This document shows, piece after piece, positions 1 to 48,139 of a DNA stretch of 48,139 nucleotides. Positions within the stretch are counted from its first letter, which is position 1. Every line of letters starts with the position of its first letter. The DNA comes from an uncultured Nitrososphaerales archaeon. Its GTDB lineage: Archaea > Thermoproteota > Nitrososphaeria > Nitrososphaerales > Nitrososphaeraceae. The stretch lies in contig CAVPXM010000058.1 in NCBI GenBank assembly GCA_963709405.1, positions 1-48,139 of the forward strand, read 5' to 3'. Under the pieces are notes generated by a model. That model ran no database searches. It saw only the letters and a list, made by a program, of their open reading frames with translations, and had not been told where the DNA came from. Made by a program: the position numbers and the translations under genes.

Positions 1-397
1 ATTGCTCTTTTTCATATGTATTCATGCATTTGATACCTGTTAAGACGTGTTTTTATATCTTCTGATCACATTGCATTGCAACAAATACTACAGTGAATAC
101 GTACCAAGTGAAGTAGTTACACGAATTTATTTTCTATAGTTTAATCTCGGCAAGCATACATCAGTTAATCTTAGATTAGTATGAAGAAACCAAAGATAAA
201 GACTGTTGATTGGAGCTTGCCGCCTTGGAAGGCTTCGAGAATATCTATCGTACTAGAATCTTCAGGTAAACTCCTTTATATATTCACAATATTTTATACT
301 TAATAAAGACCTAGAAAGATATTATAAACTCGAGAGGTTATAATTTAAAAGTACTGATTCAAGGATTGATAATTGATAATAATATAACACAGTAGGA

Positions 398-745
398 ATC
401 TCCAATACTGGAGCGAGAAGGACAATTACTACAACATTTAGAGTCGATGAGAATTTAATAAGAAAATTGAGAAAGAAAGCAGAGGATCGTGAAATTAGCC
501 TTATTGTTTTAATCAACCAAGTTCTCAAAAGATATATCGAAGGGATATTTATGTATCTATGAATAAGGTAGGGATGATCCCTATCGCAAAGTCAGTATTG
601 ATTCAACTCTTCAAAAATATTAGCGAGGATAAAATAGTTGAAATTGTGACCAATACAGGCAAAAGTCTCTGTGAAAGAAATAGCACTATTCATGAAACAT
701 AAGAACGTAGAATCATTCCTTGTATGGATTGAAAAAGTTACATGA
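398..745 (+). pseudogene. Frameshifted ribbon-helix-helix-type thaumarchaeal hypothetical protein
   Basis: Plus-strand pieces RTITTTFRVDENLIRKLRKKAEDREISLIVLINQVLKRYIE, VGMIPIAKSVLIQLFK and VKEIALFMKH resemble a family common in Nitrososphaeraceae; interrupted by indels. Confidence 0.55.
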
Positions 746-1123
746 ACGATGCTAGAACAATCTCATGCGTTTCTAGTCGTATTTTTGCCATCGCAATTGC
801 TACATATAATTTTTTAAAAATACTACCTAGGTGAGACAAGATTCCTAAGACAATCCAGTGACATTTATTAATACATATTGGTAGGCAACTGAAGCACACT
901 CATAAATCTAACCTTAATTAAAATGATTGGAACTTGTCTATAACGACTTTTTTAAAATATGGGATGTGTCTAAGGGACGTGTGACAATATTAAAGTGAGA
1001 TAAAGCCAAGTCCGTATCGATAGCTCATATTGTGAAAAGGAGTGAAGCACTTCGCATGAATTGACGATAACGAGGCTTTCTGCTGAGCAAGCGTGGTAAG
1101 ATATACGAGCAGGGGAGTTGTGC

Positions 1124-1553
1124 CTACCTTGCAATATTTTTTTGACCAAAAATCTTAGTCGGCTTGACTCGTATTAGTAATTCACCCTTACCGCTATTTC
1201 TTTTACCGTAAACTTCAGCATCATTTCTTCCCATATATCTCTCTGCTATCTTAGTTGCCCATCTTAGAAGCTCATCTGGCTTGCTCGCTTATTTCAGCAA
1301 TGCCATCCACGATTACAAATGAATAAAGTGGAGTTTGATCATCCACAGAAATACTCACTCTTGGATCCCGCAGGATGTTCTTTGCCTTTAGAGATGTATG
1401 GCCAGTCGTAAAAACGAGATCTTTACTGTCATCGTCCAACACAAACCAAACGGGAGCTATATGAGGTCTACCATCAGCTCTGACAGTAGCAACCTTACCT
1501 GTAAAAGTTCCATGCCTCAGAAAATTATTCATTTCATCCATGCTCATTTCCAT
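1124..1553 (-). CDS. PPOX-class (pyridoxamine 5'-phosphate oxidase-like) F420-dependent oxidoreductase, frameshift near 1275
   Basis: ATVRADGRPHIAPVWF...KAKNILRDPRVSISVDD; another frame continues as ELLRWATKIAERYMG...GELLIRVKPTKI to a stop at 1124. Confidence 0.85.
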
Positions 1554-1823
1554 TAGCTTCCTTTCAAAATGATACTATCTGAATGTTGCTCTTTTGAATA
1601 TTTTTTGGAATTTTATTATGTGCAGGTACATATTCCAATCTTCTTTACATTTATTTAATCGATATATTATAAATCAAAATAAGAAATTGTATCCGTTGAT
1701 ATGTATAGCGAAAGGATGTTAAGTAAGATTCATGAAAGAAGCTCCAACAGCCCGGTGATAATGATTTCTTAGGATACAGATATCAAATACTTAAATGGTT
1801 AGATTATTTCATCCTCAAAACAC

Positions 1824-2167
1824 ATGAATAAGTTCGTAAATACTCAGCTCATTCTATTCATGATCATATTTTGCTACGCGTCATATCTGGCTCCTTGTTT
1901 ATTTTCCGACGTCAATGCTCACATTTTTGTTTCTAGTGATGATAACGCTCATTTCTTACATTAATTGAAAGAGTAAGAATAGAGGCGTTATTAGCAAACA
2001 ATTCACTTCACTCCAATCTAACTTCTTCCAATGAGCATCTAGCTCAACTTTTAGATAGGCTAGATGATGTCATACACAATGAAAACTATTTTGTAGTTAA
2101 GAGTGAACAATTTAGTAATTCTACAGTTGATGCATCGTTTCTTGCAAACGTCGTGGATGAAATTTTT
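1824..2167 (+). pseudogene. 5' duplicate of the His1 secreted helical protein gene at 12309, truncated
   Basis: 1770-2167 is nearly identical to 12253-12586 joined to 13531-13597; it ends abruptly in an aquaporin fragment. Confidence 0.85.
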
Positions 2168-2172
2168 CTGCA

Positions 2173-2457
2173 ATGCTAATGACTGTTATTTTTGTAGTTG
2201 TTTATACTAAAGGACTAAGAGGATTTAGTGGTATTGCTATAGGTGGTATAGTTGGATTAGATATATTCTTATTAGCATTTATATCTGGCGCTTCAATGAA
2301 TCCTGCTCGCTCCCTAGCTCCTGCTCTTGTCTCTGGAGTCTCAAACAATTTATGGCTTTATTGGTCGGCCACATTCATTGGCACATCAATAGTTGCCTTA
2401 ATGTTTAGAATTATGTTCATATCAAGAAAATCATGTAGCCCCCAGGATATTCTCTAG
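2173..2457 (+). pseudogene. Aquaporin (MIP family) C-terminal half
   Basis: ISGASMNPARSLAPA second NPA motif; the N-terminal half is absent. Confidence 0.85.
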
Positions 2458-2642
2458 ACAAAAATCTATCTTGTATAGGAGATCATATCTTGACTTCGAG
2501 TAAATGTTTCCCATATAATGTATGACCAGCTACACAATATTCATCAAAATCACACTCCAATATTATATCATTTGTTATACTTAAAGGAAAAGATGAAAAG
2601 TGATCGTTATAGCTATATTCCACACTCATGAATTATGCTAAG

Positions 2643-3713
2643 TCAAGTGTCATATTTAATGTCGTCATACCATATTCCAAATGTTTTGTTTAGGTATTCT
2701 GATACCGCAATTTTTTGTTCTTCTATATGTTCATAGAATCTATTCCCACACACATCTGATTTTATCTGCTGGTTTACTTTCCTTTCATTTGGATTTAGGT
2801 ATGGTGCTTTCTTTGGTAGGTGGATTATAGTTAGCCAGTCTTCTTCTTTCTGTGCATTGATATAATTCCGTACCATTAGGCTTACATGGTATGAAGCGTT
2901 ATCCCATATGAGTATGAGTCTTTTCCACCAATCATTTTTCATAATGTTTCTCTTGAGATTCTCCAGATGGTCAATGGTATTCGTAGAATTCATTCTATCA
3001 TAGAAATCATACGTCATTAATTTCTCTTCAGGCCATAGCATGGATATGTATGTGGAGAACTTCTTTCTACTTCCATTATGTTCTATTTTCAGTTGCTCGC
3101 CTTCAAAACTCATGGACTTGTGAATACAAGGTTTCTGTGTTATGGTAGTTTCATCTTCAAATGCCATTATAACTCTCTTTTTTTCAGAGCTGATGCTACT
3201 TGCTTGTAGTTATCCACTCTCTTTTTCCCTTGTTCATAATCCTCTCCATGTAATAGTTCCAATTTTGGTCTTTTGCATCTAATTCCCATATCCTTAGTTA
3301 TTCTCTGCAGGTGTTTGAAGCTGATTGGAATATCAAGCCCATCTGTAAGACATCGTGCAAGTGACCTTAGACTCCACGTATTTCTAAGATAACCAAATAG
3401 ATGAGGATGGTTAAATAATGCTGATAGAATAATCTCTTTGTTTTTCGTCGGTTATGCTGGATTTCGATCCACCAGGTTTCTTCATCCTTACTCCATCATC
3501 AATCCCTTTCTTAATGTATGCAGCAATCCACCTTTGTACAGACCTGCTGCTGACTCCGTGTTCATTTGCTATATCTACATAAGATCTACCTTCAACTTTT
3601 TGGAGTATAGCCAGTAACCTGCGGTATTCCTTTTTGTTATTCGTATTCCTCAGAAATGACTTTGAGCTTATTCTTCTGTAGTATGGTAAGTATGAGTTTG
3701 GAAGATGATTCAC
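2643..3713 (-). mobile_element. IS630-family transposase, split over several frames
   Basis: N-terminal HTH (IANEHGVSSRSVQRW), FEDET, IWDNASYH and LPKKAPYLNPNE DDE motifs. Confidence 0.85.
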
Positions 3714-3807
3714 AGAATGAAAATATGATTTGTCCCAAGCTATAATTATTTCGAAATCTACGTTATGTAATGAATGAATAACGACATAAACTTAGACACT
3801 TCACTTA

Positions 3808-4755
3808 TTACTTCTTGCATTGTAAACCTTGCTCTAAGGCCGACAAGTCTTGATACATTTTTTGAAGGTAGCCTATTCCATGTTGTTGTTCTTGTGGTTT
3901 TATTCCTTCAATTGGACTTAGCACCATTACTTTTCCATTAGGAATCTCAGCTGCTATTGCTTGAGCTGAGCGAGGATCAATTAAATCTTCAGAATAAATT
4001 ACATTTATACCAATCTTATTTGCAAGTTGTACTACCTCTACCAAACGTTGGGGAAGTATTTCTCCTTCTGGTGTTAAACCCTGAATGCTGTGTTGTTTCA
4101 ATCCATACTCTTTTGCAAAGTAACTAAAAGCATTGTGGAAAGCTATAAAATCTCTTTTTGCACAATTAGAGCTGGAAAGATTTCCTCTTATTGCTGTGTC
4201 CAAAGACCTGAGTTGTCCAATAAAGTTCTGAGCATTATTCTTGTAGTACAAGGCATTCTTCGGATCAACCTTTATCAATCCATCACGGATATTCTCAACT
4301 TGATGAATTACAAGGATTGGATCTAACCAAATATGGGGATCTGTTGATGCATGAATTTTAGGATCCTTTGTAGAAATGAGGTTTAAACCCTTACTGGAAT
4401 CAATTGCAAATTTTGGATTAACTTTATTTATCCATGTTGCTTCCATTCCGGCTCCATTGTATACTATTGCTGCAGCAGACTGAGCATTCTGAATTTGTTG
4501 AATAGTGGGATCAAAATCGTGGGGTTCTGCACCTACGGGAATAAGCACAGATGCATCCACTTTGTCTCCCCCAACTTTCTTTACAAATTCATAAATTGGA
4601 AAAAAAGATGCTATAACTTTTATTTTAGATGTGTTGTTAGTTAGGGAAGTTGCGCTAGTTGTATTGCTGCTACTGGTTGAAAAAGCAGCTCCTACATTTA
4701 ATGCTAGTATGACAGCCAGCGTCAGAGCAATTAACAGGCTGCTAAGTTTTTGCAT
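3808..4755 (-). CDS. Zn/Mn ABC transporter substrate-binding protein (ZnuA/AdcA/TroA family)
   Basis: Signal peptide; EPHDFDP, DPHIWLDP, FHNAFSYF metal ligand motifs. Confidence 0.93.
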   Translation of the reverse strand: MQKLSSLLIALTLAVILALNVGAAFSTSSSNTTSATSLTNNTSKIKVIASFFPIYEFVKKVGGDKVDASVLIPVGAEPHDFDPTIQQIQNAQSAAAIVYNGAGMEATWINKVNPKFAIDSSKGLNLISTKDPKIHASTDPHIWLDPILVIHQVENIRDGLIKVDPKNALYYKNNAQNFIGQLRSLDTAIRGNLSSSNCAKRDFIAFHNAFSYFAKEYGLKQHSIQGLTPEGEILPQRLVEVVQLANKIGINVIYSEDLIDPRSAQAIAAEIPNGKVMVLSPIEGIKPQEQQHGIGYLQKMYQDLSALEQGLQCKK

Positions 4756-4999
4756 AATATGACGTGAAGAGTTAATAACAATATATGTGTTTGTTAATAA
4801 TAATAATAAGTATCTATTTAAGTAGTTTAATAAGAGTTAGGAAATTGCTTTTTGTATGGACAATAAAAATCGATTACAAAATTTTGTTCGATGATGTCCT
4901 AATTTATCCATATAGGAGGTAGGCACAGCAATGGAATAGAATGTGAAGAGAAATGTATTGGATGGCCACCCGTATATTTTATTATAATCTAAAGATTAT

Positions 5000-5488
5000 A
5001 TGGAATGTAAAGTCCTAGACACAATTAGAATGGCAACTGGAGTGATATATACCCCATTGCATTTATCAAAAGTTCTTGTTGTCTTTTTGATAATTATTTC
5101 AATGCTTCCTACTGGAACTTTTATTTATGGACATCTATATGGTAATGGGATACAGCAATGGATAAACAAAGAGGAGGGCATTAAGATTCAATTCAAATAT
5201 GCACTTTATAAGCCTGAAATTAACAATTATCATCAACTCAATTTCAGTATACAAGATTTAGAAACTGGAAAACATCTAAAAAATCTTACTGCATATGTTA
5301 CCATTACAAATGATCCTTTGTTCGCCTTTGATAATATAACAATTCCTAATGGTGACTTCATGGTTGTCTGTCCCTTCTTAGATCAAGGTCAACACCAAGT
5401 AATTGTTAGTTTACGGTCTGGAAATTACGCATTAGCATTAGCATCATTTAATATGACAATTCCACAGTCAAACTCGGCAAGTAGTTAG
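5000..5488 (+). CDS. Secreted Ig/YtkA-like beta-sandwich protein (paralog of 30683 and 40026)
   Basis: Hydrophobic leader then G-HLYG; shares QQW..K..IKIQF.Y, ITIPNGDF and ALASF with the paralogs. Confidence 0.7.
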   Translation: MECKVLDTIRMATGVIYTPLHLSKVLVVFLIIISMLPTGTFIYGHLYGNGIQQWINKEEGIKIQFKYALYKPEINNYHQLNFSIQDLETGKHLKNLTAYVTITNDPLFAFDNITIPNGDFMVVCPFLDQGQHQVIVSLRSGNYALALASFNMTIPQSNSASS

Positions 5489-5594
5489 CGGAATAATACA
5501 TATAATAATTTGAATCATTTTTATAGATTTCGTTAGGAACTTTGTATCATTCTATATTTATACAAGCAAGATGGTTGACTAACATACGAGATAA

Positions 5595-6124
5595 ATGTCA
5601 ACCAAAAGGCGACTGGGATTATCGCTTAAAACGAGGAAAATAAAAACTACACTACTGAAATATTATTTCTAACTATGGTTGTTGCTGCGATACTACTTCT
5701 TGGGAGAACGCTAATTCCATTTAGTAATGTCTTGGCAGAAATTATGGATGGAACTCGTGGCAATGATGTCCTAAGTGGAAGCAAGGTGAGTATCACTGCT
5801 GTTAATGGTAACGAGACTCAGCTAGCTGATTTTATTTACGGAGATTATGGAAATGACACGATCTATGGTCAAGATGGAAGTGATCATCTCAGTGGTGGAC
5901 CTGGTAATGACATAATATACGGAGGCAATGGCGGTGATTTCATACAAGGTGGACCAGGCAACGATAAGATCTATGGAGGCAATGGCAATGATGATTTGGT
6001 TGGAGGTCCAGGCGCAGATCTGTTTGATTGTGGACCCGGAAGGGACATAGTTAAGGACTTTAATGCAACTGAAGGAGATGTTCATTTAGCGAATTGTGAA
6101 ATGATTACAGATGATAATGATTAA
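5595..6124 (+). CDS. Secreted hemolysin-type (RTX) calcium-binding repeat protein
   Basis: Multiple GGxGxDxxx nonapeptides. The ATG at 5595 needs a frameshift to join ORF 5675-6124. Confidence 0.85.
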
Positions 6125-6764
6125 TTGATTGAGATATATGGACTATTAATTTAGACACTGCTAGTAATTTTTTATTTCGTTACTTACTGGTCTAGAGAAA
6201 GTTGGAAATAAATGACATATATGCGTCAGTTGAGATGCTAGGTAACGATAAATATAGTCTTAGGACTTCCATAACCGATATCAATTCCGAAACCTTTGGA
6301 GGTCTGGTTGACGATGGTTTCAGAAGTTCGCTCAAGTAGTCTGAGGTTTTTGATAGTGGCAATATGATATTTGATACATTACATGGACTTCAAGAACATA
6401 TCGAAAAGATTGAGAGGATGAAAGTTGAGGATATACAGCATTACTAAGGTCGAATTCATAATATTGTTGTTGAGCCTTGCGAATCTAATCACTGATTCAT
6501 TACATCGAAAGTAAAGATTGACATTGGAAGATGTTATTTCGAACAATAGTGAATGTGATACTAGGCTGTATTTGATCCAGAATGACAATCAGAGTATCTC
6601 TGCAAATCGTCGTAAGGATGAACTATTATGACTCCTGCGCCAGCATATCGCGATAATTACCTCCGGGGCATCGGAACCTCCGGAGAAACAATGTACGCCA
6701 AACAAGTATGAATATATGTCTACGTCTACGTTATATCAGGCCTAATTCTGTTGTGGGAACATTG

Positions 6765-6938
6765 CTAGGAGAACTTCGCTTCCATTGAATCATTTACAAA
6801 TGACTTTGGTATTTTAAAGACTTGCCTTCCTGTCATTAAAAAAAGTGAATCCTTATCAATTGCAATAATATTTCCTATGTCATCATTATCACTAGAACGC
6901 ACCCCTTTTAGTACCAGTCTATCCCAATTTTGGATCAT
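6765..6938 (-). CDS. Small PRC-barrel-like protein, probably frameshifted at its 3' end
   Basis: KGVRSSDNDDIGNIIAID...FKIPKSFV pattern. Confidence 0.5.
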   Translation of the reverse strand: MIQNWDRLVLKGVRSSDNDDIGNIIAIDKDSLFLMTGRQVFKIPKSFVNDSMEAKFS

Positions 6939-6998
6939 TTCTGGTACATACATAATCATAATTAATTATATAAAATGATCTGAAATCAGAAATCTTCA

Positions 6999-7349
6999 TC
7001 ACGTAAGCATGGGCAGAATATCTCTTATTATCTTGTTATGATCTGCATTTACCTCGGTAGTAACCAAGAGCAAATGGTCTTCTCCTAACGGAAATGTTAT
7101 CCTTTTGATTTTCTCATATTCTGACATCGCGTATTTTCCCTTACCCACTTTAGATGCGAGGGAGTTTCTTAAAGCCCATCTGGCTAGGGCTTGCAAATTT
7201 GATCTTTTAGTTTCCTCTGGAGATAGGAGATTTGTTATTCCTTCACGCTGTCCACCATATTTTATCGCACCGGAATCATCACATACACCAGCGAACCTTA
7301 TCTTGGGTTCCAGACCAAGGATGTTTTTGCATAGTCTATCAAAATCCAT
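6999..7349 (-). CDS. Roadblock/LC7-like thaumarchaeal protein
   Basis: ILGLEPKIRFAGVCDDSG...GGQREG...YEKIKRITFPL; start taken as MDFDRLCK. Confidence 0.7.
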   Translation of the reverse strand: MDFDRLCKNILGLEPKIRFAGVCDDSGAIKYGGQREGITNLLSPEETKRSNLQALARWALRNSLASKVGKGKYAMSEYEKIKRITFPLGEDHLLLVTTEVNADHNKIIRDILPMLT

Positions 7350-8287
7350 AATTATGAGATAGTACATGATCAAATCTAATAAATATATTGTAGATCTACT
7401 CTGACATACCGTCCCTGCGGTAGCGGGAACAAACACAATAATATCATTCCTCCTTAAATCAGTCATTATTTAATTTTAAAAATTGACATTTACTTCTACC
7501 CCAAGAAAGAATAGACGCTGAATCATTTCTTAATATTAATTATAAGGAAGGAGGCATGGGAAAGGCTTGCAGACCCGACTAGACATATATACCTACAAAG
7601 AAAGGTGGATTGGGCTATTCTATCTGCCATACGGTTGTACAGAAAATGGTATAAAAGGAAGGATTAAAGGACTAGGGCATCACTCGACTCATATTCTTTG
7701 CTCCGTGCTTCCATTAATCGTCTAGCAGTCAGGGTGACAGGTTTACCGTGATTACATACTCGAAATAGTTATGAGAATTTTTTAACAATGCATGTTGTTT
7801 AGATAACCTATCACATCAACTAACTAGCTTCTCCATTTGAATTTCAATCTACGCTAGGATACTGTATTAACGTCACGTACCTTTCTAGCATTTCTTAAGA
7901 TTGGATTCAGAGATCGCTTATAGAACTGTACAAGGAATCGTAAGAGGACTATCTGATTATATCAAGATTGAAGAAATTCATTTTACACAGTTCAGGAGAA
8001 GGTTACTAAGGGATTATGCTACGAAGACCAAGGAAAGTATGACGAAGCAATTGAATGTTTTGATACTGCACTCAAAATAAACCACGGTTATACAGTTACA
8101 GTTTCCTATCAATAACAAGATTAACCAGTCTTTCTAAATAGGCTACAAGAGATTTATACTCTTCATTCTTTGAAAAGATGAATTGGATTTAATTAGGTGA
8201 ATTAATAATCGTAATCGAATTAAGTTACCGAGCCGACTTTATATCAGAATTACGAACGACAAGAAAATTGCTATAGCAAGCGTACTC

Positions 8288-8491
8288 GTGGGTACAGTAG
8301 CAGTAACGATTGGAATAGTTGGACTACGAACCGTTAGCAGTGCTTCAGCGACAATTACAAGTAGGGACCTGACAGATGAACAAAATAATTGCGGAAACGA
8401 TAAACTTTCACTGAATGTTTTCTGTCAAAATGTTGAATCAGAAGTTCAGGGAAATGATAACGCTATAATCGTAAATGCCACACAGCCGTGA
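8288..8491 (+). CDS. Small secreted protein with a Cys pair
   Basis: Hydrophobic N-terminus, NNCGN...NVFCQN. Confidence 0.55.
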   Translation: MGTVAVTIGIVGLRTVSSASATITSRDLTDEQNNCGNDKLSLNVFCQNVESEVQGNDNAIIVNATQP

Positions 8492-8919
8492 GTAATTGGA
8501 CATAAATCAACTTCAGCCATTATCTTTTAACACCCGTAACTTTCGTGATGGTAAGTAAAGTGGGGATAGACATCAAGTGACTTGTTATATCTGCCCAAGA
8601 ATAAACCCGTAACTTTGTATCCCGAGTATATAATAAGAGGAGTTATCTTTTAAATATATTATTAGCAAAATATCACAAGTGCTATCTTGATTCATAAAAA
8701 GAAACCATGTTTCCATGACGGGTTTTAATTGTCCCAGCCACTGGGAGATAGATGGATCATGGAAGATTGGTAGACCCTATTTGTGTCTTGAAGCCGGTTA
8801 TCATTAGCTGCATAAAAAATTTAAAGCATTCGGCCTTACTCTATATAGCGACTAATAGACTAGTTAGTAGATAATGGTGGTTTGATCAGCCCATATTTTT
8901 AGGTGCACTAAAGACAAAT

Positions 8920-9223
8920 GTACCACTACCTGAAGCCTTTTGTGATAAAGGACGTTACTTATCTCCACAAATTCAACAGTCCGGTATTTATGGATATAAG
9001 CTGAACTGGAACAATAAATTACTTTGATGTAGCAGAAGTTCCAGTAAGTGAAACAGTTTTCTGTTCGATACCTGGAAAAGATACAAGCAAGTTTAACAGT
9101 GAAGGATGGTTCGGCGGATTTGGTTGCACAGAACCAATTCAAGACATATTCTTCCCCTCTACTACAACTCAGGCTCAGATGCAGAGCAAATCGTCTGCAA
9201 TGGTATTGCCTACTCCATACTAA
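8920..9223 (+). pseudogene. 3' fragment of a GGFGC-family secreted protein (not in the ORF track)
   Basis: 9008-9223 reads GTINYFDVAEVPVSETVFCSIPGKDTSKFNSEGWFGGFGCTEPIQDIFFP...PTPY*, matching the GTIN and GGFGC motifs of 16912 and 19631. Confidence 0.65.
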
Positions 9224-9311
9224 TTTTTTCACCTATTTTTTTGAATTTCGTCTGAATAGTAATATTTCCTGTAAGTCGAGTATACTTTTACTCTAAAATC
9301 AATTTTTGACA

Positions 9312-9520
9312 GCCTATCTTTTGTATAATGAGGAGAGGCCATCATTAGTCACTTTAATCTAACATTTTCAAAAAGTCCTCACTCGGAGTAGATAGGTCAT
9401 TAGAAGAAAGGAAACTAATAATTACTGGAACATTCGTCGAATGCACTATAATGCTTTTTTATTAGTGAAACATGTGACACTCATGGTATTAGTGAGTAAC
9501 AACTATCTCAAATATACAAT
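9312..9520 (+). repeat. Duplicated promoter block plus first codons of the DsrE gene
   Basis: Matches 31386-31452 joined to 31741-31881; ATG at 9483 followed by truncation. Confidence 0.85.
9426..9448 (+). promoter_or_regulatory. 23-bp palindromic operator
   Basis: tggaacattcgtcgaatgcacta; T-rich box from 9454, ATG at 9483. Confidence 0.85.
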
Positions 9521-9615
9521 TGAGAAAATATACATTTACATATTTACTCAATGAAAATGTATGGGGTAGAACAAGATATTAAGAGGGTTTATTCATGTCG
9601 CAAACCAACATTATC

Positions 9616-10846
9616 CTAGTTGTGTGTTGGGTTTAATATTTCTTTAAGGTGTTCATCAGAAGTAGAATTAGCATTTGTCGCATCTACAACAAACCCTGCA
9701 CCCTGTAAAAATCTACCTATATCATGGTCGTTACCAACATAGAATCCTTGTTCAGGAAATACTACCTCTACAGATTCTGCAGAGCCAGGAGGTATTGAAA
9801 TTTCATATATTTTTGACCCTGACTGACTTTCGAAATGTGACCTTGTACGAGTATCAATTGGTTGTTTGTTGTCGGTATAATTATTACTGCTACGACCAAC
9901 TGAACTAATCATAGCAGAAGCAAAATTGAGTGAAAGAGAACCTCTTGGACCAGCATTGATGATATACCATCTTGTAAGTTCTCCTGGCTTGACTTTGAAT
10001 ATGTCTGCATCATTATTAAGTACAATTTTAGACAGAGAGCCAAAAAATGGCATGTACTTATAGGCCATACCGTTGGTTAATATTAAGTCAGGTTTATTTT
10101 CGATAAATTTGTTCATATCAAATGAGCCTATTTTGTCTTGATTTTCTTGTGCTGGCGTTGTCCTTTGTATTGTTCCTGAAGCATTAGTTTTGGTTGGTGC
10201 TGTGGTAGTAGAATTTGCAGTAGATAGAGCACCTTGAAATAATCCTCCATCTGCAGTATTATATATCTCTCCGAATACCATATAGAATTCTTTTGCAGGT
10301 TTCTCATATTTGGGATGGACTATCATGCCTCCATACATTCCACTGGCGATATGGTCCCAGATACCATTTAGATTATCCCCATCACAATGATACATAAAGA
10401 CACCAGGATTTTCTGCTTTAACTTGCCATGTTTTGCTTTCACCAGGGCGTACAGATAGCTAAAGCTTGACTTGGTCCTTCTATTCCATGCAGATCTAGAC
10501 TATGAACTAGCTCTCCTTTGTTTACTAGAGTAATCTGAAATGTCTCCCCTTGATTAACTACGATTATTGGGCCCGGTATAGTTCCATTAAAGGTCATTGC
10601 TCTATATAATATTCCTCCAGGATGTAATGCATTATCGGGCGAGATCTTTACTATATTTTCATCAGCAATTAAGATGAATTTCTTGATAGTATTGTTATTG
10701 TTAGGTTGTGATAGCAGTGTAGTCTGTAAAGATATTGATTTTTGATCATGTGATTGCCATCCTGAAAGGTGATTATTAATAGGCATAAATAATAGTATTA
10801 TCTGGAATATAATCAGAACAGTTATTCCTAAAATCAACTGATTCAT
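9616..10846 (-). CDS. nirK: NirK-like two-domain multicopper oxidase, frameshift near 10445
   Basis: HSLDLHG, YHCDGDNLNGIWDHIASGM (type 1/2 Cu ligands) and GNDHD; ORFs 10439-10846 and 9616-10395 join; paralog at 22367. Confidence 0.8.
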
Positions 10847-10955
10847 TATATGAAATGAAGTTGTCGGGATTATTTTAGGGTTATTCCATCAGTATCGATG
10901 ATCAAAGACTTCCACAAAGTGCGTTGGCTTGCATAATACGATATATGTAATGATC

Positions 10956-11430
10956 TGTACCCGGTACCAGCTGGGCAGCTTTAGGCCAGTTTTAAGATAC
11001 ACTTTGGAGGGTACAGAATATGCCAGGTAGAAGATGGAGTGGAGAAGAGAAGGCCAATATAGTGCTGGAAATATTGACCACAAGTACACCGACAGCCGAA
11101 ATATGCAGGAGGTACAACGTCAGACCAACCCTGGTCTACAGCTGGAAAGCAAGTTTCGTTCAAGCAGGTACAAGAGGTTTATCTGGTGCAGATGCATCGG
11201 ATAGAGAAAAGCAGCTGGAACAGGAAAATAAGAGACTCAAGGAAATGGTAGCTGACCTAGCACTGGCAAATGAACCTTTAAAAAAGGGGCGGACAAGGAT
11301 ATGAGAAAAGTTGCTTTTCAGGAGGTGTTGATGAAAGAGAGTAACATACTGAAAGCGTCTGTTCTGTCAGGATATTCCAGAAGTTCCTATTACTACAGGC
11401 ACAAGCAACCGGTTATCAGCAGAAATCGTC
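10956..11430 (+). mobile_element. IS3-family element, truncated (orfA and start of orfB)
   Basis: orfA 11020-11304 with HTH (WSGEEKANIV...ICRRYNV...LEQENKRLKEMVADL), slippery A-run at 11280-11287, orfB start SRSSYYY; ends are approximate. Confidence 0.8.
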
Positions 11431-11689
11431 GCACTGATTCAGCAGCACTCCATTTTGAATTCAGCTTTTCCGTTACGGCAAGTTCTAAGATCTTAGGCAT
11501 GCATGGCAGTCTGGTTACTATTCTCTAACTCGAAATTCAAGATGAATAAATAGAATGGTACAAGGACTAATTATGTTGAGCCATCAATCGGCGATGCATA
11601 TCCTGAGGGCAACAGCAACTGTTGGCTACTGACCTGAATTCACACGATTAGGAATTCTAAAAAAGGGATTAGGATCGATTTGCCCAATC

Positions 11690-12059
11690 TTTTGTGAGTT
11701 CGTGAGTTGCGAGTTCTTGCTTGTATCACTTTCCGCTCCTACCACTGCTACCGCCGTTGCTACCGCCGCTGCTACCGCCGCTGCTACCGCCGCTGCCTAC
11801 CGCCACTGCTACCGCCACCGTAAGCAGAACTAAAGCAGTCTTTTATATCCCCTTTTGTTGCAGAACCACCTGATGCGAGCATCGGAAAGACAGCTCCGGA
11901 ACTTGTCGTAATCAGTCTTACTAGAGTCGCTCCTTGAGCCGCCGCTGAGCCGCCGCTACTGCTTCCACTACTACTATCACTACCACCGCTCCTCCCGCCG
12001 CCGCTATTGCTATTATCGTCTTTCTGTGCGAATATCTGGAAGATCTCATTTGCAACTAT
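11690..12059 (-). pseudogene. Gly/Ser-rich protein fragment with a Cys pair and (GGSS)n repeats
   Basis: Minus strand FAQKDDNSNSGGG...YDKFRSCLSDA...IKDCFSSAYGGGSSGG; 12-bp repeats gctaccgccgct at 11747-11820; frameshifted. Confidence 0.55.
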
Positions 12060-12209
12060 TTATGGGAATGGTAAGACAAATGGTGTTTTGCCATCATTTC
12101 TGGACGGAGAATTAGTAAAGGAATTAGAGTCTTGAGAATTACGATGATGATGATGATGACTTCTCATTACTAGTCCTCTTATCGGTCCATCCTTTGGCTG
12201 TGACGACAT
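12060..12209 (-). CDS. 49-aa ORF or gene tail with a His5 tract ending TPFVLPFP
   Basis: MSSQPKDGPIRGLVMRSHHHHHRNSQDSNSFTNSPSRNDGKTPFVLPFP*. Confidence 0.4.
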   Translation of the reverse strand: MSSQPKDGPIRGLVMRSHHHHHRNSQDSNSFTNSPSRNDGKTPFVLPFP

Positions 12210-12308
12210 GTTATCTAGATAGTAGACGTTCGCTACCTGGTTTTAATAACATTAGGACACAGATAGCAAATACTTAAATGGTTAGATTACTTTTCATCCT
12301 CAAAACAC

Positions 12309-13972
12309 ATGAATAAGTTCGTAAATACTCAGCTCATTCTATTCATGATCATATTTTGCCACGCGTCATATCTGGCTCCTTGTTTATTTTCCGACGTCAA
12401 TGCTCACATTTTTGTTTCTAGTGATGATAACGCTCCATTTCTTACATTAATTGAAAGAGTAAGAATAGAGGCGTTATTAGCAAACAATTCACTTCACTCC
12501 AATCTAACTTCTTCCAATGAGCATCTAGCTCAACTTTTAGATAGGCTAGATGATGTCATAGACAATGAGAACTATTTTGTAGTTAAGAGCCTATGCGAAA
12601 AGTCCACTTCTTCTATAGGTGATCCATGCACATGCAAAATGTAACATTCCAATATAGTTTTCAATCCTCTTTTCCCATCTTACCAGCAATCGTCTGAATC
12701 TGTTCATCCAAGAATGGGTTCTTTCAACAACCCATCGTCTAGCTCTGTATTTTGGTATTCCTTCTTTAATGCTCCTTCTTTCCTTTCCTTTTAATCTGAT
12801 GTGAATTGTATAGCCATACTCTTCCAGTAATTCGTATACCTCTGGAAACGCGTAGCCTTTGTCCATGCACATGTGCTGCTTTGATCTGATTGTTGGTTCA
12901 GGTCTATAGATGACTATGCTTTGCAATGTTGCTTTGGTCATCTTCATGTCATGCCTGTTAGCTCCATCTACAGATACACCAAGTGGTACTCCTTTACCAT
13001 CTACCAGAATACTACGTTTTGTACCTGATTGACTCTGTCTGTGGGATTTGGTCCTGTGCTTTTTTCCCCCAAGAGGCGCTTTTGTAATAACGCCATCCAT
13101 AGCCTGCCATTTCCAATCGATCCCAGTTTTTTTATCATATACCGACAATCCATCGATCCACATTCGCTTGAAAACACCAGCCTTTCTCCCTTCCTGGAAT
13201 CTGTCATGTACTGTACTTGAAGCACCAAGACTTCTAGGTAGAGCATTCCACTGACAGCCTGTACGTAGGACGTAGAAAATAGCACTCATGGCCTTCCTAT
13301 CATCCATTCTTGGACGACCAGCCTTTTTCTTCTTTCTCCTACGTATTGATGATGATAGCAATGTAATGATTCTATCCCATACAACATCAGGTATGCAGTA
13401 CGATGAATCAACTCCAGTAACCTCTGATATCAATACAGCTCAAAAGAAAGTGTAGTACCAGCTTAGCTTTATCGATCAAACACAGTTTGCTTATAACTCA
13501 ATAAAACTCTACTTTTCGGATGGGTTCTAAGAGTGAACAATTTAGTAATTCTACAGTTGATGCATTGTTTCTTGCAAACGTCGTGGATGAAATTTTGCAG
13601 TACTATGGAGGGGCATACGGAATCCTACCCAATGTAATGCTAAACATGTCTTCTATGTCTTCTATGTCTTCTATGTCTTCTATGTCGGCCAATTGTGAAA
13701 TTAAGCCCAATCCTAGGTCTATTATTGATATGTCCAAATATCAAACCGCTAAGGAATATGCAAAAAGGGCTGTGGAAATATTTGATGCAGAATTGAAACC
13801 GTATGAAACGAAAAATAATACCAGTACTGCTGGCCAGGTTGAGAAATCCCTTGCCGAATTGAAAAAAGCAGTAGACAATAAAGCTCAGCCACTAGAAATC
13901 ATGATTATCGTCCATACCAAAATTCATCCGAATTTGCAACTAGCGTACAATCTCAAGATTAGAAATAAATGA
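12309..13972 (+). pseudogene. Secreted His1/Met-loop helical protein interrupted by IS5
   Basis: VNA-HIF leader, (MSS)4 tract at 13646-13681, IVHTKIHP; homologous to 27710 and 41053; the uninterrupted junction is seen at 2092-2110. Confidence 0.85.
12587..13527 (-). mobile_element. Complete IS5-family element
   Basis: Transposase 12591-13433 (YVLRTGCQW, AMDG, MDKGY, RWVVERTHSW); imperfect IRs gagcctatgcgaaaagt / acttttcggatgggttc; TAA target duplication at 12584-12586 and 13528-13530. Confidence 0.95.
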
Positions 13973-14509
13973 TTAAGCTACAAGATCTACGGTAGTTCAA
14001 ATGGTATTACACTGCCAGAGTGCATTGAATTAATGCAATAAACACGCCAAAGACTGAGACATCCAAGGCAGTGCAACCAATACCCTATTCGCTACTTCCG
14101 ATTCTCGATCGTTTATTGATACCGGTATTGCTATTGAATATAAGGAAATGAGTAATTCGCCTTTTTAATTCCAGAGATGTTTCTACAATGGTTCATGCAT
14201 CCATAAGATTAGCAAGAGTCTGGCAAGATGTAATTACAGTGAATGACATTTTGGGATACTGGACAAGTAGGTGTTCAAAAATAAATATGAACAGAGTATT
14301 TCTGCATTGTCGTAAATGAAAACAACGAAGGTTTAAAGTGCTAAACATCAATTTCAAATCTATCTATGGTATTTTTGAGATCTTGTTTGCTTCTTTTATA
14401 GGTGTACCAACTAATAATTCCAAGAATAACAGAGAGAATAATTGCCAGTAGTGTAAATGAATCGAATTTTGGCATCTGTTCTTGATTTTGTGAGTTATTT
14501 ATATTATCG

Positions 14510-16759
14510 TTAGAGCTCGCTACTAGCCATTTTCATGTTCGTATTCGAAGCTTGATGGGGAGCGTTTGTGATTTTAGAGGTAAACGCATAATTCAAATCA
14601 TAATCTCCTTGTCTCTGAGCAGCCATAGCAACATTCCATTCTCCCGGCAGACCGATAAATGCACCAACAGTAAATATATTTGGCTGAATTTTATGCATTG
14701 TGACAACGATGGGTCCGATATCTGCTTTTTCATTCTTGAAAATCAACTCAGCTCCTGTTACTTTGGCATAGGGTTTGCCATTTGGATCGGTAAAGGTGAT
14801 CTTAAATGTATTAAACCCTGAGTAAAATGGATTTATTTCTATCTTGGTATTTACATTCATTATATTTACTTGTTTTACATAAGTGCTATTTTTCATCTGC
14901 ATCTGACTTCCAGTCATGGCCATGTGAGATGAAGGTGCAGTTGACCCAGAGTGTGACATATCTGACATAGAGGCCATACTCATTGAATTAGGCGAAGTCA
15001 CGCTAAGTATAGATGCCACCAACAATACAGCCAATGCTAACAAGGATTCAATTCTAAGTGTATATCCAAATCTGGAAAAAATAGTCTCATCATTATTATT
15101 ATTTGCCAACCCAGAATAATCATTTTTCTTATTCCTCGCAATTAGATTAATGAGTTTTTGAACTTTTGTTTTTTTATCATCATCCTTTAAGGTTTGTACG
15201 ATTTGCTTGCTTTCACCAGTGTTCTTACCATTTTCCTCTTTTGGAGAGCTAATTCTAGCGCCAACCTTTCCAATATTTGTAATCATAACTATAAAACCAT
15301 GAATCTTTGTTTGATGGTATGCTCCTAGAAGAACTAATGGCAGGGCAACTGCCAACTTGATTATCAGAACATTTCCGTAAGGTGAATAAAACAATGCATT
15401 AAGAGTATGAAGCTCAATCCAAGCCATGTAAATGCCACTTATACCGACTATCCCGAGTGATAGAGTAGCAATAAGCGAAAACCTTGGAAGTAGAATAGCA
15501 AGATAATATGTCATTGAGTCAATCGTATTCTTGTTTGATGTATCGGTAACTCTTTTGATTTCATCTTTTGAACTCTGATTCATCTTCGCGTTTTTTGGTG
15601 AAATCAACTGTGGATGTGATATTTCTGATCGTTTCAATGAGGACAACAACACGGTCGAGATGTAAAACAAACCACCTACCCACAATGAAACTGCCATCAG
15701 ATGCAACCAGTCAATAAATACAGCTAGAGATGGAATGAAATTCACTGCTGCATTATGGCTTGCAATACTGCTCGCTAATATACTTACTGCACCCGCAACA
15801 AAAGCGAAGTACAGTAAGAATGATTTTGATGCTGGAAATTTACTCTTTTTGGAACTTTCATCATCTCTTTTCTTACGTAAGACGTAATAATTGATGAGCA
15901 CGCATATTATTATTATTGAGGAGGTTACAATATAAAGTAACCAAGATAGTCCTGTAGATCCATGCAATACAGATCTAAAGATCGACCAATAGCTAGAATT
16001 GCTATTAGCCGCAAGCTCAGTAACTTGCAAAAATAATGACGAACTCCCACTTGCTATGATAGCTACAGACGCAGATAACAATACAATACTAAATCTTCTT
16101 ATCCAAGGCAAAGTCGTCTTGAATTTAGTCTCATTCAAACCTTTTGAACTATTTTTTTTATAAATTTTACTTCCAAACATCTCCCATAAAAACAGATGAG
16201 AAAATATTCCTCCTACAATGGCTACTTGTGATACTATCAAAGGCCATTTTATCAATCCATCTAAATTAGATGTTACTGCAACTGTCTGAATACGTTGTTG
16301 ATTCAATGACGTGCCGATATTAGATGAACCCCCACTAGCTCCCCCAGGGCCAACATTTCCTATTCCGAATACGTAAGATCCTCGTGCGATATGGCCATCA
16401 TCAATAGATTGTGTCATCCACGAAACAGTATATACTCCATCTGTCAATTTATGAGATTTTAATGTTGTTTTAGCTTCACGATTATGATCTCCAATGATTA
16501 TGAAATTATTATTGTCCACTCTTTGGTTCATTGCATTCAAAACTTGTATAGTACTTACATTAGGATCAGGTCTTTCTGAAAAATCGATCGTTATTTGCGT
16601 AGGAATTGGCATGCCCTTTTTTATTATAGAATTAGGAGCAGGTGTTTCGGTTACTGGAAGTGAATGAGCATAGGCATAATTTAGACTATTACTATTTAGA
16701 CTAGTTAAAAGAAAAATGGCAACTAGTGAAAATATGACCGCTATGAAGATTTTGTTCAT
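14510..16759 (-). CDS. copCD: CopC-CopD fusion copper uptake protein with Met-rich linker and C-terminal YtkA-like domain
   Basis: AYA-HSLP mature N-terminus, SIDDGH, ASHNAA, WLHLMAVSLWVGGL, RFS..A, YG..LIIKL; MSMASMSDMSH linker. Confidence 0.92.
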   Translation of the reverse strand: MNKIFIAVIFSLVAIFLLTSLNSNSLNYAYAHSLPVTETPAPNSIIKKGMPIPTQITIDFSERPDPNVSTIQVLNAMNQRVDNNNFIIIGDHNREAKTTLKSHKLTDGVYTVSWMTQSIDDGHIARGSYVFGIGNVGPGGASGGSSNIGTSLNQQRIQTVAVTSNLDGLIKWPLIVSQVAIVGGIFSHLFLWEMFGSKIYKKNSSKGLNETKFKTTLPWIRRFSIVLLSASVAIIASGSSSLFLQVTELAANSNSSYWSIFRSVLHGSTGLSWLLYIVTSSIIIICVLINYYVLRKKRDDESSKKSKFPASKSFLLYFAFVAGAVSILASSIASHNAAVNFIPSLAVFIDWLHLMAVSLWVGGLFYISTVLLSSLKRSEISHPQLISPKNAKMNQSSKDEIKRVTDTSNKNTIDSMTYYLAILLPRFSLIATLSLGIVGISGIYMAWIELHTLNALFYSPYGNVLIIKLAVALPLVLLGAYHQTKIHGFIVMITNIGKVGARISSPKEENGKNTGESKQIVQTLKDDDKKTKVQKLINLIARNKKNDYSGLANNNNDETIFSRFGYTLRIESLLALAVLLVASILSVTSPNSMSMASMSDMSHSGSTAPSSHMAMTGSQMQMKNSTYVKQVNIMNVNTKIEINPFYSGFNTFKITFTDPNGKPYAKVTGAELIFKNEKADIGPIVVTMHKIQPNIFTVGAFIGLPGEWNVAMAAQRQGDYDLNYAFTSKITNAPHQASNTNMKMASSEL

Positions 16760-16911
16760 TCTACTTGACTCATATTTTTTGGGTTCCGACCTTATTGAAG
16801 ATTACTGTATCCCCTCATCGTATATGGCATTAGCTCAAATTCCATAAAAAAGGAATGCGATTTTCACATACAGTAATTTAACTCTTTGTTCAATATCGTC
16901 GAGTAAGTTAT

Positions 16912-17488
16912 CTATGGAATTGTTGCATCAGCCTTTGGCAGAGGACAACCAAAACCGCCTGCGACACCTTGACTTTGCACTCCAGATGAAAGTGTCATTT
17001 TATTGTTATTTCCCGGGTGATCATCGCCTGCACCAGGAACACATTTGTAGCTGATATGAATCGGGGTATTATTTATTGTTCCATGTCAATGTATAGGTAT
17101 ATGTTGTTTGAGCACCTGGAAAGAATGTGGCAGTATAGTGAGCTGGATTACTATCATCGGGTTCAAAATCTAGTGTTTTATTTTTTGGACCAGCTGAGAC
17201 CTCAACTTTGACAGTCTTTTCTAAACCTGTTATAGGCTTGGTACCATTGGCTCCATCATTCAAAGGGTCTTTAGGATCAGGGGTATATGCGAAAAAGTCT
17301 ACTCCAGATCTATCACCCACATATACGGGTTCGCTAGCTGAACCAACTACAAGTAACGCTGGCTTTCCTCCTATTGTTAGGAGTTGTCTTTCATGTGCAA
17401 ACACACTTGTGCTCATTGAGAAAAAGAGCACTGCACTAAGAAAAGATATTACAGGTAACAATGCGTACTTCGTATTTTTGATATCCAT
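16912..17488 (-). CDS. Secreted His1 GGFGC-family protein, frameshift near 17085
   Basis: VFA-HERQ leader; continues GTINNTPIHISYKCVPG...VAGGFGCPLPKADATIP* to 16912; paralog of 19631. Confidence 0.75.
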
Positions 17489-17524
17489 AATTAAGATATG
17501 AGAAAGTTTGCAATTTAAATCTTG

Positions 17525-17547
17525 TATGACATTCGACGAATGTACCA
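17525..17547 (-). promoter_or_regulatory. 23-bp palindromic operator
   Basis: Minus strand tggtacattcgtcgaatgtcata, 5 bp, TTTAAA (17519), ATG at 17488. Confidence 0.9.
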
Positions 17548-18130
17548 AAATCCTTGGGAATCACTCTAAGTTTCTAAATCATGTGGTGTGGATTATACTG
17601 ATATACCGTAACATAACGTGTTGCTATTTATTGAAATGGCTCTATATTTATATAATGAATATCATGATCTTCTTAATTCAAACTAGCGCTTTGTCACTCT
17701 TATAGATGTATAAAATTTATATTATAATCAACTGAAACAAGATCCCTCCTTCAAGTGGATTATTGCTTGGATGTCAAGTTAAACTTGAATTCCGAAATTT
17801 CAGTCTTGAGCGGATTGAAGAGTATACCATAAATTAGAATCTTGATTACGTCCTGACCAGCTGGTAAATTGTGATTGCCAAGAATCGGCACCTCAATTTC
17901 CCCATTATAGGTGTGCAATGGGATTTGTGGTTGACCAGTTTCGTTCGAATACTGGAATTTCACTTTATTATCTTTCAAAATTAGAAAATTATAATCTACG
18001 TGTTGTTGTAATATATTCGTGTGTGGTTTAAAGAAGAATACCTTAAAAAGTTCCTTCAATTCAGGGTCAGAATGAATGTTTGACTTTTCAACTGAGATAT
18101 CCAAACTTCCCCGATCGGTTGAATTTCTTC
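17546..18130. repeat. Direct duplication of 24767-25352
   Basis: The intergenic part and the 3' half of the gene are nearly identical by eye. Confidence 0.85.
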
Positions 18131-18263
18131 CTATGAGGAGGTCTGCATTTGCGCCTTGAATTAAGAATAATGGATGTGTGAGAACTGTCAAAGACGATGT
18201 TGCTACTAATAACGAAAGCATTAGAAATAATGAAGAGAATAAATTACTGAAGAGATCTTTCAA
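17760..18263 (-). CDS. Secreted Q-HVDY domain protein (paralog of 24983)
   Basis: Signal peptide; STDRGSLDISVE, QQHVDYNF, PLHTYNG. Confidence 0.75.
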   Translation of the reverse strand: MKDLFSNLFSSLFLMLSLLVATSSLTVLTHPLFLIQGANADLLIGRNSTDRGSLDISVEKSNIHSDPELKELFKVFFFKPHTNILQQHVDYNFLILKDNKVKFQYSNETGQPQIPLHTYNGEIEVPILGNHNLPAGQDVIKILIYGILFNPLKTEISEFKFNLTSKQ

Positions 18264-18396
18264 TGCGAACCATGATTACCAAGTATCATCGATATTAATT
18301 TACCTATTTTGCAAAAGTCTAGTTCAGGATCATTTTCAAGAATGAATGGTGTTTTTGATAACTGCCTTTAGATTAAATATTGATTAACTATGTTAA

Positions 18397-18966
18397 GTGT
18401 TCTTTATATACGGACAGGCATCTTTTAATAGAAATATTCATGATATCGATAAAAAAAGTGAATTTGCTCCGTTTATGGTGGGTGTATCATTGATGGTTTT
18501 GACCATCTATGCCAATGCGTTGTTAACTAATCCATCTAATGTAGTTCTTGCACAGGTTGCAGGTGGAAAAAAATTTATCGCTCCTCTATCAGGTAATAAT
18601 GAAGTCCCACCCAAAGATACAAAAGCAACTGGATCTGCAGAGTTTACTTTGAGCAGCGATGGAAAGACAATGGCATACAAAGTAGACGTTAAAGACATAG
18701 ACAAGGTTACAATGGCTCACATTCATCAAGGCAAGCAGGGTGAAAATGGTCCTGTCGTAGTCGTATTATTAAAAGTTGCTTCACCTACTGGTCCAGAAAA
18801 TGGAATGTTAACACAGGGCAACATCACTTCTGATAAACTAGAAGGACCATTGAAAGGCAAACAGATTTCAGACCTTGTAAAATTAATTGAAGACGGTAAT
18901 GCATACTCAAATGTTCATACAGAACAAAATCCAAAAGGGGAGATCAGGGGACAAATTTCAAAGTAA
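18397..18966 (+). CDS. Secreted CHRD-domain protein
   Basis: LSGNNEVPP...ATGSA, AHIHQG..GENGPVV, YSNVHT...PKGEIRGQ; exact start uncertain. Confidence 0.92.
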   Translation: MFFIYGQASFNRNIHDIDKKSEFAPFMVGVSLMVLTIYANALLTNPSNVVLAQVAGGKKFIAPLSGNNEVPPKDTKATGSAEFTLSSDGKTMAYKVDVKDIDKVTMAHIHQGKQGENGPVVVVLLKVASPTGPENGMLTQGNITSDKLEGPLKGKQISDLVKLIEDGNAYSNVHTEQNPKGEIRGQISK

Positions 18967-19578
18967 ATACTTGTCCGTGATCTTTATATCAAGTTTTTTT
19001 AGGAGCCAAACTGAACAATATTGAATTTAAGCAATTTCAAATTATTTATGTTGTCGTATAGAATAAGTTAGATTTTTAAGAAAATGTAGCCTATTGTTGT
19101 TGTAGGATCAGTACACAAACAAGTACTCCGAGTTATTATCTTAATAGATAGAAACATCCAGATGGGTGACTTATTCCTTAACTCAGTAATTGTTGTTTAC
19201 GGTAAGTGGACATTATTTTTTCATTTATTAACTATACTAGACATAGTCAAATATCTATCGAGGAGTGTGAGTTAGCGAATTAATGTTACTGAGTCTAGTT
19301 TAGGGAAACGTTCGTATCATTCATATTAAGAAGCTTAAATAATATCAATGCAAATAACCAAATATTATTGAATTACAGACCTATTACAATACGTCTTCAT
19401 TTCTTCGATATTTTAATTGTTAATTTCTGTATACCGTCATCTAGCACTGCCTCTAAATGGTGTCACTAGACAATCTAAATTGGTTTCCTTGTGGAGGCAT
19501 GGCTCAATTCATCTATTAACTCGTCGGATAATTCTAACGATGGGTGATATCAATTTATAGAAATCATTGACCTATTAC

Positions 19579-19601
19579 TGGTACATTCGTCGAATATTCT
19601 A
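19579..19601 (+). promoter_or_regulatory. 23-bp palindromic operator
   Basis: tggtacattcgtcgaatattcta, 5 bp, CTTAAA (19607), ATG at 19631/19637. Confidence 0.9.
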
Positions 19602-19630
19602 AAACACTTAAATCTAGACTTACAAATTAC

Positions 19631-20223
19631 ATGCAAATGAAAATCAACAAGAATATGCTATTGTATACTTGTGGGTTTACAACGGCTGCATTAATTTTAT
19701 TGTCTATAAATGCACAATCCGCGTCAGCACATCAAAGAGGGCTTTTCACGATAGGAGGAAAAGATTACTTACTTGTAGTCGGTTCACAGAACGACCCAGT
19801 ATTTATAGATGATAAATCAGGAGTTGATTTTTTCGCATATACGCCAGATCCAAACGATCCAATGAACTCTCAGTCGAATGGCACAAAACCTCTAAGTGGA
19901 TTAGAAAATACACTGAAGGTAATTGTCTCTGCTGGAAACAAAAATCAAACATTTGATCTCGAACCTGCATTTAGAGATCCAGGACACTATAATGCGCCAT
20001 TCTATCCTACGGTACAGACAACTTATTCATATACATTGAATGGAACAATAAATAGATAACTCTACAGTCAAAATCTCAGATGGAGTTGAAAGTAAAGGAT
20101 TAGCGGGTGGTTTCGGATGTCCAGAAGCTCAGAACACATGTTGCATTCCCTGAACCATATGAGTCAAATGTAAACCTTCAAGCGAAGTTAGCAAAAATTG
20201 GAAATAAGACTTTGGAAAAATGA
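19631..20223 (+). pseudogene. Secreted His1 GGFGC-family protein with internal deletion/frameshift near 20055
   Basis: ASA-HQR leader, strong similarity to 17488; a downstream frame gives NSTVKISDGVESKGLAGGFGCPEA; 3' end approximate. Confidence 0.75.
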
Positions 20224-20724
20224 ATCTAACGAAAAATGACTTGGGTTAAGTATTAGTCACTACAATATTTCACCATTTTTTTGTGCATATTGAGAAGTGA
20301 TATAATACTGAGTAGATACAAATCAGTTTTTCAATTTAGCCAGATCTTCATAAGAGGGAGAGTACTATGAAATAATCAGTGTTTATTAGGTTGCTAATAT
20401 CTGGATGTATGTTCTGAAATATGCAAGATTCACCTTTCCTCATGGAGAGTGGCATTTATTCGCATCATCCACGAATGGTATTTTTTGGCATTATGTAATC
20501 GCAAAACCAAGGAGTTATTTTTTCAGTTCTATTTTATCTCCTATTGTCGTGATAGTTTATTCAGGAAAAATTCGAATTATGTGTTTCTGGAGTAGTCTTT
20601 CTGCGCTTAATGAAATCATCAAATTATTAACGTTTTTCATTCCTGATCGATATTAACTTACGTAATTAGTCATTTATATGATTTCGGTATACTTTATCCC
20701 GCGACCCTGCATAAAGTCGTTCAT

Positions 20725-20747
20725 TACTCTATTCGACGTTTGTACCA
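20725..20747 (+). promoter_or_regulatory. 23-bp palindromic operator upstream of the sensor/regulator operon
   Basis: tactctattcgacgtttgtacca, 5 bp, CTTAAA (20753), ATG at 20782. Confidence 0.75.
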
Positions 20748-20781
20748 TATTACTTAAATTAGGTGATTGACATTATCGAAT

Positions 20782-21199
20782 ATGCAATCAAGTAGGCTTC
20801 CTATAAGCAATATTGCAGACAGTAAGCCCAAGTTACTTGGATTAATATCAGTTCTTGTTATAGGGATTTTGGCTGTACCCTGTAATTTTGCCTCATGTAA
20901 GTCATGTTGACATGATATATCATATTCTACTACACTTAGCGAGCCTAATTATTTCGATTTTCCTTGGTACTGTGTCCCTCATTGCTTACAACAGAAATCG
21001 GTGTGGTAGGCTATTATTTATGGCAATGGGATTTCTATCACTAATAGTAATTGAATGCTTATACTTGGTATTTGCAACAACAAATATCGAGGATATAATA
21101 ATACCAGTAGTAAGGATTGAATTGCCGCATGTGATACTTTTTGCAATGTTAACCTTATTTGGTATTGGGATCTTCAGAGTGAGTAACAAGAATTTATGA
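20782..21199 (+). CDS. His-rich small integral membrane protein (about 4 TM), frameshift near 20880
   Basis: MQSSRLP...LLGLISVLVIGILAVP then LPHVSHVDMIYHILLHLAS...IELPHVI; stop overlaps the next ATG. Confidence 0.75.
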
Positions 21200-21780
21200 A
21201 TTCAGATTCAAGAGCATTAGAGGAAACTCCTATAATAAATCATCCTACTCACATCATTCAGATTTCACAAGAATCTAAACGAATTATTAGTGTATCACTT
21301 TTAAATCACATTAACAGAAATCCTGGCATAAGATATAGGGAACTCCTTAGATTGTCCGGCATCGGCAACGGCGTCTTAACATACCATCTTTTGATACTGG
21401 AGAGGAAGGGTAAAATAAGAGTACATAGAATTAGAAATAAGATGACAAGATATTATCTTACACAAATTCCAGATAAAGATACAAAGATTATAAGCTCTCT
21501 AAAAAATAAGATGACAAGACAACTTGTACTCTTCATTTTGACTCACGACATGTGTTCATTTAGGAAAATAGTTGAATGCAATGGAAAGGCACCATCTACT
21601 ATATCATGGTATCTTAACAGATTAAGAGACGTAGGAATTGTATCTATAGAAACTGGGGAACGCTGTCAACTTTATACTTTAGCCGATAGTAAAGAGATCA
21701 AGAAGATATTATGTAGATATAAAGAAGTATTCTTGGATAAATGTGTGCATAACTACATTGAAATGATGGATCAGCTATAA
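21196..21780 (+). CDS. Archaeal double winged-helix transcription regulator
   Basis: INRNPGIRYRELLRLSGIGNGVLTYHL and a second HTH KAPSTISWYLNRLRDVGIV. Confidence 0.88.
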   Translation: MNSDSRALEETPIINHPTHIIQISQESKRIISVSLLNHINRNPGIRYRELLRLSGIGNGVLTYHLLILERKGKIRVHRIRNKMTRYYLTQIPDKDTKIISSLKNKMTRQLVLFILTHDMCSFRKIVECNGKAPSTISWYLNRLRDVGIVSIETGERCQLYTLADSKEIKKILCRYKEVFLDKCVHNYIEMMDQL

Positions 21781-21970
21781 TCTTCTTCCAAAGTTTCATT
21801 GGTTACTTGAATTACGTATGATTACTTAATTTGTTTACGCAGTCACATTGTCATCGGCGGCACATAGTTACATTTTTTCAATCATAATGCCTCATAAATA
21901 GAACCAATCTATAGCAGAATCGATTAAATGCTATGATCGGCCACCATTGATATCATCAAATAATTAACTT

Positions 21971-21993
21971 TGGTACATTCGTCGATTAAACCA
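21971..21993 (+). promoter_or_regulatory. 23-bp palindromic operator with no downstream ORF
   Basis: tggtacattcgtcgattaaacca, 5 bp, ATAATA (21999). Confidence 0.85.
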
Positions 21994-22027
21994 TAATTAT
22001 AATATATTTACGATGGAATAGCTGGAT

Positions 22028-22153
22028 CAGGATCCGCGAGCAAAGGATACATTCACATCATAAGTCTTGATTACTACTTGGTGGAGGTAGCCTAGACAAA
22101 AGTGAGAGCGGTTTGAGTGAATTTTACACCGATTTGATTCCTTTGCTCGTTTT
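22028..22153 (+). ncRNA. Candidate structured small RNA
   Basis: 12-bp closing stem 22036-22047/22139-22150 enclosing further stems, T-run after it, start at the expected distance from the operator/TATA. Confidence 0.5.
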
Positions 22154-22366
22154 AAGTTTGATCTATACCAGTTAGCATAAGTAAGCTAACACATTCTAGG
22201 TCAGATAATTACGCATATTCAGATTGCCGTTACCGTACTTATGTTTATTGGTATAGTTCGTATATTGAACAGTAATATCCTCGGCTCCAATAGATACCTA
22301 ATTTGGCATCATTTTCTTCTCTTCTCAATCCTGTTCGTTGAGTTTTAGGAATGATAAGTTATCTAT

Positions 22367-23587
22367 CTATCTCGGAATCCAAGTTCCTTTAGGATGATCA
22401 TAAGAAGTGGAACTATCGACCGCTAGCACAACAAAACCTGCGCCTTGTAAGAATCTGCCTATATCGTGGTCGTTACCTACATATGATCCTTGTTCTGGGA
22501 ATATAGCTTCTATTTCCTCTGCTGAACCTGGAGGTATTGAGATTTCATATACTTTTGATATTGACGATAATGGATGAGTATTAGTAATAATTGAGTCGAT
22601 TGTTAAGTTGTTATTAGTATAGTTATTAGTATTGGTATTATAATGTATGGTTTTAATCATTCCAGAAGCAAAGTTAAAGGAGAGATAACCTCTAGGACCA
22701 GCATTGACTATATACCATCTTGTCAGTTCACCTGGCTTGACCTTGAACACTTCTGCATTTTTATTAAGAATTATTTTGCTTACAGTGCCAAAAAATGGCA
22801 TGTACTTATATGCCATACCATTGGTTAATATCAAATCAGGTTTATTTGCAAGAAATTTATTAATATCAAACGAACCTATTACTCTTTTTGCAGATGCACC
22901 AGTAAATGACATATTTGAATTATCGTTATTGTTACTATCTACTGTATTTGAAGCATCTGTGAATAATCCACTATCAGCTGTATTGTATATTTCTCCGAAT
23001 ACTACGTAGAATTCTTTTGCTGCTGGTCTCTCATTTTTAGGATGGACTACAATTCCACCATACATTCCACTAGCAATATGATCCCAGATACCATTTAGAT
23101 TATCTCCGTCACAATGGTACATAAAAACGCCAGGGTATTTTGCTATAGCTTTCAGTGTACTATTTTCACCGGGTTTTACGGAAGAAACCAAAGCATGAGT
23201 TGGGCCTTCTATTCCATGTAAATCTAAACTGTGAACAAGTTCTCCTTTATTATATAACGTTATCTGAAACATATCTCCTTGATTGACTACAATTGCTGGA
23301 CCTGGTATAGTGTCGTTATATGTCATTGCTTTGTATAAAATGCCACCTGGATGTAGTGTATTGTCAGGAGAGATCTCTACTATATTTTTATCGTCTGCAA
23401 TTAAAGTAAATTTCTTTATACTTTCGTGATTGTTGCGCGTATTCAGTTGTGAAGGTCTCATTGTTGATGATGGTAAAGGATAGGTTTTTTGGTCATATGA
23501 TGAAAAGGCTGAAATGTGACTGGTATTATTTAGTATTAGTAATACTACTCCTTGAAAAATAATCAGTAGAGTTATTATTATTCCCAT
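22367..23587 (-). CDS. nirK: NirK-like two-domain multicopper oxidase
   Basis: HSLDLHG, YHCDGDNLNGIWDHIASGM, GNDHD; the ORF-track extension to 23659 is partly the antisense of an RTX remnant. Confidence 0.82.
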   Translation of the reverse strand: MGIIITLLIIFQGVVLLILNNTSHISAFSSYDQKTYPLPSSTMRPSQLNTRNNHESIKKFTLIADDKNIVEISPDNTLHPGGILYKAMTYNDTIPGPAIVVNQGDMFQITLYNKGELVHSLDLHGIEGPTHALVSSVKPGENSTLKAIAKYPGVFMYHCDGDNLNGIWDHIASGMYGGIVVHPKNERPAAKEFYVVFGEIYNTADSGLFTDASNTVDSNNNDNSNMSFTGASAKRVIGSFDINKFLANKPDLILTNGMAYKYMPFFGTVSKIILNKNAEVFKVKPGELTRWYIVNAGPRGYLSFNFASGMIKTIHYNTNTNNYTNNNLTIDSIITNTHPLSSISKVYEISIPPGSAEEIEAIFPEQGSYVGNDHDIGRFLQGAGFVVLAVDSSTSYDHPKGTWIPR

Positions 23588-23611
23588 ACCTGGCTCAACC
23601 AATATGCCATA

Positions 23612-23836
23612 CCTGGCAATGATATCATATATAGAGGTAATGGTGATGATTATATGCAAGATGGGCCTGGAAACGATAAGATCTATGCAGAAAATGCTGA
23701 TGATAAGTTGGTTGTTGGTCCAGGTGCAGATTTATTCGATTGTGGACCAGGAAATGATGTAGTTAAAGACTTTAATGCAACTGAAGGAGATGTTCATCTA
23801 GCCAACTGTGAAATGATTGAAGATGACAATGATTAA
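23612..23836 (+). pseudogene. 3' remnant of the RTX calcium-binding gene (paralog of 5595-6124)
   Basis: PGNDIIYRGNGDDYMQDGPGNDKIY...ANCEMIEDDND matches 5900-6124. Confidence 0.85.
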
Positions 23837-24170
23837 AAAGATATCGTTTATAAGAAAATCGCACATAGTAGATTTGGAGTTGCTATTGTCAAGACTTTAA
23901 AGTGCATCATATGACTCTGACTCTTTATAGCAACCATTTGTAAATCTCAAATTAGAAAGATCTGAATCTATCTCTAATGAAACGTGTTTGGAGGTACAAC
24001 AATTAACTAACATTTTCAAAAAGTCATTATACGAAATAGATTGGTAATTAAAAGAAATGAACTAATTATAGCCGACAGTCAAGAGGATTAAGCTGATTTT
24101 AATTTCTGGACCCAGAATATGGTTTCTAAAATTTCCAAAAAAGGAATATGGAGATTCGGTATCGTTCATT

Positions 24171-24729
24171 CTAGTAATCAAGAACTACCGGGCGTTGGTC
24201 GATTATTTTTTGCATTTTAGGCATCTCTGGATGTGTGTCAATCTCTATGCCAGGAAGAAGATTCTCGATAGTCAATCCAGCCATCTTCACGCAGTGGTCA
24301 CATGCAATTACCCTGCCTCCTTCATTCAGGAACAGTTGAAGCGTTTTACTTACTGGTTCTAATGGTCCGGTTACATTTTTCGTTGCAATCTTAACCCCGT
24401 TTACGTCAAGGAGGATCGATACATCTTTGCCGTCTCGTAACATAGTTAATGAATGATCCACTCCCATCATTGCCGAATGGACTTCATAAGTGCTATTGCT
24501 CTCTCCAGGTACTTATATGTACTAATACAGGAGTACCTTTTCCAAGTAAATGCATTTTTGATACTGGAGCTGTTGTTGCATTCATGTCCATATTCATGCC
24601 CATCGAACTAGGAGTAGAGGTCTGTGCAAGTACGGAATTTTGGGCTAGCATATTAATTGTGATAGCACCTGTAACTAGACTAGCAATTGCGAGTGCAGTT
24701 ATTATATATTTTAGATGATTGTTTCTCAC
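24171..24729 (-). pseudogene. Inverted copy of the secreted DsrE-family gene, frameshifted, with TATA and ATG deleted
   Basis: 24110-24600 is close to the reverse complement of 31985-32472; frameshift near 24505. Confidence 0.82.
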
Positions 24730-24736
24730 TACTTTA

Positions 24737-24759
24737 TGGTTCGTTCGACGAATGTTCTA
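24737..24759 (-). promoter_or_regulatory. 23-bp palindromic operator
   Basis: Minus strand tagaacattcgtcgaacgaacca followed by taaag, as at 31787. Confidence 0.8.
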
Positions 24760-24982
24760 GTAATGGCCAAAATCCTTGGGAACTCGCTTTAAGTTTTTAA
24801 ATCATGTGGTATGGATTATACTGATATACCGGAACATAACGTGCTGCTATTTGTCGAAATGGCTCTATATTTATATAATGAATATCATGATCTTCTTAAT
24901 TCAAACTAACATTTTGTCAACCTAATAGATGTATAAAATTTATATTATAATCAACTGAAACAAGATCGATCCTTTAAGTGGA

Positions 24983-25483
24983 TTATTGCTTGGATGTCAA
25001 GTTAAACTTGAATTCCGCAATTTCAGTCTTGAGCGGATTGAAGAGTATAGCATAAATTGGAATCTTGATTACGTATTGACCAGCTGGTAAATTGTGATTG
25101 CCAAGAATCGGCACCTCAATTTCCCCATTATAGGTGTGTAATGGGATTTGTGGTTGACCAGTTTCGTTCGAATACTGGAATTTCACTTTATTATCTTTCA
25201 AAATTAGAAAATTATAATCCACATGTTCTTGTAATATCTGAGTATGTGGTCTAAAGAAGGATATTTTGAAGAGGTCCTTTACTTCCGGATCAGATTGTGT
25301 ATTTAACTGTTCGACTGAGATATCTAAGCTTCCCCTGTCTGTTGAATTTCTTGCTATAAATGTAGCTCCGTCAACGTTTTGAACCGAGAATAAGCAAGAG
25401 ATCAAAACTATCAAACCTACGGAGATTAGTATAAATGAGAGTGAGAAGATCGACGCAAAAACACCTTTGTGAATATTTTTCAT
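24983..25483 (-). CDS. Secreted Q-HVDY domain protein (paralog of 17760)
   Basis: Signal peptide; QEHVDYNF, PLHTYNG. Confidence 0.78.
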   Translation of the reverse strand: MKNIHKGVFASIFSLSFILISVGLIVLISCLFSVQNVDGATFIARNSTDRGSLDISVEQLNTQSDPEVKDLFKISFFRPHTQILQEHVDYNFLILKDNKVKFQYSNETGQPQIPLHTYNGEIEVPILGNHNLPAGQYVIKIPIYAILFNPLKTEIAEFKFNLTSKQ

Positions 25484-25615
25484 AAAGCTTATTATATTTT
25501 TCCACTAAGAATCTATCCCAGAAATAGCTAGACATATAGCGTGTGATTTTCCCATTCGTAAGTGTGGCTTACGATAGAGTCAAATGCCTTCCAACTGTCA
25601 AAGGAATGCCTGATG

Positions 25616-25690
25616 AATTATGAATGTCAATACGAAAATAGAAATTAATCCCTATTATGGTAGGATTTTATACCTCGTCACAATTGAAAA
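25616..25690 (+). pseudogene. Short remnant of the CopCD C-terminal domain
   Basis: Encodes MNVNTKIEINPYYG versus MNVNTKIEINPFYS in CopCD. Confidence 0.65.
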
Positions 25691-25774
25691 TATATGTCCT
25701 GTACTTCCTTGCAATGCACTGCTGTGCCTACTAAGAATATAATTATAAATAAGGTATGGAGGATGTTGAATGAC

Positions 25775-26326
25775 ATGATTAAATCGTATATAATTGTGTA
25801 CGGTGAAATTACATTAGGACTCTTATTACTTCTAATGACTATGGTCACAGGAATGTATCAATCTCCGAATCAAGCATTTGCACAGAACATATCTGGTATG
25901 GGTGATATGAGCAGCATGGGTGGAGGAAGTATGGGTGGTATGAGCAGCATGGGTGGAGGAAGTATGGGTGGTATGAATATGCCAGGTACTCTCCATGAGA
26001 TGTGTCATATGGGGAATGATATGCCTCCACACTACTGTCTGCCATCGTACAATGTTATGAGTTCAGTGCAAGGAGTTAAAGTAAGTGCTGTTTCACCATT
26101 GAATAACAATAGCCTTGATATTACACTTCAACAATTAAACACTATGTCTAATGCAACGACTACTCAAAAAATAGTTGTTGTAGGGGGAGGAGGAAACTTG
26201 GCGGGAGCTACCATAGTCAACCCTGATTGGAAAGCAAACACTCAAGTTCATTTGAAACTGCAGGGCTCAGACTCTATATACGATCTCTCTGGTATACATA
26301 TCCACCTTTTCCCATATACTGGTTAA
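25775..26326 (+). CDS. Secreted Met/Gly-rich putative Cu(I)-binding protein
   Basis: AFA-Q cleavage; 33-bp repeat x2 at 25907-25972 (MSSMGGGSMGG); HEMCHMGNDMPPHYC; HIHL; start chosen from the TATA at 25743. Confidence 0.78.
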   Translation: MIKSYIIVYGEITLGLLLLLMTMVTGMYQSPNQAFAQNISGMGDMSSMGGGSMGGMSSMGGGSMGGMNMPGTLHEMCHMGNDMPPHYCLPSYNVMSSVQGVKVSAVSPLNNNSLDITLQQLNTMSNATTTQKIVVVGGGGNLAGATIVNPDWKANTQVHLKLQGSDSIYDLSGIHIHLFPYTG

Positions 26327-26402
26327 CAATTCTAAGATTTCGGACCTTGCAGGGCTAAAACAGACGGTAGCGGATGTAAGACGATGCTCGTGGGAATGGA
26401 CA

Positions 26403-27118
26403 GCTCTGTTCACTTAACGATGAATGTATATCTATAGACACGCTACTGCTTTAAATTCTAATGTCAAAAAGAAGAAGCTGAACGTCTTCAAAATATACTT
26501 ACTATGCATTACAGATATACTTTTCAGGTTTATCACTTAAAAACATCACAGAGGATATCTCAATATATCAAAAGAAACCATGTTTCCATTTGGAACTGGA
26601 TCCAGCGCTACAAGCCAAGGAAAATATTCAAAACGAGATGCAAACTATCCGAATTTATCATAGATTAGGCATTGGTTAAAGTATGGATTGACTATGTGTG
26701 ATGGTTATGGGTTGCGATGATTGAAACAATGGATAAGATGGCTTATAGGTATTCGCATCTCCATAGAGAGAAGCATGCTAGCTGCTGAATAGTTTATACA
26801 ATCTCTGATTAGAAAATATGGAAAACACATTATTTCAACGGATGGTGGTACATGGTATCCATCCACGGGCATGTAGATAGATTCATGAATGTTGAACATC
26901 GTCATCGTCATCGTCATATTCATTCCTTTTATCAAAAAAGTATTATCGAAAGGACAATCCAATACATAATGGACAGAACTGAATGTTTTGAAGACTATTT
27001 TCCATGTAGGAAAGATAATAATAATTATTGTGAACTAAAGCATGTCATGAATTGGTTGAGTTTATTGGCGGATATGCACAACAAAGAAATTATGGAAAAG
27101 ATTGTAAAGTGAAGAGCC
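26403..27118 (+). mobile_element. IS6-family element with decayed transposase
   Basis: Ends gctctgttcactt / aagtgaagagc; KRNHVSIWNWIQRY, WLWVA, STDGGTWY, IIERTIQYIMDRTECFEDYFPC; stops and frameshifts. Confidence 0.85.
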
Positions 27119-27652
27119 TATTTAGCTCGAGGTTTAATGTACTTCAAATCAATAAAATATTAGAACACACTAAGCTGCAGATCTTTCTAACTTAACATAG
27201 CCATGTTCCTTAGTACAATACTGGCATTTGTAAGTAAATCTAACAATATCTTGTTATCATCTAGTGGCTTTATGCTTTTTGGAAATTGTATATAATTTAT
27301 CATATTGATTAACATTGTTAAATATGGGCACTCTTACTTAGCTATAATGCATTGATAAAAGATAGATATTATTAATTGAGTACCGGCATATATTATACTT
27401 ATGTAATAGTCTGGGCCTCTCCTGTCCTCGTAAAACAACATAAATTGTGAAAGAATTAGACATCGTATAAACTGAACATTCACGAGGATTTATTTGATTA
27501 AAAGATAAGTCTATATAATATTGCTCTGGTGTTTTGATAATAACAGCCAGCCAATATCTGAGCCAAATAAGTTCCTGTTCTCAAGGATATAGTCACTATA
27601 ATTCGGACTCATAGTAGCATAACTAAATTATATGACACGCTTTTTACTAAAT

Positions 27653-27675
27653 TGGAGCATTCGTGAAATGTACTA
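27653..27675 (+). promoter_or_regulatory. 23-bp palindromic operator
   Basis: tggagcattcgtgaaatgtacta, 5 bp, TTTATT (27681), in-frame GTG at 27710. Confidence 0.78.
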
Positions 27676-27709
27676 CAATATTTATTACCTTCATGATGAC
27701 AAAAAAATT

Positions 27710-28774
27710 GTGTGCATTATCAATAAATGTATGATGGCTATTGAAAGAGCCTCGCTATATTCGACAGTAAGTATTTTATCTACATTATTTGTCATTACTG
27801 TCGTTATGACAGCAGTGCTTCCGGCTTATGGTCATACATTCTCACAAAATGAGAATTCTTTATTTCTGACTAAAATGGATCAAATGCATTCTCAGTTACA
27901 ACTAGTTCAGAATCTTCTTTCCACCAATGCAACTTCTGGCGGTAATAATACGAACAATACCAAATTCGCTCTAATTCATGCGATCGAGGCAGCAGCATTG
28001 TTAAAGCAAAAGGATCCTGTAAACAATTTTACATGGAATCAGGAGATTGCGGAAAGAAATCAAAGGGTTGCAAATGATCTTGTAAGAGGATTAAACGATC
28101 TCACTACCTTCATAGATCAGAATGCATCACCAAAAGGTAATTCCAAGGTTGCTTTAGCCAATGAAAGCTCATCTATTCAAGATAAAATAAATAATTTAGG
28201 TGGCCTCTTAGATGAGGCCATATCTGCTAGAGTCGCGAAAGATATCGTGAATAATTCAACAAATCAGGCTCTGGTGCTGGCTAATATCGGAAACGAGATA
28301 TTTTATAGCTATGGTCAGGCTCTTGGATTTCCATATCCAAAGTTGGCTAATATGGTTGCAACCATGAATATGTCTGCGATGAGTGGTAATAATATGAATA
28401 TGCAAGGAAAGAATATGATGCAGGAAAATATGAATAATATGAATATGAATAATATGAATATGAATAGCAACAAGATGCCAGCCATGGGTAATAATGTGAA
28501 TATTCTAAATGAATCACAATATCAGAATGCGCAGGCGTATGTCAAACAAGCCCAAGAAATGGTCTCAAAGTATCTAAAGTCTCCAGCCTCTACTAATAAA
28601 AATATGACCTCTGATGTGCAATCACATCTGAATAAAATCCTTTCGCAGCTAAAAACAACTATTGATAATAAGGGACCATTCAATACTGTAATGACTCTTG
28701 TACATATGCAACTACATCCAACACTAATATCTGGTCATGGGCTGAAATTAGTAGCCCCTCCTCCCACTACTTAA
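27710..28774 (+). CDS. Secreted His1/Met-loop helical protein
   Basis: AYG-HTFSQNE, (MN)-rich loop, VHMQLHP; close paralog of 41053; start revised from 27632 by promoter spacing. Confidence 0.85.
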   Translation: MCIINKCMMAIERASLYSTVSILSTLFVITVVMTAVLPAYGHTFSQNENSLFLTKMDQMHSQLQLVQNLLSTNATSGGNNTNNTKFALIHAIEAAALLKQKDPVNNFTWNQEIAERNQRVANDLVRGLNDLTTFIDQNASPKGNSKVALANESSSIQDKINNLGGLLDEAISARVAKDIVNNSTNQALVLANIGNEIFYSYGQALGFPYPKLANMVATMNMSAMSGNNMNMQGKNMMQENMNNMNMNNMNMNSNKMPAMGNNVNILNESQYQNAQAYVKQAQEMVSKYLKSPASTNKNMTSDVQSHLNKILSQLKTTIDNKGPFNTVMTLVHMQLHPTLISGHGLKLVAPPPTT

Positions 28775-29544
28775 GATATAATCTATCGTTCTAGACTAAA
28801 ATGATAGACCAACACGTACGTATCATTCGTCTCATCGGCAAGTCCAGTTTTGAATAACAACACATATTACAAATCTGTTCTAATAGATTATGGTTAATAG
28901 ATGAAATAGATTTAATCTATAATCAACTTGAATTTAATATGATATACACGATAACTAACTGTCACTGATCCCTGCCTTAATATAGGATCTTTTGCATAGT
29001 ATGAAAAATTGGTCCATTTGAATACATACGACATACTACAAATAGCTTCTTTTAGAAGTCTGCTCTGACTTCTATATCGAGATCTAGGAAGAACAATTGA
29101 TTGTAGCATATTATTCACTTGATCAAAGAAGGAATACAAAATATTGTTTTATATTCTAAATATACATTGGATATCTCTACAGGTTATGTCGGTGTGTAAT
29201 GATTTTACCACAATGACAAATTTCCCATCTAGATATATAATTTAGACAGGAACGGCAGTTGAAAAAATACTTACATGTATTATGCTACAATTGCTTATGC
29301 TGTAAATTCATTAACAGGCCCTATAAAAAATAATCTGTTATTTGCGAGTACACGAGCAACTATCATTAATTAATTGACTCCATCACGAGCCCATTCGTAA
29401 TTCCTTATTTCATCTTTATAGTTAAGGATTTTTTGACTTAACATCTCAGTTTCCTTAATTTTTTATTATTTGAACTCTTATAAATTGACGAGTAGGTAAA
29501 TCATTATATATTTTAAATGCATGCCTAATCCGATTCCAATTTTT

Positions 29545-29567
29545 TGGAACATTCACCGAAAGAACCA
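29545..29567 (+). promoter_or_regulatory. 23-bp palindromic operator
   Basis: tggaacattcaccgaaagaacca, 5 bp, TATTTG (29573), GTG at 29601. Confidence 0.75.
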
Positions 29568-29600
29568 TTGAATATTTGTTAAGATCTCGTACTCCCATCA

Positions 29601-30107
29601 GTGGTATTGAACAAGATTACCATACACGGGATTCATTATTTTTCCCCACTAGTAGGTCATGCATTACCGCCAAAGAGCTATATTCATCTATACGATACGA
29701 CACCATATCATATTATGAATGGCCATGTAGCAATTAAGGTCCCATGTAATGCTAAGTCTGAACCGTCAGTTCAGATCTTAGATGGAGTAGCACCTTTTTT
29801 ACAGCCAGCTAAATTGGAGCTAATTTCTAAATTGTCTGTTCCTGGAAGTATATGCTTGTACCATCATGATTTGATTTCGATAATGGGTCCACAAGGTAGA
29901 CTGATTACTGATGTTGCACTAATGAACCCAACTGATTCAGAAATTGTCTTTCCCAAGACCAGTACTGTAGTACTAGGAGTAAATGAGATCATGTTGGATC
30001 CCGATGCATTTCCTGAAGAAATGAAAGAAATGGGAAATATGACAGCAGTTTCTTTTTCCCATTTCCCTCCCCTCAAAGAACCATCGTGTCCATGTATGCT
30101 GCTATAG
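29601..30107 (+). CDS. HxYDxTPY-family His/Cys protein (paralog of 36963 and 47929)
   Basis: HLYDTTPY...GHVAIKVPC...CLYHHD...TDVAL.NP...GVNEI. Confidence 0.75.
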   Translation: MVLNKITIHGIHYFSPLVGHALPPKSYIHLYDTTPYHIMNGHVAIKVPCNAKSEPSVQILDGVAPFLQPAKLELISKLSVPGSICLYHHDLISIMGPQGRLITDVALMNPTDSEIVFPKTSTVVLGVNEIMLDPDAFPEEMKEMGNMTAVSFSHFPPLKEPSCPCMLL

Positions 30108-30368
30108 TTTAATCTTATAACATCATAATGAGGAATATTTGCGTCTCTTACCTGATACGAGAAAGGTTTACCAACAGAATTTATGTGAGAAGACTAAGAG
30201 GTGGTCTGTGCTATGACACTTGACTTATGACGTTTTGTTCCTAACTTACCTCTGTCTGTAGGATTAGGGCCAGCCAATCATTTCCCCCCTAAAGGTGCCT
30301 TTACAGATATTAGCTAGTATCGATCATGATATCAGTATTGTCAATAAATGTTGGTACGTCTTATAGAC

Positions 30369-30391
30369 TGGTACATTCGTGGTATGTACCA
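30369..30391 (+). promoter_or_regulatory. 23-bp palindromic operator with no adjacent ORF
   Basis: tggtacattcgtggtatgtacca, 5 bp, AATAAT (30397). Confidence 0.85.
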
Positions 30392-30425
30392 TAAACAATA
30401 ATAATCCCATTTACGGTAATCAATC

Positions 30426-30524
30426 TGACATCTATACCTTGATAGGATAGACGATTCATCATCAGTACAGACCAGGACACAATATTCGTGTTTAGCGGGG
30501 AATAAATCCCCTCTCTATCTGTAC
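30426..30524 (+). ncRNA. Candidate structured small RNA (5' hairpin plus three-way junction)
   Basis: gtacaga/tctgtac encloses gacac/gtgtt and gggga/tcccc hairpins; no ORF; expected distance from the operator/TATA. Confidence 0.42.
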
Positions 30525-30682
30525 AACGATTAAATTACCTGCATATGTATAATATTTATTATAGAAAAGAATTTCTTATTATAATACATCACAACTTTAG
30601 CACTAATAAGTCATTTATTGAAAACAAATATAACTTGACGATAATTATTTAAGATCTATCAAAGTCGATATTGTGATTCTGG

Positions 30683-31357
30683 ATGGTAGGCATAGTGTAT
30701 AAAGTAACGAAATTGTTCTGCTCGAAGATCTGGAATGAGTACGATTATTATTTTCCGGTACTCGCTTTAGTGGTGTTTGTTTCGCTGTCACCAATATCAA
30801 TTATTTCGTTTATGTTGCAATCACAATCTGATCAGATTATTTGTACTCCATGCAAAAACATGGCTTACGCCCAGACTAGTGACGGTCAGAATAACCAATT
30901 TTATAACAATGTATCCCAACAATGGGCTGATAAGACTAGTGGTGTTAAGATAATATTTGCATATTCCCCAGCAAAGCCATTAGTTGACTCACCTACTGAA
31001 TTAAGATTCCTTGTTCAGGATTTGAAGACTGATAAATACTTCAAGAATTTACTTGCCCATGTAATTATAACAACCAATAGTAGCGGACAAGAAAGGACAT
31101 TCAAATTCAATAATATTACGGCTCCAAACGGAAATTTTTCATTAAAGTATTTATTTCCAGATTATGGCACATATCAGATCATCGCTAATGTTAGATCAAA
31201 TACATCTGCAGTAGCACTAGCATCATTTCAGCTAGTGGTTCCACTTCAAGCTTCGAATATGTCCAGTATTTCAGCAATGCCAGCAGGAATTGCGATCATT
31301 ATTGTTGGCATAGCAGTATTGGTAGGAGTGATCCTTAAGATTAGAAAACCATATTGA
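30683..31357 (+). CDS. Membrane-anchored Ig/YtkA-like surface protein
   Basis: Leader, QQWADK..GVKIIFAYSP, FPDYGTYQII, C-terminal TM plus basic tail. Confidence 0.8.
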   Translation: MVGIVYKVTKLFCSKIWNEYDYYFPVLALVVFVSLSPISIISFMLQSQSDQIICTPCKNMAYAQTSDGQNNQFYNNVSQQWADKTSGVKIIFAYSPAKPLVDSPTELRFLVQDLKTDKYFKNLLAHVIITTNSSGQERTFKFNNITAPNGNFSLKYLFPDYGTYQIIANVRSNTSAVALASFQLVVPLQASNMSSISAMPAGIAIIIVGIAVLVGVILKIRKPY

Positions 31358-31452
31358 AAGTTTAATAACCATTATCATAACGTTGCCTATCTTTTGTATA
31401 TTGAGGAGGGGCCATCATTAGTAGCTTTAATCTAACATTTTCAAAAAGTCCT

Positions 31453-31733
31453 TTTTCACTAAAGTATTTATTTCCAGATTATGGCACATATCAAGTTATC
31501 AGTAATGTCAGATCAAATTTATCTGCAGTAGCACTAGCATCATTTCAGATAATAGTTCCCTCTGCATCTTCGAACTCGTCTATTCTTACAGCTTTGCCAG
31601 CAGGTACTGCGATCATCATTGTAGGTATTGCTGTATTAGTCGGAGTGATTATTAAAACTAGAAAACCGTAATTAACAACTGCTATATAGTGTAGTTCAAT
31701 AATAGTATTAAGGTAATTCGATAGTTGTATTAT
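31453..31733 (+). repeat. Diverged duplicate of the 3' end of the 30683 gene, flanked by AAGTCCT direct repeats
   Basis: 31453-31672 parallels 31136-31357; aagtcct at 31446-31452 and 31734-31740. Confidence 0.8.
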
Positions 31734-31786
31734 AAGTCCTCACTCGGAGTAGATAGGTCATTAGAAGAAAAGGGACTAATAATTAC

Positions 31787-31809
31787 TGGAACATTCGTCG
31801 AATGTACTA
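31787..31809 (+). promoter_or_regulatory. 23-bp palindromic operator
   Basis: tggaacattcgtcgaatgtacta; T-rich box from 31815, ATG at 31844. Confidence 0.9.
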
Positions 31810-31843
31810 TAAAGCTTTTTTATTAGTGAAACATGTCACACTC

Positions 31844-32410
31844 ATGGCATTAGTGAGTAACAACTATCTCAAATATACAATAACTATACTAGCAATTGTT
31901 GGTGTAGTTACAGGAGCTGTCACAATTAATGATCCCGCCCAAAAATTAGTACTTGCACAGAGTTCTAATCCTGCTTCGATGGCCATGAATATGGACATGA
32001 ATGCAACAACAGCTCCAGTATCAAAAATGCATTTACTTGGAAAAGGTACTCCTGTATTAGTACATATAAGTACTGGAGAGAGCAATAGCACTTATGAAGT
32101 CCATTCGGCAATGATGGGAGTGGATCATTCATTAGCTATGTTACGAGACGGCAAAGATGTATCGATCCTCCTTGACGTAAACGGGGTTAAGATTGCAACG
32201 AAAAATGTAACCGGACCATTAGAACCAGTAAGTAAAACGCTTCAACTGTTCCTGAATGAAGGAGGCAGGGTAATTGCATGTGACCACTGCGTGAAGATGG
32301 CTGGATTGACTATCGAGAATCTTCTTCCTGGCATAGAGATTGACACACATCCAGAGATGCCTAAAATGCAAAAAATAATCGACCAACGCCCGGTAGTTCT
32401 TGATTACTAA
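31844..32410 (+). CDS. Secreted DsrE/DsrF-like protein with CxxC and Met-rich N-terminus
   Basis: Signal peptide, SMAMNMDM, VSILLDVNGV, GGRVIACDHC. Confidence 0.85.
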   Translation: MALVSNNYLKYTITILAIVGVVTGAVTINDPAQKLVLAQSSNPASMAMNMDMNATTAPVSKMHLLGKGTPVLVHISTGESNSTYEVHSAMMGVDHSLAMLRDGKDVSILLDVNGVKIATKNVTGPLEPVSKTLQLFLNEGGRVIACDHCVKMAGLTIENLLPGIEIDTHPEMPKMQKIIDQRPVVLDY

Positions 32411-32513
32411 ATGAACGATACCGAATCTCCATATTCCTTTTTTGGAAATTTTAGAAACCATATTCTGGGTCCAATACGTATCTCCAAGTTAACAGGATCA
32501 GTCGGCTATTAAG

Positions 32514-32985
32514 TCAAGTGTCATATTTAATGTCGTCAATCCAAGTTCCAAATCTACTCTCTAGATAACCTGATACTGCAGCTTTCTGTTCTTCTATTTG
32601 CGTATAAAATCTGTTTGCACACACATCTGATTTTATCTGCTGGTTTACTTTCCTTTCATTTGGATTTAGGTATGGTGCTTTCTTTGGTAGGTGGATTATG
32701 GTCAGCCAGTCTTCTTTCTGTGAATTGATATAATTCCGTACCATTAGGATTACATGGTGTGAAGAGTTATCCCATACGAGTATCATGAGCCTTTTCCACC
32801 AATCATTTTTCATGATGTTTCTCTTGACATTCTCCAGATGGTCAATAGTATTCGTAGAATTCATTCTATCATACAAATCAAACGTCATTAATTTCTTCTC
32901 AGGCCATAGCATGGATATCTATGGGCGAACTTCTTTCTACTTCCATTATGTTCTATCCTTTGTTGCTGGCCTTCAAAACTCATTA
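32514..32985 (-). mobile_element. IS630 transposase 3' fragment (diverged copy of 2643-3115)
   Basis: VWDNS, LPKKAPYLNPNE; same 3' end IKYDT. Confidence 0.85.
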
Positions 32986-33709
32986 GTAACTTGGCTTTGA
33001 CAAATTAAACTGGCTCATAATTTTCTCTATCTATCAATCCTTCAACGATCAGTTTGCTAATTTGTTGAATCTCGACTTCTATCTGTTGCTTTGTTCCTTG
33101 TTAGTTCTTGATTGATTTGACATTGCATATTCCCTAAAACAGTATCATAAAGTCTCTTTCGATTTCGTGCATTTAGGTACCAAAAACAGGTAGCAGGATA
33201 CAAGTTAGAATCTTCTATTAAAGAATACAACGAACACATGGACAAATGCAATAAAATGATGGCATGCCTAAGAGAGCGAGCTATAGAAGAAGGATTTACT
33301 ATTACCGAACCAGAGCTAATCCAAGAGGTCGATAGATTCGTAGAGTACTGCAGACGGTTGTACCTTAGAACCGTCAAAACGATCATGGTTGGAGCTGACC
33401 CCCGAACAACGCTATCAAGAGAAAAAAAATGACTGGTGGGGTCATGAGTGACGGCGTCTGGTTGCGATACGGAAATGTCTATGTGAGTCCTGACAAACCT
33501 GGCTGCTGTCAGACGCTGGATGTATCGAAGAATGCCTATACTATCCAGACACTGGAAGGATCGAAGACGAGGAAGTAGAAAGCTGGTATAACTAGCAAAA
33601 ACTTAATCTAATGATAGATCGTTGACTGTAGAAGTATCAGATCGATAACATAGTTACCAAAATTAGAACTTAAATACAACAATGTAGTAAATTACATTAT
33701 CCAAACAAT

Positions 33710-33945
33710 ATGCTAAAAACAGTAAAAGCATTAAACAACAGGTATGCTAATGAGAATATGGAAGTTAGAAAGATACGACCAAGCGGCGGATATCCCCAGT
33801 CTATCAAGTCGCTAGACTTAACGTTACCACGTCGATTATCAGCTAAAGCGAATCTAGATATAGGTGATTATGTGACATGTGAATTGCAATGACTACCAAG
33901 ATCAGGATCGCATTGTCTTGTAATTAGAAAGCTAGACTTTTCGGG
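33710..33945 (+). CDS. AbrB/MazE/SpoVT-type DNA-binding protein, probably frameshifted
   Basis: EVRKIR...SLDLTLPRRLSAKANLDIGDYV and downstream LVIRKLD. Confidence 0.6.
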
Positions 33946-34244
33946 TATAATAGGTGAGAGTGTTAGCGAATGAGCGAAGACGCTGGTAGTCGCTTAGACC
34001 TTGGAGGCTTTCCAAATCAACTAGTGGCTTCCAACTGGTATCTTTATAGAATGATGCTAACTCACTGAAATATGATGTAGAACTGGAATTGTCATTATTA
34101 TTGTTAGTAGAGGGATTATGATATCTGCCTAAGCGTTTTGTATCACTCAAATACTCTTATTATTATTATGTAATATATGGTAATGAAGTTATCTCTAGCA
34201 GTTTAGTTTATTGGTTCTTTAATTCCTATCAAGTTTAATATCTC

Positions 34245-34482
34245 GTATTATGGAACTTCATTTGCAGTCGAGAGGACAAGCAGTTGCATTTGATCTCCAT
34301 TCCAAAAGCAAAATTTGAAATCGTTATCCCGGATTCACAATTAGATTCTGTTATTCAGACAATTACGGAGGCTCGCCAAAACAGTAGAAGGTCAACATGG
34401 AGACTGCGTTATTTTCGTGTCGACCATAGACCAAGCAATTAAGATAGCTACTTCAGAAAAAGGAGAAAAGGTCATCTTATAG
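34245..34482 (+). pseudogene. P-II (GlnB/GlnK family) C-terminal fragment (not in the ORF track)
   Basis: PKAKFEIVIPDSQLDSVIQTITEA...KT...GDCVIFVSTIDQAIKIATSEKG, with two frameshifts. Confidence 0.75.
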
Positions 34483-34799
34483 TTTTAGGTTAGAAGGTTC
34501 GTTTTTGATTATGCTTTCAGCACCATACAAGATCTGCGTAGTCTGAGTCTGTAAATCAAAATAGAGATGGTGATATGAGTAAGACATTCAACAAAATCCA
34601 GTTGTTGTTCCTGTCTGTCACTATTACCATCAGGTTTGATGTAAAAAAACTAAATCAGAGTAAAGAATAATATGGCTCAAAACTTTGCCTGTCATTACTT
34701 CTCAATCATCCTTTCTCTACCGGTTTGCCAACCATACCAACATGCTTCGTTCTATTACGTAAGTTGAACTTGAGTAAAAAGAGTTTCAAAAAAATAAGA

Positions 34800-35265
34800 T
34801 TAGGTCCCAAATGGAGCTCGAAGAGCATCACCACCAATAATCTGAGAAGGCTTTGGAGTTGAACTGTTGGGTGATTCTTCAGATATGAGTATTTGATTAT
34901 ATGCGTGTGGTTTGCCAATATTTTGATTAAAGGTAAGTTTGCCATCTGCGCTTACCTCACCCAAACTTAGATAGGAACTTGCCTTTGTGTCTACAAGCCA
35001 TGCTTTAAAGACCTTTCCAGCAGATGGTGCCTTTTCTAAACCTACAAGGATGCTTAACATTTGTGCTTGTGGTTGAATCGCATAGGATCCAACCCTTTCT
35101 CCTCCAAATGGTTTACTACCTGAAGGCAGCAGTAAGTTCACCTTGTACTAAGTTTGCTTCACCTTGTGCTATAGCCTGTTGTTGAAATAATTTTGGTGTT
35201 ATTGTCATTGCACATATAGTTGCTGCAACTGCAATCAATGCAAAAATTCTGGTCCTTGATGTCAT
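34800..35265 (-). CDS. Secreted protein with anti-sigma factor (RskA C-terminal)-like domain, frameshift near 35145
   Basis: Leader MTSRTRIFALIAVAATICAM...AIA-Q; PSAGKVFKAWLVD...YLSLG...ISEE.P. Confidence 0.65.
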
Positions 35266-35353
35266 TAATCATTATTTAGCTCACAGATAATTATAAGGTT
35301 TTTCAACGTATTGTGTGCTGAATTTTAACTTGTGCTAAGACCAAATACTTCCT

Positions 35354-35539
35354 AATATCTCCACGCATGTCTGCAATATCTCCACTTATTGCGATTAAAT
35401 CAAGGTAATTAATAGTGGAGGTATTTGTAGTAAGGTCGAGATATCTTAAAGCGTTGCATGAAATATCTCTACCACTTTTAGACTTACTTTGAGCACGAAT
35501 TCGGCTTTGGTGGAGGTAGTGGAGATAGTGAAGGTATTT
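35354..35539. repeat. Cluster of AATATCTCCAC-like direct and inverted repeats
   Basis: Copies at 35354, 35375, 35462 (+) and 35415, 35435, 35510, 35519, 35528 (-). Confidence 0.6.
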
Positions 35540-35715
35540 TCAGTTTATCTTTTGGTCGTAAATCTGAAGGAAGTTATGGAACCTGTGCATCAGCTAGTTC
35601 TATTGGATTAGCATGGTGTGTCATTCATTGGTACTCCTAAACTTCTACTCTTTTTGGAATACAACTTGTATCTTGTTTTGGAATAATTCAGAGATAAGTA
35701 AGCGTAGAAGTTTCA

Positions 35716-36021
35716 CTATATTTGATCCCTAGTTAGTGAGGTAGAGTAGATGGTATGTCTGGTTTGCGTACCTACTAATTCCTCCGAAGTCTCATTATTA
35801 CGCTTAACAAACCTAGGGGCTATTTGTAGCTTCTTTATGCTATTGCTCAGTTGAGTTTTAACATCATATACTTTGGCTAATGCTGCCGTATGTAGAGATA
35901 ATACGCCACCTCCATTATTAATCCTATAATTATTCAATAAATCGTCATAAGTGGACAAGATTACTGCCATGATGATCATGGAAATAATAGTCACCAAGGA
36001 CAATGCCTTTAACTTCTGCAT
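35716..36021 (-). CDS. Hypothetical secreted protein or 5' fragment
   Basis: Signal-peptide-like N-terminus only. Confidence 0.35.
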   Translation of the reverse strand: MQKLKALSLVTIISMIIMAVILSTYDDLLNNYRINNGGGVLSLHTAALAKVYDVKTQLSNSIKKLQIAPRFVKRNNETSEELVGTQTRHTIYSTSLTRDQI

Positions 36022-36962
36022 CTTCTAAAGATGTGTCACCTCATCATCCTCTATTTCTGATTGACATAATAGATTTACGCGACATTCAGCCGACAGATCA
36101 ATGAAAATAAAATTTACACTTGTGACTCCCAGCAAGAAAATAGGTAGTGGACTGTCATTAGGTCAAGCATTGCCATAGTAGATATAATGATGCACGGAAT
36201 ACCAATTTGTTCTACAGACTAAATTCAATTAATACTATTAATCAAAATGTAACCTATCTATGTAAATATAACAACTAGGCATAGGTAGATCGATAGGCTA
36301 CGCTGAGACAGACGTTGATTACCTGTGTTATGATTATCTTGTAATAGCTTTAGGGAGTGATACGAACGTAGCTCGCAGTCATCGAACCATCATTATTATC
36401 GGGCTTACATAAAATAGCAAAGCTATAGTAATAAATGTATAATCACGAGTTATCACATACTTTTTTGCGAATTAGACATTGAATTTTTAGAATCGGGCCA
36501 GATTGATCTACCATGCATCAACTAGCCTTGTTCTCTTATCACTTCATGATGATCTTCCACTTTAAATCCTATTTCTGACAGATATGTTCTATCGAAAATC
36601 ATACTATGCCCCTAAATGTAAATCATCATTGTCATAAAATCTAACCCATGCAATGAATTCTTCAGTTATTTCATAAATAATAATTATTAATCAGTCTTAG
36701 AATAAATGCCAAGATCGGATTTAATCGTTAATATCCAAGTCGACTTGGAATATCACATTTGTCGCATATGTTATTACATTTTCGAGTTACGTTCAATATA
36801 GATATGATAGGTCAGTTGTGTTATGAGATGAAATTCAAATATGCTATGATTAACTGATCACATCTTGTACATTAATTCGATCGGTACAATATCCAAAAAT
36901 AAAAAAATAGCGCTGAGTTCGAAATGGGCTTTATCATATTGTCAATACTAGATTTCCAGTCT

Positions 36963-37550
36963 TTAACCGCCTGGAACTCCTGGTTGGATCTCGTTTACAC
37001 CTACTACTGCAGTGCTACTTGGTGGAAATGTTATGGGCTGGTCAGAGGGATTTTGTAATGCTACATCTGTCTGGTAAACTTTCTTTGCAGGATCTGAATC
37101 AATATCTACGTGATACAAGCACATATTTCCAGGCTGTGATAATTCCTTTATAATATCTGGTTCTACAACTTTGAACGCGGGAGCGGGTCCAATAAGTACG
37201 TTTACATTGGCCTTAGAATTCAAGTCACATGGAACATGTAGAGCTACGTGTCCGGCATTTATCATGTATGGTGTAGAATCGTAAATATGTAAGAATCCCT
37301 TCCCTGGTATGGTCTGGCCTTGTAGAAGAAGTGTAATAGTGTCTCTAGTAACTGTACTTTGATTGCCTGTGGGACTAGCTGATGACATATTCATGCTTGA
37401 CATTCCTCCACTAGTTCCCTGATCTTGTGATGGATTCAGTGGATTAGTCTGACCTAGGACTTTCGTAATTCCTGTTGTCATAATAGCTAATGACAGTGCA
37501 ATTGCAACCAACATTCCAAATGCAATTCCGTTATTTCTATTACTTTTCAT
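36963..37550 (-). CDS. Secreted HxYDxTPY-family His/Cys protein with Met patch
   Basis: Signal peptide, GMSSMNMS, HIYDSTPY...GHVALHVPC...CLYHVD. Confidence 0.82.
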   Translation of the reverse strand: MKSNRNNGIAFGMLVAIALSLAIMTTGITKVLGQTNPLNPSQDQGTSGGMSSMNMSSASPTGNQSTVTRDTITLLLQGQTIPGKGFLHIYDSTPYMINAGHVALHVPCDLNSKANVNVLIGPAPAFKVVEPDIIKELSQPGNMCLYHVDIDSDPAKKVYQTDVALQNPSDQPITFPPSSTAVVGVNEIQPGVPGG

Positions 37551-37591
37551 TTGTATTAGTATGTGAGGCGATCGCCAGCCTAATAACTTTT

Positions 37592-37614
37592 TAGTTTATT
37601 CGACGAATGTACCA
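37592..37614 (-). promoter_or_regulatory. 23-bp palindromic operator
   Basis: Minus strand tggtacattcgtcgaataaacta, 5 bp, TTATTA (37586), ATG at 37550. Confidence 0.88.
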
Positions 37615-37790
37615 GAAGTTCCTTAAGCTCACCTTGAGTTTATTTCACTGCGTTAACCATCAATTTAAAGCATTTACAATTGAATACTCTTAAGACGTCA
37701 TGTTAAATCTTAATAGATAAAGAATATATGAAATTCTGAAAAACATCAGCCCTAATTATGAAAGCAGACTTTATCTGAAAAAAACTGCTT

Positions 37791-38474
37791 TCATAGCCCT
37801 TCTGGAAATGAATACTTTGAAGGAATAGACTTTGGAGGTGTCCCGTAAACGAGTGCAATCTCGTCATGAGCATTCAACTTGACATCTTTGTAGTTTACAT
37901 TACTTGGTACTTTATTACCATTCACATAGACAGTTGGTACTTGTTTTCCACCCAGGATGTCATCAAATGATTTGGAATTATTCAATTTACTCTTCCAGAC
38001 TTCAAAGAATTGACCTAACGTAAAATCTCTCTTTAAAGGTGACTCGATATGTATAATGCCTGTCCCATCATGTGTATGCAACCAGTATATACATTTATCA
38101 TCCACGATACCGATTTGTGGAGGGATATATATGAGATGATCATTGACAAAGATATCAAGATGTGCATGTATATGAAATTGGAGCATCTCCATTGTATTGC
38201 ATTGTATACCATCTATGGTTAGGTCCGGATGAGAGGAGGAATTCAAGCCCATTGTATAATAGATCCCTAAGCCTGCACCGAGAGCAACCAAAATACTAAT
38301 ACTAGTAAATATAATCAATTTTTTGGAAACATCTCGTGATCTGCTGCTATGTGGTTTGATAGGCTCTATCTTATGCAGGTCATTATGAACATCATCCTTA
38401 TGTTTTTCCAGATTCTTTCTGGATTCAAATGATTTTCCACACACATTACAAGGTATTCTTTCTTTGTCTACCAT
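37791..38474 (-). CDS. C2H2 zinc finger - TM - extracellular His-rich domain protein
   Basis: CNVCGKSF....LEKHKDDVH; one TM; FHIHAHL, CIYWLHTHDGTGIIHIES, FTLGQFF. Confidence 0.85.
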   Translation of the reverse strand: MVDKERIPCNVCGKSFESRKNLEKHKDDVHNDLHKIEPIKPHSSRSRDVSKKLIIFTSISILVALGAGLGIYYTMGLNSSSHPDLTIDGIQCNTMEMLQFHIHAHLDIFVNDHLIYIPPQIGIVDDKCIYWLHTHDGTGIIHIESPLKRDFTLGQFFEVWKSKLNNSKSFDDILGGKQVPTVYVNGNKVPSNVNYKDVKLNAHDEIALVYGTPPKSIPSKYSFPEGL

Positions 38475-38715
38475 CGATAATCCCGATCTCTCATTTAGTC
38501 TATATTCCTAGTAAAATATAGAGGTTAAGATATATTCGTTATTGTTGACACGAATGGACTGAAATGTGTAAAGTCACTATCATGTTTTCGTGAACAGTCA
38601 TTATCAGCTGGCTTTTACCATCAAACCAAATCTAAGCTGTCTAGTTATTAATCTCATTGCATAATGCAATGCAGATTTTCTCCAATGCTTTCAAGAAGAC
38701 TTACGATTTTGAATT

Positions 38716-38739
38716 TGGTATATTCCGTCGAATGTACTT
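38716..38739 (+). promoter_or_regulatory. Palindromic operator with a 1-bp insertion
   Basis: tggtatattcCgtcgaatgtactt, 5 bp, TTACAA. Confidence 0.7.
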
Positions 38740-38825
38740 TCAAATTACAAACTAATAGAAAACAAAACTACAGTATATCGCAAACATAATATAAGTATGT
38801 GATTCAATGTAGCTATATTAGTAAT

Positions 38826-39990
38826 ATGCGATCTAGAGGATCTGCTTCGCTATTTTTCTTTGTTTTGACGAGCACTATTCTTGTTTATTGTATGATTTTA
38901 TCAGCAATTCCGTTACCGATTTTTAACCGCGCATTCGCTGATGGATTGTCACAGGAGCAGATATCTGCATCTATGGGCTCTAGAAAAGCAGACTTGCTCA
39001 TTAAGACGACGCCACCAGTTGTTACAACAGAGACCTTGCAATCATCAAAACAAAAGCCAGTTCTTGAATTTAGATTATTCGACTCAAATTCAAACAAATC
39101 GTTTAGTCACGTAAACTATTACATCACAATCGATAAAGATGGTAAGGAACTGCTCTCTGACTGGTTTCATTCTCACGATGGAGATTTAGGAATTCAGATT
39201 ATCCCAAGTAACATGAGTAAAATGAAATTGTCTGGAGAGCAAGAACCACTTGTAGGCGGATATATCGGAACACTGGATAAACCAGTTATCGCTGAAGGAC
39301 CAATGTTTGTAAATGGTGGTCTATATCATTTTACGGTACGAATTGGTACTGTGGATTGTGATACCTGCATACTACCTGCCGAACAACAGCATCTCTATGA
39401 TAGTTGGTTGAGTATTGGCAGTGTATTGAATCGTCAAGTAACTCTCAGTGACAAACAAATTCCAGTTAAAGATTATATCATATTATGATAAATTGAATAA
39501 CTTTACATTTGATAATAAAACTATGCGAATGCAATTTACCATGCCATTCAACTGGAACATCAAACGAATAAATAGCACTAATATCTTTGTTCATCAAGAA
39601 GTATACGTACCGAAAGCCAATGCCTTTACTAATAATGGGTCGTTTATTGGAAAGGTAAATGGAGTAGACGTCTCAAAACAGATCGTAGTAGATAATAGCA
39701 ATCCAGGTAGGGATGTGATCCATGTGATGTTACCAAAGGATACGGTCCTTAAAGTAGCCGATCAAGTTAGGAAAAATGACCAGCAACAGGTTCTAAATGG
39801 AACTAATCAACTATGACGATGAACTTTGAACTACAGCCTAGTCCGAAGACTTCTACCACGAGGATCGGAAATATGTCTATGTCAATGGGGGCAATGGGCT
39901 CGATGGGGTCAATGCCTTCAGGATCTACCTCTCGATAGATATCCCTCGCTAAGGACTTTGGCGATTTTCATACATTCTCTACTATATGTA
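38826..39990 (+). pseudogene. Large thaumarchaeal surface protein, frameshifted and truncated
   Basis: AFA-DGL leader, HVNY, WFHSHDG, GGLYHF, CDTC; continues in ORF 39448-39816, then ENMSMSMGAMGSMGSM in another frame. Confidence 0.65.
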
Positions 39991-40025
39991 CTGGTTAAGG
40001 AATTAATCAGATCTATAGATGCATA

Positions 40026-40666
40026 TCATCTTGAAATCCTTTGCCTATGCTGTACTACCAGTACTAGTGATACAGCCACCGCAGCGATGATTATTCCCGC
40101 AATTATTATTACAGCTAAAAGACGATGTAGGGGCAGTAAAGGTACCAAACGGTTGAAATGGCACATCTACTCTTAAATGATCCGAGGGTAGACAAATTGT
40201 TCGAATCTACTCTTGTTATCACTTGATAGGTGCCGGAATCAGGAAAAATATAGTTTACATTGAAATCTCCATTCGAAGAAGAAATATTATCGAACTTGAA
40301 TGTTCTCAGTTGGCCCGCTACTATTGGTTGTTACAACAACCCGTGCATGAAGCTCACTAATATTCTTGGAATCTGTTAAGTTCTGTACTACAAATCTCAG
40401 TTGGGTTTTGGTATCAATCATAGGGGATTGTCGGTATATTGTTAAATTGAATTTTCATATTATTTATTTTGTCAATCCACTGTTGTGTGCTACTACCAGA
40501 ATTGCTGCTAGATATCGATGACGTTTGTGCTAAAACCACATGCGATGATGAAAGTGCATCATGATTTGTGACAATCTGTAGAACATTTAATGTCAGTAGG
40601 ATGAAAGATGCAAAGTAAACCGGCTTTAAGGCTCTACCGCTTATGATGTTACTAGAAGATGTCCAT
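40026..40666 (-). pseudogene. Frameshifted paralog of 30683 (not in the ORF track)
   Basis: Minus strand VVLAQTSS...QQWIDKINNMKIQF, ISSSNGDFNVNYIFPDSGTYQVI, AGIIIAAVAVSLVLVV. Confidence 0.75.
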
Positions 40667-41052
40667 ACATTACGTGTATTGCTAGATAGTGATGAACTCA
40701 GTATTTTTCGCCTCTTATAATAAAATCATTTAGCTTCTTAGTGCTATATATCTTCTCAAGAGAAGGAGGAAGTTGTTTTTGTGATACACTATCATTTACC
40801 ATCTTCTCCAAAGAATAACGCCTTACCAATATATCACTCACAATCAACTCTCGAAACGATCTATATTTTATATTCACATTCATCTTGATCTGCCTGCAAT
40901 TTCTGCATATATCGACCACCGGTCGAGGGAGCTGAACATTATGTTCTTCAAGGCTAAGTGATAATCGAGATCCAATCATGCCTCTATCGGTGACCACGAC
41001 AATAATCGATCAACCTCAAAAAATATAGTTATAAAACTTTTCCATTGTTGCA

Positions 41053-42078
41053 CTAACCAATCTTGTAATTAGATATCAATGTGGGATGTAGCTGCAAATG
41101 GATAAGATTCATCACAGTACTGAACGAACCTTTGCTATCAATAGTCATTTTTAGCTGTGAGAGAATCTTGTTTAGTTGTGATTCTATGTCTGAAGTTGCA
41201 TTTTTGGTTGCGGACCCTGGTGACTTGAGATATTTGGGAATAATTTCTTGAGCTTGTTTGACATACGCCTGAGCGTTCTGATACTCTGACTCATTTAGTA
41301 TACTCACCTTATTGTCCATGGCTAGCCTATTCTTGTTGCTACCGGCATTCATATTATTCATATTATTCATATTTTTTGCTTGCATATTCATATTAGAACT
41401 CATTGCTGACATATTCATTGTTGCGACCATATTAGTCAACTTAGCCTGTGGAAATCCAAGGGCCTTACCATAGCTATAAAATATTTCGTTTCCCATATTA
41501 CCCAGCACTAGCGCCTGATTTGTAGAATTGTTTACAGCATCTTTTATCACTCTTGCAGATACAGCCTCATCAAGTAGGCCACCCAAATTAACTATATTGT
41601 CTTGAATAAGTGAGTTATTATCAGCAAGTGAAGATTTATTATTAGGTGGTGTAGATACTTTCTGGTTTAGAGAAACCTTTAAGTCATTTAGTCCTCTGGT
41701 AAGATCCCTTGCTATTCGTTGATTTCTTTCTGCAATTTCTTGGTTCCATGTGAAATTGCTTCCAGGATCTTTCTGATTTAGTAATGCTATTGCCTCCATC
41801 GCATGAGTTTGAGCGAATTTGGTATTATTCATATTATTATTGCTAGCACTGGTATTGGTTGAAAGAAGATTCTGAACCAATTGTAACTGAGAATGCATTT
41901 GATCTACTCTAGTAAGGAACAACGAATTTTCATTTTGTGAAAATGTATGCCCAAATGTAGAAGGTAATGTCGATATCGCGGTACTTGTGAATACAAATAT
42001 AGTGAATAAACTAATTAAGAACCGAAATGATTTTTCAGTCCTCATCGTAGACACAATCCATTTATTGACACTATTCAT
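41053..42078 (-). CDS. Secreted His1/Met-loop helical protein
   Basis: TFG-HTFSQNE, MNMSAMSSNMNM loop, IHLQLHP; paralog of 27710. Confidence 0.88.
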   Translation of the reverse strand: MNSVNKWIVSTMRTEKSFRFLISLFTIFVFTSTAISTLPSTFGHTFSQNENSLFLTRVDQMHSQLQLVQNLLSTNTSASNNNMNNTKFAQTHAMEAIALLNQKDPGSNFTWNQEIAERNQRIARDLTRGLNDLKVSLNQKVSTPPNNKSSLADNNSLIQDNIVNLGGLLDEAVSARVIKDAVNNSTNQALVLGNMGNEIFYSYGKALGFPQAKLTNMVATMNMSAMSSNMNMQAKNMNNMNNMNAGSNKNRLAMDNKVSILNESEYQNAQAYVKQAQEIIPKYLKSPGSATKNATSDIESQLNKILSQLKMTIDSKGSFSTVMNLIHLQLHPTLISNYKIG

Positions 42079-42114
42079 GATTATTTTATCATTCTTTAGT
42101 CCTTATAAGTATTA

Positions 42115-42137
42115 TAGTGCATCACTCGAATACGCCT
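42115..42137 (-). promoter_or_regulatory. Degenerate palindromic operator
   Basis: Plus strand tagtgcatcactcgaatacgcct (13/22 matches), placed 5 bp from CTTATA (42109), with ATG at 42078. Confidence 0.5.
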
Positions 42138-42666
42138 TTGTGTGGCAAGGGGTAGTATGTTCCACGCAAATGATTAATGGCAACAACTGATGCCAGGTAG
42201 GCTAATTTATGCCACGCCAAGTATTTATCAAACTATACTCATTAACATAAATTCGTCAAATCAATCAACGTATCTACTATCTATTTAAACGCTTTTGTAC
42301 TTACACGAAATTATGTCAGGCGGTATAGTATCGTTCAGGTTATAAAAAGTGATGAACGGGTTCATGCAACAAAGAATGAATGAGCGATGTGCTCCATATA
42401 CCAAGCTTCGGACCGTACAGAGGTAACCTGTGGCCTTTCGGCGCAAAAGTACCAAGGTTCAAGTATTTCTATTCTGAGCTCACGATTATCAACACGTGGG
42501 TCCATTTTTACTAGAACCACTTATCCAAACCCATCTGCAAGACATTAATAAAAAAGATTCAGATCATACTTGTCCAGGTAGCCTGACTTTTGTGAAGGCC
42601 AGTACAAGGTGATCCTCTTGTTTAAATTTGCGGGTTATGAGCGATTTTCTGTGCTACAGATATATG

Positions 42667-43032
42667 TCATTGACTGGCGCCACCTAGTGCTTGATCTGCT
42701 GCATCCAAGTGCATCATTGCTCCCTGACTATCGCCGCTCTTTAATGCTTTAATTCCTTGGTCTAAGTGCATTTTTGCCGATTGATCTGAAGAAGAGGAGG
42801 AACTAGCAAGGCCTTGATCTGCTGCATCCAAGTGCATCATTGCTCCCTGATTATCGCCACTCTTTAATGCTTTAATTCCTTCATCTAGGTGCATTTTTGG
42901 TGTTATTGTTTGTGCAAATGCTGAAGAAGCGATGCTGAGTTCACCTTTGGCTAGCATTGACAATCCTAATGCTCCTGAAAGAAGAACTACGCTTGCAGTC
43001 AGTATTATATTCTTTATCATTAGAAAAATCAT
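42667..43032 (-). CDS. Small secreted protein with two Met/His helical repeats
   Basis: KMHLD(E/Q)GIKALKSGD(N/S)QGAMMHLDAADQ x2. Confidence 0.85.
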   Translation of the reverse strand: MIFLMIKNIILTASVVLLSGALGLSMLAKGELSIASSAFAQTITPKMHLDEGIKALKSGDNQGAMMHLDAADQGLASSSSSSDQSAKMHLDQGIKALKSGDSQGAMMHLDAADQALGGASQ

Positions 43033-43487
43033 TATTAATATTTTATATAAATATTATCGGTTATGTCTATGGCTCAATAAGACCTTAACTAATATAGTTA
43101 ATTGAATTATATTGAAAGTACTATCATCCAACGAATATGAGAGCATGCCTCCAACACATAACACTAACGTGAGACTTTCGGAAGTTATACGGTTCCAGCA
43201 AAAGATCTTGAACAAAGATGTTGCTGAACCAACAAATGGACAATTATCTGTTGATAACTAGTTTACATGAAATGATGCCTGGGGAGATGAAAAGGGAACA
43301 GAACATGAGCAGACATTGGTGCTATGGATTAGTTCTGGAATCAATTTGAATAAAGTGATATCTACATCAAAGGGCTATAACACCAACACTTCCGTACACA
43401 TAGACTGAATATTTAACTCCCACTTTTTCTCCACAATCTTTCTTTTCAAAAAATAACTCGATGCATTAGATACCTGGCTACTTTAGT

Positions 43488-44700
43488 TTGGTACTAATAA
43501 CGATGACTGAGATACTTCTAAGAAAATATTTGCCTGTGTTGGTCAGACAGAATGGTGTACTTATTGATAATACAGGGCAGACCATAGGTCAGCAAGTTAT
43601 AGATCTCAAAAAGAAGATTTCCTGTCTTGGAAGCGGCAAACAAGGTAAAGAAAAAAAGGCAGAATTAAAACAAAATCTAGTCGAACTATTAGAAAATTCA
43701 AGAACACTTATCGATCTTAGCGGCACTATACTTTTATTTTTAGAACCACCGGATAGAGAACTTTGGAATTTACTAAAGCCTATATTGTCACATGATAAAC
43801 CTGAAATCGAATTTCCGTATGTTGAAAAAACTCAAAACGAAGGATTTGTCACAAAGAAAGTTATTGTAAGAGGTTGGCCAGCATGCATTTTTTGTAGTGC
43901 TAAAGATGAAAGTGATTGGCCGGGTTGGCCTGAGAGTCATGAGTCGATTCATAATAACATCCCCTAACATGAATCAAACCAAATATCTGGAATCAAATAT
44001 GCTAATAGCCCAGACTCAAAGTCTTACCACGTCTTGTGCAAGAGAAAATTATTATTTCAACTAGAGATGAAGAGTTGGCCAAACAGTGTGTTTTAGATTT
44101 GCTAAGAGAGATCCAGGATTTTTCTAAAAGTGTTGGCCAAGGATCATTTGATAACGATTTCGAATATGGATTCCATATGGAAATATTCTTGGTGAGGTTC
44201 TAAGGTCAGAAAAAGGAACTGATAACCGAACTAACTAAACGACTTTTGACTTTTATCAAAATAATTGCTATTTCCAAAGTCTAAATTACGGCAGAAATTG
44301 ATCTATGTTCAAGAGGAATATGTAATTGCAAGTCTAGATGATCTAGCCGAAGCACTATATATAACCCAGAACATAAGCGGTATCCCAGCTTACAAATTGA
44401 AGATTTTATAGAGAAATCTTTCTTGAATTATTCAGATCAAAAGAGAGAGGTAGATACTAGTGAAGATAAAACCAAAAAAGAATCCATAATAGCAGTAACG
44501 ACCAAAGCAGTTATCAGACTATTATAAAGAAAAATCAGGAAGAGCAATTTCTGCTGAGAATATAAGTAAGACATTTTTAAATGAACTACTCAATCATGAT
44601 TATATAGGCTCCGTCGAGTCTGTTCTTGACAGAAGACAGAATATCTACTATCCCTTAGTTGAGCTGACGATGATAATATCGCAGATGAGAATCAGAACAA
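43488..44700 (+). pseudogene. Mobile-element helicase/NTPase-like gene, 5'-truncated and frameshifted
   Basis: IDLSGTILLFLE...LKPILSHD...VRGWPACIFC...MSRFIITSP resembles the Walker B, sensor and Arg-finger region of AAA+ replicative helicases; Walker A not seen. Confidence 0.55.
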
Positions 44701-44836
44701 TAATGATAGCAACGACGATGAAAAAATAAAGAATTTAAAGAATTCAGGCAAATTCCGTAATTTCCAACAATATTCTAGGATAACATTACCTAAAAATTGT
44801 AGATCTATTCCTGAAAACTGGTTAATATTTGAGATT

Positions 44837-47172
44837 TTGGGTCTTGCGAAATACGGAATTGATTTAGATAGTTTTAGTGGTTGTATTGCAGACGAGTTAA
44901 ACAATAACAATAATCTAAAACTGTTAGATAAAGATGGAAATAGACTAACTGTAAAACAATTCACAACAGAATATGAGAAAGATACTTCTTTAATTCTGTA
45001 TTTTAGAAAGGCCAAATTTAACACTTTTTACAATAAAAATTCTGGATACATAATATATCTTGGAGAAGATTGGCAAGAAGGATATAGGAAATTATGGAAT
45101 CAAGACATATTCCTCAAATTCCGTAAATTTGATGAGCAGTATAATCAACGTCAAGAAAGATCACAGGAAAGTCCAAAACCAAATAATAATAATAATTCAC
45201 AAGAAAAGTCTGAAGTAATAGAACAAAAGATTCGTGAATTAGAACAGAAAATTAAACCATTTGCAAACTTTGTGGCATGGGATCTGGAATGGATGCCAGA
45301 ACCTGATGAAACAGGCATTAAAAGAATAACAATGGCCTCATTTGTTGACAGTAATGGAAAAAAGAAGGTCTTCCATATCCTAGACCAACCATTTGCAAAT
45401 AGTGCAAATCCTGCAGAGGCCTTGATAACTGCTATTCTTGACGAACTGAGTAACTATGACATTTCCATAGGACATAATATTTGTGGTATATCGGATGGAA
45501 AAGGACGTGGGGTTGATTCAGATCTGATAACACTGCAAAGTAATTGTTATGCAAATAACATAGATTCATTCAAAGTTTGAATTGAGCCGCACTCATATTA
45601 ACCGAAACACTATGACCATATCAATGCCTATTATTAGAATAAATGGAAAATCACATGAATGTATCGACACTCTCAAAATATTTGACAACCAGGCAATAAA
45701 AACAGCTTTGGCAGGTGAAGGAATAGAGTATAGAACTAACAAACTTGACGAAATATCAAAAGCGGTTTTGGGCGAATCTGAAGGTGGTAAGTTAGAAGAT
45801 CTAGATGGAATAGAGATCCAGAAATTGCCAATAGAAAAACAAAAGGAATACTGTTTGAGGGATTCTGAACTTGTTATGAAATTAATTCAGTATAAGGACG
45901 GGAATCAGAAAATAATGAAAATGCTGAAGTACTATTTCAGCAGTGACTGGATTAAGTCTAATTCAAACATGTCATGGCACACCAATGTCTTGGTGGAAGA
46001 AAATATTAGAAAATACTGGTCGATTATTACCTTCACAAATTGAAAAACTACCCTATACTGGTGGCAAAGTCTTTGAACCTATTCCAGGACTTTATGAAAA
46101 CCTCTTGAATATTGACGTAGCCAGTCTGTATCCGACTATGGCCATTACTTATAACATTAGTCCAGAGACTATAAACTGTGATTGTTGTAGAAACGATCCA
46201 GAAGCAAGAGTAAAGCAAGAGGTATTACAAGTGATAAATCAGGATCTGCTAAGAGAACAGAAAATAGAAAAACCAAGGGACTACGGGATCTGCAGACATA
46301 CAAAAGGTATATTTTCAGAATTACAAGAGGAATTTAGAGATATCAGATTATACTATAAAAAGATAGATAAACCAAAGGCAGATGCGTTGAAAATTTTGAT
46401 GAATTCAGGTTACGGAGTATTTGGTAATGAATACTTTAAATATAGAGATTATAGAGTAGCAGATCTTATTGCAGGTTATGGACGATACACATTAGACAAA
46501 ATGAAGGAAATAGCCGAATCATTTGGTTTTAAAATAATTTATGGTGATACAGATTCACTATTCTTGCAAGGAGATGATGAAAGCAAACTTGAATTATTCA
46601 TTAAGGCATGTCGTGACGCACTGAAAGTTGATGTAGAACTTGACAAAAAATTCAAAAGAATTCTATTCAATGGAAATAGAAAAGAATATTGTGGAATAAC
46701 TACAGAAGGAAAATTTAGCAATCCAGACAATCCTCTGATTAAAGGTGCTTATGCAATAAAGGATAATGTCCCTAGATTGTTTGAAAATAAATATAGACAG
46801 TTTATCAAAGAATTGTTGGCCCATGGTATTTCAAATATTGAAAACATAGTAGGTGATATAATATTAAAAACAATACAAGATCTTGGAAATAAGAAAGTAG
46901 ATAATTACGATGATCTATTGTATATTACGCAGTTATCAAAAAACCCCGAAGATTACAAAGATGAAAATGCCTCAAAAACTATAGGAATGCAGCAAAACAA
47001 AAGAAAAGGCGAATTAATAAAATATTTCAAGAGAAATGATGGTAAGCCAACGATAAATCCGGATGAAATTGGCTGGGAAAAATATAAGTTGGAATATTTA
47101 AACCTCTTTAGAAGAGACCTACAAGCAATAGGATATGATATGTCTACCTTAAGGGTTGCCTGTGGTAGATGA
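44837..47172 (+). CDS. polB: Family B DNA polymerase of mobile-element type, split by two frameshifts
   Basis: Exo motifs WDLEW, GHNI...DL, YCLRD; polymerase motifs DVASLYP, KILMNSGYG, YGDTDS. Confidence 0.9.
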
Positions 47173-47928
47173 CTTGTCAGAATTTGTCATATGGATGTCA
47201 GTGATTTGATATTTCAGATGATAGGAATTAGCGGTGGCTTAATGTTCCTCGCAGGATTATCTTGATTTGTGTTTAAATAACATTGCTTCCTGGTATGAGC
47301 TGATTGAAGGATGAATATCAAGAAAAGTCTATCAGAAATTGATTTGCAGAGACTGGTTGAGAGCAGCCTGGTTCTGAAGGCGCAAGTTAATCATAGAAAA
47401 TTATTTCAAAAAGGATTGTTCAATTTTCGATGAAGATAATCCGTTGCACAATCTAGGGCAGGTTATACAAAGTAATTCTCAGTATCATTAATATGTTATA
47501 AGATAATATTAAAAAAAGTTATTAATTATATTCTAGCCAAACGTATCTAGGCGATATGTTACTTATAATTGGTTTCTTCCTCCAATTGGACTAGTTAAAC
47601 TGATGAATAATATTAGTGATGATCTTACCGAAACGATAAGGCGTGCAGACGTATCTACATTCTACAGGTACAAGTGTAGAAAACATGTACGTCTGAATAT
47701 TTGTCACCGTTTGGTCTTAAATCTGTTACTAGATGATTAGGTGTATTGTAATGTGATTATATCCTTTGTCCGTGGATCCTATTAGTTATCCCTTTGTAAA
47801 TATTATATTACAATTATGGTATAATCGAACGATGCACTTTATGGTAGGACTCTAACATACAAGAGATATTTTGAAATGTAAGAATACTGTAGGACTATCG
47901 TTGCAACGCAGAAAAATTAATGAATATT

Positions 47929-48139
47929 TTAGCGATACTGAAAGATGTTTCTCATATGCATTCTTATAATCAGTTCGTTACTCGGCCACAACTCAGTACC
48001 AGGCATGATTTCATTGACACCAATTGTTATTCCGCTGCTTGGAGGGAATGTTATTGTTTGATTAGATGGGTTCTGGATTGCAATATCTGTCTGAATAATT
48101 TTCTTTGCCATGTCCGAGCCAACATCTACATGATATAAG
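47929..48139 (-). CDS. 3' end of a third HxYDxTPY-family paralog (runs off the window)
   Basis: LYHVDVGSDMAKKIIQTDIAIQNPSNQTITFPPSS...GVNEI matches 36963. Confidence 0.8.
   Translation of the reverse strand, partial: LYHVDVGSDMAKKIIQTDIAIQNPSNQTITFPPSSGITIGVNEIMPGTELWPSNELIIRMHMRNIFQYR

Follow-up and report, generated by a model that had tools for sequence, protein, structure and literature searches.

What is the palindrome that recurs along this 48,139-nt stretch of DNA (hereafter the window) from an uncultured Nitrososphaerales archaeon, which protein reads it, and in answer to what signal? The first-pass annotation of the sequence had described it as the 23-bp operator of a copper-responsive regulon; it left open whether an activator or a repressor was involved, and named no regulator. 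The coordinates it gave for the sites were all correct (13/13). The 11 main palindromic sites differ from the consensus at two to six positions, the next best position in the window showing seven mismatches. At three mismatches or fewer, seven sites were found in the window and none in 100 shuffles; at four or fewer, 15 matches were found genome-wide, 9/15 inside the window, which makes up 1% of the genome. An independent matrix, built from 91 sites of other genomes with the window sites excluded, returned the same consensus, TGGTACATTCGNCGAATGTACCA. Scanning with this matrix recovered the window sites: at ≥20 bits, 10 of the 19 matches genome-wide lay in the window, while the reversed control gave none. 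The repeated palindrome is a real control site. The regulon had been thought specific to this island, which is too narrow a view: the order has two large families in which the motif occurs.

The 23-bp palindrome had also been taken as the functional unit. That unit is instead a directional 16-bp element, TTC-N6-TGWACCA, which ends 5 bp before the TATA box, and the palindrome is two interlocked copies of it. The spacing of motif, TATA box and start codon described earlier is present at nine promoters. For the sites at 9426, 17525, 19579, 20725, 27653, 29545, 31787 and 42115, 5 bp separate the motif from an AT-rich box and the start codon lies 28–31 bp past the beginning of the box; at 37592, the distance from an AT-rich box to the start is 36 bp, as had been claimed. 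Start codons at +33 to +39 were recorded for 42 of 182 site-strands, compared with 3–20 in the other 7-nt bins, and the fixed promoter geometry of the element is kept in five families. The ACCA of the gene-facing copy was better conserved than that of the distal copy (0.31 vs 0.74 mismatches); for the whole element the asymmetry (1.29 vs 1.93) was not significant (p 0.21) and, the compared genomes being related, p-values overstate.

The site at 20725..20747 (plus strand) is in an autoregulatory position. It consists of one gene-facing 16-bp element (20732–20747) with the TATA box CTTAAATT 5 bp on, and the ATG at 20782 opens the gene of a four-helix membrane protein (MEM; 20782..21199, plus strand). 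This gene overlaps, at 21196–21199, that of a tandem winged-helix regulator (21196..21780, plus strand), and the two are co-transcribed according to the predicted operon. MEM carries a +1 frameshift near 20878, probably an assembly error, since the extra base is missing from a contig that otherwise matches exactly over 431 nt.

As for the remaining sites, that at 17525..17547 (minus strand) heads the gene immediately preceding copCD, in agreement with the annotation, and the product is an exported His1 protein (start codon ATG 17488, with a frameshift near 17080); the CopC-CopD fusion gene (14510..16759, minus strand) is probably the second gene of this transcript. A paralogous exported His1 protein (ATG 19637) follows the site at 19579..19601 (plus strand). 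The site at 27653..27675 (plus strand) heads an exported Met-rich protein running from a GTG at 27710 to 28774, and that at 42115..42137 (minus strand), which has nine mismatches to the palindrome and a single intact, gene-facing 16-bp element, heads a paralogue (41053–42078). The site at 29545..29567 (plus strand), whose box is a poor TATA, heads 29601–30107, and that at 37592..37614 (minus strand) heads an exported protein (36963–37550), the start being 42 nt away. An exported DsrE-like protein (ATG 31844) follows the site at 31787..31809 (plus strand). The site at 9426..9448 (plus strand) belongs to a duplicate of this promoter and heads only a 23-codon remnant, and that at 24737..24759 (minus strand) to a third DsrE-type promoter copy with TATA box and ATG deleted, a region that a soil contig spans without difference. 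At 30369..30391 (plus strand), a strong palindrome with an AT-rich box has no ORF at the usual distance, and the stretch behind it folded no better than shuffles (z −1.5). The site at 38716..38739 needs a one-base insertion and lies between divergent genes, with no start at the usual distance; its status is uncertain. A degenerate site at 47817..47839 (minus strand), absent from the annotation, heads no more than the initial ∼45 nt of the RNA described below, and folding behind it was no better than in shuffles (z +1.4). Several sites head paralogous genes despite unrelated flanks.

The targets had been characterized as His/Met-rich secreted proteins. Export held up but richness was overstated, the eight direct targets tabulated containing 1.4–5.4% His and 1.4–6.8% Met. 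A clearer signal than composition is that the proteins are exported and that their mature N-terminus, as predicted, has a His: a hydrophobic N-terminus was found in 34/42 targets versus 437/2364, and a signal-site His in 10/34 versus 20/437. What the families have in common as targets, beside copCD, is exported proteins, a signal-site His being frequent among them; in marine genomes, a nitrilase-like enzyme and a cluster with a MoxR-like ATPase are also among the targets (both identified by eye from the sequence).

The operator had been assigned to an ammonia-oxidising archaeon, with which the closest named records, Nitrososphaeraceae, agree. It had also been thought undescribed, but this does not hold. 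For Nitrososphaera viennensis, an 18-nt motif, TTCSGSMTTTGWACYANT, is already on record at Cu-limitation-induced genes, the copC/D cluster and a hypothetical-ArsR operon among them (Reyes et al. 2020, PMC7785015); its authors termed cop gene regulation an open question. The two motifs agree in sequence and register, the published one covering palindrome positions 8–25: its best fit was at motif position 8 in 72/91 sites of relatives and, on one strand or both, in each of the 11 main window sites, with 3–6 mismatches of 18. The window sites 17525 (copC/D) and 20725 (hypothetical-ArsR-type operon) match the published positions and gene order. Reyes et al. describe a one-sided 18-mer at −35 to −70 in one species (PMC7785015); the palindrome, TATA phasing, cross-family conservation and a probable regulator belong to the present analysis. 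Judged by title or passage, no other relevant report on the palindrome, the regulator or the RNA was found in the openly accessible literature.

The tie to copper finds support in the same data: in N. viennensis, Cu limitation raises the expression of element-bearing genes, with log2FC values of 2.7 and 2.5 for NVIE_014290-014280 (hypothetical and ArsR; PMC7785015). From gene order, annotation and promoter geometry, we infer that these two genes encode MEM and the regulator. By eye, Dataset S1 shows an element 5 bp before an AT box at NVIE_014290-014280, NVIE_1457, 014250, 001850 and 014340; at NVIE_014340 the only element present faces away from the gene. The exact geometry was seen by eye in only 5/11 genes marked by Reyes et al. 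NVIE_1444 has a full palindrome, but the box is at +8, copC/D_b has two elements and no box, and four of the 11 showed nothing convincing. Among the 25 N. viennensis genes most strongly induced by Cu limitation, no motif emerged with MEME, and the most induced gene, MCO4_b, is without the element.

Copper is reasonably likely to be the direct signal. It is unlikely, though conceivable, that envelope, redox or general metal stress is the signal and copper limitation one trigger, MEM being perhaps a channel or transporter instead of a sensor. Such a reading fits the induction of the N. viennensis region in biofilms and of copC/D_b by two nitrification inhibitors, the nature of the marine targets, the term putative cation channel given to NVIE_014290 (PMC12448741), and the opposite direction of the marine response (when Cu is limiting, copC/D and MCO4 of N. 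maritimus go down, by −1.7 and −3.9). However, the biofilm paper itself attributes the biofilm induction to copper trapping, and the cross-family targets described above, exported and beside copCD, argue for copper.

How the bound protein would act can be judged from the promoters. The BRE zone is T-rich (mean purines 2.5 vs 3.4 and 3.6 in comparison sets), and a T at −4 occurs in 0.68 of 31 promoters vs 0.31 and 0.22 in controls, which are noisy. A de novo EM model of TATA/BRE in this genome gave no sharp box, and direct profiles were used instead. Because the BRE is T-rich and the phasing fixed, activation through TFB recruitment is suggested, as for TFB-RF1 (PF1088)/PF1089 of Pyrococcus furiosus. 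There, a palindrome adjoining the upstream side of a weak BRE lets TFB-RF1 activate its own operon, which also encodes a four-TMS protein (PMC5937170); both systems have a four-TMS protein followed by a regulator, autoregulation, and a site that closely precedes the weak BRE of the regulator's own operon at a constant spacing (here in 62/72). The motifs differ (TCTG-N5-CAGA, TCTGAANTTCAGA, 13 bp, against the element TGGTACATTCGNCGAATGTACCA here), TFB-RF1/PF1089 concerns two operons only (PMC5937170), and the likeness is one of architecture. The same protein at the same site might instead be a repressor that, when copper is plentiful, blocks TFB at the BRE and is released when it is scarce, a possibility we hold to be rather improbable. 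The element ends at the upstream BRE edge, so that a bound protein could obstruct TFB sterically, repression is the known effect of regulators that bind inside a promoter (PMC5937170), derepression explains induction of the own operon too, and Reyes et al. propose ArsR-type repression by this protein, of other genes (PMC7785015). Repression, however, needs neither the fixed 5-bp phase nor the orientation, yet both are kept; weak BREs would leave the promoters poor once derepressed, and the regulator is without a metal site. Activation by the regulator is the reading we consider likely.

The tandem winged-helix protein is the probable regulator because an autoregulatory signature precedes the MEM operon, and it quite probably binds the 16-bp element. 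The element precedes 62/72 MEM homologues (five families), compared with 4/3917 ordinary ORFs, and all three MEM gene copies in this genome (3/3). A TGWACCA-type half, itself the selection criterion, lies 30–42 nt before the start of 65/72 MEM genes; among those 65, features not selected for were a TTY nine bases before the half in 62 and an A at position 12 in 56, the outer left half was present in none, and TATA then follows at +6/+7. Among 143 element-bearing ORFs of 2427, at 80 loci chosen around regulator homologues, no other regulator family was found behind the element. In family f13, the best regulator match lay <10 kb from a strict site in 21 of the 24 genomes with both listed, and strict sites occurred in 31/49 genomes with MEM vs 2/24 without. 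A looser pattern gave 138 vs 138 control matches in the 24 f13 genomes without MEM and 123 vs 96 in 18 MEM-positive ones lacking a strict site, and is too noisy for scoring single genomes. Searching named genomes for the regulator gave matches only at four loci, in one close relative. It is improbable that another factor, such as NVIE_014200 or a specialised TFB, binds the element and that the MEM-regulator operon is no more than one of its targets. In favour, NVIE_014200 is a second regulator within this N. viennensis cluster and is mildly induced (log2FC 1.0), two genomes (G133 and G205) have well-placed sites with MEM not found, and it was the tandem-HTH gene that guided the choice of the 80 loci. 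Yet no other element-bearing unit is as constant as the MEM operon (62/77 homologues), site presence tracks MEM within f13, and a two-part site one turn apart suits a protein with two HTHs. TFB reads only a few bases next to TATA, which speaks against a specialised form of it. Finally, that the repeats are duplication relics or mobile-element ends with no regulatory role is hardly credible: although paralogous blocks and IS pieces are numerous in the window and the sites at 9426 and 24737 head dead targets, flanks are unrelated in all but one pair (9426/31787, identical at 37/40, other pairs at 4–22/40), the only one that block duplication explains, and the promoter geometry fixed in five families contradicts it.

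The N-terminal HTH of the regulator matches PF24266 at 32 bits (cut-off 31), as do 39/39 aligned homologues at E ≤ 0.001; an ArsR-like HTH and a C-terminal helix follow, and the structure model shows two wHTH domains. The protein fits the HVO_0163-like tandem-HTH proteins (PF24266), in which a second HTH stands behind the N-terminal one. This second HTH resembles the ArsR fold; unlike ArsR/SmtB, the regulator has two HTHs in one chain and no conserved metal ligands, and it scores 23.7 bits with NCBIfam NF033788 (ArsR/SmtB), below the 55-bit cut-off. No Cys, His or Met is conserved at ≥90% in alignments of 39 and 54 sequences, only HTH families matched the window regulator, with no metal-binding domain found, and fold searches gave no informative match. 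Archaeal CopR/CopT answer copper excess via a metal-binding (TRASH) domain on the regulator; both systems are copper-linked and archaeal, but no such domain was found here. The copper-uptake operon ycnKJI of Bacillus subtilis is comparable in that its control, too, concerns scarce copper, an importer of the CopC/CopD type and a protein with an N-terminal His; YcnK, however, is a bacterial Cu-bound repressor with its own sensor domain, and its family is not known to be related to the regulator here.

MEM was modelled as four long helices (pLDDT 90). P37, H51, E91 and H116 are kept in 36/36 homologues and H38, H41, H47 and E113 in ≥90%, and this His/Glu cluster sits at the outer ends of the bundle, as oriented by the positive-inside rule. 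MEM member 1 had no Pfam match; homologues matched DUF7471 (4/36) and MASE3 (7/36) weakly, and the matches from fold searches were helical bundles of a generic kind (Z at best 9.0, with rmsd 4.3 and 91 aligned) that were not informative. MEM is a candidate copper sensor, a role to which these features lead us to give an even chance.

The site at 21971..21993 (plus strand), a full palindrome with TATA, heads a structured RNA and no ORF. This candidate non-coding RNA (22030..22153, plus strand) begins 36 nt after the operator and has a predicted three-way junction, a 12-bp closing stem and a T-run. Taken by itself, the window copy shows weak folding (z −1.7 or −2.3 depending on the boundary), and it is relatives that support the structured reading. 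Rfam gave no matches in the window at gathering scores, and none at E ≤ 5 in four loci. A riboswitch was ruled out for the window copy because the next gene is convergent.

The following model, to which as a whole we would give about as much credence as doubt, may be proposed. The two HTH domains of the regulator would read the two sub-sites of TTC-N6-TGWACCA, one helical turn apart. One protein would sit on the single element of its own operon and two on the interlocked palindrome of most targets, a binding mode of one monomer per element that we advance tentatively. Bound flush against a weak T-rich BRE, the regulator would activate leaderless promoters, probably by recruiting TFB, and scarce copper would thereby switch on a copper-scavenging and envelope programme comprising copCD, exported His1 proteins, the regulator's own operon and, in this genus, the structured RNA. 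MEM would probably sense outside copper through its His/Glu cluster and gate the activator. In its most far-reaching form, which is speculative and rather doubtful, this one-component-plus-membrane pair would be the master copper-scarcity switch across ammonia-oxidising archaea: the His/Glu-lined MEM would hold or free the activator, which would act as a monomer on the element and a dimer on the interlocked pair, in a tiered response to which, in this genus, a structured RNA not described before would belong.

The motif itself is not new, part of it having been reported earlier at copper-starvation genes; new here are the directional 16-bp element as the unit, its autoregulatory position before the MEM-regulator operon, the T-rich BRE, the candidate sensor MEM and the structured RNA, a candidate new RNA family. 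A defined site with a candidate regulator and a candidate sensor is amenable to work with purified proteins without genetics. The element is a sequence marker with which regulon members could be predicted among many exported proteins of no known function. A putative role is also gained for a tandem-HTH family that is widespread but unstudied in archaea, and for the small membrane proteins that accompany it, in organisms that rely on copper enzymes and account for much of nitrification.

Seven sites in the window match the 23-bp palindrome with at most three mismatches, while 100 shuffled sequences yielded none, confirming the first-pass annotation in treating the motif as real; with up to six mismatches to the consensus allowed, 11 sites were found. 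A matrix built only from 91 sites in other genomes returned an identical consensus, and at a threshold of at least 20 bits it gave 19 matches genome-wide, 10 of them inside the window (the reversed control gave none). The spacing reported earlier between the motif, the TATA box and the start codon was exact at nine promoters. Block duplication as the sole cause of the repeated motif was not borne out, the site flanks being unrelated except for the pair 9426/31787.

The targets first assigned to these sites stood only in part, since an ordinary gene is absent at four: the target of 9426 is a 23-codon remnant, 24737 has lost its TATA box and ATG, and no ORF lies downstream of 21971 or 30369. Soil contigs lack one base at each of positions 20878, 20130 and 24508, so assembly indels are the probable cause of several gene breaks in the window; the insertion variant at 38716 may be another such error. 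Single-base frameshifts were also seen at about 17080 and 38725. An 85-bp MITE-like repeat (30226–30310), which has over 30 matches genome-wide, precedes site 30369 by 60 bp. Two further genes had no operator at promoter distance in a scan of the starts tested: a second multicopper oxidase gene, broken into two pieces next to an IS fragment (9616–11528), and an exported-protein gene split by a transposase (12309–13972). Pieces of a family B DNA polymerase and adjoining ORFs (43488–47172, + strand) suggest an integrated element.

The promoter of the operon encoding a four-helix membrane protein (MEM; 20782–21199, + strand) and a tandem winged-helix protein (21196–21780, + strand) retains TTC-N6-TGWACCA alone. 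The right-hand half of this 16-mer lies at promoter distance in 65 of 72 MEM genes (75 matches in loci L065–L144 minus three fragments shorter than 88 aa), that is, in 32/38, 25/25, 5/6, 2/2 and 1/1 of those in the archaeal families f1, f13, f9, f4 and f15, respectively. In columns that were not selected for, TTY occurred in 62 of these promoters, and none of them had the outer left half. The base rate of the element at ORFs was 4 in 3917. The functional unit is a directional 16-mer, and the 23-mer is a top-strand copy interlocked with a bottom-strand one. The centres of the two sub-sites of the 16-mer are 11 bp apart, a spacing that would suit the two winged helices of the modelled regulator.

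The first-pass annotation did not recognize the operator as described, but part of it had been seen in the Cu-limitation study of Nitrososphaera viennensis by Reyes et al. (2020; PMC7785015). That paper reports that TTCSGSMTTTGWACYANT occurs 12 times before Cu-limitation-induced genes; its best fit to the palindrome is at position 8 in 72 of the 91 sites. The promoters of 11 marked genes in Dataset S1 were judged by eye. In five (NVIE_1457, 014290, 014250, 001850 and 014340; log2FC 1.4–5.5), the element is separated from an AT-rich box by 5 bp and precedes the start codon by 34–39 nt. NVIE_1444 has the entire palindrome at a looser spacing, the copC/D_b promoter has two elements but no box, and the remaining four showed no convincing element. 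The palindrome would account for the cases marked ‘2x’ and ‘opposite strand’. In the literature searched, the architecture, the candidate regulator–sensor pair, the conservation across families and the RNA described below were not found in print. The regulon is real, and its motif is partly published.

The strict pattern was matched in 47 of 73 genomes of the source organism's family, 33/73 in f13, 2/11 in f9, 3/74 in f10 and 0/69 in 16 further families; 8 of 301 genomes matched the pattern when it was reversed. The small AT-rich genomes of f13 suggest the marine group. Across 80 loci picked around regulator homologues, each at most 20 kb long (1.48 Mb in total), 91 sites scored at least 15 bits, against six for the reversed matrix, and a start codon lay at +33 to +39 for 42 of 182 site-strands (other bins, 3–20). 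Tandem operators 21–33 bp apart lie between divergent genes at L085, L090, L117, L121, L131 and L006; at L119 and L248, one palindrome serves two divergent promoters. Targets in f13 (L086, L095, L099, L102, L103), named by eye from sequence, include a nitrilase-like gene, and also a gene cluster for a MoxR-like ATPase together with large exported proteins. Probable regulon members elsewhere in the source genome have sites flanked by a 1130-aa CopC-type gene and a gene for an exported protein (C30:51393), flanked by genes for an ABC transporter and an exported protein (C55:328694), close to another ABC transporter (C69:26664), and ahead of the gene for a 294-aa exported protein (C75; the ORF starts at minus-strand offset 9988). 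Two operator-like sites (C73:77218 and C73:101962) lie in inverted duplicated blocks ∼25 kb apart, one adjoining an integrase-like ORF.

The winged-helix protein (21196–21780) is the probable regulator of element-bearing genes, because its position is autoregulatory, gene and site are linked (within 10 kb in 21 of the 24 f13 genomes with both listed), strict sites occur in 31 of 49 f13 genomes with MEM and in 2 of 24 without (three of the 24 being so counted through absence from the match list), and no other regulator family was found behind the element in the 80 loci. However, these loci were picked around the regulator's own gene, the genomes are related and hence not independent, and MEM was not found in two genomes whose sites are well placed. 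According to PMC7785015, a hypothetical-ArsR operon adjoining copC/D in N. viennensis carries the motif and is induced; gene order and geometry lead us to equate it with the MEM–regulator pair. A second such pair adjoins C6:7264–9294, a 93% copy of window 46111–48139.

A candidate RNA of 124 nt (22030–22153, + strand), predicted to fold as a three-way junction, starts 36 nt past operator 21971. In a covariance-model search, 41 of the 149 genomes of the family (the unpublished G337 included) carried it, with up to 10 copies per genome; two-sided changes occur at 19 of 25 pairs among 29 distinct rows of an alignment fitted to the model itself. An Rfam search gave no match. The operator was present at 3 of 31 RNA loci examined, all three behind the MEM–regulator operon in this genus; the majority of copies lack it. 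This multi-copy family, with strong covariation, also occurs at C26:16473–16651 and loci L178–L208, and could be a small RNA, a ribozyme or a mobile relic.

Regulator alignments showed no conserved metal ligands, and the regulator's score falls below the ArsR/SmtB cut-off. MEM, present in 29/31 f1, 105/158 f13 and 8/8 f9 genomes, is confidently modelled as a four-helix bundle; family and fold searches gave no clear match. Its conserved residues are six His/Glu plus prolines, and a metal site probably lies on its outer face. The targets that are conserved encode uncharacterized exported proteins; in many of them, as in CopC, the mature protein is predicted to begin with His. Against copper as the signal, marine copC/D and MCO4 decrease under Cu limitation, the motif is absent from most top-induced genes, and overlapping genes are induced by biofilm growth and inhibitors.

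As regards activation or repression, the element extends up to the BRE's upstream edge, its phase is kept, and so is its orientation at single-element promoters; against a fixed orientation, the published NVIE_014340 promoter has an away-facing element alone, and whole-element asymmetry in palindromic sites was not significant. The BRE zone is T-rich at operator promoters and A-rich at controls, as compared at promoters with a scorable box (31/42 versus 231/1146 and 219/565). Work on TFB-RF1, a Pyrococcus furiosus activator (PMC5937170), describes the same element–BRE arrangement and an autoactivated operon in which the regulator gene likewise follows that of a four-TMS protein. Since the TFB-RF1 binding motif reported there differs and the likeness is drawn from arrangement, the candidate regulator is not classed as a TFB-RF1 member; by analogy, it probably works like one.

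Follow-up and report, generated by a model that had tools for sequence, protein, structure and literature searches.

The window, a 48,139-nt stretch of DNA that is contig C58 of a 4.83-Mb Nitrososphaeraceae metagenome-assembled genome (MAG; 37% GC), encodes proteins whose nearest named homologues also come from Nitrososphaeraceae and carries on its forward strand a compact two-gene operon. In the register of a 23-bp pseudo-palindrome, the operator of this operon spans 20725-20747 (6 mismatches to the palindrome consensus), its conserved part being a bipartite TTCG-N5-TGWACYA unit at 20732-20747. It is followed, at 20748-20759, by a 5-nt spacer at the BRE position (A-poor, a weak BRE) and a TATA-like box (CTTAAAT, 20753-20759), and then by an ATG at 20782, so that the operator-TATA unit described in the first-pass annotation is indeed found ahead of the membrane gene. 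This gene (20782-21199) codes for a 138-aa protein with four helices, and its stop codon overlaps by 4 nt (21196-21199), as had also been noted, the ATG of a second gene (21196-21780) that encodes a 194-aa double winged-helix (wHTH) regulator with an HVO_0163-type N-terminal HTH, an ArsR-like second HTH and a conserved acidic C-terminal helix.

In the assembly a single extra base, at approximately 20878-20881, splits the membrane gene, which begins in frame 1 at 20782 and passes near 20880 into the frame of an ORF at 20888-21199. When joined, the two frames align with homologues of 133-145 aa at identities of up to 88%; a 103-aa ORF starting at TTG 20888 was rejected as the true membrane gene, the homologues being longer (133-145 aa) and matching the upstream frame. 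A frameshift near 20880 had been flagged for checking against reads: it is real in the assembly, and a 431-nt contig of the public run X4 spanning 20684-21115 shows no substitution and a single gap, the base at 20878, which is absent from one distant contig in run X3 as well. Since near-identical public contigs also lack single bases found here at 20130 and 22028, the extra base in the membrane gene is probably an assembly error. The island assembly is indel-prone at these sites too, and other split genes in it may be intact. Real pseudogenisation of this copy of the membrane gene is a disfavoured reading. Frameshifts cluster in the three contigs that carry the islands (8 of 20 genes there, versus 0 of 11 genes on other contigs), which makes decay of the islands in this strain possible. 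All three copies of the gene pair in this assembly are damaged, the copies on contigs C6 and C59 being broken and that on C6 carrying an in-frame stop.

The H-x2-H-x5-H-x3-H cluster and further PH previously noted in the roughly four-helix protein are present as H38, H41, H47 and H51 and as P115-H116, respectively. Together with M44, the cluster forms an H38-x2-H41-x2-M44-x2-H47-x3-H51 stripe (20894-20935) at the outer end of helix 1 and the start of helix 2, while E91 in helix 3 and E113-x2-H116 in helix 4 (21053-21130) add outward-facing candidates for metal binding. Comparison of 112 distinct membrane homologues revealed that H47, H51 and E91 are invariant and that H116 (111/112), E113 (110/112), H38 (107/112) and H41 (106/112) are nearly so, with Met or His at position 44 in 98. 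Judging from the charge distribution of the protein, all of these His, Met and Glu candidates lie on the outer side and none in the cytoplasm. An AlphaFold2 (AF2) model comprises four long helices (pLDDT 70.5), and neither Pfam, NCBIfam and Atlas nor the Foldseek and VIA fold searches named a family or fold for it: Foldseek returned no match at E≤0.001, VIA retrieved generic helical bundles only (a designed bundle scoring best, at Z 10.7), and the profile scans gave no CopD match. Matches below cut-off were obtained for MHYT (10/30 members, best E 0.015) and MASE3 (2/30, best E 0.0029) in Pfam, for MASE3_PAS_HK in NCBIfam (6/55, best E 0.0018), and for DUF7521 and DUF7471 (4/30 and 1/30 members), a distant member reaching 25.4 against a cut-off of 27; Atlas scores for this comparison were 0.77-0.81. 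Longer, fused forms were not seen among 7999 candidates, which is weak evidence.

The regulator is a two-wHTH protein, as had been proposed: its N-terminal domain scores 32 bits against HTH_HVO_0163_N (PF24266; cut-off 31), its second domain matches HTH_5 at residues 107-150, two stretches match HTH_24, and the AF2 model built from the orthologue alignment contains two helix-helix-helix-wing units (pLDDT 80.8). NCBIfam HTH_metalloreg stays well below its threshold (23.7 bits versus a cut-off of 55), and a fold search with the model gave nothing beyond partial matches to single-wHTH and ScpB-like structures. The two recognition helices hardly vary, and neither does the operator. Five Cys are present, in line with the several Cys first reported, but only C120 is conserved (73/81 regulators; H117 in 49/81), so that the implied Cys-based metal site lacks support for four of the five; C120 itself is absent from the sequences shown of a second family (f13), in which the operator is nonetheless kept. 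Of the 114 regulators that have a membrane neighbour, 111 carry the acidic C-terminal helix; it is missing in six of nine without one, three of these six carrying an N-terminal transmembrane (TM) segment of their own; the association is a hint only, because the helix profile was built from paired proteins. In the monomer model this helix is predicted with low confidence, as would be expected of a segment that binds a partner. Prediction of a complex of regulator residues 26-194 and membrane protein residues 10-138 from paired alignments scored 0.00 in two runs in which the controls did not fold, and yields no verdict.

To place the pair in a wider context we surveyed related genomes, with the proviso that kin genomes are not independent samples. 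Of 61 related genomes, 41 have the membrane gene, among them 34 of the 36 that belong to the family. The gene is also present in 35 of 45 genomes of the second family, f13, which falls in the same taxonomic order and whose small genomes hint at the marine-type lineage. The regulator gene lies directly 3' of it in 69 of the 72 loci with room for it, in 27 of 30 in another count, and in 29 of 29 loci of the second family. Translational coupling appears near-universal: intergenic distances fall between -4 and +4 nt in 62 of 67 distinct pairs (the others being one of -23 and four of +33 to +86), and the 4-nt stop/ATG overlap recurs in 30 of the 67. In the genome of the window the regulator family is found at three loci, all of them paired.

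The palindrome occurs at 11 sites in the window at ≤6 mismatches, versus a mean of 0.12 (maximum 1) in 200 shuffles. To compare promoters, we scored TG(T/A)AC(C/T)A upstream of the membrane gene and found it at 94 of 114 distinct loci by strict and 100 of 114 by relaxed matching, as opposed to 13 of 114 on the reverse strand and a mean of 4.3 (maximum 10) in shuffles. The logo of the 100 promoters reads TTCGA-N4-TGWACCA-N5-YTTAWAT; therefore the autoregulatory site, read from this alignment, is the asymmetric unit TTCG-N5-TGWACYA, the palindrome being by the same reading two such units interlocked. At the locus itself, a TTCS-N5-TGWACYA unit (20732-20747) precedes the start codon at 20782, within the range of 35-70 nt taken to mark members of the published copper-limitation regulon. 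Interlocked units could well be read by a protein whose two HTH heads differ, which we take as a hint only, and so is a test of half-sites against diagonal units (rank correlations +0.06 diagonal and -0.21 adjacent), in which 27 of 154 sites, chance sites included, were diagonal-only and 14 half-only. In 79 of the 94 promoters scored, 5 nt separate operator and TATA box, and few A residues occupy the BRE position, with AA at -4/-3 or -3/-2 in 2 of 100 promoters compared to 37 of 141 generic promoters of the window's genome. None of the sites examined overlaps a TATA box or a start site.

Operator and gene pair also travel together. A strict operator-plus-TATA pattern matched 19 times in 121 whole genomes (0 in the control), 14 of the 19 lying just 5' of a located membrane gene, and 67 strong sites were counted in 696 kb near pairs versus 1 in the control. 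The full palindrome is present in 27 of the 61 genomes, all with the membrane gene, and in 0 of 20 genomes without it, while 14 genomes with the gene lack it at ≤3 mismatches in this search for the palindromic form. Within pair-bearing genomes of the second family, 20 of 31 non-autoregulatory sites fall within 12 kb of the pair; a looser pattern matched 39 times genome-wide versus 21 in the control, and enrichment away from the pair is therefore modest. In one clade, of 6 loci, the pair is no longer preceded by a site, although two of these loci (L085 and L099) keep palindromes at neighbouring genes. Nine of ten second-family genomes without the membrane gene lack the double-wHTH gene and a good site as well (sites there are at most chance-like). 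The tenth, G193 (70 contigs, 99% complete), has two good sites before typical targets; the cognate pair was not found in it, its double-wHTH belonging to another subclade with a His-less three-helix neighbour, which may reflect an assembly gap or recent loss. A motif network without the pair had been named at the outset as what would speak against the regulator, and G193 is the single such case. The proposal that the regulator is the palindrome binder thus stands as that of a candidate with strong comparative support (94/114 loci, co-absence, clustering, and the induction of the probable N. viennensis orthologues and of motif genes under copper limitation), tempered by the unpaired sites of G193.

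Ten further operator copies lie in the window at 9426, 17525, 19579, 21971, 24737, 27653, 29545, 30369, 31787 and 37592 (a span of 9426-37614, listed irrespective of strand), among genes for a CopC/CopD fusion, two multicopper oxidases, DsrE-like, CHRD and Met/His-rich exported proteins. Together these genes make up the local set of putative targets. The CopC/CopD fusion gene (14510-16759, reverse strand) follows an operator-bearing gene, at 17069-17548, that is encoded on the same strand. Across loci, 63 of the 76 first ORFs downstream of operators have a signal-like N-terminus, and 23 of these 63 contain an AxAH cleavage motif, compared to 7 of 409 other proteins of this kind in the genome; cleavage at this motif would leave a His at the mature N-terminal end. 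The commonest target (19/76) is an exported family of approximately 200 aa with conserved His (HLYDSTP...GHVALH) and no Pfam match, a candidate new copper-binding protein, with copies at 36963-37550 and 29601-30107 in the window and at loci L033, L060 and L193. A second exported family (12/76; 17069-17548 and 19631-20059 in the window) likewise has a mature end starting with His and no Pfam match. The island also encodes ZnuA-type and DsrE genes, and the G000 contigs C55, C69 and C73 bear strong operator copies beyond the three islands.

Other features of the island deserve mention in their own right. A family B DNA polymerase gene (PF00136), split over several frames, occupies 43488-47172 at the island end together with ORF neighbours and suggests either an integrated self-replicating element or a frameshifted assembly. 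Transposase-like ORFs or fragments are found at 2643-3713, 11020-11528, 12591-13433 and 32514-33386, and many genes are present in two copies, e.g. the multicopper oxidase genes at 9616-10846 and 22367-23659 and the DsrE-like genes at 24171-24729 and 31802-32410. An AT-rich 36-nt intergenic repeat family (D15) occurs at 17698, 24921, 28893 and 36820; a profile of these four copies detected no further copy in the window's genome or the fetched loci.

The operator is related to a published element. In the one transcriptome study of copper limitation that we found for a soil strain, Reyes et al. (2020) reported the motif TTCSGSMTTTGWACYANT before genes induced by copper limitation in Nitrososphaera viennensis (PMC7785015), and this motif carries the same TTCS-N5-TGWACYA core as the operator described here; full palindromes are visible in the printed upstream sequences of NVIE_1444 and NVIE_1457 (PMC7785015). 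In that study, the hypothetical gene NVIE_014290 bears the motif and is induced under copper limitation (log2FC 2.72), as is the ArsR family gene NVIE_014280 (log2FC 2.47), which is co-transcribed with it beside copC/D (PMC7785015). Over its final 49 nt, the upstream sequence printed for NVIE_014290 agrees at 42 positions with that of the membrane gene at locus L030 (ungapped, by eye), and the two N. viennensis genes are probably the orthologous pair, an assignment made on upstream DNA, annotation and context and not on protein comparison. Published induction under copper limitation is confined to N. viennensis (PMC7785015). Reyes et al. left Cop regulation open and suggested either a two-component pair, the CopRS-like NVIE_030040/030060, or repression of down-regulated genes by NVIE_014280; their paper names no regulator for the motif and mentions neither palindrome, TATA spacing, His/Met/Glu site nor conservation in other families (PMC7785015). 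More recently, Dreer et al. (2025) termed NVIE_014290 a 'putative cation channel protein' and observed that its cluster is induced in biofilms as well (PMC12448741). Our literature search, with subscription papers such as that on the N. maritimus copper transcriptome outside its scope, retrieved no paper that assigns this regulator or describes the His site. Motif and induction are already published, while we came across no printed account of the pair as putative controller, of the geometry of the operator, of the set of ligands or of the cross-family conservation.

The logic of a membrane partner without a kinase has precedents, and the module is fairly called non-canonical only with that reservation and with the motif in print since 2020. 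PF1088 (TFB-RF1) of Pyrococcus furiosus is a single-wHTH protein of approximately 100 aa. TFB-RF1 is an autoactivating regulator encoded, as here, in one operon after a gene for a protein with four TM segments (PF1089), and its site likewise lies directly upstream of a weak BRE; it controls a small regulon of transport genes in response to a signal that is not known (PMC5937170). The resemblance is one of gene layout and promoter geometry. The TFB-RF1 operator (TRBM) is the 13-nt TCTGAANTTCAGA as opposed to TTCG-N5-TGWACYA, and no metal link is reported for that system (PMC5937170). SdpI/SdpR of Bacillus subtilis is likewise kinase-free, the membrane protein binding an outside ligand and sequestering a co-encoded ArsR-family autoregulator, but there the ligand is a peptide toxin and the regulator a single-HTH repressor (PMC2910880). 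SdpI also differs from the membrane protein at hand, the SdpI model being absent among Pfam matches of 30 members and NCBIfam matches of 55 members. Among HVO_0163-type (PF24266) regulators, to which the present one is assigned above cut-off, the one mention of HVO_0163 itself that the literature search turned up concerns an increase of this protein under hypochlorite (PMC10294847). A small gene lies just 5' of haloarchaeal plasmid double-wHTH relatives in three of four loci viewed, and one such gene weakly matches both DUF7521/DUF7471 and the ammonia-oxidiser alignment. In the membrane protein of ammonia-oxidising archaea, helices 2-4 show a weak likeness, at scores below cut-off, to DUF7521/DUF7471 and these small haloarchaeal genes; helix 1 and the His/Met/Glu set are additions relative to the DUF7521/DUF7471-like three-helix neighbours. 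Other double-wHTH relatives have three-helix neighbours or an N-terminal TM segment of their own, the latter as PF24266-type fusions in other families of the phylum (L199, L200, L201, L204 and L209). In Haloarcula hispanica (L226:1861-5486) a double-wHTH relative sits between nosL and nosD/ABC, copper-maturation genes of N2O reductase.

Taken together, the membrane protein and the double-wHTH regulator are the best candidates for a copper-starvation switch of ammonia-oxidising archaea. The best overall explanation, whose chances we consider even, is that the operon controls a copper-limitation regulon through an activator with an outward copper-binding partner. Its parts differ in strength: judging from the comparative evidence, the regulator likely binds the operator; if it does, it probably activates rather than represses; the membrane protein probably binds copper, as its conserved residues suggest; and whether it senses outside copper and directly controls the regulator, by holding or releasing it, is evenly balanced. 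In such a mechanism, one HTH of each regulator monomer would probably read TTCG and the other TGWACYA, with two interlocked TTCG-N5-TGWACYA units making up the 23-bp palindrome, and the regulator would sit just 5' of the weak BRE and help TFB/TBP onto promoters, its own included. The four-helix partner would load copper on its outer His/Met/Glu site and, when loaded, keep the regulator at the membrane by way of a basic cytoplasmic loop opposite the acidic C-terminal helix; copper shortage would then release or activate the regulator and induce CopC/D, multicopper oxidases and the exported proteins that start with His. More tentatively, and with somewhat less than even confidence, the pair may be a kinase-free two-protein extracytoplasmic copper sensor gating a TFB-recruiting tandem-wHTH activator, a copper-specialised member of a wider archaeal class. 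The metal sensing by the membrane partner that the first-pass annotation had envisaged is therefore plausible in view of the invariant outward His/Met/Glu set, as an inference with which a transporter role competes. Pairing alone does not show metal sensing, because His-less three-helix relatives adjoin other double-wHTH genes.

That transporter role is the main rival reading, though an unlikely one: the regulator would be cognate and itself sense copper in the cytoplasm (e.g. through C120/H117) or another ligand, while the membrane protein would be a co-regulated copper or cation channel, importer or chaperone. Copper transport paths such as those of Ctr/CopD typically show a His/Met stripe of period 3 as well, and C120 is kept in most regulators (73/81). 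NVIE_014290 has moreover been termed a putative cation channel (PMC12448741) and is induced along with uptake genes (PMC7785015). However, the candidate ligands appear from the charge distribution to be all on the outer side, double-wHTH genes of haloarchaea and other lineages are coupled with relatives that have no His, and some regulators are TM-anchored, which points to a regulatory membrane part, and cytoplasmic sensing by C120 is at odds with its loss from the second-family sequences shown, where the operator is kept. An improbable variant of the same module has the regulator as a repressor that covers the BRE at sufficient copper and leaves at scarcity, by SdpR-like sequestration of an apo-sensor; the last operator bases do touch the BRE position, the second HTH is ArsR-like and SdpI/SdpR sets a precedent (PMC2910880), but the strict 5-nt spacing and the A-poor BRE (2/100 versus 37/141) fit a contact-dependent activator, and the sites examined leave TATA box and start site free.

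It is equally improbable that the signal is something other than copper (Zn, Fe/heme, redox or envelope state) and the copper-limitation response indirect. His3-Glu sites bind Zn, Fe and Mn as well, the island contains ZnuA-type and DsrE genes, and the membrane protein has a weak, sub-threshold likeness to MASE3/MHYT sensor domains; the biofilm induction of the N. viennensis cluster (PMC12448741) points the same way. Set against this are the Met/His exchange at position 44, the CopC/D and multicopper oxidase targets together with exported targets that start with His, and direct copper-chelation transcriptomics in N. viennensis (PMC7785015). Finally, the pair might be a mere target of the motif with another factor binding the operator, e.g. 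the CopRS-like NVIE_030040/030060, as would accord with the two-component suggestion of Reyes et al. (PMC7785015) and with the unpaired sites of G193. We regard this as very improbable in view of the co-absence of pair and site in nine of ten second-family genomes, the clustering of sites around the pair even where its own site is lost (L085 and L099), the invariant recognition helices and the fact that this regulator family alone is found in the window's genome, always paired.

Copper enzymes are essential to ammonia-oxidising archaea, and in both soils and oceans nitrification is limited by the supply of copper. With a specific candidate regulator, its operator geometry and candidate ligands now named in two families, the question of how these organisms regulate copper becomes testable. 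In MAGs, copper-stress regulons could be recognised by the operator sequence, which also singles out dozens of exported proteins, so far unannotated, as candidates for copper acquisition. If the membrane partner directly controls the regulator, the pair would open a class of kinase-free archaeal transmembrane signalling, and this wider class, PF24266 regulators with DUF7521/DUF7471-like partners or fused TM anchors, would be widespread and as yet uncharacterised.

Follow-up and report, generated by a model that had tools for sequence, protein, structure and literature searches.

A candidate operator-linked gene for a structured small RNA in a copper island of a Nitrososphaeraceae archaeon

What is encoded by a short stretch of archaeal DNA that carries an operator and a promoter box, with no open reading frame (ORF) behind them? 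The question arises on contig C58 (CAVPXM010000058.1) of an uncultured Nitrososphaerales archaeon, a soil ammonia oxidiser of the family Nitrososphaeraceae (assembly 4.83 Mb, 37% G+C). The window analysed here, a stretch of 48,139 nucleotides from this contig, is a copper island, with genes for a CopC/D fusion, several multicopper oxidases or fragments of them, a small metal-binding protein and ZnuA. An initial annotation of the locus had proposed a small RNA controlled by a regulon, possibly one that spares copper in the way that RyhB acts in iron regulons. In our analysis the candidate is, with high probability, a genuine structured-RNA gene. We also favour, with less assurance, a more specific reading, in which positions 22029/30 to ~22153 of the + strand would form a stand-alone small RNA (sRNA) gene of ~122-125 nt, whose product would be a regulon-controlled paralogue of a lineage-wide scaffold RNA and would act in trans. 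The window further encodes a CHRD protein, many unknown exported proteins and several transposase genes.

The locus and its predicted promoter

The gene upstream of the candidate encodes a 194-aa regulator with two winged-helix domains (21196-21780, + strand; Pfam HTH_24 at 34-75, HVO_0163_N, and HTH_5/ArsR at 107-150). NCBIfam returned weak matches to MsvR and ArsR/SmtB helix-turn-helix models and nothing else. The spacer between this gene and the candidate is 190 nt. Before the regulator, on the same strand, lies a small membrane-protein gene (20767-21199) that is split into two frames (20767-20910 and 20888-21199) and forms a single 138-aa ORF at loci L002, L012 and L003; the split could reflect a frameshift or a sequencing error. 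The same genome holds a second, decayed cassette on contig C6, with a frameshifted membrane gene, a stop codon in the regulator and an RNA cut after ~35 nt, next to which lies a gene for a family-B DNA polymerase. This junction of the C6 cassette recurs in near-identical form at the end of the window.

Two dispersed repeats follow the candidate. A MITE-like repeat of ~95 nt (22163-22258, no strand assigned) lies just after the RNA gene and outside the RNA; it has internal inverted ends and copies of 92-95 nt (95-96% identity) on contigs C21, C50 and C82. The second (22272-22343, no strand assigned) is an internal fragment of a ~170-nt repeat found in 9 further copies (76-85% identity), which when complete terminate in TTGTAGGAG... 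and ...TTCCTACAA. Because of these two MITE-derived repeats, the sequence past the terminal T-run of the candidate is unlike that in other genomes. Beyond them, convergent with the RNA gene, is a gene for a NirK-like two-domain multicopper oxidase (22367-23659, - strand; Pfam Cu-oxidase_3 and Cu-oxidase_2), for which the best NCBIfam model, Cu_nitrite_red, scored 105.8 bits, under its cut-off of 296. The convergence on nirK noted in the initial annotation is not conserved; other genomes have a different convergent gene, and in the window the two repeats intervene.

On the upstream side, the palindromic operator that is repeated across the island is represented by the variant TGGTACATTCGTCGATTAAACCA (21971-21993, no strand assigned), with a perfect left half and a right half with three mismatches to the consensus TGGTACATTCGNCGAATGTACCA. 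Allowing up to three mismatches, the 15-nt operator core ACATTCGNCGAATGT occurs at 12 sites in the window against 1.95 expected, a count reached by 0 of 100 shuffles, and the operator sites directly precede A/T-rich boxes and gene starts. With at most two mismatches there are 36 sites genome-wide, 7 of them on the contig of the candidate. The variant is followed by an A/T-rich TATA-box region, ATAATTATAATATATTT (21993-22009, + strand), whose conserved part ATAATATATT spans 21999-22008. This had been described as an "ATAATA box"; the A/T-rich box is present, but the archaeal SRP RNA and RNase P RNA of this genome identify it as a TATA box rather than a -10 element. Scans for sigma-70 promoters (1 promoter-like site against 3.9 expected) and intrinsic terminators (0) do not apply here, since the host is an archaeon.

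Archaeal TATA boxes are centred near -26. This rule places the predicted transcription start at 22029-22031, close to the position of about 22028 given earlier, and at the head of the 5′ leader AGGATCC (22029-22035, + strand), which is invariant in 10/10 aligned promoters. The aligned loci share one order of elements: left operator half TGGTACATTCGTCGA, ACC end, TATA box ATAATATATT, spacer, AGGATCC and the first helix of the RNA (P1), with 22-25 nt from TATA box to AGGATCC. The variant operator layout is common to two truncated copies and all eight loci of the short form of the RNA, the form to which the candidate belongs (see below), and in 8/8 of the latter the operator-TATA-AGGATCC layout is kept together with its spacing. 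On this sequence evidence an operator-controlled promoter belonging to the candidate itself is likely. Since the operator adjoins the TATA box in the position of the BRE, a bound protein could block or recruit basal factors.

A probable structured RNA and its relatives

The fold predicted for the + strand would lead from a 12-bp P1 into a three-way junction, with one arm composed of P2, an A-rich internal loop and P3, and the other of P4. P1 (gcgagcaaagga/tcctttgctcgt, 22036-47/22139-50) has 11 Watson-Crick pairs and one G-U. It is joined to P2 by J1/2, UACA (22048-22051), in which the U and the last A are each found in 34/34 sequences of the family described below. The 5′ arm of P2 (22052-22058) has its partner at 22102-22108, with changes on both sides at 7/7 of the P2 pairs across the family. 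Read in the family register, the candidate copy has an A-A mismatch at 22055/22105, which is avoided by a 2-nt register shift to the helix ttcac/gtgag (22052-56/22102-06) of the minimum-free-energy fold. The internal loop consists of CAUAA on the 5′ side (22059-22063; AUAA 34/34 at each of its four positions) and AAAA on the 3′ side (22098-22101; first position 32/34, the other three 34/34). The P3 hairpin (22064-22097) has the base gtct/agac (22064-67/22094-97) and the distal stem ctactt/aggtag (22074-79/22085-90), both part of the minimum-free-energy fold, with a G-rich UGGUGG(A)GG at the loop and 3′ strand; TGGTGG is present in 7/8 short forms and TGGCGG in the remaining one. P4 (22109-22131) is a cggt/accg hairpin with a 15-nt loop (stem 22109-12/22128-31), in which 4/4 pairs change on both sides in the family and which is ~50 nt longer in long paralogues. 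The U-rich single strand J4/1, AUUUGAU (22132-22138; U 30/34, U 32/34, G 27/34, A 33/34), leads to the 3′ arm of P1 and the T-run TTTT (22150-22153), which together (22139-22153) make up the presumed 3′ end.

All stems listed in the initial annotation are present in the minimum-free-energy fold, and the T-run follows them in the DNA. The tract after P1 is short and reads TTTT in 2/8 short forms (the candidate copy and one other) and TTTC in 6/8, and in 5/8 a run of at least four T is found at the end of the covariance-model match or no more than 10 nt away. In the comparison with shuffled sequences that the annotation had proposed, the + strand folds with a minimum free energy of -33.7 kcal/mol (z -1.62; 15/200 shuffles fold as well), which is not beyond chance, and the - strand scores better (z -2.55). 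Single-sequence folding of the candidate is weak evidence, so the case for the fold rests on comparison.

Inside the RNA, the + strand has a single ORF that reaches 20 aa, a frame of exactly that length with a TTG start (22113-22175). Its start codon is TTT in 7/7 homologues, and 1-2-nt indels disrupt the frame, which argues against a small protein gene. A conserved ORF downstream on the same strand is absent from all eight loci, and the earlier description of an operator and a box with no ORF behind them holds.

For comparison we searched 41 related genomes. Full-length matches (~190 nt, 80-82% identity) were found at six places in genome G006 and one in G002, and matches in two patches in all remaining genomes of the genus. 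Together with the candidate, the full-length matches form a set of eight syntenic short-form loci in three genomes of one genus. All seven other loci have a homologue of the regulator (193-194 aa) upstream on the same strand, and in all seven the next genes are convergent, none of them nirK. All six copies in G006 were taken from a single fragmented assembly (650 contigs, 6% contamination), and some of them may be strain variants; a scan of a genome collection with the regulator gave four loci, all of them in G006. Between the candidate and the seven loci, identity is 77-82% for the promoter and 81-85% for the RNA body. The 150-nt flanks are 59-64% identical in 7/7 comparisons, against a mean of 59% and a maximum of 61% for unrelated 150-mers. 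With promoter and body so well kept and the flanks at background, the RNA gene and its promoter stand out as an island of conservation. Among the eight short forms 96.8% of cells are paired (271/280) against 96.2% after shuffling, a value reached by 75/500 shuffles; one pair changed on both sides, and covariation beyond shuffles is absent from these eight taken alone. The argument for selection on structure in the subfamily therefore rests on the conservation island and on covariation at the level of the family.

That family is wider than the short forms. The two-patch matches are longer paralogues (158-176 nt) that lack the operator, and one of them is in the same genome as the candidate (C26:16478-16653). 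Long and short forms share P1, P2, the bases of P3 and P4 and all junction bases, and in the long form P4 is extended by ~50 nt. A covariance model, R1, was built from a 16-sequence seed from one genus, with the candidate among the seed sequences. The candidate scores 115.3 bits over model positions 1-123 (P1, P2, P3 base and P4 in order), a match that follows by construction; independent support for the family comes from 40 further members outside the seed. R1 gave full-length matches in 26/121 Nitrososphaeraceae genomes and 8/18 genera (the tally includes genome G092, locus L039, which is flagged as unpublished and was not used for claims), with up to nine in one complete genome; the 127 genomes searched from the 19 other families of the order gave none. 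Its absence from other genera may reflect the limited sensitivity of a one-genus model. A metagenome scan with the pattern AGGATCCNCGNGCNAAGGAT returned 88 stretches, and since the model confirmed none of the 80 checked, these 80 are chance matches. Among the genomes searched, the family is a structured RNA of the Nitrososphaeraceae only.

The 56 members collected (108-237 nt) carry the evidence for the fold. Across them 91.8% of cells pair, against 75.6% for column shuffles and 32-54% for slid controls, and both sides change in 18 of 21 pairs (174 cells). The covariation score is 0.475 compared with at most 0.122 for slid controls, and 0/500 shuffles reach any of five measures; the alignments were fitted to the structure of the model, and related sequences inflate such shuffle tests. 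In P1, 8/11 counted pairs change on both sides across the family; of the five outer P1 pairs, which lie outside the model and were counted on 34 members, four do so. For the extra pair C22050-G22108 of the minimum-free-energy fold, the matching columns covary across the family, with CG 32, GC 7, UG 2 and CA 6 of 56. G-U pairs are frequent on the + strand (GU 19/34 at one P1 pair, UG 32/56 at one P2 pair), which fits the + strand as the RNA strand. The search for homologues and covariation that the initial annotation had called for thus gives comparative support to its main proposal, that a structured small RNA with an operator-bearing promoter to itself lies directly behind the regulator gene. 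What that first reading lacked is the kinship of the candidate with a family-wide structured RNA, of which its own genome carries a longer paralogue that has no operator.

The invariant unpaired nucleotides of the family are all present in the candidate (22048-51, 22060-63, 22098-22101 and 22133-37). Such an invariant unpaired core points to a protein- or ligand-binding scaffold.

Known RNA classes do not account for the candidate. Rfam 15 (4227 models) gave no match at gathering score in the whole window, and none even at E≤10 for the candidate (21960-22200) or for one long paralogue; no tRNA was found. In layout the candidate resembles 5S rRNA (RF00001), which is also ~120 nt long, has ends that form a closing helix, and has a three-way junction with an internal loop in one arm. 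Unlike 5S rRNA, the candidate's family has up to nine copies per genome and ranges from 108 to 237 nt; the 5S gene of this genome is at C30:214064-214183, and with no Rfam match to the candidate at E≤10 this identity is ruled out. SRP RNA and RNase P RNA are likewise ruled out, with canonical genes on C63 and C55 and no match at the candidate locus. K-turn, hammerhead, H/ACA, C/D and purine-riboswitch-like cores, compared by eye, were dropped for want of their defining bases.

The regulator, the operator and copper

Homologues of the regulator are present in 56/61 Nitrososphaeraceae genomes and 17/18 genera, a tally that includes genome G054 (locus L077), which is flagged as unpublished and was not used for claims. 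Among the residues of the regulator, H64 is conserved in all 29 sequences compared, C120 in 28/29 and H117 in 22/29, and these three form a possible metal site. The RNA is found beside the regulator far less widely. Of 30 regulator loci we tested 28, leaving out the window's own locus and L077; besides the window and six loci in G006, the RNA adjoins the regulator at one of these 28 loci in other genomes (G002:C142). As the two are neighbours only in the candidate's genus, the RNA gene would have joined the regulator locus within that genus, and by this comparison the link is recent and reaches only part of one genus. In other genera the genes next to family members are unrelated, and several are convergent (of 78 ORFs listed there, 53 were used, with overlapping shorter frames dropped by eye).

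The operator has a wider range. Genomes of three other genera contain it with 1-3 mismatches, which makes it older than the link between RNA and regulator; a reversed control pattern gave no matches in other genomes. Operator and regulator homologue lie 0.9 kb apart in G052 and 3.8 kb in G014, which represent two of these genera, and 0.2-7.5 kb apart on three contigs of G002. The two-winged-helix regulator is, from this evidence, the likely operator-binding protein.

A lead towards copper comes from Nitrososphaera viennensis. A published study reports that genes of N. viennensis rising under copper limitation share the motif TTCSGSMTTTGWACYANT, and that the motif-bearing genes include those for CopC/D, MCO4, an ArsR-type regulator and unknown exported proteins (PMC7785015). 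By eye, the ends of this motif, TTCS... and ...TGWACYA, match the operator half TTCGNCGAATGTACCA at 12/16 positions, which we treat as a lead only. The central bases differ, and in the text of the paper the motif is not called a palindrome and no RNA gene is reported behind it (PMC7785015). Taking the copper island, the operator and this resemblance together, we lean towards co-regulation of the candidate with a copper-linked regulon.

Possible roles of the RNA

The reading that we favour would work as follows. Transcription would begin ~25 nt downstream of a TATA box abutted by the operator variant, an operator type that otherwise precedes exported and metal-related genes of the island of CopC/D and multicopper-oxidase genes. 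The regulator encoded 190 nt upstream would bind this operator, and the RNA would be made or silenced together with the regulon, probably in response to copper supply. It would act in trans, its conserved core recruiting a partner common to the whole family, and a role specific to the subfamily may come from the G-rich UGGUGG loop of P3, the short P4 and the AGGAUCC leader. The anatomy favours such a scaffold RNA, in which the invariant core would bind the common partner and the P3 and P4 hairpins would specialise.

In layout the candidate has parallels among known RNAs. RyhB and PrrF of bacteria are small non-coding RNA genes with their own promoter and the operator of a metal-homeostasis regulon. 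Like them, the candidate has a predicted promoter with a regulon operator and may be a member of that regulon, as far as sequence can tell; it differs in showing no relation of sequence or structure (no Rfam matches), in its archaeal TATA promoter and in being mostly a conserved folded scaffold rather than an open seed. Methanosarcina sRNA154 and the stress sRNAs of Haloferax are stand-alone archaeal sRNA genes under a specific transcription regulator, and the candidate would resemble them as a putative stand-alone gene linked to a regulator. They are lineage-specific single genes and, unlike the candidate, are not known to form a covarying family in several genera; in the literature searched, none of the regulated archaeal sRNAs was linked to copper or to ammonia oxidisers. 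GlmY and GlmZ of bacteria are a homologous pair of structured sRNAs that share a core, one of them able to act by mimicry; the candidate and its long paralogue are also two paralogues with a common core in one genome, an analogy of layout only.

Copper-sparing in the strict RyhB sense, the mechanism suggested at the outset, is unlikely, though with the decoy idea below it is one of the two main specific mechanisms. Under copper limitation the RNA would pair with, and shut down, mRNAs of copper proteins that the cell can spare, among them NirK-like oxidases and plastocyanins. The operator-bearing promoter within a copper island fits this idea, as do the G-rich segment of P3, conserved in 7/8 copies, and a 12-nt complement to the RNA inside the operator-controlled ORF 36963-37550. 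The best complement, a 13-mer at 35507-35519, lies however in non-coding DNA, and complementary 12-mers are not enriched (118 matches against 61-150 in 10 shuffles). Convergence with nirK is not conserved, and the RNA is mostly a conserved folded scaffold rather than a free seed.

No better placed, and still a minority view, is the idea that the short RNA is a decoy or stand-in for the longer paralogue that lacks an operator. With the regulon switched on, it would compete for their common partner or take the place of the long form there, much as in the GlmY/GlmZ pair. Both forms are present in the same genome, their core nucleotides are identical while P3 and P4 differ, and the invariant unpaired nucleotides suggest a common binding site. 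Against this, the proposal derives purely from anatomy, and it assumes that the long form is constitutive. A broader version is equally tentative: the family may be an undescribed class of archaeal three-way-junction RNA whose core forms a pocket for a small ligand or for a protein, such as an Sm-like one bound to the U-rich J4/1, with the short paralogue replacing or outcompeting the long one under copper stress.

It is improbable that the candidate is a decaying duplicate, functionless in itself, which arose when a copy of the family RNA came to lie behind an operator. The lack of covariation within the short-form subfamily would fit such an origin, and so would the P2 mismatch of the candidate copy, the apparent frameshift in the neighbouring membrane gene and the plainly decayed cassette on C6 with its truncated RNA. 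A decaying copy does not sit well with promoter and body at 77-85% identity beside flanks at background in 7/7 comparisons, with 271/280 paired cells across eight copies, or with an operator, TATA box and spacing that have all been kept.

There is very little room for a cis-acting leader or riboswitch whose downstream gene was lost in this genome: the conserved junction with its invariant unpaired bases does look like an aptamer and MITE insertions are found downstream, but no same-strand ORF comes next in 8/8 loci, where the next genes are convergent, and no downstream gene recurs among family members elsewhere. We give least credence of all to a MITE or IS end (the 12-bp terminal inverted repeat and the genuine MITEs adjoining the RNA gene are set against one full copy and one diverged paralogue in 4.8 Mb, fixed synteny, covarying stems and the lack of any match to the candidate in phage and plasmid collections) or to a small protein gene, for which the 20-aa TTG frame is present, with the start codon missing in 7/7 homologues and the frame broken by indels.

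The RNA family is absent from the catalogues and the literature searched. That literature, with most subscription journals outside its scope, held no description of the candidate RNA or of any copper-linked archaeal sRNA, and nothing on post-transcriptional control in ammonia-oxidising archaea. A structured RNA family with strong covariation, found in none of the catalogues searched, can go to Rfam and to structure probing as it stands. The natural pair of paralogues, one with and one without an operator, offers a comparison that can reveal what the conserved core binds. If paralogue replacement under copper stress were true, it would amount to metal-dependent switching between RNA paralogues, which to our knowledge has not been described in any domain of life. 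Ammonia-oxidising archaea carry out the first step of nitrification on copper enzymes, and a regulator, an operator and an RNA that lie together in a copper-acquisition island give a testable set, one that makes the control of copper genes in soil ammonia oxidisers directly approachable.

Decayed cassette on contig C6 and repeats beside the RNA gene

The source genome carries a second cassette of membrane-protein gene, regulator gene and small RNA gene on contig C6 (positions 5650-9290, locus L020). This copy is decayed: it contains a frameshift, a TGA stop lies within the regulator, and the RNA gene is reduced to the operator, the TATA box and the first ~35 nt. The DNA beyond this remnant is unrelated and contains a gene for a family-B DNA polymerase. 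The junction between the remnant and that DNA recurs, nearly identical, at the right end of the window (47761-47851 on the minus strand and 45943-47172 on the plus strand). The arrangement looks like the insertion of a polB-carrying mobile element into the RNA gene.

Two dispersed repeats lie just downstream of the RNA gene of the window itself. The first (22163-22258) is MITE-like and ~95 nt long, with internal inverted ends; its copies on contigs C21, C50 and C82 measure 92-95 nt and are 95-96% identical, and six further contigs carry weaker 64-nt matches. At 22272-22343 there follows a 72-nt internal fragment of a second repeat of ~170 nt, which is represented by nine other copies (76-85% identity); full copies have the termini TTGTAGGAG... 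and ...TTCCTACAA.

The long RNA paralogue and its conserved flanks

A 176-nt paralogue of the RNA, of the long form and without an operator, is found on contig C26 (16478-16653; L019:1479-1654), within a 3.2-kb stretch that holds a single ORF of at least 80 aa. Among the seven long-form loci of the genus, ~110 nt upstream of the RNA are conserved in five, and the ~105 nt that follow it, with a small hairpin (CAGTTAGTTAGCAACTG) among them, are conserved in all seven. The long-form transcript may extend beyond the modelled core.

Duplicated and split genes in the window

An inverted repeat of 337 nt with 100% identity (24172-24508 and 32073-32409) spans the DsrE-like region shared by two genes under operator control, suggesting a recent duplication or gene conversion. 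One DsrE-like copy (24171-24729) is split into ORFs of 78 and 99 aa, and the other is a single ORF of 202 aa. Also split, into 259-aa and 135-aa ORFs, is a second NirK-like oxidase paralogue (9616-10846, minus strand), whose DNA is 76-83% identical to that of 22428-23392; adjoining it, at 9430, are an operator site and a truncated copy of the start of a DsrE-like gene. A further inverted pair of paralogues (27632-28774 and 41053-42078; 76% identical DNA) encodes unknown proteins with long Asn/Met-rich runs, from ATGAAT repeats (Asn-Met), and one of the two is preceded by an operator site at 27657.

Membrane-protein gene and regulator

The membrane-protein gene 5′ of the regulator (20767-21199) is present in the window as two overlapping frames and in three related loci as one 138-aa ORF; the split could reflect either a frameshift or an error in assembly. 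In the regulator (21196-21780, plus strand) and its homologues across the family, H64 is conserved in 29/29 sequences, C120 in 28/29 and H117 in 22/29; position 128 is His or Tyr in most homologues. A site that senses metal or redox state may be built from these residues.
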